46,399 nucleotides of DNA from Phycisphaerae bacterium (GTDB taxonomy: Bacteria; Planctomycetota; Phycisphaerae; Sedimentisphaerales; Anaerobacaceae): positions 1-46,399 of the forward strand of contig JAGOQT010000001.1 of assembly GCA_018007255.1 (NCBI GenBank), in the 5' to 3' direction. Positions 1-46,399 of the stretch are shown one piece after another. Made by a program: the position numbers and the translations under genes. The number at the start of each line of letters is the position of its first letter. The first letter of the stretch is position 1. A model generated the notes under the pieces. The model saw nothing but the letters and a program-made list of their open reading frames with translations, was not told the DNA's origin and searched no databases.

Positions 1-161
1 AGATTGGACGGTTCCTAGCCAAGTGTGGTGACAATCGAGGATTTGAACATGCAGGACAGGTAATGCATCCATGCGCTGGATAGGCTTGCCCTCTATTGCC
101 GTCTTGGCTGCATGTTCAAATCCTCGATTGTCACCACACTTGGCTAGGAACCGTCCAATCT
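1..161. repeat. Perfect 54-bp inverted repeat (arms 1-54 and 108-161, 53-nt spacer) at the window edge. It is a fold-back copy of coding sequence.
   Basis: The reverse complement of 1-54 equals 108-161 at 54/54 positions. Pairing stops at 55/107 (g/g). Arm 108-161 is in-frame sequence of the minus-strand HEAT gene (..EIGRFLAKCGDNRGFEHA..), and arm 1-54 is its inverted duplicate. Confidence 0.95.
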
Positions 162-663
162 CCAGGGCCTCCCAATTGCCTCCTCTACTCAGCCACTTGC
201 CCTCCCGCCTCCAGATGCTGTTTGGTTCGGCGTTCGGATCCTTTGGGGGGGGCCGATGCAGTTCCTCGAAATCCCATTGCATACGAGAAACGCCGCTAGC
301 GTCTCCGAGAAAGGCAAGCAACTCGGCTGCCTTGAGACGTGTTGTCACGCGAGGGAAGTCAAGACACTCCCTTAGTACGGGTTTCGCCTTCTCACCGATC
401 CGGTCCACAAGCACTAACAGAGCTTGATCCCGGACGGCCCCTCTATCACTCTTGGTGGCGTTTACAATCTGTTCAACGCTGTCAGTGGGGTACCCTTTTT
501 CGCCGCAGTATCGCTTGGCGTTGTCAACGACTCCCTTCGAGGGCCCAGAGAACCTCTGTCGATCGACCTTGACAGGATCATCTGCCAGAAGAGACGATAC
601 CCAGAGGAAACACAGGCCAATACCCAGCATTATCCTATCCTTTTGCCCAGTAACCCGATTCAT
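1..663 (-). CDS. Exported HEAT/PBS-lyase-like repeat protein. It is partial: the frame stays open to the window edge and the last ~35 codons run through the fold-back repeat.
   Basis: ATG at 663 (plus-strand 'cat' 661-663) with AAGGGGA 7 nt upstream. Hand translation of the minus strand shows no stop down to position 1, which is why it is absent from the complete-ORF track. The N-terminus MNRVTGQKDRIMLGIGLCFLWVSSLLADD looks like a signal peptide. LLVLVDRIGEKAKPVLRECL and RLKAAELLAFLGDASG resemble HEAT-type repeats. Confidence 0.55.
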   Translation of the reverse strand, partial: MNRVTGQKDRIMLGIGLCFLWVSSLLADDPVKVDRQRFSGPSKGVVDNAKRYCGEKGYPTDSVEQIVNATKSDRGAVRDQALLVLVDRIGEKAKPVLRECLDFPRVTTRLKAAELLAFLGDASGVSRMQWDFEELHRPPPKDPNAEPNSIWRREGKWLSRGGNWEALEIGRFLAKCGDNRGFEHAAKTAIEGKPIQRMDALPVLHVQILDCHHTWLGTVQS

Positions 664-785
664 GTGATAGTCCCCTTCGTCAAGAACACCGAATTGTGTT
701 GGCACATGTGTCATCCAAACAGACCGACGTCATTTCCCACGAACGTCTCCACATCAGCAATGGTGTAGTCCTCCAAACGCACCCC

Positions 786-2015
786 CTACTGGGGACATGC
801 AGAACACGGTTTCTGCTGCGCCCACCCCTTATCCTCGGCACACCGACATATGTCGTAACCTAGTTCGTGGAAACACGTCTCCGCTGCCTCACGGGCTCGG
901 TATTCCCCACCATAGCAGTCGCCTATCTCGTTGTACTTCTCCTCCAGGTGGCGATACAGTGGACGGTCAATCTTGCTCTCGAAGAATGCAGCCGCAGCCT
1001 GGCATGTGATCGTGTTGGAATCGCTACAGTTGATCTGAAGTGGGTCCAGATAGCCGCGATCTTCAAGCCAGCCAGGAACGGTGTCCCAGAAATCCGACCA
1101 CTCCTGAACATGGGTACCTTCGTGAATGGCTATGCAGTCAGCGTCACTCACAGCGTAGCATCCTGCATCATCTGGATTACATGGGTCGTAGTATATGAAA
1201 GCTGTGGCATAGGTACAGTAGTTGTCCTTGTTCACGATACCAGGACTGTTACAGTCCCAATCCTGAAAGCGTTGATAACAGACCCCTGCATACATCCTAG
1301 TCCACAGGTCAAAGCGAGGCTCCCATGCACAATCATTGTAGACAGCCTCGTAGTTCTCGGTCTGATAGCCTGGATATGCCTCCCCACAGTGCTTAGAATT
1401 GGCACAATTGGGATCTACTGTACCTAACCACTGCGAATTCACGCCGCCCACCCCTGCCACGCACCCCGCCGGCAACGTCACCGTGACGACTCCTTCAAAG
1501 GTACATGGATCATCATCCCGGTCGCTGTCGTCACAGCCATACCAGGCGGGATCTGGTACATCGTCCACCGTCACACTGAAAACCACTGTCCCTATGCACG
1601 GCGGCGCCCGCCAACCGACCCAGTCGTTCGTGGTATTGGTCAGCCACGTCCCTGTCTGGCAATTCGTTCCAGTAGTCTTGCTCCAACTATACGTCAATGA
1701 ATCAGACTCCTGATCCTCTCCGCCCACGGCATCTTTCCAGCGGTCGTCATCCCAGGCCGTCACACTGTGTTGGGCCGTATTGCATAGGCACGTATCGTAT
1801 ACATTCATGGATCCCTCAATCCCGGTGTCAGGAGTCCAACACTGGCAGTACCCGCAGGAGCACCACCCGTAACCCTCGACACAGGTGGTGCCGCAACTGC
1901 CAGCTGGAGGACAGGTTGTGGACACATAACACTGGCAATCATAGCCACAGTCGCAGCACTCGCCGCAGCCATAGTAGGGCGAACACTCCACACCTGCTTC
2001 CAGTACACAACCCAA
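786..2015 (-). CDS. Cysteine-rich secreted protein with an HExxH zinc-metallopeptidase-like motif and a PKD-like segment. The frame probably continues upstream to 2138 across an in-frame TAG.
   Basis: A 409-codon ORF (track start is a TTG right after a TAG). It contains IAIHEGTHVQEW (HExxH), a dense Cys pattern (CGECCDCGYDCQC...) and LTYSWSKTTG (PKD-like). The same frame upstream (2019-2138) encodes a signal-peptide-like KSGYDGWALTACGILVLSCTMATVA followed by more Cys-rich sequence. Confidence 0.6.
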   Translation of the reverse strand: MGCVLEAGVECSPYYGCGECCDCGYDCQCYVSTTCPPAGSCGTTCVEGYGWCSCGYCQCWTPDTGIEGSMNVYDTCLCNTAQHSVTAWDDDRWKDAVGGEDQESDSLTYSWSKTTGTNCQTGTWLTNTTNDWVGWRAPPCIGTVVFSVTVDDVPDPAWYGCDDSDRDDDPCTFEGVVTVTLPAGCVAGVGGVNSQWLGTVDPNCANSKHCGEAYPGYQTENYEAVYNDCAWEPRFDLWTRMYAGVCYQRFQDWDCNSPGIVNKDNYCTYATAFIYYDPCNPDDAGCYAVSDADCIAIHEGTHVQEWSDFWDTVPGWLEDRGYLDPLQINCSDSNTITCQAAAAFFESKIDRPLYRHLEEKYNEIGDCYGGEYRAREAAETCFHELGYDICRCAEDKGWAQQKPCSACPQ

Positions 2016-2134
2016 CTACCCCGCGTACTCCATACAGTCCGGGCAATCCGGCGGCGGACATGCCACCGTTGCCATCGTGCACGACAAGACCAGTATACCA
2101 CAGGCTGTCAGGGCCCATCCATCGTATCCACTCT

Positions 2135-4315
2135 TCAGTGTCCCGCCCCCTTCCTTGTCAGGAGATCGAGCCTTGTCTGGACCGCCTTCGCCTGTTCATC
2201 CATGGGATCCGCCACGGCCAGGTAGGTCCGGAACAACTCCGCTGCAGCGGTCATCTGGCCCATGCGCTGGTACGTCCCGGCCAGGTGCAGAAGGATGGGA
2301 CGCCACTGCCTGGCCTCGGGATATCTCTCCAGGAACCTCTGGTAGGAGGCGGCCGCCTGCTCCCATTGGCCCTTCTGGGCCTGAATGTGACCCAGCCTCA
2401 GGAGGGCCCCCTGGGCTAGTGAGCAATCCGGATACCCGCCAGCCAGGGCCTCATAGGCCTGCTCGATTCTGGCCTCTGCCTCCAGCATCGGCACCTTGCC
2501 CAGGTCCCTGAGCCTTGCATAGCACGGCCCGATCATGCCCTGGGCACTCCAGGCATACCTGTAGTCAGGCCATTGATCCACCACGTTCTGGTAGTATTGG
2601 ACGGCCTTCTCGTAGTCCCCAAGGTACTTGCGGTACAGCACCCCGCTGAAGTACCAGGCGTCCGCGGCATAGGCAGACTCGGGCAGTCCCGTGATGATCC
2701 GATCCCAGACCACAAGGGTCTTTCTCAAGGAGGCGTTGACCGCATCGTCCGCACCGCCTCTTTGCTTCTTGGCCATGGCCTGGTTGTAGTACTCGTCGCC
2801 CACGCCGAAGACCGCCTCACCCAGGTCAGGGTCGTCTCTGAAATCAGTGATGAGGACGTCTATGGCCTTCTGGACACCAGGATCGTCCTCCCTGGCTGCC
2901 AGCAGCCTAGCCATGCCCGCCCTGGCCCAGATCAACTGTCCATCCCCCTTGGCCGTGTGGTCCAAGACGTGCTTGTAGATCTGCTCAGCCTTGTCCGGCT
3001 TGCCTGCCACAAGGTAGGCATCCCCCAAGCGACACAGCTCTGTAGGCAGGGTCGGCTGGCCTGCAAAGACCGTCATCAGCCGGTTGCCTGCTGCCTCAGC
3101 CTCCTTCTCATTGCCCTCCAGGATCCACGACTTGGCCAGCTCCGTCTGGGACCACATCGCGTACTGGTCGTCCTTTGACGACTGCTCTGCATTGTACTGG
3201 TGCACCTGACGCGCCTGCACAGGCCTCGTCTGCCGATACCGCATGGCCGTATGATACACCTCCTTGGCTGGGGTCTTGTTCTGTGAGAATGCAGCGATCA
3301 GCCGATTAAAGGCCTCCTCCACCGTGGTATTGGCACCGGGCGGGGATTCCTTGTCTAGGATCGCCAGCTGTGCCCTGACCGCTGCGTCGCTGTCAGGCCA
3401 ATGATCCACCACATACTGATAGTACTGCCTGGCCTGCTCAGGCTTGTTGGCCTTGCTGTACGCTATGCCTACCTGGTACGCCTCCTTGGGTAGCGTGGCC
3501 TGATCGGAGAAGACCTGCACCAACCTGCCGAACTCCTGGTCTGCCGCTGCATCGTCGGCCTTGCTGATGGCCGATTTGATGATCTCGACCTGGGAGTACA
3601 TCCCTTGGAGGGCATTGGCGTAGTGCTCCACGTTGTATTGATGGAGCTTGAGGGCAATCTCAGGCTTCCTCACGTTCCTGTAGTGCTTGCCCAGGTTGTA
3701 GATCGTGCCTGCAATGTCCTTGTGCTGGGCAAAGTCTGCCAGGAGGGTGTCCACGGCTGCATTGGCCGCCTTGTCGTCTGATCTCTCCAGGTGGGAGTGG
3801 ATGATATCCCTCTGGCTGTGGACAGCCCACTCGGTGTCCTTCCACCTCCGGATCACGGACTGATAGATCTGCAGGGCCTTGTCGGGTGCCCCTTGGGGTG
3901 GTTTGACGTCCTTGTGTCCTCGGCCGACCTCATACACAGCCTGAGGCAGACCGGCATTCCCTGCAAACCGCTCCAGCATCTGCTGATAGGCCGCCTCGGC
4001 CTGAGAGGTCTTGTTGGCCGCCACATACAGCAAGGCCAGTCCCTTCTGTGCAGCAAGCTGCTGGTCTTGATCCGTGGCCTGCTCCAGCACGGCCTTGTAG
4101 AGCTTCTCCGCCTGGTCGTACTGCCTGCCCTGGACCAGACCCCCTGCCTCCGTAAGCTGCTCCGCCACACCGGCGAAGGCCGAGACCGGCAGCAGAAGCC
4201 ATACAAGACCCATCCAGACTAGATATGAGTGCTTGGGCCAGGCCGTTGATGTCGATCTGCCTCTCGCGCTTGGCCTCCATCCTGCCTGCCGGCGTGCTCC
4301 TTTGCCCTCGCTCAT
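2135..4315 (-). CDS. Membrane-anchored TPR-repeat protein, paralogue 1 (726 aa)
   Basis: ATG at 4315 preceded by GAAAGGAGCC (SD), giving MSEGKGARRQ... A basic N-terminus is followed by a hydrophobic segment, YLVWMGLVWLLLPVSAFAG. Many TPR-like helices follow (AEKLYKAVLEQ, ALQIYQSVIRRW, ARQYYQYVVDHWPDS, AVQYYQNVVDQWPDY). The first ~466 aa are near-identical to the ORF at 14470-16446. Confidence 0.8.
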   Translation of the reverse strand: MSEGKGARRQAGWRPSARGRSTSTAWPKHSYLVWMGLVWLLLPVSAFAGVAEQLTEAGGLVQGRQYDQAEKLYKAVLEQATDQDQQLAAQKGLALLYVAANKTSQAEAAYQQMLERFAGNAGLPQAVYEVGRGHKDVKPPQGAPDKALQIYQSVIRRWKDTEWAVHSQRDIIHSHLERSDDKAANAAVDTLLADFAQHKDIAGTIYNLGKHYRNVRKPEIALKLHQYNVEHYANALQGMYSQVEIIKSAISKADDAAADQEFGRLVQVFSDQATLPKEAYQVGIAYSKANKPEQARQYYQYVVDHWPDSDAAVRAQLAILDKESPPGANTTVEEAFNRLIAAFSQNKTPAKEVYHTAMRYRQTRPVQARQVHQYNAEQSSKDDQYAMWSQTELAKSWILEGNEKEAEAAGNRLMTVFAGQPTLPTELCRLGDAYLVAGKPDKAEQIYKHVLDHTAKGDGQLIWARAGMARLLAAREDDPGVQKAIDVLITDFRDDPDLGEAVFGVGDEYYNQAMAKKQRGGADDAVNASLRKTLVVWDRIITGLPESAYAADAWYFSGVLYRKYLGDYEKAVQYYQNVVDQWPDYRYAWSAQGMIGPCYARLRDLGKVPMLEAEARIEQAYEALAGGYPDCSLAQGALLRLGHIQAQKGQWEQAAASYQRFLERYPEARQWRPILLHLAGTYQRMGQMTAAAELFRTYLAVADPMDEQAKAVQTRLDLLTRKGAGH

Positions 4316-4541
4316 GTCTTGGCTCCTTTCCGACTTTCTGGTGGGCCTTGTGGTAGATACACGCCTGCACGGGACCTGCAAACTGCAGATGCAGCATCCC
4401 CGTGAGGAGAATCCCCTTGCCTGGTGATTGGCCTTCTTGACCTACCCCTCCGCGCGTGATTGCTCCCATACCTTGCCATGGCCTTGGCACCTGCCAGTAG
4501 AGTACGCGCAGAAAGCCTTCTGGCTCCTGGCTTGACCGTAG
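2916..4541. repeat. ~1.6-kb dispersed direct repeat, copy 1 (partner 15047-16665). It covers the -10 box, the leader and the first ~466 codons of the TPR gene.
   Basis: Side-by-side reading of the two regions shows the same offset (12131 nt) from cccgccctggccca (2916 / 15047) to the start codons (4315 / 16446), with one 7-nt indel in the leader. Identity is lost below 2916 / 15047. Confidence 0.85.
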
Positions 4542-4563
4542 TACCCCAGGCGCCGGCTGTGAA
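4316..4563 (-). promoter_or_regulatory. Putative promoter (TTCACA-17-TACGGT) plus a ~210-nt conserved 5' leader of TPR paralogue 1
   Basis: On the minus strand the -35 TTCACA lies at 4563-4558 and the -10 TACGGT at 4540-4535, with a 17-nt spacer. Sequence from the -10 box to the ATG is nearly identical to that upstream of the second TPR gene. Confidence 0.4.
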
Positions 4564-4710
4564 GCAAAGATGGCCATTTCCAGACACACCCCCTTGACTG
4601 CCAAGGCATTACAGGCCGGTCCTGACCGTCCAGATGCCTCAACAAGGTCCCCCATCGTCGGGCTGACCGGCATCTCCTATAGCGCGCCAGATGCACCCGG
4701 GTGGGCCGCC

Positions 4711-7700
4711 TTACCTTGCGTCGAGCACCTTGGACGGAGTGGTCGGCTTGGGCTTGACTCCAGGCCAATCCTGGTATCCCTGGAACTCCTGCTCGTGTTG
4801 CTCAAACGAGGCCCGGTCTCGATCCGAGATCCGCTTCAGGTCCTCTTGAGTCCCGGCCACGGCCTCCGCAGGCCGGATCACCTCCGCACGCACAAAGACG
4901 TACAGCTTGCTCTGTACGTCGCTGTTGGAGATCCCCCGAAACGCCCCGCCCACCAGCGGCAGATCGCCCAGGATCGGTACCTTGGTCCCTCCCTTGGACT
5001 GATTCAGCTTGAGCATGCCCCCCAGGATGATGGTACTTCCATCCGGGACCGTCACTACGGTCTTGACGTCGCTGGCAGTCAGGTCAGGGGGCCTGTCCCG
5101 CGTGATCGTCCCAAAGTCCGACCGGGTCAAGGTGATCTCCAACCTGAGCAGCTGGCCCTCGCTGATGTGCGGGGTGATCTCCATGGTGATCCCAGCCTCG
5201 TACGACTGGTAGTCTATGGCCGTCTCGATCAGGTTGGTCTGCTGGCCCGCTGTCCCGGAGGTGACCGGGATCGAGGACTTCTTCTCCACGTAGGTCGTGT
5301 CCGTGGTCTTGATGATCCCCTTCTCGTTGTCCGGGTGCCCTCTGGGCGAGGACCTTGGGCTTGGCCAACACCCGACCGTAGTTCTTGGTCTGCATGGCCG
5401 TCAACAAGGCATTGATGTGCAGGTCCGCGTAGAAGCCCGTGCCTGCCCCGGAGTTGGCCTGGAAGTCGATGAACTGGCGCAGCGAGCCGGGCTCCAGGAG
5501 CTTCTCCGGCACGGTGGTGTCCTCATCGACCATGAACGACCCGGTCTGGCCGCTGGTCTGCCGCATGTCCGGCAGGCTCCCCACCAGGTTTAGGTCGTAG
5601 TTGAACTGGTCGCTCTTGCGGATCTCCACCAAGGTCACGTCAATGAGCACCTGGGGACGCCTGCGGTCCAGGGTCCTGATGAGCTTGCTGATCCACTCCT
5701 GGTTCTCCCTGCTGCCATACACCACCAGCGAGAACGTACCCTTGTCCGGCACGATCAGGATCTCGTCCTCGAGTCTGCGAACGACCTGCTCAACCTTGGC
5801 CTCCTTGTCCTTGACCGTCTCCGCAATGAGCCTGCCCAGGACCTCTGCCAGGGCCTCGGGGTCCTGGTTCTCCAGGAAGTAGATCTCGTAGGGGATGGCC
5901 TCCTGCCTGACCTGGGCATCCACGCGCTGGATGACCCGGGAGATCTGCGTGTGCGCAAACTCCGTGGCATTGATCAGCAGCGAGTTGGTGGACTCCAGTA
6001 CAGAGACCTGGGTCTCCTGGAGCAGGGCGGACTCATCGGCAGGACCATCGCCCGCCCCGGCTGGGGCGGGGGACGTGGACCCAGGGGCCTGCACCGATGC
6101 AGGGCTGGTCGCCGGCCTGGCCTTGTCCCCTATGAATCCAAACTCCTCCAGCTTCTTCTTGACCTCAGAGGCGTCCACGTACCGGATGTCATAGGTCTTC
6201 AGGATCCGCAGGTCCTCAGGGGCCACGTCCACCTGGGCCAGGACGGTCCTGATCCGGCCGTGCTGCTGGGCCGTGGCGTTGATCAGGAGGGAATTGGTGG
6301 ACTCCAACACCGTGACCTGGGTCTCCTGCAGGATGACCCTCTCACCCTTATCTCGGGATCCACCCTCGGTCTTGGAGCTGAACAGTGAGGTCGCACCTGG
6401 TCCTGAGGGATCCGGCCCAGCCTTGCCCAGCACGTCCAGGTCCTCCAGCTTCCTCTTGGCCTGGCCAGCGGTCATGTGCACGATCGCGTAGGTCTTCAGG
6501 CTCCGCAGGTCGCTCTGCTCCACGTCCAGGGCGTCGATGACCTCTTCCACGATTGCCAGTTGATCGGCCTGACCGATCATCAGGAGCCGGTTGGTCCTCT
6601 CATCCACATCCAGGTACACGGTGTCCTTCTCAGTCGACTCCAACGGCGTTGGGCTTGTACCTGTGCCCAGGGAGGACCTCGGAGCCGGCGCCCCGCCGGA
6701 CAGGAGAGAGGGGGTCGCGGGCTTGTCCGTTGCCCCACCTGGGGAGGTGCCGGAAGAGGCGGCCGTGACCCTGACCGGCACGGTCTGAAGCTCTGCTGCC
6801 AGGGCCTCGACCTTGGTAGCCAGGCTCCCTGCCATGGTGTAGCGCAGGGGCCTGTACCGAAACTCCCTGGCCCTGCCAGGCCGGTCCACCAGGTCCAGCA
6901 ACTGCTCGATCCTGGCCATGCGGTACGCATAGCAGGTCACGATCAGGGTGCCCGTCTCTGCTATCGGAGAGGCCGATACGCTGAGCTTGAGGTTGTTGAG
7001 CAGGTTCATGGCACTGGCGGTGTTCACGTGCCGAAGGCTGAAGACCCGCGTGACCACCATGTCTCCTGCCGTCATGGTTGCACCATCGGGGCCTACCAGG
7101 GCAGGGTCCACGTCCAGGGCGTCTGTGACCGGCACGATCGTGACCAGACCAGCCCTGTGAGATGTCATGGCCAGGCCTTTGAACTTCAACACAGACTCCA
7201 GGAGTGCATACAGGTCCTTGACCCTGACCTGGCCCTGGAGCTTGCCGTGCAGGCGCAGGGAGACCGACTGGCCCTTGAGCTTCTCGGGGTCGAACAGGTA
7301 GTCCAGGCTCAGGTACTCTGCAGCCAGGTCCAGCAACTGGGTCATCTCCAGGCGGTCAGGCAGCTCCAGCTCCAGGATATCGTCCCCGTTGGCCAGGGTG
7401 GGCCCATCGAATGTGACAGAGGTCTGAGGCTCTGCAGGCAGGTCTGCCTGAGCACGTGCCTGGCGTGCAGGTCCCTGCGACATGGCCGTCTGCTCCGGCT
7501 CGTCCACAGAAGGATCGGTGCGTGCAACCGGTGGCTGGGCGATCCGAGAGATGGCTTCCTCCGCAGGGGCGTTACCCGCCTTGGGGTCTCCGGCCTTGGC
7601 CTGAGCCGCAGTCGCGGGCTCCTGCTTGGGCTGGGTCCGGACAACGGGCTGGACCGGCAACGGAGAGACAGGCTCAGAGGGGATGGGAGTCGGCTGCTGA

Positions 7701-8254
7701 ACTGTATCACCTCTGGCCTGGCGCAGGGCTGCAGGGCCTGCCTCCATCAGGATGGCCAGGTCCTCCTGGAATCGGCCAGGGATGATGGCCACAACCGAAT
7801 CACCGTGGATGTCGATGATCCCTCGTGCAGCAGCCGTTCCTGGAGGCAGCGCAGCAAAGGTCCCAATGGAGATGCCGCCCAGGGCCTTGGCAATCTGGTC
7901 GTTGGTCGCGAGCCCCCTGGCAGCAGACAGCGGGGCAACAGTCTGAACTACGTATGGCTCATCAGAATCGATCAAGTCCAGGACGATCCTTGCCTTGTGC
8001 ACCGTCTCAGTAGGACCGGTGACGGTAACGGCGACGACAGAAGAGACCTCGACCGTGCCCAGGCCAAGGTCGGCCAGGACCTCCTTGGCGCGGTCGGGTG
8101 CAATGGCCTTGAGCACGAAGACCTTCCGTTCCTCCAGCAGAGGCTTGGTACCTTCAGGTGCGGGTCCTTGGACGCAGCCGCAGAAGAGCAGGACTGCGGC
8201 AATGACTGCTGCCTGCCCCTCCCTACGTCGATGAGGTGTACCTCTGCACACCAT
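4711..8254 (-). pseudogene. Secretin (GspD/PilQ superfamily, ~1180 codons) with its reading frame interrupted by one extra nucleotide near 5320-5345
   Basis: Two track ORFs (5084-8254 and 4711-5289) together make one secretin. ATG 8254 follows AGGAG, giving the lipoprotein-like signal MVCRGTPHRRREGQAAVIAAVLLFCGC. Three secretin-N-like repeats are present (..LESTNSLLINAT..). The frame-A text ends sensibly at ..NYGRVLAKPKVLA and then becomes Gly/His/Asp/Arg-rich nonsense. The frame-B text resumes with DNEKGIIKTTDTTYVEKKSS...VPILGDLPLVGGAFRG...LYVFVRAEVIRP, the canonical secretin C-domain. Total length is 3544 nt = 3n+1. Confidence 0.75.
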
Positions 8255-8293
8255 GCTCGTCTCCTGGTGACTATCCAGGTACCCAGGGGCTGG

Positions 8294-8932
8294 TCACTCC
8301 TCGCCATCCGGATATGTCCCGGATCGCGGCTCTTCCGGCAGCACTGGATAGCCGGAGGATGACACCTGCTTGTTGCCGGACCGGACCTGCCGGACCAAGG
8401 TCCTCTGCGCGGGACTCCGTTCCAACGAGATCTCACGGATCTGCTGGCCATCACGGCTGCGGACAACCACCATGCCGCGTCTGACCTCCTGAACCACCCA
8501 CGGGCCGACCTGGGAGTCCTTCTTCACCCATCTGCCCGCCCCCTCTGCGCTGGCAGATTCGACGATCAGGGCCATGGACCGATCCGGTTGGCCTGGATAC
8601 AGGCTTATCGCCTGGACCGTGAACTTCACCGATGAGACCACAGGTCTTATCGGTGGATGGTCGGACTGTCGGACTGTCGGACTGTCCGACCGTCGGACAG
8701 ACAGAGCTGGATTCAGGGTGGCCGCAAATGCCTGCGCGTGTGCCACCAGCGGGGAGATACTGCCTTCAGAGCCGTCCGCCCTCCCGCTGTTTGCGCGTCC
8801 TCTCTGCTCTGTCACGCTCGGCAGGGTACAGACCCGCTCGGCGTCGTTGGCCGGCCTTGGGCGACACGTCTCCACCAAGACCCACGCAGTCCCGATCCAT
8901 GCAAGGATACTAGTGCCGTGTAGAAGGTGCAT
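8294..8932 (-). CDS. GspC/PilP-like secretin-associated inner-membrane protein (212 aa). The start is uncertain; a TTG at 8977 is the alternative.
   Basis: MHLLHGTSILAWIGTAWVLVETC is an N-terminal hydrophobic anchor. The C-terminal segment VKFTVQAISLYPGQPDRSMALIVESASAEGAGRWVKKDSQVGPWVVQEVRRGMVVVRSRDGQQIREISL matches the pattern of GspC-HR/PilP beta-sandwich domains. The gene ends 39 nt upstream of the secretin start. Confidence 0.45.
   Translation of the reverse strand: MHLLHGTSILAWIGTAWVLVETCRPRPANDAERVCTLPSVTEQRGRANSGRADGSEGSISPLVAHAQAFAATLNPALSVRRSDSPTVRQSDHPPIRPVVSSVKFTVQAISLYPGQPDRSMALIVESASAEGAGRWVKKDSQVGPWVVQEVRRGMVVVRSRDGQQIREISLERSPAQRTLVRQVRSGNKQVSSSGYPVLPEEPRSGTYPDGEE
8661..8700. 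repeat. Octanucleotide tandem repeat (tcggactg x3 perfect plus 2 imperfect units) inside the GspC/PilP-like CDS
   Basis: tcggactg occurs at 8661-8668, 8669-8676 and 8677-8684. It is followed by tccgaccg and tcggacag. Together these encode ..SVRRSDSPTVRQSD.. on the minus strand. Confidence 0.9.
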
Positions 8933-9017
8933 CACGACCCCTTGAATCCAAATGCGAGATGGTTCCCCCTTGGTCAACTGATCCCCACAACAAGCGGTTG
9001 ATCCATCTATCCAAATG

Positions 9018-10385
9018 TCAGGGCATCTGGTCTTCCAGCCAATGCCCGGCTAGTATAGCCACGTCCTTCAGGTCCACCCGGCAGTCGCCGTTGATGTCGC
9101 CGGCAATAATCGTCTCACATACGGGCTTGCCAAAGTACGACTTGCTGGCCTCGGCTGTTCCGCCGTAAGCGCCCATGTTGATCCTGCCCCCGTTGGGGAA
9201 GGGCTCAGGCCCTACGGGACTGAGCGGGTCCCCTGCATCGATGCACGGACTTGTGACCTGGTCCTGAACCCAGGTCTTGCTGACAGAGTCCCACCTGCCT
9301 GCCTGAGACTTGAGGTGGTAGTCACCGTCGACCCAGAAGTCATCGCTTAGCTTGTCTGGAGTCCCATTGGGATCCCAGTGGCCTGGATCCACGAAATGAG
9401 GATCGCCTGTAGTCCAATGCCCGTGAGCACGTTCATGAGGATCATATAAATCATTTGGATCGTCTCCTATGAGGCTGTACCCAACTTGCAGTTCCATTGG
9501 CCATAGAATTCCAACATCAGGCAGCGCGATGTCATTGCCAAGAAGGCCCGCAGTATTACGCCACACAATGGAATTGTACAAGTGGGATATATCGTCGCCG
9601 TCCGGTCCGCAGGATATCCCACCGCCTAGGCCTTCCTTGCCTATTCGGTTTCCGGTCACAGTACAGTTGACGAACTGATGGCTCCCGCGACAATAGATGC
9701 CTCCGCCTTGGTGTGTGGCGATATTCCCTACGACCAGACAATTCAGCACTCGGGCATTCTCGCGGTGGAGGCTCATTCCTCCACCTCTGTCGTACCCGGT
9801 CCAACTTGCCACATTCCCCATGATGATGCAATTCTCTACCCGGACATCCGACTGATAGGCGGCAATTCCCCCGCCATCCCTTGCCGCATTACCTATGATG
9901 ATGCAATCCCTTATCGTAGGACTGCTCTCCATGCAGTAGATAGCGCCTCCATCGTGAGGCCCCATATACCCTTGTGTCACTGTCAAACCCTCAACGACGG
10001 AATTAGCGTCTTCGTGGGAGTGAAAACTAAAACCCCGATGGTACTCTGGATCGATCTTTTGGGGCGGGCCGTAAGAGGGGTAACGTCCACCGCATTGGAT
10101 GATACAGGATTCAGGACCTACTTCACTTTTGAGGATGATCGCCTTGCCCTTGAAGTCAATGTCGCGGTTGCCTTCACCTGCGTAGGTACCAGGGGCAACT
10201 ATGACGGTATCGCCGTCATTGGCGTCATCGATGGCCGCCTGAATAGTCAAGCACTCTGAGGGAACCATGATTACCGTCGCTTGGCTTGCGCAGCACACAA
10301 TCAAACAGAGCAATACATTCACAATCCTGTTCACCGCCGATATGGAAGGACTTTCTCCGATTCCCACAGCCATTCCTCCTTTCAT
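9018..10385 (-). CDS. Secreted right-handed parallel beta-helix repeat protein with a C-terminal dockerin-like Ca-binding repeat (455 aa)
   Basis: The ATG at 10385 overlaps the upstream TGA (ATGA). The hydrophobic N-terminus is NRIVNVLLCLIVCCASQA. The protein contains TVIVAPGTYAGEG and repeated NC(I/L/T)(I/V)xGN turns (NCIIMGNVA, NCLVVGNIA, NCTVTGNRI). The C-terminus is GDINGDCRVDLKDVAILAGHW. Confidence 0.75.
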   Translation of the reverse strand: MKGGMAVGIGESPSISAVNRIVNVLLCLIVCCASQATVIMVPSECLTIQAAIDDANDGDTVIVAPGTYAGEGNRDIDFKGKAIILKSEVGPESCIIQCGGRYPSYGPPQKIDPEYHRGFSFHSHEDANSVVEGLTVTQGYMGPHDGGAIYCMESSPTIRDCIIIGNAARDGGGIAAYQSDVRVENCIIMGNVASWTGYDRGGGMSLHRENARVLNCLVVGNIATHQGGGIYCRGSHQFVNCTVTGNRIGKEGLGGGISCGPDGDDISHLYNSIVWRNTAGLLGNDIALPDVGILWPMELQVGYSLIGDDPNDLYDPHERAHGHWTTGDPHFVDPGHWDPNGTPDKLSDDFWVDGDYHLKSQAGRWDSVSKTWVQDQVTSPCIDAGDPLSPVGPEPFPNGGRINMGAYGGTAEASKSYFGKPVCETIIAGDINGDCRVDLKDVAILAGHWLEDQMP

Positions 10386-11575
10386 CTTGTCCCTTGTGGT
10401 TTTGCCTCTGATGGTCTCGCGTCTGATCCCGCTTCCGTCGTGACATTCACCCTGTATTTGCTACTGTTGTTACGCCACCACTCGAGGCATTCGGATCGGG
10501 TGGCACCTTTCGGCAATTGAGAGGTGAGGCTTCTCTTGAATGGGTTTTCGCGGACAGGCAGCACCATCTGCGGCACATAAGATACAAGCGAGCCGTCACC
10601 TTTCTCTATCCGCTCCATGATATATGGAAGCGAGGCCAAGCCCCCTCGTGTCATTTCCTCAAAGAGCCGCTTTTCTGAGGTAGCCCCAAAGCCTTCACGT
10701 CCCTTCTCACTTCGGCGATTCCATACGGCATACATTTCCGCAGCGTGTTTTTGGGCAAATTCCCCTCCCTTGCGGCTCCAATGCTGCCAAAGAGTCAAAT
10801 AGACCTTATCAGCCGACAACTCTCCCAATTCAGGGAAGTCCGCAACACAATATGTACGCTGTCCACTGATATACTTCACGGGGAAGCGGGCATGAGTCAG
10901 GTCTTCCAGACAACGATGCACTCTATAGTCCAATTTCCCCATATTAGAGGCATGTTGAATCAATGGATTAGCGGCTCGGATATCGCCAAGAAGAGCCAAA
11001 GCGTATGCGGCATACTCATATCGTTGCCCCAGCGTTGGCAAATCGCGGATGATCGGGTCAATTGCACGAGTATCTCCCAGATAACCCAATGCCAGGATAG
11101 CGTAATCCGCGAGGATGTATTGTTGTCGATCCTCTCGCGGATTGCCTGATACCCTGCCTGGGACATTAGGCTTCTCGATGGCTTCAATCAGAGGCTGAAA
11201 AGCCTGCTGGTCTCCTATAGCACCAAGGCTTAAGGCAGCATAACAACGGGCAATATGGAAATATATGCCTTCTGTATCCCCGAATAGACTATCTCTTGTC
11301 CAGTTAGGTTCACCACGCACGACAGCAACAAGAAAAGAGACAGCATCTTTACTGTCAAGCCCCTTTGTAGGCTGAAACCGAGGCTCCGACGGAGAGGCAA
11401 CGGGAAAATATACCAAGTTGAACCCTGCCCGACCGCTCCCGGCGGCTTTGACCGCTGTCTCCAGTAAGAAGGGAAACTCCATACTTGCGTGGCCATCCTG
11501 GCACCATCCTCTGGTTACACACATAAGAACGATAAAGACAACCAGGCCAGGACATGTCCATCTATTGTCATGCAT
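10382..11575 (-). CDS. Exported HEAT/PBS-lyase-like repeat protein (397 aa)
   Basis: ATG 11575 is preceded by GAAAGGA. The signal-like N-terminus is MHDNRWTCPGLVVFIVLMCVTRGWCQD. Repeats: ALSLGAIGDQQAFQPLIEAI, ALGYLGDTRAIDPIIRDL, ALALLGDIRAANPLIQH. Confidence 0.7.
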   Translation of the reverse strand: MHDNRWTCPGLVVFIVLMCVTRGWCQDGHASMEFPFLLETAVKAAGSGRAGFNLVYFPVASPSEPRFQPTKGLDSKDAVSFLVAVVRGEPNWTRDSLFGDTEGIYFHIARCYAALSLGAIGDQQAFQPLIEAIEKPNVPGRVSGNPREDRQQYILADYAILALGYLGDTRAIDPIIRDLPTLGQRYEYAAYALALLGDIRAANPLIQHASNMGKLDYRVHRCLEDLTHARFPVKYISGQRTYCVADFPELGELSADKVYLTLWQHWSRKGGEFAQKHAAEMYAVWNRRSEKGREGFGATSEKRLFEEMTRGGLASLPYIMERIEKGDGSLVSYVPQMVLPVRENPFKRSLTSQLPKGATRSECLEWWRNNSSKYRVNVTTEAGSDARPSEAKPQGTR

Positions 11576-11596
11576 TTGCTATCCTTTCAGTGCTAT

Positions 11597-11625
11597 AGTA
11601 TAGCTAATCGCTCGTTTTGCTACAA
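11597..11625 (-). promoter_or_regulatory. Possible internal promoter (TTGTAG-17-TATACT) in the AT-rich PAD-HEAT gap
   Basis: On the minus strand TTGTAG lies at 11625-11620 and TATACT at 11602-11597, with a 17-nt spacer. This is the only AT-rich gap inside the operon. The call rests on hexamer matching only. Confidence 0.25.
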
Positions 11626-11632
11626 TATAAAA

Positions 11633-14473
11633 CTAGTCCCACCAATTGTTACTTGGGATGGTACGTATGGCATTCGTACCACAATGAATCTCGCCTCCGC
11701 CTCCAGACGTTCCGCCATGAAGCGGCCAACAGTCTACAAAACCGCTGAAGGGAGAATTGATCTTGAACACATCCACACCATTTGCGGTTCTTGGACCATA
11801 AGGATTCGGTACATGTAAGCTCCCGCCCGAATTCAGCAGATTCACCATGCCAGGTAGAAGTGCACTGGCGGACCAATTCTGATCAAACAAGGCTGGTACA
11901 CTCGCAAAAGTCGTAATGGACGTCTGCTGTAATAGCAGATTTCTTAGATCTGAAATACGTGAGGGCCAAGCTTGCTGAACGCCACTATAGGCATTCCATA
12001 AGTCCCTAATCGCCATACAAACAGGGGCGCCTTCTGAACCTCCATCGTACACATGCCCAAACGCAAAGTTTCTTTTGCTCTTCTTGACCAGAATATATCG
12101 GCATTCGTAGGGATCTCCATTCCAGGTCCCATCAATGGTTACACTGTTTGAAGTGTTTGAGACTATCCTCTTCTTCTCTGGGTTTATCTCAAAGCCCCCC
12201 TGTGTTGCGGTGTAAATGATCACATACCCATCACTCCAGTCTACCTGAGACCAGTCATGTAATCCCGATCCATCTCTGAAAGTACTATTACTAACTGTCT
12301 CAGTTACAACCCCGAAATCCTCTGGACCTTCACAGAATACAGTTCTGAACTCGGAGCGAGCAACAAGTGTGTATCTCCATCGATCCGGATAGTTGACAGG
12401 ATCAGGAATAGGATCCCAAAGACGCCCTTTGCTCGTTAGGTTATCATAAACATAGACTCTTGTGGCATCACTATGGACGATTTCACGTACCTCGATTTGC
12501 CAATACCATAGATCGATGATCTCGACATACCCTCCGGCCCATTGATCTGTCGACCAGGTTGCTGTCGAGATCTCTATGTATTGAGAAGCAGCCCCTGTAA
12601 TCAAGCCATTGGCCTGTGTGTTGTTATTGATGAAGTTCTCGACAAGCGAGATGCCCAAGTCAACATCCACAATGTAGGCAGACGTGCCATTGAAGCTCAC
12701 CAATTCATCAATGTGGCCCACGCTAAGATATCCCGTCTGTGGTGATACAATCACAGACTGAACACCCTGTGCTGCAATGAAGTTGGTAATGTCACCACTG
12801 CATCCCGTTCCAACAACGACATGTTCATCTGCTACGGCCTCAATATTTCCACCATAATCGTATTTTGGGTTTCCCGAACCAACGGTGAAGACACCTACAC
12901 TGGGTGCCAATAGGCTATTGGGCCAGGAGTCTAACGCCCTACCTTGACGCGGCAAGTCCATTACCACGTGCATTTGGCCTCCCGGCCACTTGGTGTAGCC
13001 GATTTCGGCAGCATCCTGTAGCCACGGATCTCCTGCATAAGTTGTGCCAAGATCCATACTTACAATACTAGTCCCCACTGCGGCAATGTCATCGTCTTGG
13101 TCTGAGTCACTCCGATCTGGTGAATAGACCACTTCAGAGGAAGCATAACCAGGCAAAAGAATGAACGGCGACGATCGAAGCTTCACTACTTCATCCGTAA
13201 AAACGCTTCCTCCACCCTGATCTTGAATTCTCAGTCTAAGATAACACGCCTCTCCCACGGAATTAGAGAATCGATAGGCCTCAATATACCAATTCAAGGT
13301 ACTGCCTATGACAGTGGTCACTTCAAGGCTATTCACCCACGACCAACTCCCGCCATTACAGACGAATCCAAGCACATGCACAGATCCCCCCGCTCCAGGA
13401 GTATCACCGTCGAAAACCTGCATAAATGCATTCTGGCTGTATTCTGTGATCAGGTTCCCCGAATCATCGACGATCTCAGTAAAGGCTTTCCAGCCTGTCG
13501 GCAAGGAGGTCTCGCGAATCTGTACCGGTAGAAGATCAGTCAAGTCAGCACTGCCATCTATGTGCCCGTTGTCACAGTCCTTCTCGGCGGGCGTGCCGGG
13601 ATCGTCATCATCGATGTTCACCGGCACAATCGCCGCTTGAGTCTCCTCCAGGTCCTCCTCCGCCGGTGTTCCGTCGACGGTTCCATTATGGTTGGAATCC
13701 ACATCGATGTCCACTTGGATAACGCTGATGAGATGGGAATCAGTGAAGGACCTTCGACGCGGAATCGTCAACTGAATGACCGCCGTGTAGGTACCAGGCG
13801 CAGCCCGTGTCCCATCATTCTTCTTCCCATCCCAGGTCGTCTGTTGCGGCCCCAACCCATCACCCAATCGTATGCTTTTTATCGTGGCGCCCGATTGGTC
13901 CTTGATCAACAGGTCCGCCACCCACCGCAGATAGTAACGCAGCCTGTTGTTGTTCGGCAAGATCGTGTAGTAGATATCGGCTGGAGTACTGCTCTGATAT
14001 GCCATGTACTCAGCCGTATCACGATTCGGCGGATCGTCATCAATGGATACTGCAATCACATAGACCTCCGCGTAGTCATCGTCAGTCAGCCCATAGCTGT
14101 TCTCGGCCTCTACATCGACCTTATAGGCCCAAGGCGTAACAAACGAGAGGTTCCTGAGCGAACTGGCATAATAACCCTCTTGGTCGTATCCCCCATCGTG
14201 CTCAATGGGATCCGGTGGTGGATTCGTTGAAACCCAATAGCCGCTGAATGGTCCCCAGTCTACCCACCTCTGCCATTGCCAATCCCAGTCCTGGATATAG
14301 GTCCCGGACCAGTCCTCCGCCTCAATGCTCAGATGCTCGCCTGGTCCTACACAATGCAGCCAATCGGAGATCCAGACCTCTGGTGGCAACGGCCAACCAC
14401 AGCATAGGCTCGCTGTTGTGCAGACGGATACTGCCATCAATGCCAGGGTTTTGAGTATTCCTTTCGCTCTCAT
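11633..14473 (-). CDS. Secreted protein-arginine deiminase (PAD) family homologue with an N-terminal FlgD-Ig-like region (946 aa)
   Basis: The ATG at 14473 overlaps the TPR2 stop (ATGA). The signal-like N-terminus is MRAKGILKTLALMAVSVCTTASLCC. TWDGKKNDGTRAAPGTYTAVIQL resembles FlgD-Ig. VNIDDDDPGTPAEKDCDNGHIDGSADLTDLLPVQIR parallels the human PAD4 middle domain ([35 protein letters not shown]). DPWLQDAAEIGY (12995-13024), DYGGNIE, LSVGHIDELVSF (12701-12721), LPGMVNLLNSG and EIHCGTNAIR (Cys codon 11681-11683) parallel DRWIQDEMELGY, DSFGNLE, LAVGHVDEFLSF, FPDLVNMLVLG and EVHCGTNVCR of PAD4 as I recall it. Confidence 0.8.
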   Translation of the reverse strand: MRAKGILKTLALMAVSVCTTASLCCGWPLPPEVWISDWLHCVGPGEHLSIEAEDWSGTYIQDWDWQWQRWVDWGPFSGYWVSTNPPPDPIEHDGGYDQEGYYASSLRNLSFVTPWAYKVDVEAENSYGLTDDDYAEVYVIAVSIDDDPPNRDTAEYMAYQSSTPADIYYTILPNNNRLRYYLRWVADLLIKDQSGATIKSIRLGDGLGPQQTTWDGKKNDGTRAAPGTYTAVIQLTIPRRRSFTDSHLISVIQVDIDVDSNHNGTVDGTPAEEDLEETQAAIVPVNIDDDDPGTPAEKDCDNGHIDGSADLTDLLPVQIRETSLPTGWKAFTEIVDDSGNLITEYSQNAFMQVFDGDTPGAGGSVHVLGFVCNGGSWSWVNSLEVTTVIGSTLNWYIEAYRFSNSVGEACYLRLRIQDQGGGSVFTDEVVKLRSSPFILLPGYASSEVVYSPDRSDSDQDDDIAAVGTSIVSMDLGTTYAGDPWLQDAAEIGYTKWPGGQMHVVMDLPRQGRALDSWPNSLLAPSVGVFTVGSGNPKYDYGGNIEAVADEHVVVGTGCSGDITNFIAAQGVQSVIVSPQTGYLSVGHIDELVSFNGTSAYIVDVDLGISLVENFINNNTQANGLITGAASQYIEISTATWSTDQWAGGYVEIIDLWYWQIEVREIVHSDATRVYVYDNLTSKGRLWDPIPDPVNYPDRWRYTLVARSEFRTVFCEGPEDFGVVTETVSNSTFRDGSGLHDWSQVDWSDGYVIIYTATQGGFEINPEKKRIVSNTSNSVTIDGTWNGDPYECRYILVKKSKRNFAFGHVYDGGSEGAPVCMAIRDLWNAYSGVQQAWPSRISDLRNLLLQQTSITTFASVPALFDQNWSASALLPGMVNLLNSGGSLHVPNPYGPRTANGVDVFKINSPFSGFVDCWPLHGGTSGGGGEIHCGTNAIRTIPSNNWWD

Positions 14474-16446
14474 GGCTGGCTTCCCTCCTTGGATACATTG
14501 CCACGGGCGTATTCCAAGTATTTTCTGGCCGCGGGGACACCTGGGCTTGACGGATACAGCTCCAGCAAGTGCCTGTATGCCTCGGTAAGGGTAGATTCTG
14601 CCTTGCCCCTGGCCTCCGGGTCCGAATCCATCTCTGATCGCAACAACATTTCTTTGTACATCTTGACGATCCGATGCTGGGCCATCCAGGCATATTCATA
14701 CTCCGGCCAAGTCTCCACGATCTTCTGATAGTACGGCATGGCCTTCTCATCCTGCCCCAACAGCCGGTAGGTCTCCGCCGCCATATGATAGGCCTGGGCC
14801 GTGATGAGAGACGAAGGCAGCTCCCTGATGATCCTCTCCCAGATGACCAAACCCTTCTCGAAGTTGTCATCTGCCTTGTCCTTGCGGCCAGCCTTGTTCT
14901 CAGCCAGGGCCTCTGACCAGTATTGCTCCCCAACACTGAACACCACCTTGGACAGGTCCGAATGGTCTTTGAAGTCAGTAGTCATGGCATCCAAGGCCTG
15001 CTGGCCTGCCGTATCATTACCCTTGGCAATCTCCAGCTTGATAAGACCCGCCCTGGCCCAGATCAACTGTCCATCCCCCGTGGCCGTGTGATCCAGGACG
15101 TACTTGTATATCTGCTCGGCCTTGTCGGCCTTGCCCGCTTGAAGGTAGGCATCCCCCACCCGGCATAGCTGCGTGGGCAAAGTAGGCTGGCCTGCAAAGA
15201 CAGTCATCAGCCTGTTGCCTGCCGCCGCAGCCTCCTTCTCATTGCCCTCCAGGATCCACGACTTGGCCACCTCCGTCTGCGACCACATCGCGCACAGGTC
15301 GTCCTTGGACGACTGCTCTGCATTGTACTGATGGACCTGCCGGGCCAAGATAGGTCGGCTCTGCCGATACCGCATCGCCGTATGATACACCTCCTTGGCT
15401 GGGGTCTTATTCTGTGAGAATGCAGCGATCAGCCGACTAAAGGCCTCCTCCACTGTCGTATTGGCACCTGCCGGGGATCCCTTGTCTAGCATCGCCACCT
15501 GTGCCCTGACCGCTGCGTCGCTGTCAGGCCAATGATCCGCCACATACTGATAGTACTGCCTGGCCTGCTCAGGCTTGTTGGCCTTGCTGTAGGCTATCCC
15601 TACCTGGTACACCTCCTTGGGCAGGGTCGCCTGACCGGAGAAGACCTGCACCAGCCTGCCGAACTCCTGGTCTGCCGCTGTGTCGTCGGCCTTGCCGATG
15701 GCCGATTTGATGATCTCGACCTGGGAGTACATCCCTTGGAGGGCATTGGCGTAGTGCTCCACGTTGTACCGATGGAGCTTGAGCGACATCTCAGGCTTCT
15801 TGAGGTTCCTGTAGTGCTTGCCCAGGTTGTAGATCGTGCCTGCGATGTCCTTGTGCTGGGCAAAGTCCGCCAGGAGGGTGTCCACGGCTGCATTGGCCGC
15901 CTTGTCGTCTGATCTCTCCAGGTGGGAGTGGATGATATTCCTCTGGCTGTGGACGGCCCACTCGGTGTCCTTCCACTTCTGGATCACGGACTGATAGATC
16001 TGCAGGGCCTTGTCGGGTGCCCCTTGGGGTGGTTTGATGCCCTTGTATCCTCGGCCGACCTCATACACAGCCTGAGGCAGACCGGCATTCCCTGCAAACC
16101 GCTCCAGCATCTGCTGATAGGCTGTATCCGCCTGAGAGGTCCTGTTGGCCGCCACATACAGCAGGACCAGGCCCTTCTGTGCAGCCAACTGCTGGTCCTT
16201 GTCGGTAGCCTGCTCCAGCACGGCCTTGTAGAGCTTCTCTGCCTGGTCGTACTGCCTGCCCTGGACCAGACCCTCTGCCTCCGTGAGCTGCTCAGCCACA
16301 GCGGCGAAGGCCACAAACGGCAGCAGAAGTAATACCAGACTGATCCAGGCTAGATATGAGTGCTTGGGCCAGGCTGTTGATGTCGATCTGCCTCTCTCGC
16401 TTGGCCTCCATCCTGCCTGCCGGCGTGCTCCTTTGCTCTCGCTCAT
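14470..16446 (-). CDS. Membrane-anchored TPR-repeat protein, paralogue 2 (658 aa)
   Basis: ATG 16446 is preceded by GAAAGGAGCC. MSESKGARRQ...YLAWISLVLLLLPFVAFAA is near-identical to paralogue 1 up to ..GDGQLIWARAG, after which the TPR-like C-terminus diverges. Confidence 0.8.
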   Translation of the reverse strand: MSESKGARRQAGWRPSERGRSTSTAWPKHSYLAWISLVLLLLPFVAFAAVAEQLTEAEGLVQGRQYDQAEKLYKAVLEQATDKDQQLAAQKGLVLLYVAANRTSQADTAYQQMLERFAGNAGLPQAVYEVGRGYKGIKPPQGAPDKALQIYQSVIQKWKDTEWAVHSQRNIIHSHLERSDDKAANAAVDTLLADFAQHKDIAGTIYNLGKHYRNLKKPEMSLKLHRYNVEHYANALQGMYSQVEIIKSAIGKADDTAADQEFGRLVQVFSGQATLPKEVYQVGIAYSKANKPEQARQYYQYVADHWPDSDAAVRAQVAMLDKGSPAGANTTVEEAFSRLIAAFSQNKTPAKEVYHTAMRYRQSRPILARQVHQYNAEQSSKDDLCAMWSQTEVAKSWILEGNEKEAAAAGNRLMTVFAGQPTLPTQLCRVGDAYLQAGKADKAEQIYKYVLDHTATGDGQLIWARAGLIKLEIAKGNDTAGQQALDAMTTDFKDHSDLSKVVFSVGEQYWSEALAENKAGRKDKADDNFEKGLVIWERIIRELPSSLITAQAYHMAAETYRLLGQDEKAMPYYQKIVETWPEYEYAWMAQHRIVKMYKEMLLRSEMDSDPEARGKAESTLTEAYRHLLELYPSSPGVPAARKYLEYARGNVSKEGSQP

Positions 16447-16665
16447 ACCGTGGCTCCTTTCCGATCCTCTGGTGGGCCTTGTGGTAGATACGCGCCTGCA
16501 CGGGACCTGCAAACTGCAGATGCAGCATCCCCGTGAGGAGAATCCCCTTGCCTGGTGATTGGCCTTCTTAACCTACCCCTCCGCGCGTGATTGCTCCCAT
16601 ACCTTGCCATGGCCTTGGCACCTGCCAGTAGAGTACGCGCAAAAACCCTCCTGAGTCGACCGTAG
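15047..16665. repeat. ~1.6-kb dispersed direct repeat, copy 2 (partner 2916-4541)
   Basis: See copy 1. The same boundaries are found by direct comparison. Confidence 0.85.
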
Positions 16666-16686
16666 GGCTTTACCAGCTAATGTCAA
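16447..16686 (-). promoter_or_regulatory. Putative promoter (TTGACA-16-TACGGT) plus a ~205-nt conserved 5' leader of TPR paralogue 2
   Basis: On the minus strand TTGACA lies at 16686-16681 and TACGGT at 16664-16659, in the only AT-rich stretch of the 670-bp gap. The leader is almost identical to 4316-4528. Confidence 0.45.
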
Positions 16687-16876
16687 GCAAAAAATGCAGT
16701 TTTATCAAGAACTTTCTTGTATCACACACAAGACATTGCTACCGCTGGCGTTACGGAACACCTGGAATCTCTTGGATTGGGCCAAATCTCCCTCATGCAA
16801 GGGAGAGGCCAGCCTCATTGCCGACAGAAAGGGAAAGGAATCAGGGGTCAGGTCTGCCCAAGGCCAGCCACTCTGT

Positions 16877-17115
16877 GCCCGCATTTCTCACAAGCCTTCG
16901 GTTCTGAGCGGTCCTGTTGTCCGGCTGCTGCGTTCTCGGCCCCGTTTGTCCTCAGCGTGCCGCAGCGGGTACGCCTCCGGGCAACCGGGACATCCGGCCG
17001 ACATGCCGCGCTCAGAACAGTCTGTCGCCGATGCGTCGGCCCTCCGGTCGGGCCCAGGCGGGTCCACAGCCTCCATTCTGCCTCAGCCGTCCGAAGCCTC
17101 GTGAGAAATGCGGGC
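16877..17115. repeat. MITE-like element: two copies of a ~25-35-nt intergenic motif in inverted orientation, flanking ~190 bp of GC-rich self-complementary sequence
   Basis: gcccgcatttctcacaagccttcgg (16877-16901) matches the reverse complement of 17091-17115 (gcccgcatttctcacgaggcttcgg) at 23/25 positions. Inner complementary segments include ttctgagcg (16902-16910) with cgctcagaa (17009-17017). I recognised no ORF of its own and no clear target-site duplication. Confidence 0.5.
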
Positions 17116-17183
17116 TGGCCCGGGGCCCCCTGCCCTGACAGCCGGCTCCCAGGCGCCCTTCGTGCAGATCCTGCAACAGGGGA

Positions 17184-18899
17184 CTACCGGCCCCGGGCCC
17201 GCATCAGCTTGGTCTGGGCCTCGCCTCCGTTGAGCAGGTACAGCAGAGGCACGGGCCTGTCCAGGACCTCGACCCACGCGGCCCGGCGGGACCACGGCGT
17301 CACGGACAGGACGTTGGCCATGTCCATCCAGTACTCCAGGCGCGCGGGGCTCAGGCCCCAGATCGCGTGGAAGTGATTGGCCGGGGCGTACTGCTTGTAC
17401 TCGGGCATGGTGGCGTACTTGGGCACGATCCAGGTGTGCGGCCAGGTGACGTTGGACGTGTTGGCCACCGCGTCGGCCAGCTTCGCGGGCAGGTCCACGG
17501 TGCAGGCCTGGTCCCAGATCAGGCTGAAGGCCCCGGACAGGTCGCTGTAGGCCAGTCTGCCGGCCAGGCACTCGATCCCCCCGGGTGTGACGAAGGTCAC
17601 GCTGTTGCCCCCGCCCGGGAAGTAGTACGTCTCTGCGGCCGGCATGGAGACATTGGCCATGACCCTCTTGACCGAATCGCCCGGCCTGCCCGCCCAGTTG
17701 AAGCTCGCGGATCCGCTGTTGTCCCCGTCCACGATCCCCTGTCGGGCCCAGAGGTCCTTGTCCGTGAAGCGAACGCCCAGGCTCTTGGCCAGGGCCTGGA
17801 TCTCCCAGGGCTCCCAGACCTTGCGGAAGTCCATGAACAGGGGCGGGTTTCCGCCGGACAGCCATGAGCTGGCGAGCATGGTCAGGAGGCCCTGAACATC
17901 GGCCTCTGTGGCAAAGGGCAGGACCGCCTTGGGACCGCTGTGGTCGAATGTGGAATTGAGCAGGCTCTCCATGGTGTCCGCGATCGGAAGGGGGATGCCC
18001 CGCGGGTCGCTGCCCCACTCGAGCTGGTTCATGAACCCGCCGCCGACCGCGTTCAGGTCCGCGAGCAGGTCGCGCACGATCAGGTACAGGGCCAGGGAGT
18101 CGTTGAACCGCTCGGATCCCTGCTCCTGGCTCAGGTCCAGGCGCGGGCCCACGTACCGGTTGACCCAGGAGCGGAGCTTCTTGAGCTCCTGCTTGTCATA
18201 GGACCCCTTGCGGAGCAGGTCGGCCAGGAGCTTCATGTCCAGGCGGGTGATCTCCAGACCGAAGGTCCTGCGAGTGGGGATCACGTGGGCCAGGGCCGTC
18301 TCCATGCCCATGGAGTCGTGCCCGAAGACCACAACGCGCCTGCCCTTGAGGCCCGCGTAGGTCAGGGCCGCGTAGCACCAGTCGACCAGGGCCTGCACTG
18401 TGGGCTCCGTGGGCCTGGGGGTCAGCCCCGTGTCCGGCCAGGTCCCCACGTTCAGGTGCGTGAGCCGGCCGCTCTGTGCCAGCGCGCCGTTGACCGCGTG
18501 GGCGAAGACCACGCCCGGCTTGGGCCCGCTGTTGCCGCAGGTGATGTTCACGGGGATGTCCGCGGGCAGTTGGGCCAGGAGGCTCATGAGGGTCAGTTGC
18601 GGGAAGGCCCAGGTGTCCGGCGCGCAGATGACCGCGTTGACCCCGGCCTCCCGAAACATCCGGCCCACCGCGTCCGCCTCCCTCTCCCCGTCCATGAGCA
18701 GGGGCGTCCAGACCACGTCCACAGGGTTCCCGTCGGGCAGACGCACGTGCGTGGCCACCAAGTCCGCCACGATGCCCACGATGTTGGCAGCACGCTGGCG
18801 CGAGGCCGCATCGACCCGCGGATCCCCGCTCGCACAGACCCCGAAGGTCACCTTCTTGGTTCCGCCCTCTTTGCCCTTGAGTTGTCTGGCCTTTGCCAT
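17184..18899 (-). CDS. fucI: L-fucose isomerase family protein (571 aa)
   Basis: ATG 18899 is preceded by AAAGGAGA. LNSTFDHSG, FATEADVQG, LFMDFRKVW, SNVTWPHTWIVPK and ANHFHAIWG parallel E. coli FucI LNSSFDWNG, VATENDSLNG (Glu), VFADVRTYW (Asp), NSTWPTTWFAPR and ANHGVLTIG as I recall them. Confidence 0.6.
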   Translation of the reverse strand: MAKARQLKGKEGGTKKVTFGVCASGDPRVDAASRQRAANIVGIVADLVATHVRLPDGNPVDVVWTPLLMDGEREADAVGRMFREAGVNAVICAPDTWAFPQLTLMSLLAQLPADIPVNITCGNSGPKPGVVFAHAVNGALAQSGRLTHLNVGTWPDTGLTPRPTEPTVQALVDWCYAALTYAGLKGRRVVVFGHDSMGMETALAHVIPTRRTFGLEITRLDMKLLADLLRKGSYDKQELKKLRSWVNRYVGPRLDLSQEQGSERFNDSLALYLIVRDLLADLNAVGGGFMNQLEWGSDPRGIPLPIADTMESLLNSTFDHSGPKAVLPFATEADVQGLLTMLASSWLSGGNPPLFMDFRKVWEPWEIQALAKSLGVRFTDKDLWARQGIVDGDNSGSASFNWAGRPGDSVKRVMANVSMPAAETYYFPGGGNSVTFVTPGGIECLAGRLAYSDLSGAFSLIWDQACTVDLPAKLADAVANTSNVTWPHTWIVPKYATMPEYKQYAPANHFHAIWGLSPARLEYWMDMANVLSVTPWSRRAAWVEVLDRPVPLLYLLNGGEAQTKLMRARGR

Positions 18900-19130
18900 T
18901 CGGTGTCTCCTTTGTAGAGTGGGTAAACTGGACCTGCATGATTATAGGATTCGGCCGATCCCCTGTCATCATCATTCCGTGTGCGCCCCGTCCTGCGGGC
19001 AAGGTCAAGAATCGCCATCCCAAGGTCCATTCTCCCCTATCCTCGCCCACCCCGCGGCGTTATCCTGTCTGCTGTGTCCTAAGGACCTGTGGACGTCACG
19101 AATCCAATCCGACAGCAGAAAGGAGTGGAC

Positions 19131-20174
19131 ATGGAGAAGAAACGACTCGTTGAAAAGGACGCCAGGATCAAGAAGGACGACCGGATCGTCATCACCGGCG
19201 CGGGCGGATTCATCGCCGGCAACCTGGCCCGGTACTTCACGGACAAGGGCTTCACCCGCATCCGCGCACTGGACAAGAAGCCCCTGCGGGAGTGGTATCT
19301 CCGCGTGCCCGGCGTGGAGTCCCTGTGCCTGGACGTCAGCCGCGAGGAGAACTGCAGGCGGGCCTGCGAGGGCGCGGTGGAGGTCTACAACCTGGCCGCG
19401 GACATGGGCGGCATGGGCTTCATCGAGCGGTTCCGCATCGAGTGCCTCCGCTCGATCCTCATCAACACCCACATGATCGAGGCGGCCTATAGGGCCGGCG
19501 CGAGGCGGTACTTCTTCTCGTCCTCCGCCTGCGCGTACAACGTCCTGCTCCAGCAGGACCCGAACGTCCGGGCCCTGAAGGAGTCCGACGCCTACCCGGC
19601 CATGGCCGAGCGGGGCTACGGCTGGGAGAAGCTGATGAGCGAGATGTTCTGCCAGGAGTACTGGGCGGAGCGGGGGATGAAGACGGCCATCGCCCGGTTC
19701 CACAATGTCTACGGTCCCTTCGGCACCTGGGACGGCGGGCGGGAGAAGGCCCCTGCCGCGCTCTGCCGCAAGGTCATCGAGGCGATCGACACGGGCCGCA
19801 AGGACATCACAATCTGGGGCGACGGGCATCAGACCCGCAGCTTCATGTACATCGCCGACTGCGTGCAGGGGATCGACAAGATCATGCACTGCGACGACCT
19901 GATCGCCACGCCGATCAACCTCGGATCCAGCGAGTTGGTCTCCATCAACGACCTGCTCACCAAGGTCGAGCGGATCGCAGGGGTCAAGCTCAGGCGCCAC
20001 TACGACCTGGACGCCCCGCGGGGCGTGGCCGGGCGGAACAGCGACAACACCTTCATCCGGAAGGTCCTCAAGTGGGAGCCGAGCACCACGCTGGACACGG
20101 GCCTCCGCGCCACATACAAGTGGATCGAGAAGCAGGTCCGTGCCCGCAAGCAGGGCCGACACGTGGTGGAGTAG
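19131..20174 (+). CDS. gme: GDP-mannose 3,5-epimerase-like NAD-dependent epimerase (347 aa)
   Basis: ATG 19131 sits 5 nt after AAAGGAG. The protein has ITGAGGFIAGNL (Rossmann), FHNVYGPFGTWDGGREKAPAALCRK, WGDGHQTRSF and GVAGRNSDNTFIRKVLKWEP. These closely parallel plant GME FHNIYGPFGTWKGGREKAPAAFCRK / GVRGRNSDNNLIKEKLGWAP. Confidence 0.75.
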   Translation: MEKKRLVEKDARIKKDDRIVITGAGGFIAGNLARYFTDKGFTRIRALDKKPLREWYLRVPGVESLCLDVSREENCRRACEGAVEVYNLAADMGGMGFIERFRIECLRSILINTHMIEAAYRAGARRYFFSSSACAYNVLLQQDPNVRALKESDAYPAMAERGYGWEKLMSEMFCQEYWAERGMKTAIARFHNVYGPFGTWDGGREKAPAALCRKVIEAIDTGRKDITIWGDGHQTRSFMYIADCVQGIDKIMHCDDLIATPINLGSSELVSINDLLTKVERIAGVKLRRHYDLDAPRGVAGRNSDNTFIRKVLKWEPSTTLDTGLRATYKWIEKQVRARKQGRHVVE

Positions 20175-20179
20175 ACCTG

Positions 20180-20992
20180 ATGGCCGCGATCCGAAGCAGA
20201 CCCGTCGTAGCCCCGGTCACCCGGGTGATCGGAGCGATCCCCTACCGGCTGGCCCTGGCCGGCGGTTGGATCGACCAGCCCTTTGTGTCCCGCCTGAACC
20301 CCAGGCCCCCCGGCTCCATGGTGGTCGTGGGGATCGAGCCGAAGTTCCGGTTCATGGAGCGGAGCGGGATCGCCACAGGGACCCGCAAGGTCGCAGACAG
20401 GCTCTGGAAGGGCCGCCTGCCCGACCGGCCTCTGGACCGCCTGGTCCGGGAGCTCTATGACGCCGAGAACCGCGGCAAGGCCGAGCCGTCCGGGTCCCAG
20501 GACATGATCGGCCTGATCTACCCGGGCATCAGCCGGCTCGACTACGACCACCGCGTGCACGGCGGGTTCTTCCCCTCGCACATCGAGACCCTGCGGGGCC
20601 TGCGCGTGGTGGCCTGGCTCGAGAGGGTCCTGCAGGTCCTGCCCGTTGCGCCGCGGCCCGAGGGCTACAATCCGCTCGGCGCACAGCACCTCAGTCCGCG
20701 GTGGGTCCGGCGTCTGGGCCGGAGCGGACAGGACTGCTTCGACGCCATCCGGTGCAGGGATGTCCGGGCGCTGGGCAGGTCCATGAACGAGTGCATGCGG
20801 TGCTGGGCGGCCCTGCTGCCCCACACCGTGCGCCACCCGACCCTCACCGTGGACCTGGTGAAGCTGCTCCGCGTGTACCAGGACCGATATCCGGGTGCGA
20901 TGTACTCCGGGTGCGGCGGGGGCTATCTGTTCGTGGCCTCGGAGGAGCCTGTGCCCGGGGCGTTCCGCGTCAAGATCCGGACCGTGCCATGA
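20180..20992 (+). CDS. Short GHMP-kinase-superfamily-like protein (fucokinase/heptose-kinase-like, 270 aa)
   Basis: ATG 20180 lies 5 nt after the GME stop. YRLALAGGWIDQPF resembles the (I/L)DLAGGWSDTP entry motif of fucokinase-type GHMP kinases. GAMYSGCGGGYLFV resembles the C-terminal GAKxSGAGGGGF motif. The canonical PxGSGLGSS loop is not obvious (EPSGSQDMIG). Confidence 0.45.
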   Translation: MAAIRSRPVVAPVTRVIGAIPYRLALAGGWIDQPFVSRLNPRPPGSMVVVGIEPKFRFMERSGIATGTRKVADRLWKGRLPDRPLDRLVRELYDAENRGKAEPSGSQDMIGLIYPGISRLDYDHRVHGGFFPSHIETLRGLRVVAWLERVLQVLPVAPRPEGYNPLGAQHLSPRWVRRLGRSGQDCFDAIRCRDVRALGRSMNECMRCWAALLPHTVRHPTLTVDLVKLLRVYQDRYPGAMYSGCGGGYLFVASEEPVPGAFRVKIRTVP

Positions 20993-21816
20993 GCCCCGCC
21001 GCCCCCCAAGTCGTGGTGACCGGAGGGTTCGACGACATCCGGTCCAGGCAGATCCGATTCCTGGAGGAGGCGTCCAGGCTCGGCCCCCTGACCGTGCTGC
21101 TCTGGTCGGACGAGTCCCTGCACAGGCGCACCGGAAAGGCCCCCGCATTCCCCGCGGCAGAGCGCCAGTATGTGCTCCAGCATGTCCGATATGTGGCGGA
21201 GGTCAGACTCGCGGAGGCCCCCGCGGATCCGGATTCGCTTCCCGCGATGGAGGGCCTGGGGCCGGGGGTCTGGGCCGTGCCCGGGGATGAGGACGCCTCC
21301 GCCAAGAAGGCCCTGTGCGGACCGCTCGGCATCGAGGTCCGCACGCTCCGCGAGGAAGACCTGAAGGGCTTCCCCGTGCAGCCTGCCGCACCCTCCAGGC
21401 CCGGCCGGAGGAAGGTCGTGGCCACCGGCTGCTATGACTGGTTCCACTCCGGGCACGTGCGGTTCTTCGAGGAGGCCAGCGGGTACGGGGACCTCTATGT
21501 GATCGTGGGCAACGACCGGAACGTGCGGGCGCTCAAGGGCCAGGGGCACCCCCTGCTCTCGGAGGACGAACGCCGGTACGTCGTGGGCTCGATCCGCACC
21601 GTGACCCAGGCGATCGTGTCGACCGGCATGGGGTGGCTCGACGCGGATCCGGAGATCCGGCGGATCCGACCCGACCTCTACATCGTCAACGAGGACGGGG
21701 ACAAGGGCGGCAAGCGGGACTACTGCCGGAAGCTCGGCATCCAATACCGGGTGCTCCGGCGAACCCCGGCGCCCGGACTGCCCAGGCGGACCAGCACGAA
21801 CCTGAGGGGGTTCTAG
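20989..21816 (+). CDS. Tandem cytidylyltransferase-fold (HxGH nucleotidyltransferase) protein (275 aa). The N-terminal copy lacks the HxGH histidines.
   Basis: The ATG at 20989 overlaps the upstream TGA (ATGA). Domain 2 has VVATGCYDWFHSGHVRFFEEA (intact HxGH). Domain 1 has VVVTGGFDDIRSRQIRFLEEA at the equivalent position. Confidence 0.6.
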   Translation: MSPAAPQVVVTGGFDDIRSRQIRFLEEASRLGPLTVLLWSDESLHRRTGKAPAFPAAERQYVLQHVRYVAEVRLAEAPADPDSLPAMEGLGPGVWAVPGDEDASAKKALCGPLGIEVRTLREEDLKGFPVQPAAPSRPGRRKVVATGCYDWFHSGHVRFFEEASGYGDLYVIVGNDRNVRALKGQGHPLLSEDERRYVVGSIRTVTQAIVSTGMGWLDADPEIRRIRPDLYIVNEDGDKGGKRDYCRKLGIQYRVLRRTPAPGLPRRTSTNLRGF

Positions 21817-21846
21817 CCCGCATTTCCCACGAGGCTCCGGACGGCC
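21816..21846 (+). repeat. Copy of the intergenic motif gcccgcatttc(c/t)cacgaggct(c/t)cggacggc
   Basis: gcccgcatttcccacgaggctccggacggc starts on the last base of the TAG stop. It matches the reverse complement of 17086-17115 at 28/30 positions. Confidence 0.8.
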
Positions 21847-21870
21847 GCGGATCGAGCGAGGAGGCCGGAT

Positions 21871-22833
21871 TCAGGCCACGTCCTGGATGTCCAGGATGCC
21901 CACCGCCTTCAGATCCCGGTCCACCACGGCCAAGGCATTGATCCGCATGCCCCGCATGATCTGGACCGCGTCCTCCACCAGGGCGTCCTCCTGCACGAAC
22001 TTGCAGGGCGCGGTCATGCAGGCCGCGATCGGGGTCGTGGCGATATCCACGTGGACCTCAAGACACCTCCGCAGGTCGCCGTCCGTGAACACCCCGAGCA
22101 GGCGCCTCTGATCGTCCACCACCAGACACAGGCCGCACCGGGCCCGGGTGATCCTGTGTATGGCCTCCGAGATCGTGTCCGCGGTCTTGGCGTGCGCGGA
22201 CCGGTCGCCGGTGCGCATGCACTCGCCCACCCTGCGCAGCCGCCTGCCCAGGGCCCCTGCCGGGTGCAATTGGGCGTAGTCCTGGCGGGTGAAGCCCCTC
22301 TCCTCCTCCAGGGTGACCGCGAGGGCGTCGCCCAGGGCCAGCATCGCGGTGGTGCTCGCGGTCGGGGCCAGGTTGAACGCGTCCGCCTCCGGGTGCCTGC
22401 CCAGGGGAAGGACCAGATCGCACATCTGCCCAAGGGGCGACCGCTCATGGGCGGTCATGGCCACGGTCCGAATCCCAAGCCCCTTGAGGGCCTGGGCCAC
22501 CAGGAGCAGCTCTCCGGTCTCGCCGCTGTTGCTGATCAAGAGGGCCACGTCCTCCTTGCCGAGCATCCCCAGGTCGCCGTGCATGGCATCCAGGGGATCC
22601 AGCCAGAGGCTCCGCGTGCCCGTGCTGGCCAAGGTGGCACTGATCTTCTTTCCCACCAGTCCGGCCTTGCCCACTCCGCAGACCGCCACAGTGCCCCTGC
22701 ATCGGCTGATCAGGCGGACCACACTGCAGAACGGATCCCCGAGCTGATCCCTGAGCGACACGATCGCCGAGGCCTCCTTGTCCAGGACCAATCGAGCCTG
22801 GCGCAGCCACTGGGCGTCTTTCGATGAGGACAT
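21871..22833 (-). CDS. kdsD: Arabinose-5-phosphate isomerase (KpsF/GutQ family; SIS plus tandem CBS domains)
   Basis: VAVCGVGKAGLVGKKISATLASTGT...LLISNSGET (SIS) followed by two CBS-like units (..LCLVVDDQRRLLGVFTDGDLRR.. and ..ALAVVDRDLKAVGILDIQD). Confidence 0.85.
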   Translation of the reverse strand: MSSSKDAQWLRQARLVLDKEASAIVSLRDQLGDPFCSVVRLISRCRGTVAVCGVGKAGLVGKKISATLASTGTRSLWLDPLDAMHGDLGMLGKEDVALLISNSGETGELLLVAQALKGLGIRTVAMTAHERSPLGQMCDLVLPLGRHPEADAFNLAPTASTTAMLALGDALAVTLEEERGFTRQDYAQLHPAGALGRRLRRVGECMRTGDRSAHAKTADTISEAIHRITRARCGLCLVVDDQRRLLGVFTDGDLRRCLEVHVDIATTPIAACMTAPCKFVQEDALVEDAVQIMRGMRINALAVVDRDLKAVGILDIQDVA

Positions 22834-22917
22834 GCCGCACCTCGCATAGTCACCAGGTCTCAGGTGCCGCGCCTCCGCGGCAGACCGGACCGGCCACAGG
22901 ATACCAGATCCTCCAGG

Positions 22918-23721
22918 TCAGTCTACAGGGAACGGAGGGCGGATCTGTCGGGCACGGTGTTGGAGGTAGGCGTCCCGAATCGCGGCATAGGGCTCGAAGG
23001 CCGAGGACTTGAGGGCCTCGTACTCACCCAGGCTGAACGAGGAGTCGTTGACCGTGCGCACGACGCGCATGCCCAGCGCGGCCTCCCAGGGCTCGACGTA
23101 GGTGACCGGGTTCAGGAAATGGTCCGCGACCATGCCCGCGGAGTCCCGCAGCGTGGACGGACCCAGACCCGGCCACACGATGTACAGACCCGGACCGACC
23201 CCGCGGAACCCCAGGGTCTGGCCCATGTCCTCTGCGCTCGGCGGAGCCAGGGCCAGGCGGTCCTTGGCCGGGTCCCAGATGCCCAGCACACCCCAGGTGC
23301 TGTTGACCATGAACCGCCCGAATTCCAGGCCCGACTCGTCGTACTTGCCCTGGAGCATGCAACTGACGAATCGGATCGGGGTGGTCAGGTTGGCGAACAC
23401 GTTGCGAACGCCGGTTCGGACCGGCTGCGGCATGACCTGTTTGTAGCCCTGGGCCACGGGCTTGAGCACCCAGAAGTAGAGCCGATCGTTGACCTCGAAC
23501 ATCAGGCGGTTCCAGCCCTTCAGGGGGTCTGGAACGGGGGCAGGCCCCTGCTCGAACTCCCCCTCCAGATCGTCCGCGTCCAGGGTCCAGGCCGGATCGA
23601 CCGGGTCGGCAGACGCAGCGAGCCCTGCAGGGGCTGGGTCGGCGGCCTCCGGGGTCCCCATGGACGAAGAACAACCGGCTGCGCCCAGCAGGACAAGCAG
23701 ACAGAGTGCATGGCGTCTCAT
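22918..23721 (-). CDS. mlaA: MlaA/VacJ family outer-membrane lipoprotein (267 aa)
   Basis: The ATG at 23721 overlaps the upstream TGA (ATGA). MRRHALCLLVLLGAAGCSS is a lipobox signal. DPLKGWNRLMFEVNDRLYFWVLKPVAQGY...NVFANLTTP...NSTWGVLGIWD is typical of VacJ. Confidence 0.8.
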   Translation of the reverse strand: MRRHALCLLVLLGAAGCSSSMGTPEAADPAPAGLAASADPVDPAWTLDADDLEGEFEQGPAPVPDPLKGWNRLMFEVNDRLYFWVLKPVAQGYKQVMPQPVRTGVRNVFANLTTPIRFVSCMLQGKYDESGLEFGRFMVNSTWGVLGIWDPAKDRLALAPPSAEDMGQTLGFRGVGPGLYIVWPGLGPSTLRDSAGMVADHFLNPVTYVEPWEAALGMRVVRTVNDSSFSLGEYEALKSSAFEPYAAIRDAYLQHRARQIRPPFPVD

Positions 23722-26258
23722 GGGCGGTCCCCCTCCGAAGACCCGCGACTCGGGGCGCGTTCCTTCCCAAAGGGCTTGAGCATGACCAGCAACTGCGGCA
23801 GCAGGGTCAGGGACGCCAACAGGGCCACGGAGATGGCCAGGACCGTCAGGAGGCCGAAGTAGATGCTGGGGATGAAGTTGGACAGGGTCAAGATGGAAAA
23901 GCCGATGCACAGGGTCAGTGTGGTGTTGTAGATGGCGTTGCCGATGCTGGCGTGGGACCGGTACAGGGCCCGAACATAGCTGTGGTGCGTCTTGAACTCG
24001 TGTCCGAATCGGTGGATGTAGTGGATCGTGTCATCGTCGGCCAGGCCCACGCCGATGGCGGCGATCGTGATCGTCATCATGTCCAGGGGGATGCCCAGCC
24101 ACCCCATCGTGCCCAACATAATGGCCACGGCCAGGGAGTTCGGGAAGATCGCGATCAGGGCCAGCCGGAACGAGCGGAACACCACGGTGAACGCGCCGAA
24201 CAGCATCAAGGCCGCGAGCCCCAAGGTCAGGACCTGGGAGCCGTACAGGCTCTGGAGCATGTTGTTGTACAACACGAGCAGCCCGCTCAGATGGACCTGG
24301 TCCGCGTTCAGACCGAGCGGTCCGGTCAGGTCCCGTTGGATCCTCTGGAGCAGCTCGTTTCGCCTCAGGGACGGCTCCGAGTCCAGGACCCGCACCGAGA
24401 GCCGGACCTGGTTGTGCTCGACCGACGCGTAGGGCCTGACCAGCATGTCCCGGATCGAGTCCGGCACCTGTTTGAACAGGAGGGCCAGCTCCAGGCTGTC
24501 CAGGGGTTTGCCCCCATTGGCCCGTTCCACCATCCGGACCAGGGTGGCCACAGACAAGACCTGGCCGGTCTCGGGCAGGCCCTCCAGGTAATCGTGCACA
24601 GCGGCGACCCGGGCGATCTTCTCGGGCGTGAACCAGTAGTCCTCGGCTGTGTTCGAGTCCTCGAACTCGGTGAAGTCCTCGAAGGTCGCGTCCGTCTGGA
24701 CCACGGCGTTGGGATCGACCTGGGCTGGGCCCTGCGCAGGGCCCAGGTCGATCACCACGTCCAGCGGCGTGGTCCCGCCGAGCTGCCGATCGATGACCTT
24801 CAGGCCCCTGTGGATCTCGGTGGTGTCCTTGAAGTAGTTGATGAAACAGTTCTCGACCTGAAGCCTCGAGATCCCGATCGCGCTGAGGACCGCGATGCCC
24901 GCAGTGAGCACGATGATGAGGGGCCCGTGACCTGCGGTGAACCTGCCCAATACCGAGGTGAAGGACCACCTGGACGCAGGCGGGGCCGCCCCCCTCTCCC
25001 TGGGCATCCGGATCAGGATCGCCGGAAGCAGCAACAGGGGGGTGAGCATGGAGACCGCCACGCCCACGACCATGATCCAGCCGAAGCTGATGACCGGCCG
25101 GATGTCGCAGAAGATCAGCGACGCAAACCCGCCCATGGTGGTCAGGCCCGAGTACACGCAGGGCCGCAGGATCGCACGGAGGGTGCCCAGCACCAGCTCA
25201 TGCTGATCGGCCAGGGGGTTCTCGGCGGCCATCTCGCGGTAGCGCATCACCAGGTGGATCGACATGGCCAGGGTGATGATGAGCTGGAGCGAGATGAAGT
25301 TCGCGGAGATCACGGTGACCTCCCAGCCCAGCCAGCCCAGGAGGCCGATCACCCACAGGGCCGAGACCGCACAGATCAGCGTGGGCAGGACCACCCAGGC
25401 CGTGCGCCTGAACAGGAGGACCAAGGCCAGGATCAGGAGCACGAAGACCCCGGCCCCGAACACCCGCAGGTCGCTCTGGACGAACGTGACCATGTCGTCG
25501 GCGATCATGCTCACCCCGCCCAGGAACAGGGTCCCCTCCTGGCGGACCTGGTCCATCAAGGTCCGGATCTGCACGAGGTCACGGTGGCGGGCCTGCCTGA
25601 CCTGGTCCCGATGCCTCTGGAACTGGGCGACCACGCCGCGGAGTTCCTCTCGTTCCACGCCGGTCAAGCCCACGGTCGCCTTCTTCTCATGCAACTCGTT
25701 CCGCCGCCTCAGGAGGTCCCCATGGACCGGGTCCGGGGGAAAGGTCACCAGGAGGGCCGTGGTCCGCAGATCCGGACTGACCAGGAGGTTCTCGTATAGG
25801 GGGCTCGTGCGCAGCTCCTGCCTGGCGAGGTCCCTGTCTACGTCCGGTGATTCGAGGGTCCGGACTGTGGAGCGCAGTTCCGTGATGGGAATGGGCGGGC
25901 TCTCCAGGAGCGGGACGTCCAGGAGGGTCGTCACGGACTGCACCCCCTTGACCTCCCGCAGGTCCTGGCGGAGCCGGCGGACCGCAGCCAAGGCCCCGTC
26001 TGAGAACAGGTCCTGGTGCGGCGTGAAGGTCAGGACCAGGAGGTCGCTGCCCCCGTACCGGGCGTCGACCAACCGGGCGTACTGCAGGTCCTCGTCGTTC
26101 TCCAGGACCAGGGTCTCGGCCGAGGCGTCCAGCCGGAAGTCCGCGGCGCGGAGGCCCAGGAACACCGTCACGCAGGCCAGGATCACGATCACGCCCAGGG
26201 GATGACGCAGGATGATCCGGTCAAACAGGGCCAGCGGCAGTGAGTGAAGTCGGGTCAT
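23718..26258 (-). CDS. MMPL/RND-superfamily transporter, HpnN-like (846 aa)
   Basis: It has two blocks of about six hydrophobic helices separated by large soluble loops. The N-terminus LFDRIILRHPLGVIVILACVTVFLGLRAADFRLDASAETL and repeated sterol-sensing-like segments are typical of MMPL/HpnN proteins. Confidence 0.7.
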   Translation of the reverse strand: MTRLHSLPLALFDRIILRHPLGVIVILACVTVFLGLRAADFRLDASAETLVLENDEDLQYARLVDARYGGSDLLVLTFTPHQDLFSDGALAAVRRLRQDLREVKGVQSVTTLLDVPLLESPPIPITELRSTVRTLESPDVDRDLARQELRTSPLYENLLVSPDLRTTALLVTFPPDPVHGDLLRRRNELHEKKATVGLTGVEREELRGVVAQFQRHRDQVRQARHRDLVQIRTLMDQVRQEGTLFLGGVSMIADDMVTFVQSDLRVFGAGVFVLLILALVLLFRRTAWVVLPTLICAVSALWVIGLLGWLGWEVTVISANFISLQLIITLAMSIHLVMRYREMAAENPLADQHELVLGTLRAILRPCVYSGLTTMGGFASLIFCDIRPVISFGWIMVVGVAVSMLTPLLLLPAILIRMPRERGAAPPASRWSFTSVLGRFTAGHGPLIIVLTAGIAVLSAIGISRLQVENCFINYFKDTTEIHRGLKVIDRQLGGTTPLDVVIDLGPAQGPAQVDPNAVVQTDATFEDFTEFEDSNTAEDYWFTPEKIARVAAVHDYLEGLPETGQVLSVATLVRMVERANGGKPLDSLELALLFKQVPDSIRDMLVRPYASVEHNQVRLSVRVLDSEPSLRRNELLQRIQRDLTGPLGLNADQVHLSGLLVLYNNMLQSLYGSQVLTLGLAALMLFGAFTVVFRSFRLALIAIFPNSLAVAIMLGTMGWLGIPLDMMTITIAAIGVGLADDDTIHYIHRFGHEFKTHHSYVRALYRSHASIGNAIYNTTLTLCIGFSILTLSNFIPSIYFGLLTVLAISVALLASLTLLPQLLVMLKPFGKERAPSRGSSEGDRP

Positions 26259-26291
26259 GGAGCGGTTCCTGGAGGCGGGCGACCGGGTCCG

Positions 26292-26921
26292 TCACGCCTT
26301 GGGGGCGTTGGGGTCCTGGGGCCTGGCCTCCAACCTCCGCAGGAGGTCCTCGGGCGAGCCCTTGGTGAGGATCTCCTCGAACTGGGACCGGAAGGTCCGG
26401 ACTATGCTGATCCCCTCGATCTCCACGTCGTAGATCTTCCACCGGTCCTGCAGGCGGGCCAACAGGTAGACCACCGTGACGGCCTTGTCCTCGGTCAGGA
26501 TCTCGGTCGGGACCTGGATCTTCTTGTCCTTGGACACCGCGGACTTGACGGTCACCTGCTGATCCGTGTACAGGGCCAGCTTCTCACGATAGGTGTCCTT
26601 GAGGTGGAGGACAAACAGGTCCGTGAACCGCGTTTGCTGCGCGGGCTTGAACCGGGCCCAGTTCTTCTGTCCCAGGCTCAGCCGGGCCATGAGCGGCAGG
26701 TCGAATACGGGGGTCACGATCTCGCTGATCTTGGCCTCGCGGGTTTCGGGCTTCAGATCCTTGTTGCGGAGCACCCCCAGGGCCGCATCAAGCGTGATCC
26801 GGACCAACCGCTCCGGATTGGGCTCGCGGGCCACGACCTGGGCCCAATTCGGCTCCGCGGCGCCGAATGCCGCCTGGGCCGTCATCCAGAGTCCTGCCGC
26901 CACACACCAGCGCCTCGTCAT
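26292..26921 (-). CDS. MlaC/Ttg2D-like periplasmic lipid-binding protein (209 aa)
   Basis: ATG 26921 is preceded by AAAGGAGA. The signal is MTRRWCVAAGLWMTAQAAFGA. FDLPLMARLSLGQKNWARFKPAQQTRFTDLFVLHLKDTYREKL is the typical MlaC core pattern. Confidence 0.7.
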   Translation of the reverse strand: MTRRWCVAAGLWMTAQAAFGAAEPNWAQVVAREPNPERLVRITLDAALGVLRNKDLKPETREAKISEIVTPVFDLPLMARLSLGQKNWARFKPAQQTRFTDLFVLHLKDTYREKLALYTDQQVTVKSAVSKDKKIQVPTEILTEDKAVTVVYLLARLQDRWKIYDVEIEGISIVRTFRSQFEEILTKGSPEDLLRRLEARPQDPNAPKA

Positions 26922-27018
26922 GGCGTCTCCTTTCTTGCCGTGCGGGGTATTATACTGGACAGCCCGCCGAACCCACAAGGCGGATCTGGACCACGCTGAG
27001 CCCTGGGTCTGCGGGCCG

Positions 27019-28680
27019 TCAGAGACCCATCTCGATCCGCCGCCTGAAGTGGACGTCGTCGGTCTGCGGGAAGTCCCTGCGGAAGTGGACTCCGCGGCTC
27101 TCCCTGCGGAGGTGCGCGGCCCGGGCCATGAGCAGGGCCACGGTGAGCATGTTCTGGCACTCCCAGCTCTCGCGGTCGTCGAAGACCTTGTCCATCACGT
27201 AGCGTTGCCAGAGCCCGATGATCTCCATGGCCTCCCTGAGGCGCTTGCCCTGTCGTGTGATCCCGACATTCCGCCACATCAGGGAGCGGAGCGCATTGCG
27301 GACATCCGCCGTGTCCAGACGGGTCCGTCCGGACTGGGCGGTCCGGTAGTGAATCAGCGGGTGTCGGCTCGACTGCGGATCCCCGGGCACGGACTGGGCG
27401 ATCACGCCTCCGGCCATCTTGCCGAAGACCAGGCCTTCCAGCAGGGAATTGCTGCCCAGGCGATTGGCCCCGTGCAGGCCCGTGCACGCCACCTCGCCGC
27501 AGGCATAGAGTCCCGGGACGCTGGTCCGCGCAGACTCGTCCGTCCGGACGCCCCCGACCATGTAATGGGCGCTGGGCCGCACCGGGATCAAGTCTCGGCT
27601 GACGTCGATGTCGAACCCCTCACAGAGCTCGGTGATCAAGGGGAACCGCCGGGCCACGTGGGCCTTGTCCAGGTGGCGGATGTCCAGGAACACGTGGGTC
27701 GACTCGGTCTTGCGCATCTGGGCCAGGATCGCGCGGCTGACCACGTCCCGCGGGGCCAGTTCCGCGGACGGATGGGCGTCGGGCATGAATCGTCGCCCCT
27801 TGGTGTCGATCAGCAGCGCCCCCTCGCCCCTGAGGGCCTCCGTAATGAGGGCCCGGGAGGCACCCGCCACATACAGGGTGGTGGGATGGAACTGGACGAA
27901 CTCCAGATCCTGCAGGCGGGCCCCCGCGCGGTACGCCATGGCCAGGCCGTCGCCCGTAGCAGACTTGGGATTGGTCGTCTCCCGATAGAGTTGCCCGCCG
28001 CCCCCCGTGGCCAGCACCGTGTGCGTGGCCCAGAGGATCTGCAGACCGCGTCTCCGGTCCAAACCGATCACACCCACGCAGCGACCGTCTGCGTCGGTCA
28101 GGAGGTCGATGGTGAAGAACTGCTCCAACACCCGGATGTTCGGCGTGTCCTTGGCCCGCCGGATCAGGGCCTGGGCGGTGAAGGTCCCTGTCCGATCGCC
28201 GTGGGCGTGCGCGATTCGCGGGTAAGTGTGGCCCCCCTCAAGGGTCACGTCCAGGCGGTCCTCCACGCGATCGAACTCCGCCCCCCACGCAACCAGCTCC
28301 GCGAGCAGGGAGGGCCCTTGGCGGACCACGAGATTCACCACCGACGGGTCGCAAAGCCCGCAGCCGGCGCGGAGGGTGTCCGCCACGTGGGACTCGAAGG
28401 AATCCGGCTCTCGCAGGACCGAGGCGATGCCGCCCTGGGCATTCCAGGTGTTGCTGTCCTCCAGGGTCCCCTTGCACACGAGGAGGACGGCCTTGTGCGA
28501 TGCGGCCTCAATCGCGGCCCGCAGGCCCCCCACACCGGCCCCGATCACGACGCAATCGGTGTAGATCTGCGCCGTGGTGTTGGAGTCGATGTTCACCAGG
28601 TACCGGCGGATGTGGCGGGCCGGACCCTCGGAACGGGCCCGGCTGTGTCCGACCTTGCTGCGTTCTTCTGAAGCTTCCAT
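27019..28680 (-). CDS. nadB: L-aspartate oxidase. The start is uncertain; an in-frame GTG ~30 codons downstream is the alternative.
   Basis: DCVVIGAGVGGLRAAIEA (FAD fold), NTWNAQGGIA, HPTT...ALITEALRGEGA, VPGLYACGEVACTGLHGANRLGSNSLLE. Confidence 0.85.
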   Translation of the reverse strand: MEASEERSKVGHSRARSEGPARHIRRYLVNIDSNTTAQIYTDCVVIGAGVGGLRAAIEAASHKAVLLVCKGTLEDSNTWNAQGGIASVLREPDSFESHVADTLRAGCGLCDPSVVNLVVRQGPSLLAELVAWGAEFDRVEDRLDVTLEGGHTYPRIAHAHGDRTGTFTAQALIRRAKDTPNIRVLEQFFTIDLLTDADGRCVGVIGLDRRRGLQILWATHTVLATGGGGQLYRETTNPKSATGDGLAMAYRAGARLQDLEFVQFHPTTLYVAGASRALITEALRGEGALLIDTKGRRFMPDAHPSAELAPRDVVSRAILAQMRKTESTHVFLDIRHLDKAHVARRFPLITELCEGFDIDVSRDLIPVRPSAHYMVGGVRTDESARTSVPGLYACGEVACTGLHGANRLGSNSLLEGLVFGKMAGGVIAQSVPGDPQSSRHPLIHYRTAQSGRTRLDTADVRNALRSLMWRNVGITRQGKRLREAMEIIGLWQRYVMDKVFDDRESWECQNMLTVALLMARAAHLRRESRGVHFRRDFPQTDDVHFRRRIEMGL

Positions 28681-28750
28681 AGGCCGCCCATCATACCCCG
28701 GCCGACCGGCCGTGGAAACTCCGCGGTTCCGGCCCCGGGGGGATTTGCCC

Positions 28751-28778
28751 TTGACGGGGGGCGCAGGGGCCCTATCAT
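28751..28778 (+). promoter_or_regulatory. Putative sigma70-type promoter for metK (TTGACG-16-TATCAT)
   Basis: ttgacg at 28751-28756 and tatcat at 28773-28778, about 88 nt upstream of the metK ATG in a divergent intergenic region. Confidence 0.4.
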
Positions 28779-28865
28779 GCAGGCCATCGGCAGGAGGCGG
28801 CCCTGGAAAGACGCTGTGTGTGCAAGGGCACGGACGCATCCACGAACCTGTGAGGACATCGTCAT

Positions 28866-30071
28866 ATGGTCACCCAAGTCGGTCGAGTCAACCCTCATTG
28901 TGACAACGAGTCCGTGCTGTTCACGAGCGAATCGGTGACCATGGGCCACCCGGACAAGGTGTGCGACTGCATCTCGGACGCCGTGGTGGACGCCATGCTG
29001 GCCCAGGACCCCCGAAGCCGCGTGGCCTGCGAGACCCTGGTGAAGGACAGTCTGGTCGTGGTGGCGGGCGAGATCACGAGCCGGGCCGTGGTGGACATCC
29101 CCACCGTGGTGCGGGACGCGATCCGGCGGATCGGCTACACCGACCCGTCGCTGGGATTCGACGCGGACCACTGTGCGGTGGCGGTCGCCCTGGGCAGGCA
29201 GAGCGCGGACATCTCCCAGGGTGTGACCGAGGGGCAGGGCCTGCACAAGGAACAGGGCGCAGGAGACCAGGGCATGATGTTCGGGTTTGCCTGCAGGGAG
29301 ACCCCCGAGCTGATGCCCATGCCGATCCAGTTGGCCCACAGCCTGACCCTCCGTCTGGAACGGATGCGCCAGACCCGCAGGCTCCCCTGGCTGCGACCCG
29401 ACGGGAAGACCCAGGTGACGGTCGAATACCACAACGGCAGGCCGAGGCGGATCGACGCGGTCGTGGTCTCCACCCAGCACGATGCAGCCATCCCCTACAC
29501 CAAGCTCCGCAAGGAGGTCATCGAGAAGGTCATCCTGCCGACCCTGCCCAAGGGCATGGTGGACAAGAAGACCGCGTTCCACGTCAATCCGACAGGCCGG
29601 TTCGTGATCGGCGGCCCCAAGGGAGACAGCGGCCTGACCGGGCGCAAGATCATCGTGGACACCTACGGCGGCCGGGGCCGGCACGGCGGCGGGGCCTTCA
29701 GCGGCAAGGACCCGACCAAGGTCGACCGCACGGCCGCCTACATGGCCCGGTACATCGCCAAGAACGTGGTGGCCGCAGGTCTGGCGGACGTGTGTGAGGT
29801 CCAGGTCTCCTACGCCATCGGCGTGGCAGAGCCGATCTCGGTCCTCGTCGACACCGAGGGGACCGCGAGGATCAGCGAGCGCAAGATCGGCCTGCTCGTC
29901 CGGGACCTGTTCCCGCTCACGCCCAAGGGCATGATCGCGCACCTGAGATTGGCCCGACCCATCTTCTCGCACACGGCCCACGGCGGCCACTTCGGACGCA
30001 GGGGCGACGACGTGTTCACGTGGGAGAAGACGGACATGGTGGCCAAGCTCCGCAGGGCAGCGGACCTGTAG
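28866..30071 (+). CDS. metK: S-adenosylmethionine synthetase
   Basis: [44 protein letters not shown](T)AAY. GAGGA lies 9 nt before ATG 28866. A GTG at 28914 would give a more typical short N-terminus. Confidence 0.9.
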
Positions 30072-30084
30072 GTCCACGCGGGTC

Positions 30085-31074
30085 CTAAGCGAAGTGCAGC
30101 TCCACGGTGTCCCGGTCGTGGAGCACGTGGTGCAACTGGACGTGCTGGCCGTCGTAGACCGCGGTGCCCCACACCCGGGCGCTCTTGACCTTGTCTGCCA
30201 GTTCCCTGTGGATGTGACGGGCCAGGTCCAGGACCGTGGAGCCCGCGGGGAGGGTGAACGGGGAGTCCTTGTCCGCAGGCTTGCCGGGCGGCTTGGCGTA
30301 GATGCGGACCACCTCGAGGAAGTCAAAGACGCGATGGCCGAGGGCGTCCAGACCGGCCTTGGTCACGACCGAGGTCTCCAGGAACTCCAAGGGCCGCACG
30401 CACAACTCCTTGAGCGTGGCCAGCGTCCCTTCCGGGGCGAGGTCGGACTTGGTACAGAGCACGAAGCCCCGCTTGGCCGCGTGGAACGCCGGATCGTTGA
30501 GGTCGTCGCCCTTGCACCGCAGGAGGTGATGGGAGTCCAGGTACCGCAGACACACCTCCATCTGGTCCAGCACGTCGCCCGAGAGGTCCACCACGATCGC
30601 GATCAGGTCCGCCCCCCGCAGCGTGTTCACCAGCCCCGTGGGTGCGAAGTCGGCCGTGATCGGCGGGGTGTCCACGAGCTGGATCTGGATGTCCTCGAAC
30701 CGCATCGTGCCCGGCACGGGCTTGTCCGTGGCGAAGGGGTAGTCCGCCACGTTCACATGGGCGTTGGACAGGGCCCCCACGATCGCGCTCTTGCCCGTGT
30801 TCGGCATCCCCACCAGGGCCACCTGGCCCGCGCCCGATCTGGGCACGTGGAAGACGTCCGCGTGCTTGCCGCCGCCCTTCTTGCCCCCGGAGTCCAGGGA
30901 GGCCTTGAGCTTGCTCATGCGGCGCTTGATGTCCGCCTGCAGCCCCTCGGTCCCCTTGTGCTTGGGGATCGTGCGGAGCATCTCCTCCAGCGCGGCCAGA
31001 CGCTCCTCGTCCGTGGTGGCCCTGCGGAACCAATCGTCTGCTGCCTTGTAGTCGGGTGTCAGGTTGGCCGGCAT
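30085..31074 (-). CDS. DRG/Rbg1-type Obg-superfamily GTPase with a C-terminal TGS domain (329 aa)
   Basis: VALVGMPNTGKS (G1), YPFATDKPVPG (G2), LVDTPP (G3), CTKSD (G4), then LEVVRIYAKPPGKPADKDSPFTLPAGSTVLDLARHIHRELADKVKSARVWG. This parallels eukaryotic DRG [24 protein letters not shown]...[20 protein letters not shown]. Confidence 0.7.
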   Translation of the reverse strand: MPANLTPDYKAADDWFRRATTDEERLAALEEMLRTIPKHKGTEGLQADIKRRMSKLKASLDSGGKKGGGKHADVFHVPRSGAGQVALVGMPNTGKSAIVGALSNAHVNVADYPFATDKPVPGTMRFEDIQIQLVDTPPITADFAPTGLVNTLRGADLIAIVVDLSGDVLDQMEVCLRYLDSHHLLRCKGDDLNDPAFHAAKRGFVLCTKSDLAPEGTLATLKELCVRPLEFLETSVVTKAGLDALGHRVFDFLEVVRIYAKPPGKPADKDSPFTLPAGSTVLDLARHIHRELADKVKSARVWGTAVYDGQHVQLHHVLHDRDTVELHFA

Positions 31075-31178
31075 GGTTGTGGCTCCCGGTCATCCGCCCG
31101 CTGCGGTCAGGTCCGATCCTGGCCAGGGTATTGTACCCCGGATGGGGCCTCTGACAACGGCCCGTACCTTCGGGACGG

Positions 31179-31856
31179 CTAGAACCGGAAGTAGAGGCTC
31201 ACCCCTAGGACCGGGTACCACTTGAACTCGTCCGCGTCGTCCTGGAGATCCCGCTGCTCCCGGGCGAGGGAGTCCTGGAAGGCCGGGTCCGAGGCCAGGG
31301 GACCACTTGCGGCCAGGGCGATGGTCGGGGAGTCCGTATACACGACACCAAGGTCGACCATGAGGCCGATCCGACCCTTGCTGTCCAGGGCATTGCCCCA
31401 GCCGATCCCGACGTAGGGGGCGATCTCCTTGTCAGAGCTGACCTTGCCGCTCAGGGTGCCCACGTCCGCCACCGGGTAGTCGATCCCCCCGATCTCAATG
31501 GTCGCCTCGGAAGGGGTGCCGAGCAGGGCCGCCTTGTTCTTGTTGTAGAGGACCCCCCCTGTGATCCGGAACGAGCCGCCGAAGCAGTGCCAGTCCGCCA
31601 TCAGGGCATAGGACAAGAGGTCGATCTGCATCTCGTAGTCCACGTCGCTGAACGTGTGGTCATAGTCCGCGTCGAGCCAGTTACCGCCGCCCCGGAGGTT
31701 GAGGTCTTTCGCGATCCCCACGATGACCTCGCCGCCCAGGCCCAGTGTGCTGACCTTGGGCGCGACCGCAAGGCCCCCGGACCCGGCCGCAATGCCACAG
31801 GTCACGATGAGCCCCACTCCCATCCCCAGGAACCTCTGCGCATGTCGCCTCTTCAT
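31179..31856 (-). CDS. Small outer-membrane beta-barrel protein (225 aa)
   Basis: ATG 31856 follows AAAGGA. The signal is MKRRHAQRFLGMGVGLIVTCGIAAG. The sequence shows an alternating beta-strand pattern and a C-terminal ..VLGVSLYFRF (terminal Phe). Confidence 0.6.
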   Translation of the reverse strand: MKRRHAQRFLGMGVGLIVTCGIAAGSGGLAVAPKVSTLGLGGEVIVGIAKDLNLRGGGNWLDADYDHTFSDVDYEMQIDLLSYALMADWHCFGGSFRITGGVLYNKNKAALLGTPSEATIEIGGIDYPVADVGTLSGKVSSDKEIAPYVGIGWGNALDSKGRIGLMVDLGVVYTDSPTIALAASGPLASDPAFQDSLAREQRDLQDDADEFKWYPVLGVSLYFRF

Positions 31857-32117
31857 GGAATCCGTCCTTTCTGCCCTTTGGGCCTTCAGCCGCCGTATCC
31901 CAATCCCTCTGCCAGGGAACAGGATAGCACCCTCGCACGGACCGAGCAATACGCCTACCCCTGTCCGGGCAGACCGGGGGCCCTGTAGGAGCCGCACAAG
32001 GCGGATGAGGTCGCCGGAAGAGGATCGTCCGGTGCAGGGAGGGGTGTGGGGATGGGGAGGTTGGAATGAAGCGATGGGTGGGGAGGGCCCGCCTCTCACC
32101 GCCCGATGGTCCGACGA

Positions 32118-32741
32118 TCAGGACGGTCCGACCGTCGTGCGAGAGGCCTCGGCCCGGGTCTTCTCCGTCTTGGAGTACGGTCTCTCATAGATGGCGTCGC
32201 GTCTGAAGACCAGACCCATCGTGGCCAGGAGGACCTTGAGGTCCAGCCCCAGACAGGCGGCCTCCACGTACCGGGCGTCCAGCTCCAGCTTCTGCTCGCG
32301 GGTCAATCCCGCCCGGCCTGCGATCTGGGCCAGGCCGGTCAGGCCCGGCCTGACCTCCAGGCGTGTGCGCTGGCGAGGGTCCCACTCGGCCATCTGGGCC
32401 ACGTACAAGGGACGCGGCCCGACCAGGCTCATGTCGCCCTTCAGGACGTTCCAGAACTGGGGCAGTTCGTCCAGTGAGGTCTCCCTCAGGAATCGACCCA
32501 CGCAGGTCAGACGAGGATCGTCCTGATCCTGGGGGCTCGGCCCGAACGGATCCGCTGTGGTCTTCATGGTGCGGAACTTGTAGAGCGTGAAAGGGCGCCC
32601 ATGCCGGCCTGCCCGCTCCTGTCGAAACAGTGCGGGCCCCTTGTTGGCCATGCGGATGGCCACCGCCACACAGAGGAATACCGGCGCCAGGAACACCAGG
32701 GCCGCCAGGGACAGGAGGGTGTCCAGGGACCGTTTCAGCAC
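32118..32741 (-). CDS. Polyprenyl-phosphate sugar-phosphate transferase (bacterial sugar transferase, PglC/WbaP C-domain type; 207 aa)
   Basis: GTG 32741 lies 5 nt after GAGGGA and overlaps the upstream stop. (V)LKRSLDTLLSLAALVFLAPVFL...RFLRETSLDELPQFWNVLKGDMSLVGPRP is the hallmark core. Confidence 0.8.
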   Translation of the reverse strand: MLKRSLDTLLSLAALVFLAPVFLCVAVAIRMANKGPALFRQERAGRHGRPFTLYKFRTMKTTADPFGPSPQDQDDPRLTCVGRFLRETSLDELPQFWNVLKGDMSLVGPRPLYVAQMAEWDPRQRTRLEVRPGLTGLAQIAGRAGLTREQKLELDARYVEAACLGLDLKVLLATMGLVFRRDAIYERPYSKTEKTRAEASRTTVGPS

Positions 32742-33919
32742 TGGATTCCCTCGATTCCGGATTCGGGATTCCGGATTCCGGCCTCGGGTTCTGCCACCGA
32801 CTCGATCGCGCTGGCCCATGCGGGGGCCCACATGGCGGCATCGAATTGGGCCGCGTGGAGCCGGGCATTGCGGGTCAAGTCCACCCGCCGCCTCCGGTCC
32901 GCCAACAGGTCGGCGATCGCGCCGCTGAACCCTCGCGCGTCACCCGGCTGGACGAGGATTCCGGTCGCGCAGTGATCGATGAGGTCTTGGGGGCCGGGCA
33001 CGTCCGAGGCCACCACCGCACAGCCCGCGGCCATGGCCTCTTGGACCACCACGGGCGACCCTTCGTAGAACGTGGGCAGGCACAGGATGTCACTGGAGGC
33101 CAGGAGGCGGACCACGTCCTCGCGCCAGCCCAGGGTCCGTACGCATCCGGCCAGACCGTGGGTCTCCACGAACCGCTGCACGAGCCCATCCAGAGGGCCC
33201 GATCCCGCGATCGCGAATTGGGCCCGGACCCCCTTATGGACCAGGTCCCCGGCAACCTCCAGGAAGACCTGCACGCCCTTGGCCCGGATGAGCCGGCCTG
33301 CGTACACGACCACCGGCAGATCGGGGTCCAGACCCAGATCCCTCCTGGCTTCGCCGCGGTCCAGGGTCACTGCCTCGGCCAGGATGTCCCGGTACGGGAT
33401 CCCCACGGTGTGAAAGAAGTGGACCTGTCCTGTGCACCCTGCCAACCGGTGCTTGGCGGCCATGCGGTAGTCGTAGCGGTTCAGGACGATCATGCCGTCG
33501 TTCCAGCGGCCCAGCACACGCTCCAGAGCCAGGGCGGCCCAGTATCCGATCCGCCCGCGTGTCCGGTAGCAGGGCAGACCGTGCGAGGCATAGACCATGT
33601 GTCCGGGCCTGCCGGCCAGGGCGAACGCAACCCGGGCCGCTGCGCCGGCCAGGGCCATGTGGGCCACGATCACGTCGTAGCCGCCCTTCCGGAAGATGGA
33701 CTCAAGGCCCAGGACGGCCCGCACAAGACAATCCGGCCGGACGGACCTGTCGATGGCGTACCTGTGCACAGGCACGCCGAACTCACTGGGCCCTGCGCAG
33801 GACCGGCCCAACGCCAGTTCCACGTGATGGCCCCTGGCCTGGTGCTCGGCCAGCAGGGGCCGCAGGAAGGTCCGCACGGTCAGGGCTGTACGGGTGACAT
33901 GGAGGATTCTAAGGGACAT
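32735..33919 (-). CDS. Glycosyltransferase, GT-B fold (GT4-like; 394 aa)
   Basis: MSLRILHV...; PTFYEGSPVVVQEAMAAGCAVVASDVPGPQDLI (EX7E-type motif). Confidence 0.75.
   Translation of the reverse strand: MSLRILHVTRTALTVRTFLRPLLAEHQARGHHVELALGRSCAGPSEFGVPVHRYAIDRSVRPDCLVRAVLGLESIFRKGGYDVIVAHMALAGAAARVAFALAGRPGHMVYASHGLPCYRTRGRIGYWAALALERVLGRWNDGMIVLNRYDYRMAAKHRLAGCTGQVHFFHTVGIPYRDILAEAVTLDRGEARRDLGLDPDLPVVVYAGRLIRAKGVQVFLEVAGDLVHKGVRAQFAIAGSGPLDGLVQRFVETHGLAGCVRTLGWREDVVRLLASSDILCLPTFYEGSPVVVQEAMAAGCAVVASDVPGPQDLIDHCATGILVQPGDARGFSGAIADLLADRRRRVDLTRNARLHAAQFDAAMWAPAWASAIESVAEPEAGIRNPESGIEGIQC
32754..32781. repeat. Heptanucleotide tandem repeat (attccgg / attcggg / attccgg / attccgg) in the 3' tail of the glycosyltransferase gene, just upstream of the sugar-transferase RBS
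   Basis: The units lie at 32754-60, 32761-67, 32768-74 and 32775-81. They encode ..GIRNPESGIE.. on the minus strand. Confidence 0.9.
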
Positions 33920-35198
33920 GGGACTCCGGACCCACAGCGGAGGATGCGGAAGGCAGGGCCTCGATTCCTGCCCCCGCCTCCGCACGGGTATCGACCCCGC
34001 ACGCCCAGGATGCGGGGCCGGACTCCGAACCACCCACCGCGCGCCAGAAGGCCCGCTGGGCCGGCTCGAGGCGGGCGGGCGCAAAAGCCTGCACGGACTC
34101 GAAGTTCGCCTGAGACATCGCGGCCAACCGGCCGGGCCGGTCGATCAGGCGGAGGATCTTGTCTGCAATGGCCTGGGGCCTGCCCGGCTCGAACAGGGCC
34201 TCCGCAGCCAGGTACTCCGGCACGCCGCCCACCGCAGAGGCCAGACACGGGAGCCCCCTCGCCATGGCCTCGATGAGGCCCCTGCCCATGCCCTCGGTCA
34301 GGGAGGGCAGGACATAGAGGTGGGCCCGGTCCATCCTCTCGAACAGGGCGGGCCCGCGCTGGATGAAGCCGTGGAACCGGACCCTGTGCGCAATGCCCAT
34401 CCTGCGACAGGCCTGCTCCAGATCCGCGCGGACCGGACCGTCGCCTAGGAGGTCCATCTCCACGGCCCGATCCGTCCTCCTGCAGACCTCGGCCAAGGCC
34501 TCCAGCAGGTGGATGTGCCCCTTCTCAGGCGAGAGGCGACCCGCCGCGAGGATGCGGAAGGGACCGGACTGGAAGGACTCCGCCGGCCTGGGGCCGCCCA
34601 TCACCTCATCCGTCAATTGGGCAGAACAGAGGATCCACTGGCGATCCGGCCTGGGGTGGGGGTAACGGTTCTGGAGGTACCGGCTCAGGAAGACCACGGC
34701 CGTGGCCCGCCGCACCAGGAATCGGGTCAGACCGTCCAGGGCCCGGGCTGCCGCGAGCACGCCGAGCGAACGGCCCTTGGCCAGGACCGTGGCCTGCCGG
34801 GCATCGGCCACGACCTCCGCCCCATAGGGCCTGCCCGTGAACCACAGATACAGACCCACAAGCGCAGCCGTGGCGTCGGGCAGCTTGAGGCAGTATGCGT
34901 CGCAGGTCCGGGCGGCCCTGCGGACCTGGCCCAGCGCGGCCGGGATCGACCGCAGGGCCTCCACCGCGCAGGCCGGATCCGGCAAGGGGACCACGGTCAC
35001 GCCCTGCCCGTCGACCTGCGGCCACCGTGGGTCGCGCATCCGGCCCGAGCGAGACCGGGCCAGGACCGCGACCGATGCGACGTGCGGCAGGTAGGCCCTG
35101 CGCAGGGTCGCGCTGCTGACCAGGGCATCACTACAATTGTAGTAGTGGCCCTGGAACTCGATCACATGGATCTGGTTTGTGGTGAGCAGACGCATCAT
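33909..35198 (-). CDS. Glycosyltransferase, GT-B fold (GT4-like; 429 aa)
   Basis: The ATG at 35198 overlaps the upstream TGA (ATGA). PSLTEGMGRGLIEAMARGLPCLASAVGGVPEYL. Confidence 0.7.
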   Translation of the reverse strand: MMRLLTTNQIHVIEFQGHYYNCSDALVSSATLRRAYLPHVASVAVLARSRSGRMRDPRWPQVDGQGVTVVPLPDPACAVEALRSIPAALGQVRRAARTCDAYCLKLPDATAALVGLYLWFTGRPYGAEVVADARQATVLAKGRSLGVLAAARALDGLTRFLVRRATAVVFLSRYLQNRYPHPRPDRQWILCSAQLTDEVMGGPRPAESFQSGPFRILAAGRLSPEKGHIHLLEALAEVCRRTDRAVEMDLLGDGPVRADLEQACRRMGIAHRVRFHGFIQRGPALFERMDRAHLYVLPSLTEGMGRGLIEAMARGLPCLASAVGGVPEYLAAEALFEPGRPQAIADKILRLIDRPGRLAAMSQANFESVQAFAPARLEPAQRAFWRAVGGSESGPASWACGVDTRAEAGAGIEALPSASSAVGPESHVP

Positions 35199-36154
35199 TG
35201 ACCGGACGCAACGGTCCTCGCTCCCCCGGCCAGCACGGCCTGGCCGTACTCGCGCAGGTCCCGGGCCACCTGGAGGCAGTCCGCCCCGCTGGCATAGAGG
35301 AACAGGCCCTGCTTGTCGGACCAGACCTGGGAGCGGTCCAACAGCTCCCGCACCAAGTAACAAGTCCGGCCGGCAGAGGCGAAGCTCCACTTGCGGCCGC
35401 TGACGTGGGCGCCGAAGATCTCGTACGGATAGGGGGCCGCTCGGGGCTGCCCGGCCTGTTGGGTGTAGGTGGTCTCGGAGATCCGAGACTCCCCCAGGCT
35501 GCTCAGCACGTTGTAGGGATGCTCCTTTCGAAGACTGCCCGCAGGGAGCACGAAGTCCACCTGTCCCACCTCCTCCAGGGCCGCCCGGACGGCCTCCTGC
35601 AGGGCCGTGCGCTCGCGATGGGTCAGTCCTCCGCCCGCCTTGAACCACGACTTGATCGGAGAGTGGCCGTACGGCTCCACGTCCAGGGCGACGCCGTCCG
35701 CCTTCATGGCCCGTGCCTCGTCCCGCAGTGCGCGGATCTCCCGCACGTAGTAGTTCGGATCCCCAAGGATGCGAAGACCGATGCCCTGGTTCTTGTAGTA
35801 GGGCCACAGACACCTGCACCAGATCAGCCTGGCCCCGGACTGCCTGACCATCTCAATGGCCTTCAAGGCCTCGTCGCTCTGGTCCCAAGCCGCGTCCAGC
35901 CTGTGCATGTACGAGACCATGACGTGGTTGGGCAGATGGCTGTCCAGGGCCACGCGGAGCGACTCCAGGGAGTTGGTCTTGACCGCGTGAAACCAGATGA
36001 TCGCCGGGGGCCCGGACTGCGCGGGCGCCTTCGGCTCGCGGCCGTAGGGCCCCAGTCTGAGGGGCTCGGCGGCAGTGCACCACCCCACCGTCGCGGTCCA
36101 GGCCAGTACACACCCCCATGTCAGGGGCCTCATTCGCCTCTCACCTGCTCGCAT
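35195..36154 (-). CDS. Exported protein of unknown function within the polysaccharide locus (start at 36154 or 36133)
   Basis: Signal-like MRPLTWGCVLAWTATVGWCTAAEP. I recognised no family motif. ..ADGVALDVEPYG.. is vaguely reminiscent of TIM-barrel polysaccharide hydrolases, which is speculative. Confidence 0.5.
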   Translation of the reverse strand: MRAGERRMRPLTWGCVLAWTATVGWCTAAEPLRLGPYGREPKAPAQSGPPAIIWFHAVKTNSLESLRVALDSHLPNHVMVSYMHRLDAAWDQSDEALKAIEMVRQSGARLIWCRCLWPYYKNQGIGLRILGDPNYYVREIRALRDEARAMKADGVALDVEPYGHSPIKSWFKAGGGLTHRERTALQEAVRAALEEVGQVDFVLPAGSLRKEHPYNVLSSLGESRISETTYTQQAGQPRAAPYPYEIFGAHVSGRKWSFASAGRTCYLVRELLDRSQVWSDKQGLFLYASGADCLQVARDLREYGQAVLAGGARTVASGQ

Positions 36155-37361
36155 GGAACACCTCCTGCCTCGTGGACCCCAGCGCACTGCACAGGGTCTC
36201 GTGTTGTGCTGCCTCGCTGAAACGAAGACCAATCTGGTCCGCAGCGTTCTTTACGATCCGGGCGCGCAGCGCGGGGTCCTCGCAGAGTCGCGTGATGGCC
36301 CCGGCCAGGGCCGGGCCGTCGTCCATGGGGACCAGCAGGCCGGTCCGGCCGTCCTCGATGAGGTCCGTGACCCCGCCCATGGGCGTGGAGACCACGGGGC
36401 GGGCCAGGACCTGCGCCTCCCACACGGCCCTGGGGAAGCCCTCGCTGTGGGTCGGAAGGATCACGATCTCCGCACATCGCATCAGGGCCGCAGCATCGGA
36501 CCGCAGGCCCAGGAGGAAGACGTGGTCCTGCAGACCCCTCCTGGCGATCTCGTGCGCGACCTCCTTACGGTATCGCCCGTCCGACCCCATCTTCACGTCC
36601 CCGGCCAGCCACAGCACGAAGTCCAGGCCGCGGTCCCTCAGAATCGCGGCCGCCTCCACGGCCACAGCCTGGCCCTTGGTCCGCAGGATCTGGGCGGGCA
36701 GCAGGATCCGGACCGGCCGATCCGCGTGAGGCGGACGGTCCGTGACCTCCCGGCGTGCGTCCCTGTGGACCCGCTCTGGATCGATCCGCGTGTGGACCAC
36801 GTAGATCCTGTCCTGGACCACCCCCCATTCCCTCAGCGCGGATGCCGTGGCCGTGGACACGGCCAGGACACGATGGGCCCTGCGGATCAGGCATCGTCCC
36901 AGGGCCGGAACCTGGTCGCGTCGATACCAGCCGCGCGCGTAGAACACGATCTGGTGCCCGGAGAACGCCCCGGCCAGCCACAGCAGGGCCAGGCCCTTGG
37001 TGCTGTTGGTCAGGACCAGATCCGGCCTGACCCTGTCCAGGGTACGCCGCAGGGCCCTGCGCAGGTCCAGCCAATCCGGGGCCTGGGCCAGGACCCGGAC
37101 GAGCCTCCCCAGGGGCCTGCCCGCGCCGCCGATGAAGGGCCGCCTGGATCGCGGGAGCAGGACCTGGACAGGGACCTCGGCCTGGTCCAGGGCGGCCAGC
37201 CACTCGCGACACACCCCGTAGGCATCCACCACGCGGACGTTGCAGTCCTGCAAGAGGGCCTGGAGCATCTCGGCCGTGGATCGCTGCGCGCCGCCCCAGT
37301 GCGTGACGAAGTCCAGGAAGACCAGGCCGGGTCTGGACCCGCGCGGGACCGGATCCGCCAT
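36141..37361 (-). CDS. Glycosyltransferase, GT-B fold (GT4-like; 406 aa)
   Basis: The ATG at 37361 shares one base with the upstream TGA. PTHSEGFPRAVWEAQVLARPVVSTPMGGVTDLIEDGRTGLLV. Confidence 0.75.
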   Translation of the reverse strand: MADPVPRGSRPGLVFLDFVTHWGGAQRSTAEMLQALLQDCNVRVVDAYGVCREWLAALDQAEVPVQVLLPRSRRPFIGGAGRPLGRLVRVLAQAPDWLDLRRALRRTLDRVRPDLVLTNSTKGLALLWLAGAFSGHQIVFYARGWYRRDQVPALGRCLIRRAHRVLAVSTATASALREWGVVQDRIYVVHTRIDPERVHRDARREVTDRPPHADRPVRILLPAQILRTKGQAVAVEAAAILRDRGLDFVLWLAGDVKMGSDGRYRKEVAHEIARRGLQDHVFLLGLRSDAAALMRCAEIVILPTHSEGFPRAVWEAQVLARPVVSTPMGGVTDLIEDGRTGLLVPMDDGPALAGAITRLCEDPALRARIVKNAADQIGLRFSEAAQHETLCSALGSTRQEVFHASR

Positions 37362-38554
37362 CAGACCCCCCCCTTCACGCAGGTCTCTGGCAGGAGCTGA
37401 CGGACCAGGGTCTGGACCCTCAGGGTGCAGAGCTTGTTCTGACAGAACAGGCCCTCCTCGAACCGCCAGTCCTTGGTCCCCTCGTCATAGACCATCCTCC
37501 CCGGCCTGCCGTTCACGACGCACATCTCGTACGGATTCCCCATGCCGAAGACCGTCTGCAGTTCGTTCACGAGGTACCCGTGCTGCGGCGTCACCAGGAC
37601 ATCGATGTCCATGCTCTTGAAGCCGTGCCGTTCGGTGATCTCCTTCACGAAGTCCAGGAGGTCGGAGCTGGGCCGGCCGTGTCGCCAACGGTGGGATCCG
37701 CTGTGGAACCCGCCCTTTCTGAGCTTCTCGTACCCGAAGAAGGAGTCTCCGATGCGGATCATCCGCCACTCCGCAGCGTCCTGCAGGAACTCCTGAAACA
37801 GGACCGATCCCCACTGACGGTCCCGACGGTCGGACCCGGTCTTGAGGAAGCCCCGCCTGAAGCACCGGCGGATCAACCGCCTCATGGCCCGCCGATCCCG
37901 CAGGATCCGCACGCCCTTGGAGCCCGAGCCGAAGTCGGCCTTGAACACGATGGGCAGGGCGGCCTCCTGGGCAAAGGCCAGGGCCTGGGACCGGTCGTAG
38001 AAGACCCAGGTCCTCGGGTGCGGGACCCCGTTGGCCGCCAGCCAGTAGTGCATGCGCCGCTTGCTCTCGTAGAACCAGATCTCGTCCAAGGTCGGGAAGA
38101 TCACCTTGCCCAGGTCCTGCACCAGGATGCGGAGCCGCTCGTCGAACATCTGCTTCCAGACCGTGATCTGGCCGGAGGGCCGGACCAGGAAGGCATCGCA
38201 TCCGGATCGCTCGATCTGCTCCATCCAGTCCGGTCCTGAGAGGTCCACGACACAATAGGGCACGCCCAGGTCCCGGCAGGCCCCGATGTACAGGCTGTGC
38301 AGGCGTGTGAATTCCTTGATGATGCCCAGGCGCAGATCGACCCGGGCCGGGTAGGTGGACCTCTCCTCTGCGTCGGCATACGGGTCCTCCGCCAGCCACT
38401 TGGCGGGATCGTAGCGATCCAGGGGCAGCAGTCGCCTGCCCAGACGCTTGAGCGAGACCGGGATCCGCTTCTTCAGCCCCTCGGCTTTGGCCAGGGCCCG
38501 CAAGGGTCTGCTCAGGTTGGGTCCGACGTCTGACACAGGATATCCAAGATCCAA
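37361..38554 (-). CDS. ATP-grasp domain protein (start uncertain: TTG 38554 or GTG 38536)
   Basis: LPIVFKADFGSGSKGVRILRD, ..VLFQEFLQDAAEWRMIRIGDSFFGY.. and ..SMDIDVLVTPQHGYLVNELQ.. fit the ATP-grasp (RimK-like) pattern. Confidence 0.6.
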   Translation of the reverse strand: MDLGYPVSDVGPNLSRPLRALAKAEGLKKRIPVSLKRLGRRLLPLDRYDPAKWLAEDPYADAEERSTYPARVDLRLGIIKEFTRLHSLYIGACRDLGVPYCVVDLSGPDWMEQIERSGCDAFLVRPSGQITVWKQMFDERLRILVQDLGKVIFPTLDEIWFYESKRRMHYWLAANGVPHPRTWVFYDRSQALAFAQEAALPIVFKADFGSGSKGVRILRDRRAMRRLIRRCFRRGFLKTGSDRRDRQWGSVLFQEFLQDAAEWRMIRIGDSFFGYEKLRKGGFHSGSHRWRHGRPSSDLLDFVKEITERHGFKSMDIDVLVTPQHGYLVNELQTVFGMGNPYEMCVVNGRPGRMVYDEGTKDWRFEEGLFCQNKLCTLRVQTLVRQLLPETCVKGGV

Positions 38555-38578
38555 AATTGAGGGCGGCCGGGCCGAGGG

Positions 38579-39178
38579 CTAGGACCGGCTGCCCGATCCC
38601 TGATGGGCGTGTTCGTATCCCCGCCCGGAGTCCGCGGGCCATAGGGGCTTCAGGACCCGGGCCGGGACGCCCGCGGCGATCGTGTGGTCCGGGATGTCCC
38701 GGGTCACCACGGCGTTGGCCCCGATCACGCAGTGCGAACCGATCCGCACGGGCCCGAGGATGACCGCACCCGCGCCGACGGAGACCTGGTCCCCGAGGGT
38801 CGGACTCTGGCGCCCATCGGGGCCAGTCTTGTGGTAGTTCGCGCCCAAGGTCACGTTCTGGCGGACGTCACAACCCCTGCCGATGACGGTCCTGCCACCG
38901 ATGACCAGGCCCGTGCAGTGGGCGATCTTGAGGCCGCCGCCGATCTGGGTGTGGGTCCCGATCCAGCACAGGCACAGGTGGCGCATGAGCCGCTCACACA
39001 GGCCCGCCGGCAGGTCCAGGCGCCGCACCCTGCACCAACGGCCCATCCGGTACAGGACCATGGCCCGAAAGCCCGCATCCTGCAGGGCCTTGAGGGGGTA
39101 CTTCCAGGCACGGCCGGGTCCCTTACCGTACCTGCAGTAATCGGCCTTGAGGTTCTCGAACACGGTTGCCGTTCCCAC
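38579..39178 (-). CDS. Hexapeptide-repeat O-acetyltransferase (serine-acetyltransferase-like). GTG 39178 or GTG 39163 is the start.
   Basis: ..KIAHCTGLVIGGRTVIGRGCDVRQNVTLG...LGDQVSVGAGAVILGPVRIGSHCVIGANAVVTRDIP shows left-handed beta-helix hexapeptide periodicity. Confidence 0.7.
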   Translation of the reverse strand: MGTATVFENLKADYCRYGKGPGRAWKYPLKALQDAGFRAMVLYRMGRWCRVRRLDLPAGLCERLMRHLCLCWIGTHTQIGGGLKIAHCTGLVIGGRTVIGRGCDVRQNVTLGANYHKTGPDGRQSPTLGDQVSVGAGAVILGPVRIGSHCVIGANAVVTRDIPDHTIAAGVPARVLKPLWPADSGRGYEHAHQGSGSRS

Positions 39179-40457
39179 GCAGTTGCCGGATCATATGCCT
39201 GGAGTCGGACCGCGTCAGCCACAGACAGCGGCTCCAACGCACTCCGCACCGGGTCCTCGTTGCGAACATCAGGGAGACCAGGAGCACCAGGTTGCCCAGT
39301 GTCGAGGCCGCGGCCGCACCCTGGATCCCCAGACGGGGGATCAGCGCCCAGCTCAGGGCCGCATGGATCCCCGTGGTCAGGGCCAGGACCCCGACCGACA
39401 CCTCAGGCATCCCCCTGCTGCCCAGGAGCTGGGTCGCCACCTTGCTCAGGAGGAAGAACACCGTGCCCGGCAGGAGGATCACCATGGGCGCCACGGCCGG
39501 CAGAAACCGCTCCCCGTAGAGCAGGACGATGATCGGCCTTGCGCCCACCGCGATCGCCGCGAGCAGGACCACGCTGAGCGTGGTGACCAAACGCATCACC
39601 CGCTCGAAGTGGCGCGGGATCTGGGTCTCAGGCAGGGCCGCCCATCTGCTGAACAGGAGGGGCAGCACGGCCTGGCTGGCCATCACCACCGTCATGGACA
39701 ACTGCTGGCCCCGGCTGAAGTACCCGATCCCGTCGAAGTCCGTGACCAGGGCCTTGAGCATCAGGAGGTGGAGCGTAGAGCTGAGCAGGATCATCGCGTC
39801 GGTCCCGCTGAGCCGCACGCCCATCCAGGCCAGCCGGCCCACTCCGGCCAGCCGGGGACGGACCCGGACATCCACCTCCTTGCGGATCCACCACCCCCCC
39901 ATCGCCAGCCTGACCCCAGACGTCAGGACCAAGGCGGCCAAGGCGGTGGCGACGTCCAGGCGATGGGCCAGGACCAAGGCCACGACCAGGGCCAGGGGGA
40001 TCGCCATGGAAGCCACAGCGATCCAGCTCAACCTCCGCGCAGCCAGGGAGCACAAGAGGCGGCTGCGCGTGATCCCGCTCAGCGGGGTCACCAGCACATA
40101 CGAGGCCCCGATCGCACAGGCCGCCCAAGACAACGGACCGAAGTATCCGGCCTGGGTCTTGAGGATCACGGCCAGGATCACGGCCCCGACCAGGCCGAGC
40201 ACGAGCGTGGCCCACAGGCCCTCCGCGGTGGCCTGCCTCCTGTGGGCCGGGTCGCGTTGACAGGAGTACAGCAGGGACGAGGGGATGCCCAGGGTGCACA
40301 CCTGTGCAGCCAGCATCACGATCGAACCGACCAGGGCGAACTGACCGATCCCGGCAGGACCCAGGACCCGCGTGAGGATCACGGTCTGGCCCAGGCGGAT
40401 GCCAAGGCCCAGGAGGGTCGAGGCATTGACCAGGATGGCTTTTCGAAAGAGGGCCAC
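39123..40457 (-). CDS. wzx: Wzx-type polysaccharide flippase (MOP superfamily; 444 aa)
   Basis: GTG 40457 follows GAAAGGA. About 12 hydrophobic segments; the N-terminus (M)ALFRKAILVNASTLLGLGIRLGQTVILTRVLGPAGIGQFAL is typical. Confidence 0.65.
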   Translation of the reverse strand: MALFRKAILVNASTLLGLGIRLGQTVILTRVLGPAGIGQFALVGSIVMLAAQVCTLGIPSSLLYSCQRDPAHRRQATAEGLWATLVLGLVGAVILAVILKTQAGYFGPLSWAACAIGASYVLVTPLSGITRSRLLCSLAARRLSWIAVASMAIPLALVVALVLAHRLDVATALAALVLTSGVRLAMGGWWIRKEVDVRVRPRLAGVGRLAWMGVRLSGTDAMILLSSTLHLLMLKALVTDFDGIGYFSRGQQLSMTVVMASQAVLPLLFSRWAALPETQIPRHFERVMRLVTTLSVVLLAAIAVGARPIIVLLYGERFLPAVAPMVILLPGTVFFLLSKVATQLLGSRGMPEVSVGVLALTTGIHAALSWALIPRLGIQGAAAASTLGNLVLLVSLMFATRTRCGVRWSRCLWLTRSDSRHMIRQLRGNGNRVREPQGRLLQVR

Positions 40458-40476
40458 GAGGTCCTTTCACGCGATC

Positions 40477-41841
40477 TCAGGACTCGGCCGAGACCCGTGC
40501 GACCGCGTCGATCGGCTTGACCGCGTTCTCCATGATCTGGTCCCAGTAGGCCTGGACCAGGGCCGTCTCCTTGGCGATCGCACTGGCCCGGTCCACCAGG
40601 ACCACCAGGTAGAACAGGAGATACCGAGGGTACTGGGAGCTGATCGCATCCGAGGTCGCGGCGTAGATCGCCCAGGCGACAAAGGCCCACAGGCACCCGC
40701 TCTTGACCAGCAAGGTCCGGGCGTCCTCGTCCTCCGGCCCCGTGCGGGCCTTGCGCCAGAATCCGACCAGGGACACGATCGCCCAGACCAGGCCCCCGAC
40801 CCCGTACACGGTCAAGGTCGACACGTACGCGCTGTGACTCTCCGAGCCGTTGCGTGTGATGCCGCCCCGCTGGCCCTGGCCCAGGAGGATCACCTTGGGT
40901 GTGGCCGTCTCGAAGTAGCGGTGCCAGGACTCCGCGCGACCCGCCAGGTTCCGGTCCCAGGTCCTGGCCGCGGGGTCATAGACCGTGGCCATCCGCGCCT
41001 CGAGGGCCTGGCGCACCCCGGCGAAGGTCACGACCAGGAATGCGCAGGCCAGGATCGTCCAGGCGATCCGTCGGTTCCGGCCGATCAGGGCCATCAGGCC
41101 GAAGGTCCCTGCCAGGGCCGCGAACCCGGACCGGGACTGCGTCACGGAGACCCCCAACAACAAGAGCACGCAGGACAGGCCCAGGAGCCCCTTCGCAGGC
41201 CAGAGGCCCTGGAGTTGGACCGCGGTCACGACCAGGACCAGGGAACAGGCCAGGACGCAGGCTGCCCCGTTGGGATTGAGAAAGGCCCCGCTGGCACGGC
41301 CCGTGACCTCCTGGATCTCCAGGAACGAGGGGTTCGACCAGGCCTGCATGCTGCCGGGCAGGACGTGGTGGAGGACGACGAGCACCCCGCCGGCCGCAGC
41401 CGCGATCGAGAACATCGTCAGTTGCCGCCGCAGGTCGTCCGCGTCGTCGATGCAGTGCAGGACCGCGTAGAACAGGCCCCAGACCACACACAGCTTCAGG
41501 ATGTCCTTCCCATACAGGACCCGCTCGAACGGGGCCTCCAGGGCACCCGAGAGGTTGGCGATCGTGGCCACCAGCAAAAAGGCCGTGATCGTCCAGAAGG
41601 CATACCCCCGCCGCACGCGGATCCCGGCGAACAGGTTGCGGCGGACCACCACGGCCACGAACAGCACGACGCAGAGCAGGTCGTCCACACCGATGTTGAG
41701 CGGCAGGATGGGGTGGTTGAACCACCAGTTGTGGGGGTACGTGAAGAGGGTCAGCCAGACGAGGCCCGTGGCCCACTTGGGACGCACCACGGTAAGCACC
41801 AAGGTCGTTGCCAAGACAAGAACGATCGTGAGGGTCAGCAT
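40477..41841 (-). CDS. O-antigen ligase/polymerase family (Wzy_C-like) membrane protein (454 aa)
   Basis: MLTLTIVLVLATT...; polytopic. ..GAFLNPNGAA.. and ..VSVTQSRSGFAALAG.. resemble the Wzy_C/O-antigen-ligase core. Confidence 0.6.
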   Translation of the reverse strand: MLTLTIVLVLATTLVLTVVRPKWATGLVWLTLFTYPHNWWFNHPILPLNIGVDDLLCVVLFVAVVVRRNLFAGIRVRRGYAFWTITAFLLVATIANLSGALEAPFERVLYGKDILKLCVVWGLFYAVLHCIDDADDLRRQLTMFSIAAAAGGVLVVLHHVLPGSMQAWSNPSFLEIQEVTGRASGAFLNPNGAACVLACSLVLVVTAVQLQGLWPAKGLLGLSCVLLLLGVSVTQSRSGFAALAGTFGLMALIGRNRRIAWTILACAFLVVTFAGVRQALEARMATVYDPAARTWDRNLAGRAESWHRYFETATPKVILLGQGQRGGITRNGSESHSAYVSTLTVYGVGGLVWAIVSLVGFWRKARTGPEDEDARTLLVKSGCLWAFVAWAIYAATSDAISSQYPRYLLFYLVVLVDRASAIAKETALVQAYWDQIMENAVKPIDAVARVSAES

Positions 41842-41860
41842 GTTCTGTTCCCCGAGCCTG

Positions 41861-43405
41861 TCAATCCGCCCGTCCGCTCCCGCGGGCCCGGACCTGCCAG
41901 AGCAGGCCGGCCTCGACCAGGTCATAGTCGGCCCGCACGAATTGCGGACAGTTGCCGCTCCGGCACGACGCCACGTAGACCGGGCGGGTCTCCAGCAACC
42001 CCGGCAGGACCTGGGCATTCCATGGAGGGGATGCAGGGTGAAGGACCACAGGGTTGACGATGGCCACGTCCGGTCGAATCCCGCGGGTCTGCTGGGTGAC
42101 CAGCAGGGGCCCGATTGTGGTCAGGTCCGCGTAGAGGACCGCATGGGGGGCGGCCGAGCCCAGGGCCTCTGCGGCAAAGCGATCGGCCCCCGTATAGCCG
42201 GTCTTCCATGGCCGCAGGAAGAAGCTCAGGTCGTCCCTGTAGGGGACATCGCCCCGCGTGGGAATCTGCACGCCTGCCTTGCGCGCGACCCAGGGGGCCG
42301 CGGCGTAGACCGCCACAGGCACCAGGGCCGCCAGGACCATGGCCCCTGCGGCCCATCGGACATGGCCCTTGCGCCCGAGGACGATGTGCGCGCCCCAGCC
42401 CGCCAGCAGACTCACCATGACATAGAACGGGATGAAGAAGGCGTACCGGTCGGGCACCGTGTACCGGAAGGCGAAGGCCAAGGTCAAGACGGTCAAGGCC
42501 AGGACCACGACCCCGAAGGGTTCGGACCTCGCCCGCCGCGCGAGCAGGGCGGACCCCAGCACGGCGAGGATCCCATTGGGTGTGGGGAAGTTCAGCAGCC
42601 ACAACAGGAGGTTCTCCTTGACCATGCGGGCCGTGATCACGGTGTTGAGGACCTCGTCCTGCCACCGGCTGCCAAACAGGGCCGAACACAGCGTGCCCCG
42701 CAGATCGCCTGTCTCGACCAGACGCTGGAGGATCAGGACTTCATAGGGCAGACAGCCGGCGACCCAGGCCAGGGCGAAGAGGCCCAGATCCCGGGGTCGG
42801 ACGAGCCCCCTTCTGCAGAGCAGGCCGAAGTACACGGCGTAGACCGCCAAGGGGATGACCCCCAGCACGTGCACGGCCACGGCCAGACCGTTCAACAGGC
42901 CCAGTCCGTAGAGGAGGCCCCTGCGCCCGGTCCGGGTGTACTGGAGCAGGACGATCAGCTCCGCGGTGAACAGGGCCGTCCAGAGCGTGTAGGTCTCCGC
43001 CATGCTGGCGTGCTGCCAGAACGTGTGTGAAAGGGCCAGGGTCAGGGCGGCCACCAGGGCCGCAGCGGGCCTCCCGGTCCAGAGCCGGACCAGGAGAAGG
43101 ACATTGGCCACGGCCACGGCCCCGGCCACGGACGAGAGCAGGTTCACCTTGGTGGCGACCGGTCCCCACGGGAGGATCTTCGTGCCCATGGCCGCGAGGA
43201 TGTGCAGCGGGTGGGAGACCGCCAAACCCAAGGACCCGGCCACGTCTTGGTTGAGAACACGGTACTGGATCAGGCCGCTGTCCTGCCACAACAACCCCGG
43301 CGCACAGCTGACCCCGTAGAGGAGGGCTGCACAGAGGAACACCCACCCGTACAGATACAGGGGGGTGAACCTGGATGGGGTCAACGTACTGGATCGAGCC
43401 CACAT
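41861..43405 (-). CDS. DUF2723/TMEM260-like polytopic membrane protein (putative GT-C glycosyltransferase; 514 aa)
   Basis: The N-terminal ..YGVSCAPGLLWQDSGLIQY...GLAVSHPLH.. resembles the DUF2723 opening motif. Many TM segments are followed by a soluble C-terminal domain. Confidence 0.5.
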   Translation of the reverse strand: MWARSSTLTPSRFTPLYLYGWVFLCAALLYGVSCAPGLLWQDSGLIQYRVLNQDVAGSLGLAVSHPLHILAAMGTKILPWGPVATKVNLLSSVAGAVAVANVLLLVRLWTGRPAAALVAALTLALSHTFWQHASMAETYTLWTALFTAELIVLLQYTRTGRRGLLYGLGLLNGLAVAVHVLGVIPLAVYAVYFGLLCRRGLVRPRDLGLFALAWVAGCLPYEVLILQRLVETGDLRGTLCSALFGSRWQDEVLNTVITARMVKENLLLWLLNFPTPNGILAVLGSALLARRARSEPFGVVVLALTVLTLAFAFRYTVPDRYAFFIPFYVMVSLLAGWGAHIVLGRKGHVRWAAGAMVLAALVPVAVYAAAPWVARKAGVQIPTRGDVPYRDDLSFFLRPWKTGYTGADRFAAEALGSAAPHAVLYADLTTIGPLLVTQQTRGIRPDVAIVNPVVLHPASPPWNAQVLPGLLETRPVYVASCRSGNCPQFVRADYDLVEAGLLWQVRARGSGRAD

Positions 43406-43538
43406 GCTTCAGAGGCCTTCGGTTGGGAGAGGTCCTGCGGGTCCCCGGGCACCTCGATGCGCCCGCGTCCGCCTGGGGCAGCAGCCTGGCAGCAGAGGAC
43501 CGGGCCTGGCTCCGCGCAGACGGCCGCTCTGCGCAGGG

Positions 43539-44585
43539 TCAGTCTCGCTGCACCGGCCCCCTGCGATTCCCCGGCCGCGCGCGCCGAGCCCGGGACCCCG
43601 TGACCTCCTCGCTGGGGGACGCGGCGCGGCGTCTCTGGTCGTCGATGATCATCCGGAGGGTCCGGTCCAGGGATGTGCGAGGCTGCCAGCCGATGGTGGC
43701 CCGGACCCGGTCGATGCACGGGATCCGCCTCATCATGTCCTCAATGGGCCGGCTGTAGGCGAGCTCATAGGGGACGTGTTTCTTGCGGCTCTTGCTGCCC
43801 GTCATCCGGATGATCCGATCGGCCAGGTGCTCCACGGCGATCTCCTCGGTGGAGCCGATGTTGAACACCTTGCCTGCTGCGTCGGGGCAACGGATCAATC
43901 CCAGCAGGGCCTCGACCACGTCCCCCACGTAACAGAAGCACCGCGTCTGCCTGCCGGTCCCGTAGATCCGGATGGGCTCGTCGCGGAGGGCCCATTGGAC
44001 GAACCGCGGCACGACCATGCCGTAGCGCCCCGTCTGCCGGGGTCCGATCGTGTTGAAGAACCTGCCGATCACCACCGGAAGGCCGTACTGCTGACAGTAG
44101 GCCTGGCCCAGGAACTCGTCGATGGCCTTGCTGCACGCATACGACCAACGCGAGACGCCCGTGCTGCCCAGGACGAGGTCGTCGTCTTCGCGGAAGGGAG
44201 CGGCCTCGCTCTTGCCGTACACCTCACTCGTGGCGGCGAGCAGGAGCTTCTTGCCGAACTTGTTGGCCTGGCTCAATACGACCTCGGTCCCGCCGATGTT
44301 GGTCTCGATCGTGCGGACCGGGTCTTCTGCGATCAACTCCACCCCCACGGCCGCGGCCAGGTGGAACACCACATCGCACTCCTTGACCAGGAGCGTGACC
44401 AGGTCCGCATCCCGTATGTCGCCCCGGACGAAGACCAGGCCCTTCTTGCCCAGACAGCCGGCCAGATTGTCCAGACAACCCGTGCTCAGGTTGTCCAGCA
44501 CCACAACCTTGTGTCTGTCCTTCAGGAGTCTCTCGACCAGATGGGAGCCGATGAAACCCGCACCCCCTGTGACCAGTGCGTTCAT
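43539..44585 (-). CDS. NAD-dependent nucleotide-sugar epimerase/dehydratase (extended SDR; 348 aa)
   Basis: MNALVTGGAGFIGSHLVERLL; ..SEVYG..; ..YACSKAIDE.. (YxxxK). Confidence 0.8.
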   Translation of the reverse strand: MNALVTGGAGFIGSHLVERLLKDRHKVVVLDNLSTGCLDNLAGCLGKKGLVFVRGDIRDADLVTLLVKECDVVFHLAAAVGVELIAEDPVRTIETNIGGTEVVLSQANKFGKKLLLAATSEVYGKSEAAPFREDDDLVLGSTGVSRWSYACSKAIDEFLGQAYCQQYGLPVVIGRFFNTIGPRQTGRYGMVVPRFVQWALRDEPIRIYGTGRQTRCFCYVGDVVEALLGLIRCPDAAGKVFNIGSTEEIAVEHLADRIIRMTGSKSRKKHVPYELAYSRPIEDMMRRIPCIDRVRATIGWQPRTSLDRTLRMIIDDQRRRAASPSEEVTGSRARRARPGNRRGPVQRD

Positions 44586-44840
44586 GCCTGTCCAGACCTT
44601 CCCTGTGTGCCCTGCGCGTACACGATTGTCGGCTTGGACTCCGTCCCCGTCGGCTGCGCACGAACGGACGCCGGAACGTGCGTCCCAGCGACCACGCGAT
44701 GCAGCCCGAACAGGGCCTCACAGCCCTGCCTGCGTTCTGGTTTTTCCAGCCTAAACATCGGAATGCCAAGGGGATAGCTTGAGTTAGAACTCCTTGTCCA
44801 GCCCCGCCGCAGCGGAGACATGCCGGCCAGGATCATACAA

Positions 44841-44868
44841 CCTCCGGTCCCACGAGGGAAGCGCGGGT
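44841..44868 (-). repeat. Degenerate copy of the intergenic motif
   Basis: The reverse complement acccgcgcttccctcgtgggaccggagg matches gcccgcatttcccacgaggctccggacg (21816-21843) at 20/28 positions by hand alignment. It lies in the mutY-epimerase gap. Confidence 0.4.
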
Positions 44869-44980
44869 CCTGCGGTGCTGCAGGCAGGCCCGGCCGTACG
44901 GGGGTCTGGACGTGCGCGTGCGCAGGGCCCGGTCTGTCGTCGCCGGGGCCACCGCCCGCCACGCACGATCCGCCGGCCCA

Positions 44981-46090
44981 TTATGCGACCCTGTCGCCCA
45001 GGGGCTCGCGGCCCTGGGGCTCGATCGCAGCGATGACCCTCAGGTTGGCCGCAGGGAAGGCATAGCGGCGAAGCTGGCCGGGCAGGACCCATCGGAAGGC
45101 CGTGCAGGCCCTGCACCGAGGCTGGCCGCCCACGTAGTCGCACTCAAAGACGTGCAGTCTCACCCGGAAGTGGGTGTAGGCGTGATCGACCCGCATGAGC
45201 GGACGCCTCACCCGGACCCGGATCCCCAGCTCCTCGCGAACCTCACGCACAAGCGTGGTCTCCAGGGACTCTCTGCCCTGGCGTTTGCCACCCGGGAACT
45301 CCCAAAGCCCTCCGAGGAGGCCCTTGGGCCTGCGTTTGTCGATCAAGACCTGTGCGCCCCTGTAGATCACCCCGATGGCCACGGAGTGGCAGGGCAACGC
45401 CTTGCGCCGGGCAGGGACGGGCAGTCTCTCCTGCAGCCCCTGTGCGCGGGCCCTGCACAACCGCCCGAGGGGACAGTCGGGACATCGGGGTCTGCGCCTC
45501 CGACACAGGGTAGCCCCCAGCTCCATCAAGGCCTGATTGATCTGCCCGGCCCGGCCGGCTGCAGCCAGGGATTGGGCCAGGGACCAGAGTCGCTCGCGAG
45601 TTGTCTTCTGGCGAGGATCATCCTGCACAGCGAAGACCCGGCACAGGACTCGCGTGACATTGCCGTCGACCACGGGCTCGGCCTGATCCAGGGCGATGCT
45701 GGCGATCGCCCCGGCCGTGTACCGGCCGATTCCAGGCAAGGCCATCAGCCCCTGCCGTGTCCCGGGGAAGACCCCGTGGAGGTCACGGACGAGGATGCGG
45801 GCCGCGGCATGGAGGTGATGGGCCCTGCGGTAGTATCCGAGGCCCTCCCACACCTTGAGCACGGTATCGAGCCGGGCCCGGGCCAGGTGCCCGACCGTGG
45901 GGAATCTCCGCATGAACGCGAGGTAGTAGGGCTGGACGGCCTGGACCCGGGTCTGCTGCAGCATGACCTCGGAGATCCAGATGGCGTAGGGGTCTCGGGT
46001 CCCCCGCCACGGCATCTGCCTGGCATTGCGGGCGAACCAGGTGGGCAGCTGCCTCCGCATCGCGCTGATGGTGGAACGAGTCGGTCCCAT
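44981..46090 (-). CDS. mutY: A/G-specific adenine DNA glycosylase (start at 46090 or 46060; the track's 46129 would overlap the putative -35 box)
   Basis: PWRGTRDPYAIWISEVMLQQT, LPGIGRYTAGAI (HhH-GPD), VDGNV, CRRRRPRCPDCPLGRLC (4Fe-4S Cys set) and a C-terminal NUDIX-like GLWEFPGGK. Confidence 0.85.
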   Translation of the reverse strand: MGPTRSTISAMRRQLPTWFARNARQMPWRGTRDPYAIWISEVMLQQTRVQAVQPYYLAFMRRFPTVGHLARARLDTVLKVWEGLGYYRRAHHLHAAARILVRDLHGVFPGTRQGLMALPGIGRYTAGAIASIALDQAEPVVDGNVTRVLCRVFAVQDDPRQKTTRERLWSLAQSLAAAGRAGQINQALMELGATLCRRRRPRCPDCPLGRLCRARAQGLQERLPVPARRKALPCHSVAIGVIYRGAQVLIDKRRPKGLLGGLWEFPGGKRQGRESLETTLVREVREELGIRVRVRRPLMRVDHAYTHFRVRLHVFECDYVGGQPRCRACTAFRWVLPGQLRRYAFPAANLRVIAAIEPQGREPLGDRVA

Positions 46091-46100
46091 GGTCTGGGAC

Positions 46101-46129
46101 GTCGTACTCGGGCAGGCCCGGGATGTCAA
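46101..46129 (-). promoter_or_regulatory. Putative mutY promoter (TTGACA-17-TACGAC) ending ~10 nt before ATG 46090. It would give a (near-)leaderless transcript.
   Basis: On the minus strand TTGACA lies at 46129-46124 and TACGAC at 46106-46101, with a 17-nt spacer. The call rests on hexamer matching only. Confidence 0.3.
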
Positions 46130-46399
46130 CGGGAAGTCCGGCCGGGCGAGGGCGGCGGGCGGAAACAGAGAGGCCCCTTGCAGGGTGGGTCGAGCAATTC
46201 CTTTAGGTCTACCCTTCGTCGTGGTTTTGAAATCCTCGCCCAGGACCGTGCAAGGGGCCGGGAAGAAGCCGGTGGCTCTTTCCTTTTGTTCCTAGCGGAG
46301 CCCGCGATCCCCGGCGTGCGCCCGCACGCCATACGACTCATGGAAGACAACCCGCCCTCGCGCTAGGGCGCCCATCCCCGTGCTGTCACGGAGCGACTG

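Follow-up and report, generated by a model that had tools for sequence, protein, structure and literature searches.

Does this locus hold two copies of a working secretion cassette, in which TPR proteins pass different exported enzymes to a neighbouring secretin? A preliminary description of this DNA had proposed such an arrangement within our window, by which we mean the whole 46,399-nt stretch that was analysed. We find that the layout is real and conserved in the lineage, yet there is no working cargo-to-secretin feeder in this genome, because neither the secretin gene nor the original partner gene is intact. What the genome does contain is two copies of an uncharacterised gene pair, composed of an exported TPR protein and a tightly coupled secreted partner. 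Our best explanation for the region as a whole, to which we give about an even chance, is that it represents a rearranged and partly decayed form of an envelope operon specific to Planctomycetota of the Phycisphaerae/Sedimentisphaerales type.

Layout of the locus

All open reading frames of the minus-strand gene order described earlier are present:

16447 to 16653, minus strand: upstream copy 2, putative promoter edge and ~190-nt 5' leader of TPR2; 94.7% identical to 4316-4522
14470 to 16446, minus strand: TPR2, exported multi-TPR protein of 658 aa; Pfam TPR families; short-type C-terminus
11633 to 14473, minus strand: PAD-family arginine deiminase, 946 aa with signal peptide; PF03068 (1.1e-24) and FlgD_ig; its ATG overlaps the TPR2 stop codon (ATGA)
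10382 to 11575, minus strand: HEAT1, exported PBS-lyase-type HEAT-repeat protein; HEAT_PBS (1.9e-13)
9018 to 10385, minus strand: exported beta-helix protein, third trio member; DUF1565, Disaggr_assoc and Chlam_PMP matches
8294 to 8932, minus strand: candidate GspC/PilP-like protein with N-terminal hydrophobic helix and conserved C-terminal domain
4711 to 8254, minus strand: GspD-type secretin pseudogene; lesion at 5332-5347
4316 to 4522, minus strand: upstream copy 1, leader of TPR1
2135 to 4315, minus strand: TPR1, exported multi-TPR protein of 726 aa; TPR families; long-type with C-terminal extension
786 to 2138, minus strand: Cys-rich gluzincin-like (HExxH...E) exoprotein gene, inactivated; CTG at 2138-2136, TAG at 2018-2016
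1 to 663, minus strand: HEAT2, 5' part of a gene cut by the contig end, from its translation

Pfam thus supports the TPR, PAD, HEAT_PBS and beta-helix/DUF1565 assignments, and the secretin matches Secretin_N five times as well as Secretin. As had been noted, GspE/F/G genes are absent, and none was found in the rest of the window. The GC3 is 0.49-0.59 in the PAD trio, 0.75-0.77 in the TPR genes and 0.86-0.93 in housekeeping genes. Close by there are truncated genes and a fragment of IS110.

The duplicated segment

The duplication itself is borne out, with 89.9% identity between 2788-4522 and 14919-16653 over 1735 gap-free nucleotides. In an ungapped nucleotide comparison the match spans the 207 nt 5' of each ATG and ~509 codons, and the alignment shows the upstream segment and the first ~480 TPR codons to be present twice at ~90% identity. 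The duplicated unit had been described as a four-part cassette, but only the TPR gene with its upstream segment is homologous; the two enzymes show no relationship to each other, and each of the two HEAT proteins falls into a family of its own.

The two upstream segments are nearly identical, with a ~175-nt core in which only 2 positions differ. The leader (~99%) is conserved above the coding sequence (~90%), a difference that plain duplication leaves unexplained. The shared leader carries no signal of RNA structure in a fold of copy 1 only (4310-4500, z = +0.63), copy 2 has no Rfam match, and no alignment was possible with the upstream regions of seven relatives.

The near-identity described for the first ~466 residues of the TPR proteins holds to residue ~440 (85-97%), but drops to 70% at 441-480 and 42% at 481-520. 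The C-terminal parts are 36% identical and retain homology (E 5e-24). TPR2 is a chimera of a TPR1-like N-terminal ~480 aa and a short-type C-terminus, which best matches other short-type TPRs (P0025, P0028 and P0030, 38-43%) and not TPR1; the same ending is found in L016 and L011. The TPR1 C-terminus is 66% identical to P0006. The C-termini therefore do differ, as had been claimed, but as two conserved subtypes with homogenised N-terminal parts and not by free variation. The GC3 of TPR2 is 0.75, with values of 0.72-0.87 along most of the gene and 0.64 at its last scored interval.

We see no support for calling the TPR proteins anchored, because the hydrophobic segment of TPR1 is a signal peptide, ending AFA before a G, and no membrane anchor, and the signal peptides of family members are of the ordinary cleavable Sec type, with AxA cleavage sites and mostly no lipobox.

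Inactivated genes

The preliminary description placed a four-nucleotide junction between TPR stop and enzyme start in both copies. The ATGA at 14473-14470 is present, but in the CTGA at 2138-2135 a CTG replaces the ATG of relatives, so that the HExxH gene no longer has its ATG start. An in-frame TAG follows at 2018-2016, where the homologue P0173 (51% identical) has Tyr; P0173 has Met at the first lesion site. Reading from TTG 2015 gives no signal peptide; the gene is inactivated. The family itself comprises 58 cluster representatives, with no variation at H298, E299 or H302 and almost none at E371, and an AlphaFold model (pLDDT 86) contains Ig-like domains and a helical HExxH domain.

The secretin had been described as one reading frame (8254-4711), but it is split into 5084-8254, with the five Secretin_N domains, and 4711-5289/5400, with the Secretin domain in 4711-5289. 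At the lesion, 16 nt (GCCCAGAGGGCACCCG) stand in place of the GTCAAC (6 nt) of L020, within an invariant LVNDN motif. LAKPK[VIL]LVNDN is retained here by about 115 secretin homologues, apart from rare changes of one residue, and intact orthologues have 1150-1200 aa. From its reading frame, the secretin in the window is inactivated, and the proposal that the TPR proteins feed it fails on this pseudogene and on the loss of the HExxH gene.

One could ask whether the duplication or the lesions are artefacts of assembly or sequencing. The window begins at a contig end, where positions 1-54 are an inverted copy of 108-161, a repeat that is artefactual, and in L006 a discordant stretch of 136 nt takes the place of 14867-15056 of the window, within TPR2 and at the edge of the repeat. 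An artefact is highly improbable all the same: 10% of positions differ between the copies, a separate JGI contig of 114.9 kb (L001/L008) carries the entire arrangement at 100% identity, and the identical secretin lesion, a 16-for-6-nt replacement and no homopolymer slip, is found in the independent assemblies L001/L008 and L002, the latter from another sample. The JGI contig also contains the full HEAT2 gene (293 aa, L008:13686-14567; HEAT_2 at 9e-5).

Related loci and the conserved core

Seven related loci, each with a partner ORF that overlaps the stop codon of the TPR gene, uphold the TPR-partner pair as a conserved unit; in several of the seven the gene caller had overlooked this ORF. The coupling is by ATGA in L014, L015, L021, L009, L010 and L017, and an overlapping partner is also found in L016. 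Four-nucleotide gene overlaps are common in bacteria generally. Most partners begin, directly after the final A of the signal peptide, with a Cys-rich module starting CPPPxCxxCxYWD, followed by variable C-terminal domains (HExxH, Ig-rich, or Cys-repeats only). In L014 the HExxH-HEAT pair is conserved behind a TPR gene of 45% identity, and its HEAT protein is 38% identical to HEAT2. L015 and L021 both have a downstream DUF1573 gene (50-52% identity).

The comparison of loci shows a conserved core of an exported CpoB/BamD-like TPR-repeat protein and an ATGA-coupled, secreted partner that is usually Cys-rich and that in the window has a gluzincin-like HExxH domain as its variable C-terminal part. 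The core continues with an exported helper gene, HEAT-repeat in this lineage, and in at least one relative it is extended by genes for a GspD-type secretin, a GspC-like protein and an Ig protein of the DUF1573 type. That relative is L021, where one same-strand run encodes TPR, X, Y, the DUF1573 Ig protein, the GspC-like protein and an intact secretin. The GspC/PilP-like identity of the small protein in the window is supported by homologues (40-41% identity) whose genes immediately precede an intact secretin gene in L020 and in L021, but no Pfam, NCBIfam or PDB profile matches it.

Linkage of TPR and secretin genes outside the window is found in L021, but seven other TPR loci have no secretin in the available downstream sequence (~2 to 10 kb); the linkage is seen in only 2 lineages of about 10 loci. 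The TPR proteins might instead be secretin assembly factors, pilotin-like or accessory (compare PilF/PilW/Tgl and TadD), with the adjacent enzymes as unrelated passengers. Their position beside the secretin and GspC-like gene in the window and L021, and their likeness to BamD/CpoB and so to outer-membrane-associated periplasmic TPR proteins, would fit. We consider this unlikely given the loci that lack a secretin, the GspC-like gene and secretin of L020, where the available 3.8 kb of upstream sequence contains no TPR gene, the AxA-cleaved signal peptides mostly without lipobox, the size of the proteins (600-750 aa versus ~250 aa for pilotins) and a conserved overlap that is with the partner ORF and not the secretin.

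A second possibility is that the likeness of the cassettes is coincidental, so that gene conversion homogenised two ordinary TPR paralogues, which lie beside unrelated secreted-protein genes with no common function. The homology is indeed limited to the 5' part of the TPR gene, the PAD trio functions as a unit where no TPR gene is present (see below), and exported proteins with HEAT or TPR repeats are widespread among Planctomycetota. We hold it to be doubtful, since the ATGA coupling of TPR gene and exported partner is kept across TPRs only 33-45% identical. A correlation also speaks against it: among 10 loci, some of them close kin (L009, L010), the long C-terminal extension is found in 7/7 TPRs with a Cys-rich partner and in 0/3 with another partner (TPR2/PAD included). 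As the TPR C-terminus follows the partner class, the adaptor idea survives, but not the feeding of this inactivated secretin.

The PAD trio

The window PAD aligns with human PAD2/3/4 (E 3.5e-17) and keeps the motifs WLQDAAEIGY, VGHIDEL and GEIHCGTN; only 8 clusters of this type were found. Its homologue P0046 (51% identity) has no TPR gene upstream. In L018/L019 (44% GC) the whole PAD-HEAT-beta-helix trio occurs without a TPR gene, with an integrase gene within about 6 kb; HEAT1 shares 49% identity with the product of the gene that follows PAD in L018, and the beta-helix protein 63% with that of the third gene of the same trio. To judge from this conserved order, the beta-helix gene belongs to cassette 2; its description as dockerin-like is not backed by Pfam at E<=0.01. 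Given its composition (GC3 of the PAD gene 0.52) and the TPR-less homologous trio, the trio is compositionally foreign and was probably acquired horizontally.

An exported HEAT protein does follow each enzyme, as had been noted, but HEAT1 has no detectable similarity to HEAT2 or HEAT3. Because the trio is kept elsewhere without a TPR gene, HEAT1 belongs with its enzyme and not with the TPR system. Three enzyme-HEAT pairs exist here (PAD-HEAT1, HExxH-HEAT2 and FGE-HEAT3), two of them conserved elsewhere. This raises the question whether the locus consists of polymorphic effector cassettes, with the Cys-rich N-terminus as delivery module, swappable C-terminal enzyme or toxin domains, a HEAT or other gene as cognate inhibitor or immunity gene, and the TPR gene as recombination anchor and chaperone. 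Besides these pairs, the conserved partner N-terminus with varying C-terminal domains, the low GC3 and the nearby IS110 fragment and truncated genes agree with this idea. It is improbable in our view: known toxin/immunity families were undetected, PADLOC matched nothing except HEAT2 by one marginal HEAT-repeat match (E 2.7e-4), the gene following the partner is not HEAT in L009, L010, L015, L017 and L021, PAD lacks the Cys-rich module, and we saw no orphan cassettes or arrays.

A possible history and mechanism

Under our preferred reading of a rearranged envelope operon, the two-copy state would have arisen by duplication and/or gene conversion, and TPR2, with its TPR1-like N-terminus and short-type C-terminus, now precedes a trio probably acquired horizontally. 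The TPR protein may act as a periplasmic, partner-class-specific chaperone or docking scaffold, made in a fixed ratio with its exoprotein through translational coupling, and its long C-terminal extension might recognise the Cys-rich module. Passage through the outer membrane would rely on a secretin of the T2SS type; if export persists in this strain, that secretin would have to be encoded elsewhere. The HEAT proteins could be enzyme-specific accessories, inherited along with their enzymes.

Comparison with known systems

The secretin resembles the type II outer-membrane module (GspD and GspC) in its multiple Secretin_N domains with PF00263, in its best NCBIfam match, GspD, and in the small protein with an N-terminal hydrophobic helix conserved directly upstream. 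It differs in the lack of GspE/F/G-K genes in the window, its length of ~1180 aa with long linkers, its pseudogene state, an upstream protein that matches no GspC/PilP model, and an operon shared in L021 with the TPR-exoprotein pair and a DUF1573 gene.

PilF/PilW/Tgl (for PilQ) and MshN are periplasm-facing TPR proteins encoded near a secretin. The same is true of TadD, for RcpA (PMC10499894). The TPR proteins here are likewise periplasm-facing and near a secretin, but 3 times larger, mostly without lipobox, in most loci not accompanied by a secretin, and conserved with a translationally coupled exoprotein. Their repeats are TPR_6-type, and TPR1 has four YbgF/CpoB-like units (TIGR02795, 108 bits, cut-off 90) and a BamD-like match (TIGR03302, 83 bits, cut-off 81). 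In contrast to CpoB and BamD, they lack a tol-pal or bam gene context, have at least four units in tandem and not a single one, and are paired with a Cys-rich exoprotein. The concept of a TPR protein beside, and specific for, an exported partner recalls type III class II chaperones and SctY, although the SctY match is weak (25 bits, cut-off 70). Those chaperones are small and cytoplasmic, whereas the proteins here have Sec signal peptides and would act, if at all, in the periplasm.

The window PAD shares with bacterial and animal peptidylarginine deiminases (PADIs, PF03068) the catalytic Asp, His/Asp and Cys motifs, and it is the middle and catalytic domains that align with the human enzymes. 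Bacterial PADIs are known but rare: they occur in 0.76% of species, which belong to the cyanobacteria, actinobacteria and proteobacteria (PMC8826395). The window PAD is set apart by an insert of ~250 aa within its catalytic domain, a signal peptide, a FlgD-Ig region at the N-terminus and its conserved HEAT and beta-helix neighbours.

The TPR-partner pair and its relatives

The minus-strand gene order proposed in the preliminary description is borne out by ORF listing and by translation, and the layout is largely right. The genes are listed here, a partner being the secreted protein encoded right after a TPR gene.

16446-14470, minus strand: TPR2, an exported multi-TPR protein
14473-11633, minus strand: PAD, the TPR2 partner
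11575-10382, minus strand: HEAT1
10385-9018, minus strand: beta-helix protein, forming the PAD trio with PAD and HEAT1
8932-8294, minus strand: GspC-like gene
8254-4711, minus strand: secretin
4315-2135, minus strand: TPR1, an exported multi-TPR protein
2138-786, minus strand: HExxH gene, the TPR1 partner
663-1, minus strand: HEAT2

When related loci were checked for TPR copies, exported partners whose start overlaps the TPR stop codon recurred; the TPR-partner pair coupled in this way is conserved. The TPR family comprises about 40 clusters, the few with a named source being Phycisphaerales or Sedimentisphaerales MAGs, and we read the gene contexts of ten of its members.

Genes following the TPR gene in related metagenome loci
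L014: TPR (45% identical), 4-nt overlap with a Cys-rich HExxH homologue (33% identity, 9e-29, signal peptide), then a HEAT protein (38% identity to HEAT2)
L015: 4-nt overlap with a 230-aa Cys-rich protein, then a 356-aa protein and a DUF1573 protein (52% identical to the DUF1573 protein downstream of HEAT2)
L021: TPR, 4-nt overlap with a Cys-rich 402-aa protein, then a 323-aa protein, DUF1573 (50% identity), GspC-like (40% identity) and an intact 1187-aa secretin
L009:12013-13140, L010:12109-13047 and L017:~5908-6624: Cys-rich ORFs with an ATGA overlap with the TPR stop, found by six-frame reading
L016: overlapping Big_7 and beta-helix partner
L011: CarboxypepD_reg protein after a 64-nt gap

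In L021, the operon thus extends to DUF1573, the GspC-like gene and a secretin. The Cys-rich partners share the mature N-terminus A/CPPPxCxxCxYWD (the slash marks cleavage), a pattern that also fits the segment preceding the TAG codon of the window HExxH gene, VACPPPDCPDCMEYAG. The Cys-rich ORFs of L009, L010 and L017 (246-376 aa, 49-62 Cys) had been overlooked by gene callers, whose annotations show short ORFs in the wrong frame or on the wrong strand at these places. Systematic under-annotation may affect this class of exoproteins. The partner and third-position proteins of the related loci have no match in Pfam, NCBIfam or PDB.

Aligning the C-termini divides the TPR proteins into two subtypes that track the class of the partner. 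An extra TPR pair and the tail ...P.D.RI...L are present in 7/7 TPRs with Cys-rich partners, and an earlier end with A..AR.WL.R is found in 3/3 TPRs with other partners (TPR2 with PAD, L016, L011), in a small sample whose members are not phylogenetically independent. The suggestion that the TPR C-terminus matches the partner is consistent with this split (the extension in 7/7 versus 0/3). For the C-terminus of TPR1, comparison with the TPR protein P0006 gives 66% identity, and that of TPR2 is nearest to P0025, P0028 and P0030 (38-43%) and not to TPR1. By these comparisons, TPR2 is a chimera of a TPR1-like N-terminal part of 480 residues and a short-type C-terminus.

The description of the TPR proteins as anchored is not supported: family N-termini are ordinary cleavable signal peptides, for example ...PALA/DVS, and AFA/GVAEQ in the window. 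TPR secretin pilotins (PilF, PilW, TadD) are outer-membrane lipoproteins with a lipobox Cys, about six TPRs and an obligate association with a secretin gene, whereas the proteins here have AxA-type cleavage sites and 600-750 aa, with a secretin nearby in only 2 of about 10 lineages. A role as pilotin was rejected for these reasons of cleavage site, size and rarity of secretin linkage. The TPR repeat units score above the TIGR02795 cut-off. CpoB/YbgF, however, carries just one TPR domain, C-terminal to a coiled coil, and is encoded in the tol-pal cluster, whereas the proteins here have four units in tandem and their genes are not accompanied by tol-pal genes; identity with CpoB or BamD was dropped.

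The duplicated segment and its leader

The duplication claimed between the two TPR genes is present as one long repeat in a self-BLAST of the window, 2788-4522 against 14919-16653 (1735 nt ungapped, 89.9% identity). It takes in about 509 codons, with 55 synonymous and 74 non-synonymous differences, and the 207 nt that precede either TPR gene, which are 94.7% identical between the copies. Protein identity between TPR1 and TPR2 is 85-97% up to residue ~440 and then drops to 70%, 42% and finally 36% in the C-terminal parts, which are still clearly homologous (E 5e-24). Along the repeat, identity falls gradually toward the 3' end (97%, 86%, 78%, 63%). In one short metagenome contig (L006:1987-2122), 136 unrelated nt stand in place of 189 nt of TPR2 (window 14867-15056) at the edge of the duplicated block; recombination may have produced this variant, or the assembly may be chimeric across the repeat.

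Within the upstream part, a leader core of about 175 nt (4316-4497 versus 16447-16628) holds two differences only, giving ~99% identity against ~90% in the adjacent coding sequence. The excess could stem from a more recent conversion tract or from selection on regulation. The two copies had been said to share the same -10 box and a leader of ~200 nt. What stands is the near-identity of the copies and a common TACGGT, seen by eye with TTGACA or TTCACA 16-17 nt before it, at about which the homology between the copies begins; a simple promoter scan of the region found nothing, and there is no RNA-structure signal. A riboswitch or attenuator was rejected, as neither leader matches an Rfam family, the fold is not more stable than that of shuffled sequence (z = +0.63) and the leader does not align with the upstream regions of seven relatives. 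Given these results and the empty promoter scan, the leader is no more than the stretch with which the duplicated segment begins at its 5' side.

The PAD trio

The TPR2 partner matches the Pfam family PAD (PF03068, 1.1e-24; 87.7 bits against a cut-off of 25), together with a FlgD-Ig domain, and Pfam also matches the TPR, HEAT_PBS and beta-helix proteins of the locus. Its alignment to human PAD2, PAD3 and PAD4 spans the middle and catalytic domains, includes an insert of ~250 aa and keeps the motifs WLQD..EIGY, VGHIDEL and GEIHCGTN, of which WLQD, GHIDE and HCGTN align to PAD2. We take these motifs to hold the equivalents of PAD4 residues D350, H471, D473 and C645. With a PF03068 score above the gathering threshold and the catalytic Asp/His/Asp/Cys present, the protein is on sequence grounds a member of the peptidylarginine deiminase family and a putative citrullinating enzyme. 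A 'C...PPP' motif that seemed to link PAD to the Cys-rich partners was discarded, PP.V.ISDW being part of the PAD family's own N-terminal domain. Only eight related PAD clusters occur in the protein collection. Bacterial PADIs are known but rare, and have been described from cyanobacteria, actinobacteria and proteobacteria (PMC8826395).

Behind one of the relatives, P0046 (51% identical to PAD), come a HEAT_PBS protein with 49% identity to HEAT1 and then a beta-helix protein (63%), on a contig of 44% GC with no TPR gene upstream and with integrase and TIR/WD40 genes nearby. In the window, GC3 is 0.52 for PAD, 0.49 for HEAT1 and 0.59 for the beta-helix gene, compared with 0.75 for TPR2 (0.72-0.87 over most of its length, dropping to 0.64 in the final window) and 0.86-0.93 for the housekeeping genes. 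The TPR-less homologous trio and the lower GC3 mark the PAD trio as an independent unit, to which the beta-helix gene belongs; it was probably acquired horizontally and now lies behind TPR2. That the foreign DNA starts inside TPR2 can be set aside, as the main GC3 break is at the TPR2/PAD junction. Upstream of the TPR-less trio, L018:3667-8732 carries a phage-integrase-family gene, a TIR and AAA protein and a large WD40 protein, which suggests that in that organism the trio is part of an island that is mobile or rich in defence genes.

The HExxH partner and the HEAT genes

The claimed 4-nt CTGA junction of the HExxH gene keeps the overlap layout, but CTG stands at the expected start codon, and the gene also carries an in-frame TAG. 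The homologue P0173 (51% identical) reads MKGRHDGWALTAC...CMVYAGYLGCVL, and therefore Met and Tyr occupy the two lesion sites. To judge by their sequences, this gene and the secretin are both inactivated.

The HExxH family has 58 cluster representatives and no sequence match in PDB, Pfam or NCBIfam. In 29 sequences, H298, E299 and H302 never vary, while conservation of E371 is at least 90%. An AlphaFold model made with the family alignment (pLDDT 86; the single-sequence model, at pLDDT 35, was unusable) predicts Ig-like beta-domains followed by a helical domain, with helices 292-310 and 370-395 carrying the two motifs. A Foldseek search of the whole model against PDB gave Ig-like matches to the N-terminal domains only. 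We read the predicted HExxH domain as gluzincin-like, with HExxH on one helix and a downstream Glu on a second.

Window positions 1-54 are the reverse complement of 108-161, apparently a hairpin artefact of the contig end; the longer contig L008 runs on past this point. The HEAT gene at 663-1 is thus truncated in the window. Beyond window position 1, L008 encodes in order the full HEAT2, DUF1573, a truncated FGE-sulfatase, a full FGE-sulfatase, HEAT3 and a weak IS110 transposase fragment. At L008:16140-19751 lie the two FGE-sulfatase-domain genes, both for exported proteins, the first being truncated at profile position 157 of 255; HEAT3, which follows them, has a HEAT_2 match and is a paralogue of HEAT2. 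The region shows accumulating signs of decay and mobility. With the FGE-sulfatase-HEAT3 pair, the proposed pairing of an enzyme with a following exported HEAT protein is seen three times in the locus. The cassettes, described as duplicated, are homologous in the TPR gene only, HEAT1 having no detectable similarity to HEAT2 or HEAT3. An anti-phage defence system was also considered and rejected, as PADLOC defence models gave no matches except one marginal HEAT-repeat match (E 2.7e-4).

The secretin and the GspC-like gene

The secretin has the GspD-type domain composition, with five Secretin_N (N1-N3-type) stretches (3e-38) and a C-terminal Secretin domain (PF00263, 6.8e-29) in Pfam; its best NCBIfam match is TIGR02517 GspD, below its cut-off. 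Unlike a GspD-type secretin, it has no intact frame through the gate and beta-barrel region, being divided into two ORFs. At 5332-5347, 16 nt (GCCCAGAGGGCACCCG) replace the GTCAAC of the related contig L020; the gene is 10 nt longer as a result, has lost the invariant LVNDN motif and is out of frame from there on. Deleting one C restores a frame of 1180 aa, which could point to a single-base homopolymer error. This was dropped because ~115 homologues read LAKPK[VIL]LVNDN at the site, a single residue differing in rare cases, and comparison with them reveals that 16 nt have taken the place of 6. The lesion is also present in JGI contigs that were assembled independently from other samples (L001/L008, L002), and the gene is therefore a true pseudogene. 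L002 is not a strain variant with indels, its differences being runs of N. Intact orthologues of 1150-1200 aa are abundant (>490 matches, 55% identity over 99% of the length). Two pairs of direct repeats spaced by ~300 nt (5962-6528, 73-80% identity) correspond to tandemly duplicated Secretin_N-type domains.

As noted before, there are no GspE/F/G genes: Pfam scans of the other window genes found no GspE ATPase, GspF platform or GspG-K pseudopilins, which rules out a complete T2SS alongside. Near the TPR locus, pseudopilin genes occur only in L009, on the opposite strand. GspC and PilP proteins bind the secretin N0 domain through an HR or PilP beta-sandwich domain. The GspC-like candidate has no Pfam, NCBIfam or PDB-profile match when these domains are sought; its position upstream of the secretin is conserved in L020 and L021, as is a C-terminal block of ~70 aa. 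A short tandem repeat of CAGTCCGA units at 8600-8660 inside the gene encodes a repeated SD.PTVRQ-type linker, and L002 has one SNP in it.

Proposed function, history and neighbourhood

The idea that the TPR proteins are adaptors is plausible, but their feeding of the neighbouring secretin cannot work in this strain, where the secretin is a pseudogene. More generally, the TPR protein would be a periplasmic, partner-specific chaperone or docking scaffold, passage across the outer membrane would use a T2SS-type secretin, and the HEAT proteins would be enzyme-specific accessories. A bolder reading, to which we give little credence, is an undescribed export pathway of Phycisphaerae, in which a periplasmic multi-TPR adaptor, kept in fixed ratio to its cargo by ATGA coupling, would bind the N-terminal Cys-rich CPPPxCxxC targeting module of that cargo and pass the cargo to a dedicated GspC-like/GspD-like conduit in the outer membrane, as in the L021 operon (TPR, cargo, helper, DUF1573, GspC-like, secretin). 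Through adaptor subtypes, the pathway could then take up foreign enzymes, for instance a secreted arginine deiminase.

In this genome the 5' region of the TPR gene has been duplicated or homogenised and the PAD trio is foreign. The history may have started with a tandem duplication of an L021-like operon, after which the cargo would have been replaced in one copy, and the GspC-like gene and secretin lost from the other; this is one of several conceivable paths to the present order.

The families of the parts (TPR, GspD, PAD, HEAT) are known ones. The coupling of TPR protein and exoprotein, with its occasional secretin link, is apparently undescribed, as we found no description in the literature, including searches for Sedimentisphaerales with secretin and DUF1573 with secretin. 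Planctomycetota have a huge secretome and a poorly understood envelope, and should the TPR-partner pair prove to be a true unit of adaptor and cargo, it would define a new cargo-selection step for secretin-dependent export in the phylum. We also flag the Cys-rich exoprotein family for its frequent omission by gene callers, the HExxH proteins as a new family of ~58 clusters, and the rare secreted bacterial PAD for its conserved HEAT and beta-helix companions. The locus in this genome is accessory, recombining and partly dead, and its annotation should not present it as a functional secretion system.

Elsewhere in the window there are genes for housekeeping functions and polysaccharide synthesis. 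Among the latter, a large same-strand biosynthesis cluster at 31179-44585, of genome-typical GC and with no relation to the TPR locus, encodes a sugar transferase, GT4 enzymes, a hexapeptide acyltransferase, a flippase, a Wzy-like polymerase, a TMEM260-like protein and a dehydratase.

Follow-up and report, generated by a model that had tools for sequence, protein, structure and literature searches.

A predicted exported protein-arginine deiminase in a TPR/secretin gene cassette of a Phycisphaerae bacterium

The window, i.e. the whole analysed stretch of 46,399 nucleotides from a Phycisphaerae bacterium, encodes a protein which, judging by profile matches, aligned residues and a predicted structure, is very probably a member of the PADI family of protein-arginine deiminases (PADs) with an intact active site. 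The explanation that we favour as a whole, at somewhat better than even chances, is that of an exported, catalytically competent PADI protein of a cassette type, tied to a TPR/secretin route. The 946-aa product is also called by independent JGI gene calls, and the protein is 100% identical on seven metagenome contigs from several samples. The features discussed below are collected in Table 1.

Table 1. Position of the PAD gene, its domains and the neighbouring genes in the window
Feature	Residues	Nucleotides	Strand	Basis and remarks
PAD gene (cassette cargo)	946 aa + stop	11633..14473	-	ORF, Pfam PAD
Putative signal peptide	1-26 (MRAKGILKTLALMAVSVCTTASLCCG)	14396..14473	-	Basic n-region + hydrophobic core, KD 1.94
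N-terminal module: Trp-rich PKD-like region + FlgD-Ig-like domain	27-250	13724..14395	-
FlgD-Ig-like domain	188-235	13769-13912	-	FlgD_ig, E = 4.3e-9
PAD middle (Ig-like) domain	251-424	13202..13723	-	Aligned to PAD2 113-295
Catalytic domain, first part	425-612	12638..13201	-	Pfam PAD, 425-595 = profile positions 3-201
Insertion	620-800	12074..12616	-	Two tandem all-beta repeats of ~80 aa (623-707, 721-799)
Catalytic domain, second part	801-946	11636..12073	-	Aligns with PAD2 552-661, incl. GEVHCGTN
TPR protein, N-terminal signal anchor	658 aa	14470..16446	-	TPR Pfam matches; 658-aa gene call
HEAT-repeat protein, signal peptide	397 aa	10382..11575	-	HEAT_PBS, E = 1.9e-13
Parallel beta-helix protein, dockerin-like C-terminus	455 aa	9018..10385	-	Pfam (DUF1565 / Disaggr_assoc)
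Protein with one N-terminal hydrophobic segment, start codon uncertain	~227 aa	8294..8977	-
GspD-like secretin, frameshift-split near 5335-5345		4711..8254	-	N-part ORF 5084..8254, C-terminal ORF 4711..5289
Second module, probably decayed		1..4315	-	TPR2, HExxH ORF, partial HEAT_2
TPR2		2135..4315	-
Cys-rich ORF, HExxH (HEGTH) motif		786..2015	-
Partial HEAT_2 protein		1..663	-

The PF03068 (PAD) profile matches the ORF significantly (E = 1.1e-24, 87.7 bits, cutoff 25), the match being divided in two by an insertion; a phmmer search of the PDB matched human PAD2 (E = 3.5e-17, query residues 249-594 and 844-945), and 24 PDB PAD sequences match the query at E ≤ 5e-12. The AF2 model of residues 251-946 is of high confidence (pLDDT 92.8, pTM 0.91), and its best 50 PDB matches in Foldseek are all vertebrate PAD1-4 structures (E = 1e-27 to 1e-21, TM(target) 0.56-0.66), Ca-bound PAD3 being the best of them (7dan_C, E = 1e-27, TM 0.63); structurally aligned, the query is only 15-17% identical to vertebrate PADs. 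In the model its catalytic domain has the same alpha/beta-propeller fold as that of vertebrate PAD1-4/6 (PF03068 plus PF08527). The similarity to PAD4 that the sequence-only reading had seen in the C-terminal ~450 residues is therefore real; however, this part is not contiguous, as the insertion of ~180 aa lies within it, and the PAD-like part spans ~700 residues (251-946). Arginine-, agmatine- and Porphyromonas-type deiminase families were not found in Pfam or NCBIfam scans to E = 1. The Porphyromonas-type PAD/agmatine deiminase family (PF04371) was ruled out by the lack of a Pfam-scan match at E ≤ 1, and the three-domain (animal/late cyanobacterial) PADI type was rejected for want of PAD_N, which gave no match in residues 1-253 even at E ≤ 10, FlgD_ig being found there instead. 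In the absence of PAD_N the protein is of the two-domain bacterial type as defined in PMC8826395.

The motifs WLQDAAE (residues 484-490) and VGHIDE (residues 585-590), picked out earlier by eye, are present, but they occupy nucleotides 13004-13024 and 12704-12721, and not 12995-13024 and 12701-12721 as first given; HCGTN (residues 930-934), with the Cys931 codon at 11681-11683, stands where it had been placed. The catalytic residues of the reference enzymes are D350, H471, D473 and C645 in PAD4 and D351, H471, D473 and C647 in PAD2, the latter four being aligned with D487, H587, D589 and C931 of the query. This Asp/His/Asp/Cys set, which had been recognized from the motifs, does not vary within the subfamily, and in an alignment of 105 bacterial homologues its conservation is 96% or more; counted together with E590 and H930, these positions are likewise invariant in the subfamily alignment and conserved in 101-104 of the 105 homologues (C931 in 103). 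The first part of the catalytic domain also holds the conserved W484, Q486, E490, D506, R509 and E545 beside the catalytic Asp D487, H587 and D589, and the second part holds H930, the nucleophile C931 and a terminal WW motif. By analogy with the family, a peptidyl-arginine would be held by Asp487 and Asp589 and attacked by Cys931 at its guanidinium carbon, with His587 as the general acid/base, and ammonia would leave while citrulline remains.

Besides the catalytic set, the query has in common with vertebrate PADs the ligands of Ca1 and an Ig-like middle domain that bears the Ca3-5 cluster. The IgG2 domain of PAD2 (residues 113-295) aligns with query residues 249-~430, and PAD_M, detected at E = 0.027 on the query segment, reaches 2.7e-13 in P0007, a relative of 32-36% identity. 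The acidic segment VNIDDDDPGTPAEKDCDNGH (residues 285-304, nucleotides 13562-13621) does resemble the PAD middle domain, as had been proposed. The predicted acidic Ca-binding cluster consists of N286, D288, D290, D299, N302, D310 and D313, and a DxDxDxNxNG loop is found at residues 255-267; the PAD2 residues N154, D156, E158, D166, D177 and D180 of Ca3-5 map to N286, D288, D290, D299, D310 and D313, respectively. The cluster positions carry the consensus residue in 73-88 of the 105 rows of the alignment, the other rows being nearly all gapped. Q486, E490 and E545, at least 90% conserved, align with PAD2 Q350, E354 and E412, the Ca1 ligands reported by Slade et al. (2015). The general scheme of the PAD Ca sites is given in PMC8599989. 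As to the Ca2 'switch' site and the gatekeeper Arg347 of vertebrate PADs, neither is conserved: PAD2 E352, S371 and D389 correspond to A488, L507 and S525, D370 (D506 in the query) is the only one kept of E352, D370 and S371, and R347 is replaced by P483. Since the Ca2 site is degraded, regulation may differ from that of vertebrate PADs, or the activity may be lower. The Ca2/gatekeeper column is variable among bacterial PADs in the alignment of 105 homologues, and the Ca2 switch with the gatekeeper Arg is a vertebrate regulatory trait, not a family-wide one.

The insertion in the catalytic domain is missing from PAD2, PAD4 and P0008; vertebrate PADs have nothing of the kind, whereas in the query two small tandem beta domains are predicted to sit after the His-x-Asp strand of the catalytic alpha/beta propeller. 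The two repeats have profile matches at E = 6e-19 and 5e-20 and pLDDT values of 85-98 in both predicted models, and no sequence match to the insertion was found in Pfam or the PDB. It is present in 42 of 141 PAD representatives, 23 of which, plus the query, have two copies; of the 14 sequences in the tree with two or three copies, 12 fall into one NJ cluster, and the insertion marks out a clade among the bacterial PADs. The two beta domains probably help to recognise the substrate. The cyanobacterial matches (L031, L033, L035 and L072) use only ~545 aa to cover query residues 249-946, and are therefore devoid of the insertion.

The N-terminus differs from that of vertebrate PADs, which possess the cupredoxin domain PAD_N and are cytosolic or nuclear, while the query is predicted to be exported and begins instead with a signal peptide, followed by a PKD-like/FlgD-Ig module. 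Both the signal-peptide-like start and the FlgD-Ig-like module had been noticed at the outset, and both withstood closer analysis, the former as a hydrophobic stretch preceded by a basic n-region and the latter as a profile match. Homologues align over the signal region, which shows an A-x-A or A-C motif followed by PP.VW; cleavage probably occurs before W27, the lipoprotein status being ambiguous. N-terminal hydrophobic segments are present on all cassette proteins examined (TPR, HEAT, beta-helix, the 227-aa protein, secretin, TPR2 and HEAT2). From these signals we consider it likely that the PAD is exported across the inner membrane. Its N-terminal ~250 aa are common to the non-PAD proteins P0019, P0020, P0021, P0024, P0030, P0039, P0041 and P0056, which are 40-45% identical to query residues ~1-257 and have unrelated C-termini, in P0021 and P0041 heads of the HExxH type. 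Non-PAD proteins with the same module occupy the same TPR...secretin frame in the loci L098 and L099, and P0003 and P0007 lack both the module and an upstream TPR gene. These comparisons indicate that several cargo heads, the PAD among them, can replace one another, and the shared module may mark the cargo proteins for the secretin route.

The upstream TPR gene had been described as translationally coupled to the PAD gene, and an AAGGAGG Shine-Dalgarno sequence and an ATGA stop/start overlap do lie at their junction; ATGA with GGAGG recurs at the TPR-cargo junction in nine of nine loci, and the TPR protein would be made in 1:1 translational coupling with the PAD. On the other side, a HEAT protein follows the PAD in every locus with a visible downstream gene: homologues of 30-49% identity lie directly 3' of it in L001, L003, L085, L088 and L107, in L006 and L087, where the PADs are more distant, HEAT_2 proteins lie 3' of them, and HEAT identity tracks PAD identity across loci. 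The beta-helix gene, whose overlap with the HEAT gene is 4 nt, has homologues (44-63% identical) in the same position in the same five loci. The 227-aa protein, with no Pfam or NCBIfam match, has homologues (34-38% identical) encoded directly ahead of the secretin gene in L085, L098 and L099 and one in the corresponding position in L088, where the contig ends before any secretin; its sequence, as we read it, resembles GspC, and it is a putative GspC/PilP-like secretin partner. The secretin itself has five Secretin_N domains in its N part (E = 3e-38) and a Secretin domain in its C-terminal ORF, scoring against NCBIfam GspD (TIGR02517) 181.8 and 92.7 bits, respectively, both below the cutoff of 351. 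Its frame change is shown by tblastn with intact homologues, and an independent sample shows the same junction (two samples in all).

The link to a secretin, seen at first in this window, recurs in the same gene order in other genomes. The full order TPR-PAD-HEAT-beta-helix-227aa-secretin is repeated in L085/L086 with a PAD of 47% identity, L003, L088 and L107 have TPR-PAD-HEAT(-beta-helix), and the PAD-HEAT-beta-helix triad is kept in six loci. Given this conserved order, we may picture a modular envelope cassette with the PAD as its 'cargo', for which the GspC-like and GspD-like pair would form the outer-membrane exit. We put slightly better than even odds on the PAD being functionally tied to the TPR/secretin machinery. 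The HEAT protein, which bears a signal peptide, might be a dedicated partner of the PAD; its gene position suggests, tentatively, an inhibitor (immunity protein) or a chaperone. The C-terminal region of the TPR protein showed no co-variation with cargo type, and a comparison of the cassette proteins with PADLOC-DB 2.0 gave no defence-system match save a generic TPR one (E = 0.002).

Likeness to the outer-membrane module of T2SS (GspD, GspC) is seen in the multi-N-domain architecture of the secretin, which scores best against GspD, though below cutoff, in the small inner-membrane-anchored protein encoded just upstream of it, and in the TPR protein of the operon (cf. the pilotins PilF/TadD). Unlike in T2SS, ATPase, platform and pseudopilin genes occur in no cassette locus seen: none is among the sampled ORFs of the window or the genes of related cassettes, and they could lie elsewhere in the genome. 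Unlike the pilotins PilF/TadD, the cassette TPR protein is ~650 aa long, and its translational coupling is with the cargo, not with the secretin.

The GC3 of the PAD and HEAT genes (0.52 and 0.49) contrasts with 0.90-0.93 in neighbouring core genes, and the PAD gene is 16 GC points under the host genome; its relatives are found on contigs of 44-58% GC, where the flanks equal the cargo gene in GC. By base composition, the PAD-HEAT-beta-helix part was acquired horizontally from a lower-GC donor, and the same probably applies to the whole cassette.

This foreign character is one of several grounds for considering a toxin-immunity system, in which a PAD effector would leave via the secretin and citrullinate surface or periplasmic proteins of competitors or prey, the periplasmic HEAT protein serving as the immunity protein that blocks the PAD during its passage through the producer's periplasm. 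A shared N-terminal module with interchangeable C-terminal heads, the HExxH type included, is a trait of polymorphic toxins; the HEAT gene with its signal peptide lies immediately downstream of the PAD gene and is co-inherited with it, a second 'TPR - HExxH protein - HEAT' triad is present in the same window, and in other genomes the cassettes adjoin defence or mobile genes. However, HEAT repeats are generic scaffolds, a recognisable HEAT gene was not found in the non-PAD cassettes L098 and L099, a secretin alone cannot deliver proteins into target cells, and the literature searched gave no account of citrullination as an interbacterial weapon, so that we regard such a role as rather unlikely.

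The constancy of the PAD-HEAT-beta-helix triad and the export signals on all partners could also be read in favour of self-modification: the PAD would mature the producer's own envelope or surface proteins, such as the co-encoded beta-helix protein, neutralising arginine charges during or after export, with the HEAT and TPR proteins as assembly scaffolds. Characterised bacterial PF03068 PADs do modify peptides of the producer, e.g. citrulassin (bioRxiv 10.1101/2020.07.16.207027). Yet the beta-helix gene is also found near a non-PAD module protein in L089, L087 has a PAD without the beta-helix gene, and nothing links an arginine of a partner protein to the PAD; we hold this explanation to be unlikely.

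As the secretin is frameshifted and the second cargo has an in-frame stop (the signal-peptide-like segment before the HExxH ORF ends in TAG at 2016-2018), the export route may be defunct here. Were the island being inactivated altogether, the PAD would not be exported past the periplasm and would have no current function, its active site being simply undecayed, and the occurrence of the secretin frameshift in two independent samples and the strongly foreign codon usage agree with such a state. Nevertheless, the ORFs for the PAD, HEAT, TPR and beta-helix proteins are unbroken, the PAD is identical on all seven contigs mentioned above, every catalytic residue is retained, and the two secretin parts could assemble all the same or frameshifting could bridge the break, all of which renders a decaying relic quite improbable. 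Finally, a small or non-protein guanidino substrate (free arginine, agmatine, an Arg-containing small peptide/RiPP or an Arg-rich polymer) in place of protein citrullination is very improbable: the catalytic residues are those of the guanidino-modifying superfamily, the Ca2 site and the gatekeeper Arg position are unlike those of vertebrate PADs, and a large insertion interrupts the catalytic domain, but the best and sole significant matches are to PADI proper (PF03068, PAD1-4 structures), PAD_M is preserved together with its Ca cluster, and the neighbourhood holds no genes for RiPP precursors or lasso peptides.

Returning to an exported PADI protein of the cassette type, its closest functional analogy is the PPAD of P. 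gingivalis (PAD_porph, PF04371), which is secreted and citrullinates proteins outside the cell. PPAD, however, belongs to another family within the guanidino-modifying superfamily, is Ca-independent, prefers C-terminal Arg and is exported by T9SS. With the two-domain bacterial and fungal PADIs (Cummings et al., 2021, PMC8826395) and the citrulassin PAD of Streptomyces (Harris et al., 2020) the query, itself a bacterial PF03068 protein, has in common PAD_M and the catalytic domain without PAD_N, and the catalytic and many of the Ca-binding residues. The three-domain PADI of cyanobacteria, whose lineage donated the animal PADIs (PMC8826395), likewise belongs to this family and agrees with the query in its catalytic residues but, unlike the query, has a PAD_N-like domain. 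In the surveys of PMC8826395 and bioRxiv 10.1101/2020.07.16.207027, PAD gene contexts are diverse and non-conserved and the GC content of PAD genes tracks that of the genome, whereas the query gene belongs to a conserved secretin cassette and departs from its host in GC. Nor are the phyla encountered here (Planctomycetota, Lentisphaerota and relatives) those emphasised in these two works, and the text of Cummings et al. contains no mention of 'insertion', 'signal peptide' or 'secreted'.

PADs had initially been held to be rare in bacteria; they are indeed uncommon, yet well documented (PMC8826395; bioRxiv 10.1101/2020.07.16.207027), and at least 422 bacterial PF03068 PADs were found in our scan of 185,579 species genomes. 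Bacterial PADs being already known, it is the insertion-bearing, cassette-borne, predicted exported type that had no earlier description. Such an enzyme might, as was first suggested, modify extracellular or host/prey proteins; its gene stands in a horizontally acquired cassette together with those of a TPR protein, a HEAT-repeat partner and a predicted outer-membrane secretin.

The 946-codon reading frame on the reverse strand encodes a member of the PADI family (PF03068) of protein-arginine deiminases (PADs), as a sequence-only reading of this DNA had proposed. The Pfam profile of the PAD catalytic domain matches the product with E=1.1e-24, and the JGI gene callers arrived at the same 946-aa protein, found identical on seven metagenome contigs. 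In a phmmer search against all PDB sequences the sole matches were vertebrate PADs (24 sequences), the best being human PAD2 (E=3.5e-17), with which residues 249-594 and 844-945 of the protein were aligned. D351, H471, D473 and C647 of PAD2 correspond in this alignment to D487, H587, D589 and C931; these four residues, together with E590 and H930, do not vary in the eight closest relatives and are kept in 101-104 of 105 bacterial homologues. Judged from these alignments, the catalytic set claimed earlier is intact. All the motifs quoted in that reading, including the acidic segment, were located in the frame; their coordinates were correct, the Cys codon exactly so, apart from one end of two motifs, which was wrong by 3-9 nt (see the table). 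Family-profile scans of the protein returned no match to the Porphyromonas-type PAD/agmatine deiminase or to arginine deiminase.

The structure prediction suggested at that time leads to the same assignment. A first AlphaFold (AF2) run on a nine-sequence alignment left the catalytic domain unusable (pLDDT 49.6), while the second model, of residues 251-946 with a 105-sequence alignment, reached a pLDDT of 92.8 and a pTM of 0.91. Its best 50 PDB matches in Foldseek are all PAD1-4, headed by Ca-bound PAD3 (E=1e-27, TM about 0.63), so that the modelled fold is that of a PAD. Pfam-type searches detected no PAD_N domain in the protein, which accordingly falls under the 'two-domain' bacterial type of Cummings et al. 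(PMC8826395). We infer that the enzyme would deiminate peptidyl-arginine by the canonical Cys-thiouronium mechanism.

As to calcium, PAD2 residue numbers were taken from the phmmer alignment, and they agree with the ligand lists reportedly given by Slade et al. (2015). Sites 1, 3-5 and 6 are conserved or conservatively replaced, D389 of site 4 and the gatekeeper are lost, and the site 2 'switch' is degraded. The middle domain thus aligned probably binds Ca2+, and control by the vertebrate Ca2 switch is unlikely. The general scheme of PAD calcium sites is summarised in PMC8599989.

Features of the window and of the PAD; calcium-site residues are given for the PAD and, under remarks, for PAD2
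Feature	Position (nt)	Strand	PAD residues	Remarks
HEAT_2 protein, partial	1-663	-		signal peptide; leaves the window at its end
Cys-rich ORF	786-2015	-		HEGTH (HExxH) motif
TPR2	2135-4315	-		
GspD-like secretin	4711-8254	-		downstream of PAD
227-aa protein	8294-8977	-		downstream of PAD
Parallel beta-helix protein	9018-10385	-		downstream of PAD
HEAT-repeat protein	10382-11575	-		signal peptide; downstream of PAD
PAD ORF	11633-14473	-	1-946	starts at 14473
TPR	14470-16446	-		658 aa
FlgD Ig-like domain			188-235	Pfam E=4.3e-9
Acidic segment VNIDDDD...DCDNGH			285-304	
WLQDAAE	13004-13024		484-490	
VGHIDE	12704-12721		585-590	
HCGTN			930-934	Cys931 codon at 11681-11683
Ca1			Q486, E490, E545	Q350, E354, E412; conserved
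Ca3-5			N286, D288, D290, D299, N302, D310, D313	N154, D156, E158, D166, D169, D177, D180; conserved or conservative
Ca6 loop			D259, N261, N263, D267	D123, D125, D127, E131; conservative
Ca2 'switch'			A488, L507	E352, S371; degraded
Ca4			S525	D389; lost
Gatekeeper			P483	R347; lost

The earlier reading had missed a large insertion in the catalytic domain. From the end of the HxD strand (594) to the point where the alignment with PAD2 resumes (844) the protein has 249 residues versus 74 in PAD2, and the ~180 extra residues make up two all-beta units in tandem (623-707 and 721-799), the sole part predicted with confidence in the nine-sequence AlphaFold run. Within the protein alone the likeness of the two halves is marginal (z of about 3 in self-alignment), and the repeat becomes evident only once relatives are included, with the consensus G.aS....L.D....W....W.GG.v.I..G.G.GQvR.I..NT..T......W...PD.tS.Y.lv..S. 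A unit-profile search found the unit at the corresponding position in 42 of 141 PAD representatives, in two copies in 23 of them (as in our protein), in one copy in 18 and in three copies in 1. In a neighbour-joining tree of the catalytic core alone, one cluster gathers 12 of the 14 sequences with two or three copies. The insertion had no Pfam match, and an 18-unit profile found none among PDB sequences. PF09356 (Phage_BR0599) weakly matches 5 of the 18 units (best E=0.007), and the BFVD comparison brought up phage tail or 'E1 FCCH' proteins, again with matches that were weak and partial (E between about 1e-4 and 1e-2, TM<=0.13). We regard this likeness as a lead, short of a classification: the inserted unit (12074-12616 of the window, reverse strand) may be a small beta-barrel that it shares with phage tail proteins.

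Bacterial PF03068 PADs are already established, 837 sequences having been catalogued, one of which makes citrulassin (Harris et al., bioRxiv 10.1101/2020.07.16.207027), and the present protein is therefore no new kind of enzyme. Our own scan of 185,579 species genomes found at least 422 PADs, many of them from Planctomycetota, Lentisphaerota, Myxococcota and Cyanobacteria. Homologues also stand on archaeal-binned contigs, two from Thermoplasmatota MAGs (L011, L036) and two from Methanophagales MAGs (L062, L073); the ORF in L011 (4415-6520, 701 aa) starts with a signal-like segment and is of a length that could accommodate the insertion. Either contaminated bins or genuine transfers may account for these homologues; Cummings et al. 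(PMC8826395) dismissed their single archaeal PAD match as misattribution.

The surroundings of the gene are more distinctive. The start codon of the PAD gene and the stop codon of the TPR gene upstream overlap as ATGA, with AAGGAGG 7 nt upstream, as expected from the translational coupling proposed earlier, and the junction ...(A/G)GGAGG...ATGA... between TPR stop and cargo start is present in nine of nine loci. The claim of a secretin-linked operon is likewise borne out by the GspD-like secretin on the PAD strand and by the related loci L085/L086, where a 47%-identical PAD is found in the same order: TPR, PAD (4-nt overlap), HEAT, beta-helix, 227-aa protein, secretin. Partial cassettes occur in L003 and L107 (TPR-PAD-HEAT-beta-helix), L088 (TPR-PAD-HEAT-beta-helix-227 aa), L001 (PAD-HEAT-beta-helix) and L087 (PAD-HEAT). 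The gene order thus points firmly to a conserved cassette. HEAT-type proteins likewise stand after insertion-bearing PADs that are more distant, in a Thermoguttaceae MAG (HEAT_2 E=7e-13) and, with a weak match, in Lentisphaerales MAGs. One Lentisphaerales contig (L009, 2800-9100) carries tandem PAD-like ORFs (3882-5267 and 6096-7346), the first followed by a 271-aa protein (5284-6099) that is weakly HEAT_2-like (E=0.008) and the second by a 266-aa protein (7328-8128) without a Pfam match; this looks like local duplication of a PAD-partner pair, or may be a fragmented assembly.

Every cassette protein examined carries, at its N-terminus, a hydrophobic export signal or anchor. The 227-aa protein has one such anchor and a C-terminal beta region resembling, by eye, the secretin-binding HR domain; by our own pattern recognition it is a candidate GspC/PilP-like protein, a likeness that no Pfam or NCBIfam profile supports. 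Neither ATPase nor pseudopilin genes of type II secretion were found among the sampled ORFs of the window, and the cassette proteins had no matches to the known defence systems of PADLOC. Defence or mobile genes immediately adjoin the cassette in four of the longer related loci: TIR-AAA, WD40 and integrase in L001 (1-9000), MmeI-type methyltransferase, SNF2/PLD helicase and HEPN in L003 (1-7200), GpA terminase, SNF2 helicase and methyltransferase in L085 (1-6500), and type III CRISPR with RT-Cas1 in L098 (1-6800).

The cargo of the cassette is modular. Word-index homology searches were shallow (8, 8 and 1 matches), and useful depth came from an exhaustive search of 1.84 billion representatives (697 matches at E<=1e-3). 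In it residues ~10-257 of the PAD, which include the FlgD-Ig module recognised in the earlier reading and matched by Pfam, are 40-45% identical to the N-termini of non-PAD proteins (P0019, P0020, P0021, P0024, P0030, P0039, P0041, P0056 and P0133). Pfam recognises in these only FlgD_ig/PKD, and the C-terminal halves are related neither to PAD nor to one another. Two of them, P0021 and P0041 (L096, 1109-3085), have an HExxH-like motif, in the forms CTHELKHQE and CKHEREHQA, and an ATGA overlap ties their genes to a TPR gene upstream. Two PADs without the N-terminal module (P0003 and P0007) are also without an upstream TPR gene. Non-PAD proteins with the N-terminal module occupy the same cassette frame in L098 (TPR, cargo, four unknown genes, 234-aa protein, secretin) and L099 (TPR, cargo, 328-aa protein, 191-aa protein, secretin). 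A metagenome scan with the module yielded only 7 loci, mostly short. We rejected the idea that the variable C-terminal ~190 residues of the TPR protein co-vary with cargo type, their identity being 22-40% when PAD-linked and 23-37% when non-PAD-linked.

As for the origin of the cassette, GC3 is 0.90-0.93 in adjacent core genes (L-fucose isomerase-like, SIS/CBS, MMPL) versus 0.52 in the PAD gene, 0.49 in the HEAT gene, 0.59 in the beta-helix gene and 0.71-0.77 in the TPR genes, secretin and 227-aa protein gene. Positions 1-16600 form a compositional island against 17000-46399, and no tRNA genes were found in the window or flanking the island. Contigs of the relatives have 44-58% GC, and their flank GC matches that of the cargo gene. 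Composition thus argues strongly for a horizontal origin. In the survey of Harris et al. (bioRxiv 10.1101/2020.07.16.207027) GC of bacterial PADs follows that of the genome, with diverse gene contexts, whereas the present cassette is of foreign composition and has a conserved context. The remainder of the window (19000-46399) holds high-GC genes of routine core function, namely an NAD-dependent epimerase, a KpsF-like SIS/CBS protein, an MMPL transporter, a FAD-binding flavoprotein of the succinate dehydrogenase/fumarate reductase type, SAM synthetase, a GTPase with a TGS domain, and a polysaccharide cluster that comprises GT4 glycosyltransferases, a Wzx-like flippase and a Wzy_C ligase/polymerase.

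Some genes of the island are interrupted. A frameshift at ~5335-5345 (...GTCCTC GCCCAGAGGGCACCCG GACAACGAG...) divides the secretin, whose C-terminal Secretin domain resumes in another frame (ORF 4711-5289, reverse strand). Over 16.2 kb the window has 100% identity with JGI contig 3300027914|Ga0268387_1002673, and the frameshift junction is identical in a contig from an independent sample (L105); it is therefore real in the population, and assembly error is excluded. The gene could be a pseudogene, a split gene or a case of programmed frameshifting. A second module on the reverse strand (1-4315), comprising TPR2, a Cys-rich HExxH ORF and a HEAT_2 protein, is another 'TPR - enzyme - HEAT' triad; its Cys-rich ORF is interrupted, the signal-peptide-like leader ending in an in-frame TAG (2016-2018). 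The two TPR genes share 92% nucleotide identity over ~1.6 kb, and their products are about 90% identical over the first ~470 residues and about 37% over the last ~190, a mosaic which suggests recombination or gene conversion.

Considering these features, we propose that the PAD would cross the inner membrane by Sec, form a pair with the TPR protein by way of translational coupling, and be presented to, or passed through, a GspC/GspD-like conduit, with the HEAT protein as its dedicated partner. What the enzyme would do there is less certain than its identity, to which the following doubts do not extend. It is possible, though unlikely, that the enzyme is a weapon and the HEAT protein its immunity protein; in the literature searched, no description of citrullination as an interbacterial effector activity was found. 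A role as a maturase of the producer's own surface proteins seems to us still more doubtful, and we consider it improbable that the enzyme is a relic in this particular lineage. Tailoring of RiPPs, as with citrulassin, was judged unlikely, since neither precursor nor lasso genes lie close by and the enzyme is predicted to be exported.

The most far-reaching reading, which we hold as a whole to be a long shot, takes the cassette, effector PAD included, for a modular envelope export system that has so far gone undescribed and occurs mainly in Planctomycetota, Lentisphaerota and allied phyla. In this system a TPR adaptor of ~650 aa, translationally coupled to the cargo, would recognise the PKD-like/FlgD-Ig module and pass interchangeable enzymatic heads to the dedicated GspC/GspD-like conduit. 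Among interbacterial (or anti-prey/anti-host) effectors the PAD head would be the first that citrullinates; a periplasmic HEAT-repeat immunity protein would restrain it, and the tandem beta-barrel insertion would serve the PAD for target recognition.

Citrullination is known chiefly as a regulatory, disease-linked modification in animals. To our knowledge, the only well-studied exported bacterial citrullinating enzyme is PPAD of P. gingivalis, which belongs to a family other than that of the PADI enzyme described here. The clade marked by the tandem beta-domain insertion, the export module of the PAD, its obligatory HEAT partner and the conserved TPR/secretin cassette with swappable cargo heads all appear to be undescribed. 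An exported PADI enzyme combined with a mobile secretin cassette and a HEAT partner points to extracellular or periplasmic citrullination as an ecological tool of environmental bacteria, and the clade-defining inserted domain, the putative inhibitor or chaperone and the modular N-terminal export tag provide reagents for testing this idea. The main interest of the finding lies in the biology of the cassette more than in PAD homology. The architecture of TPR, ATGA-coupled cargo with swappable heads, GspC-like protein and secretin may represent an unrecognised secretion arrangement, which merits separate study.
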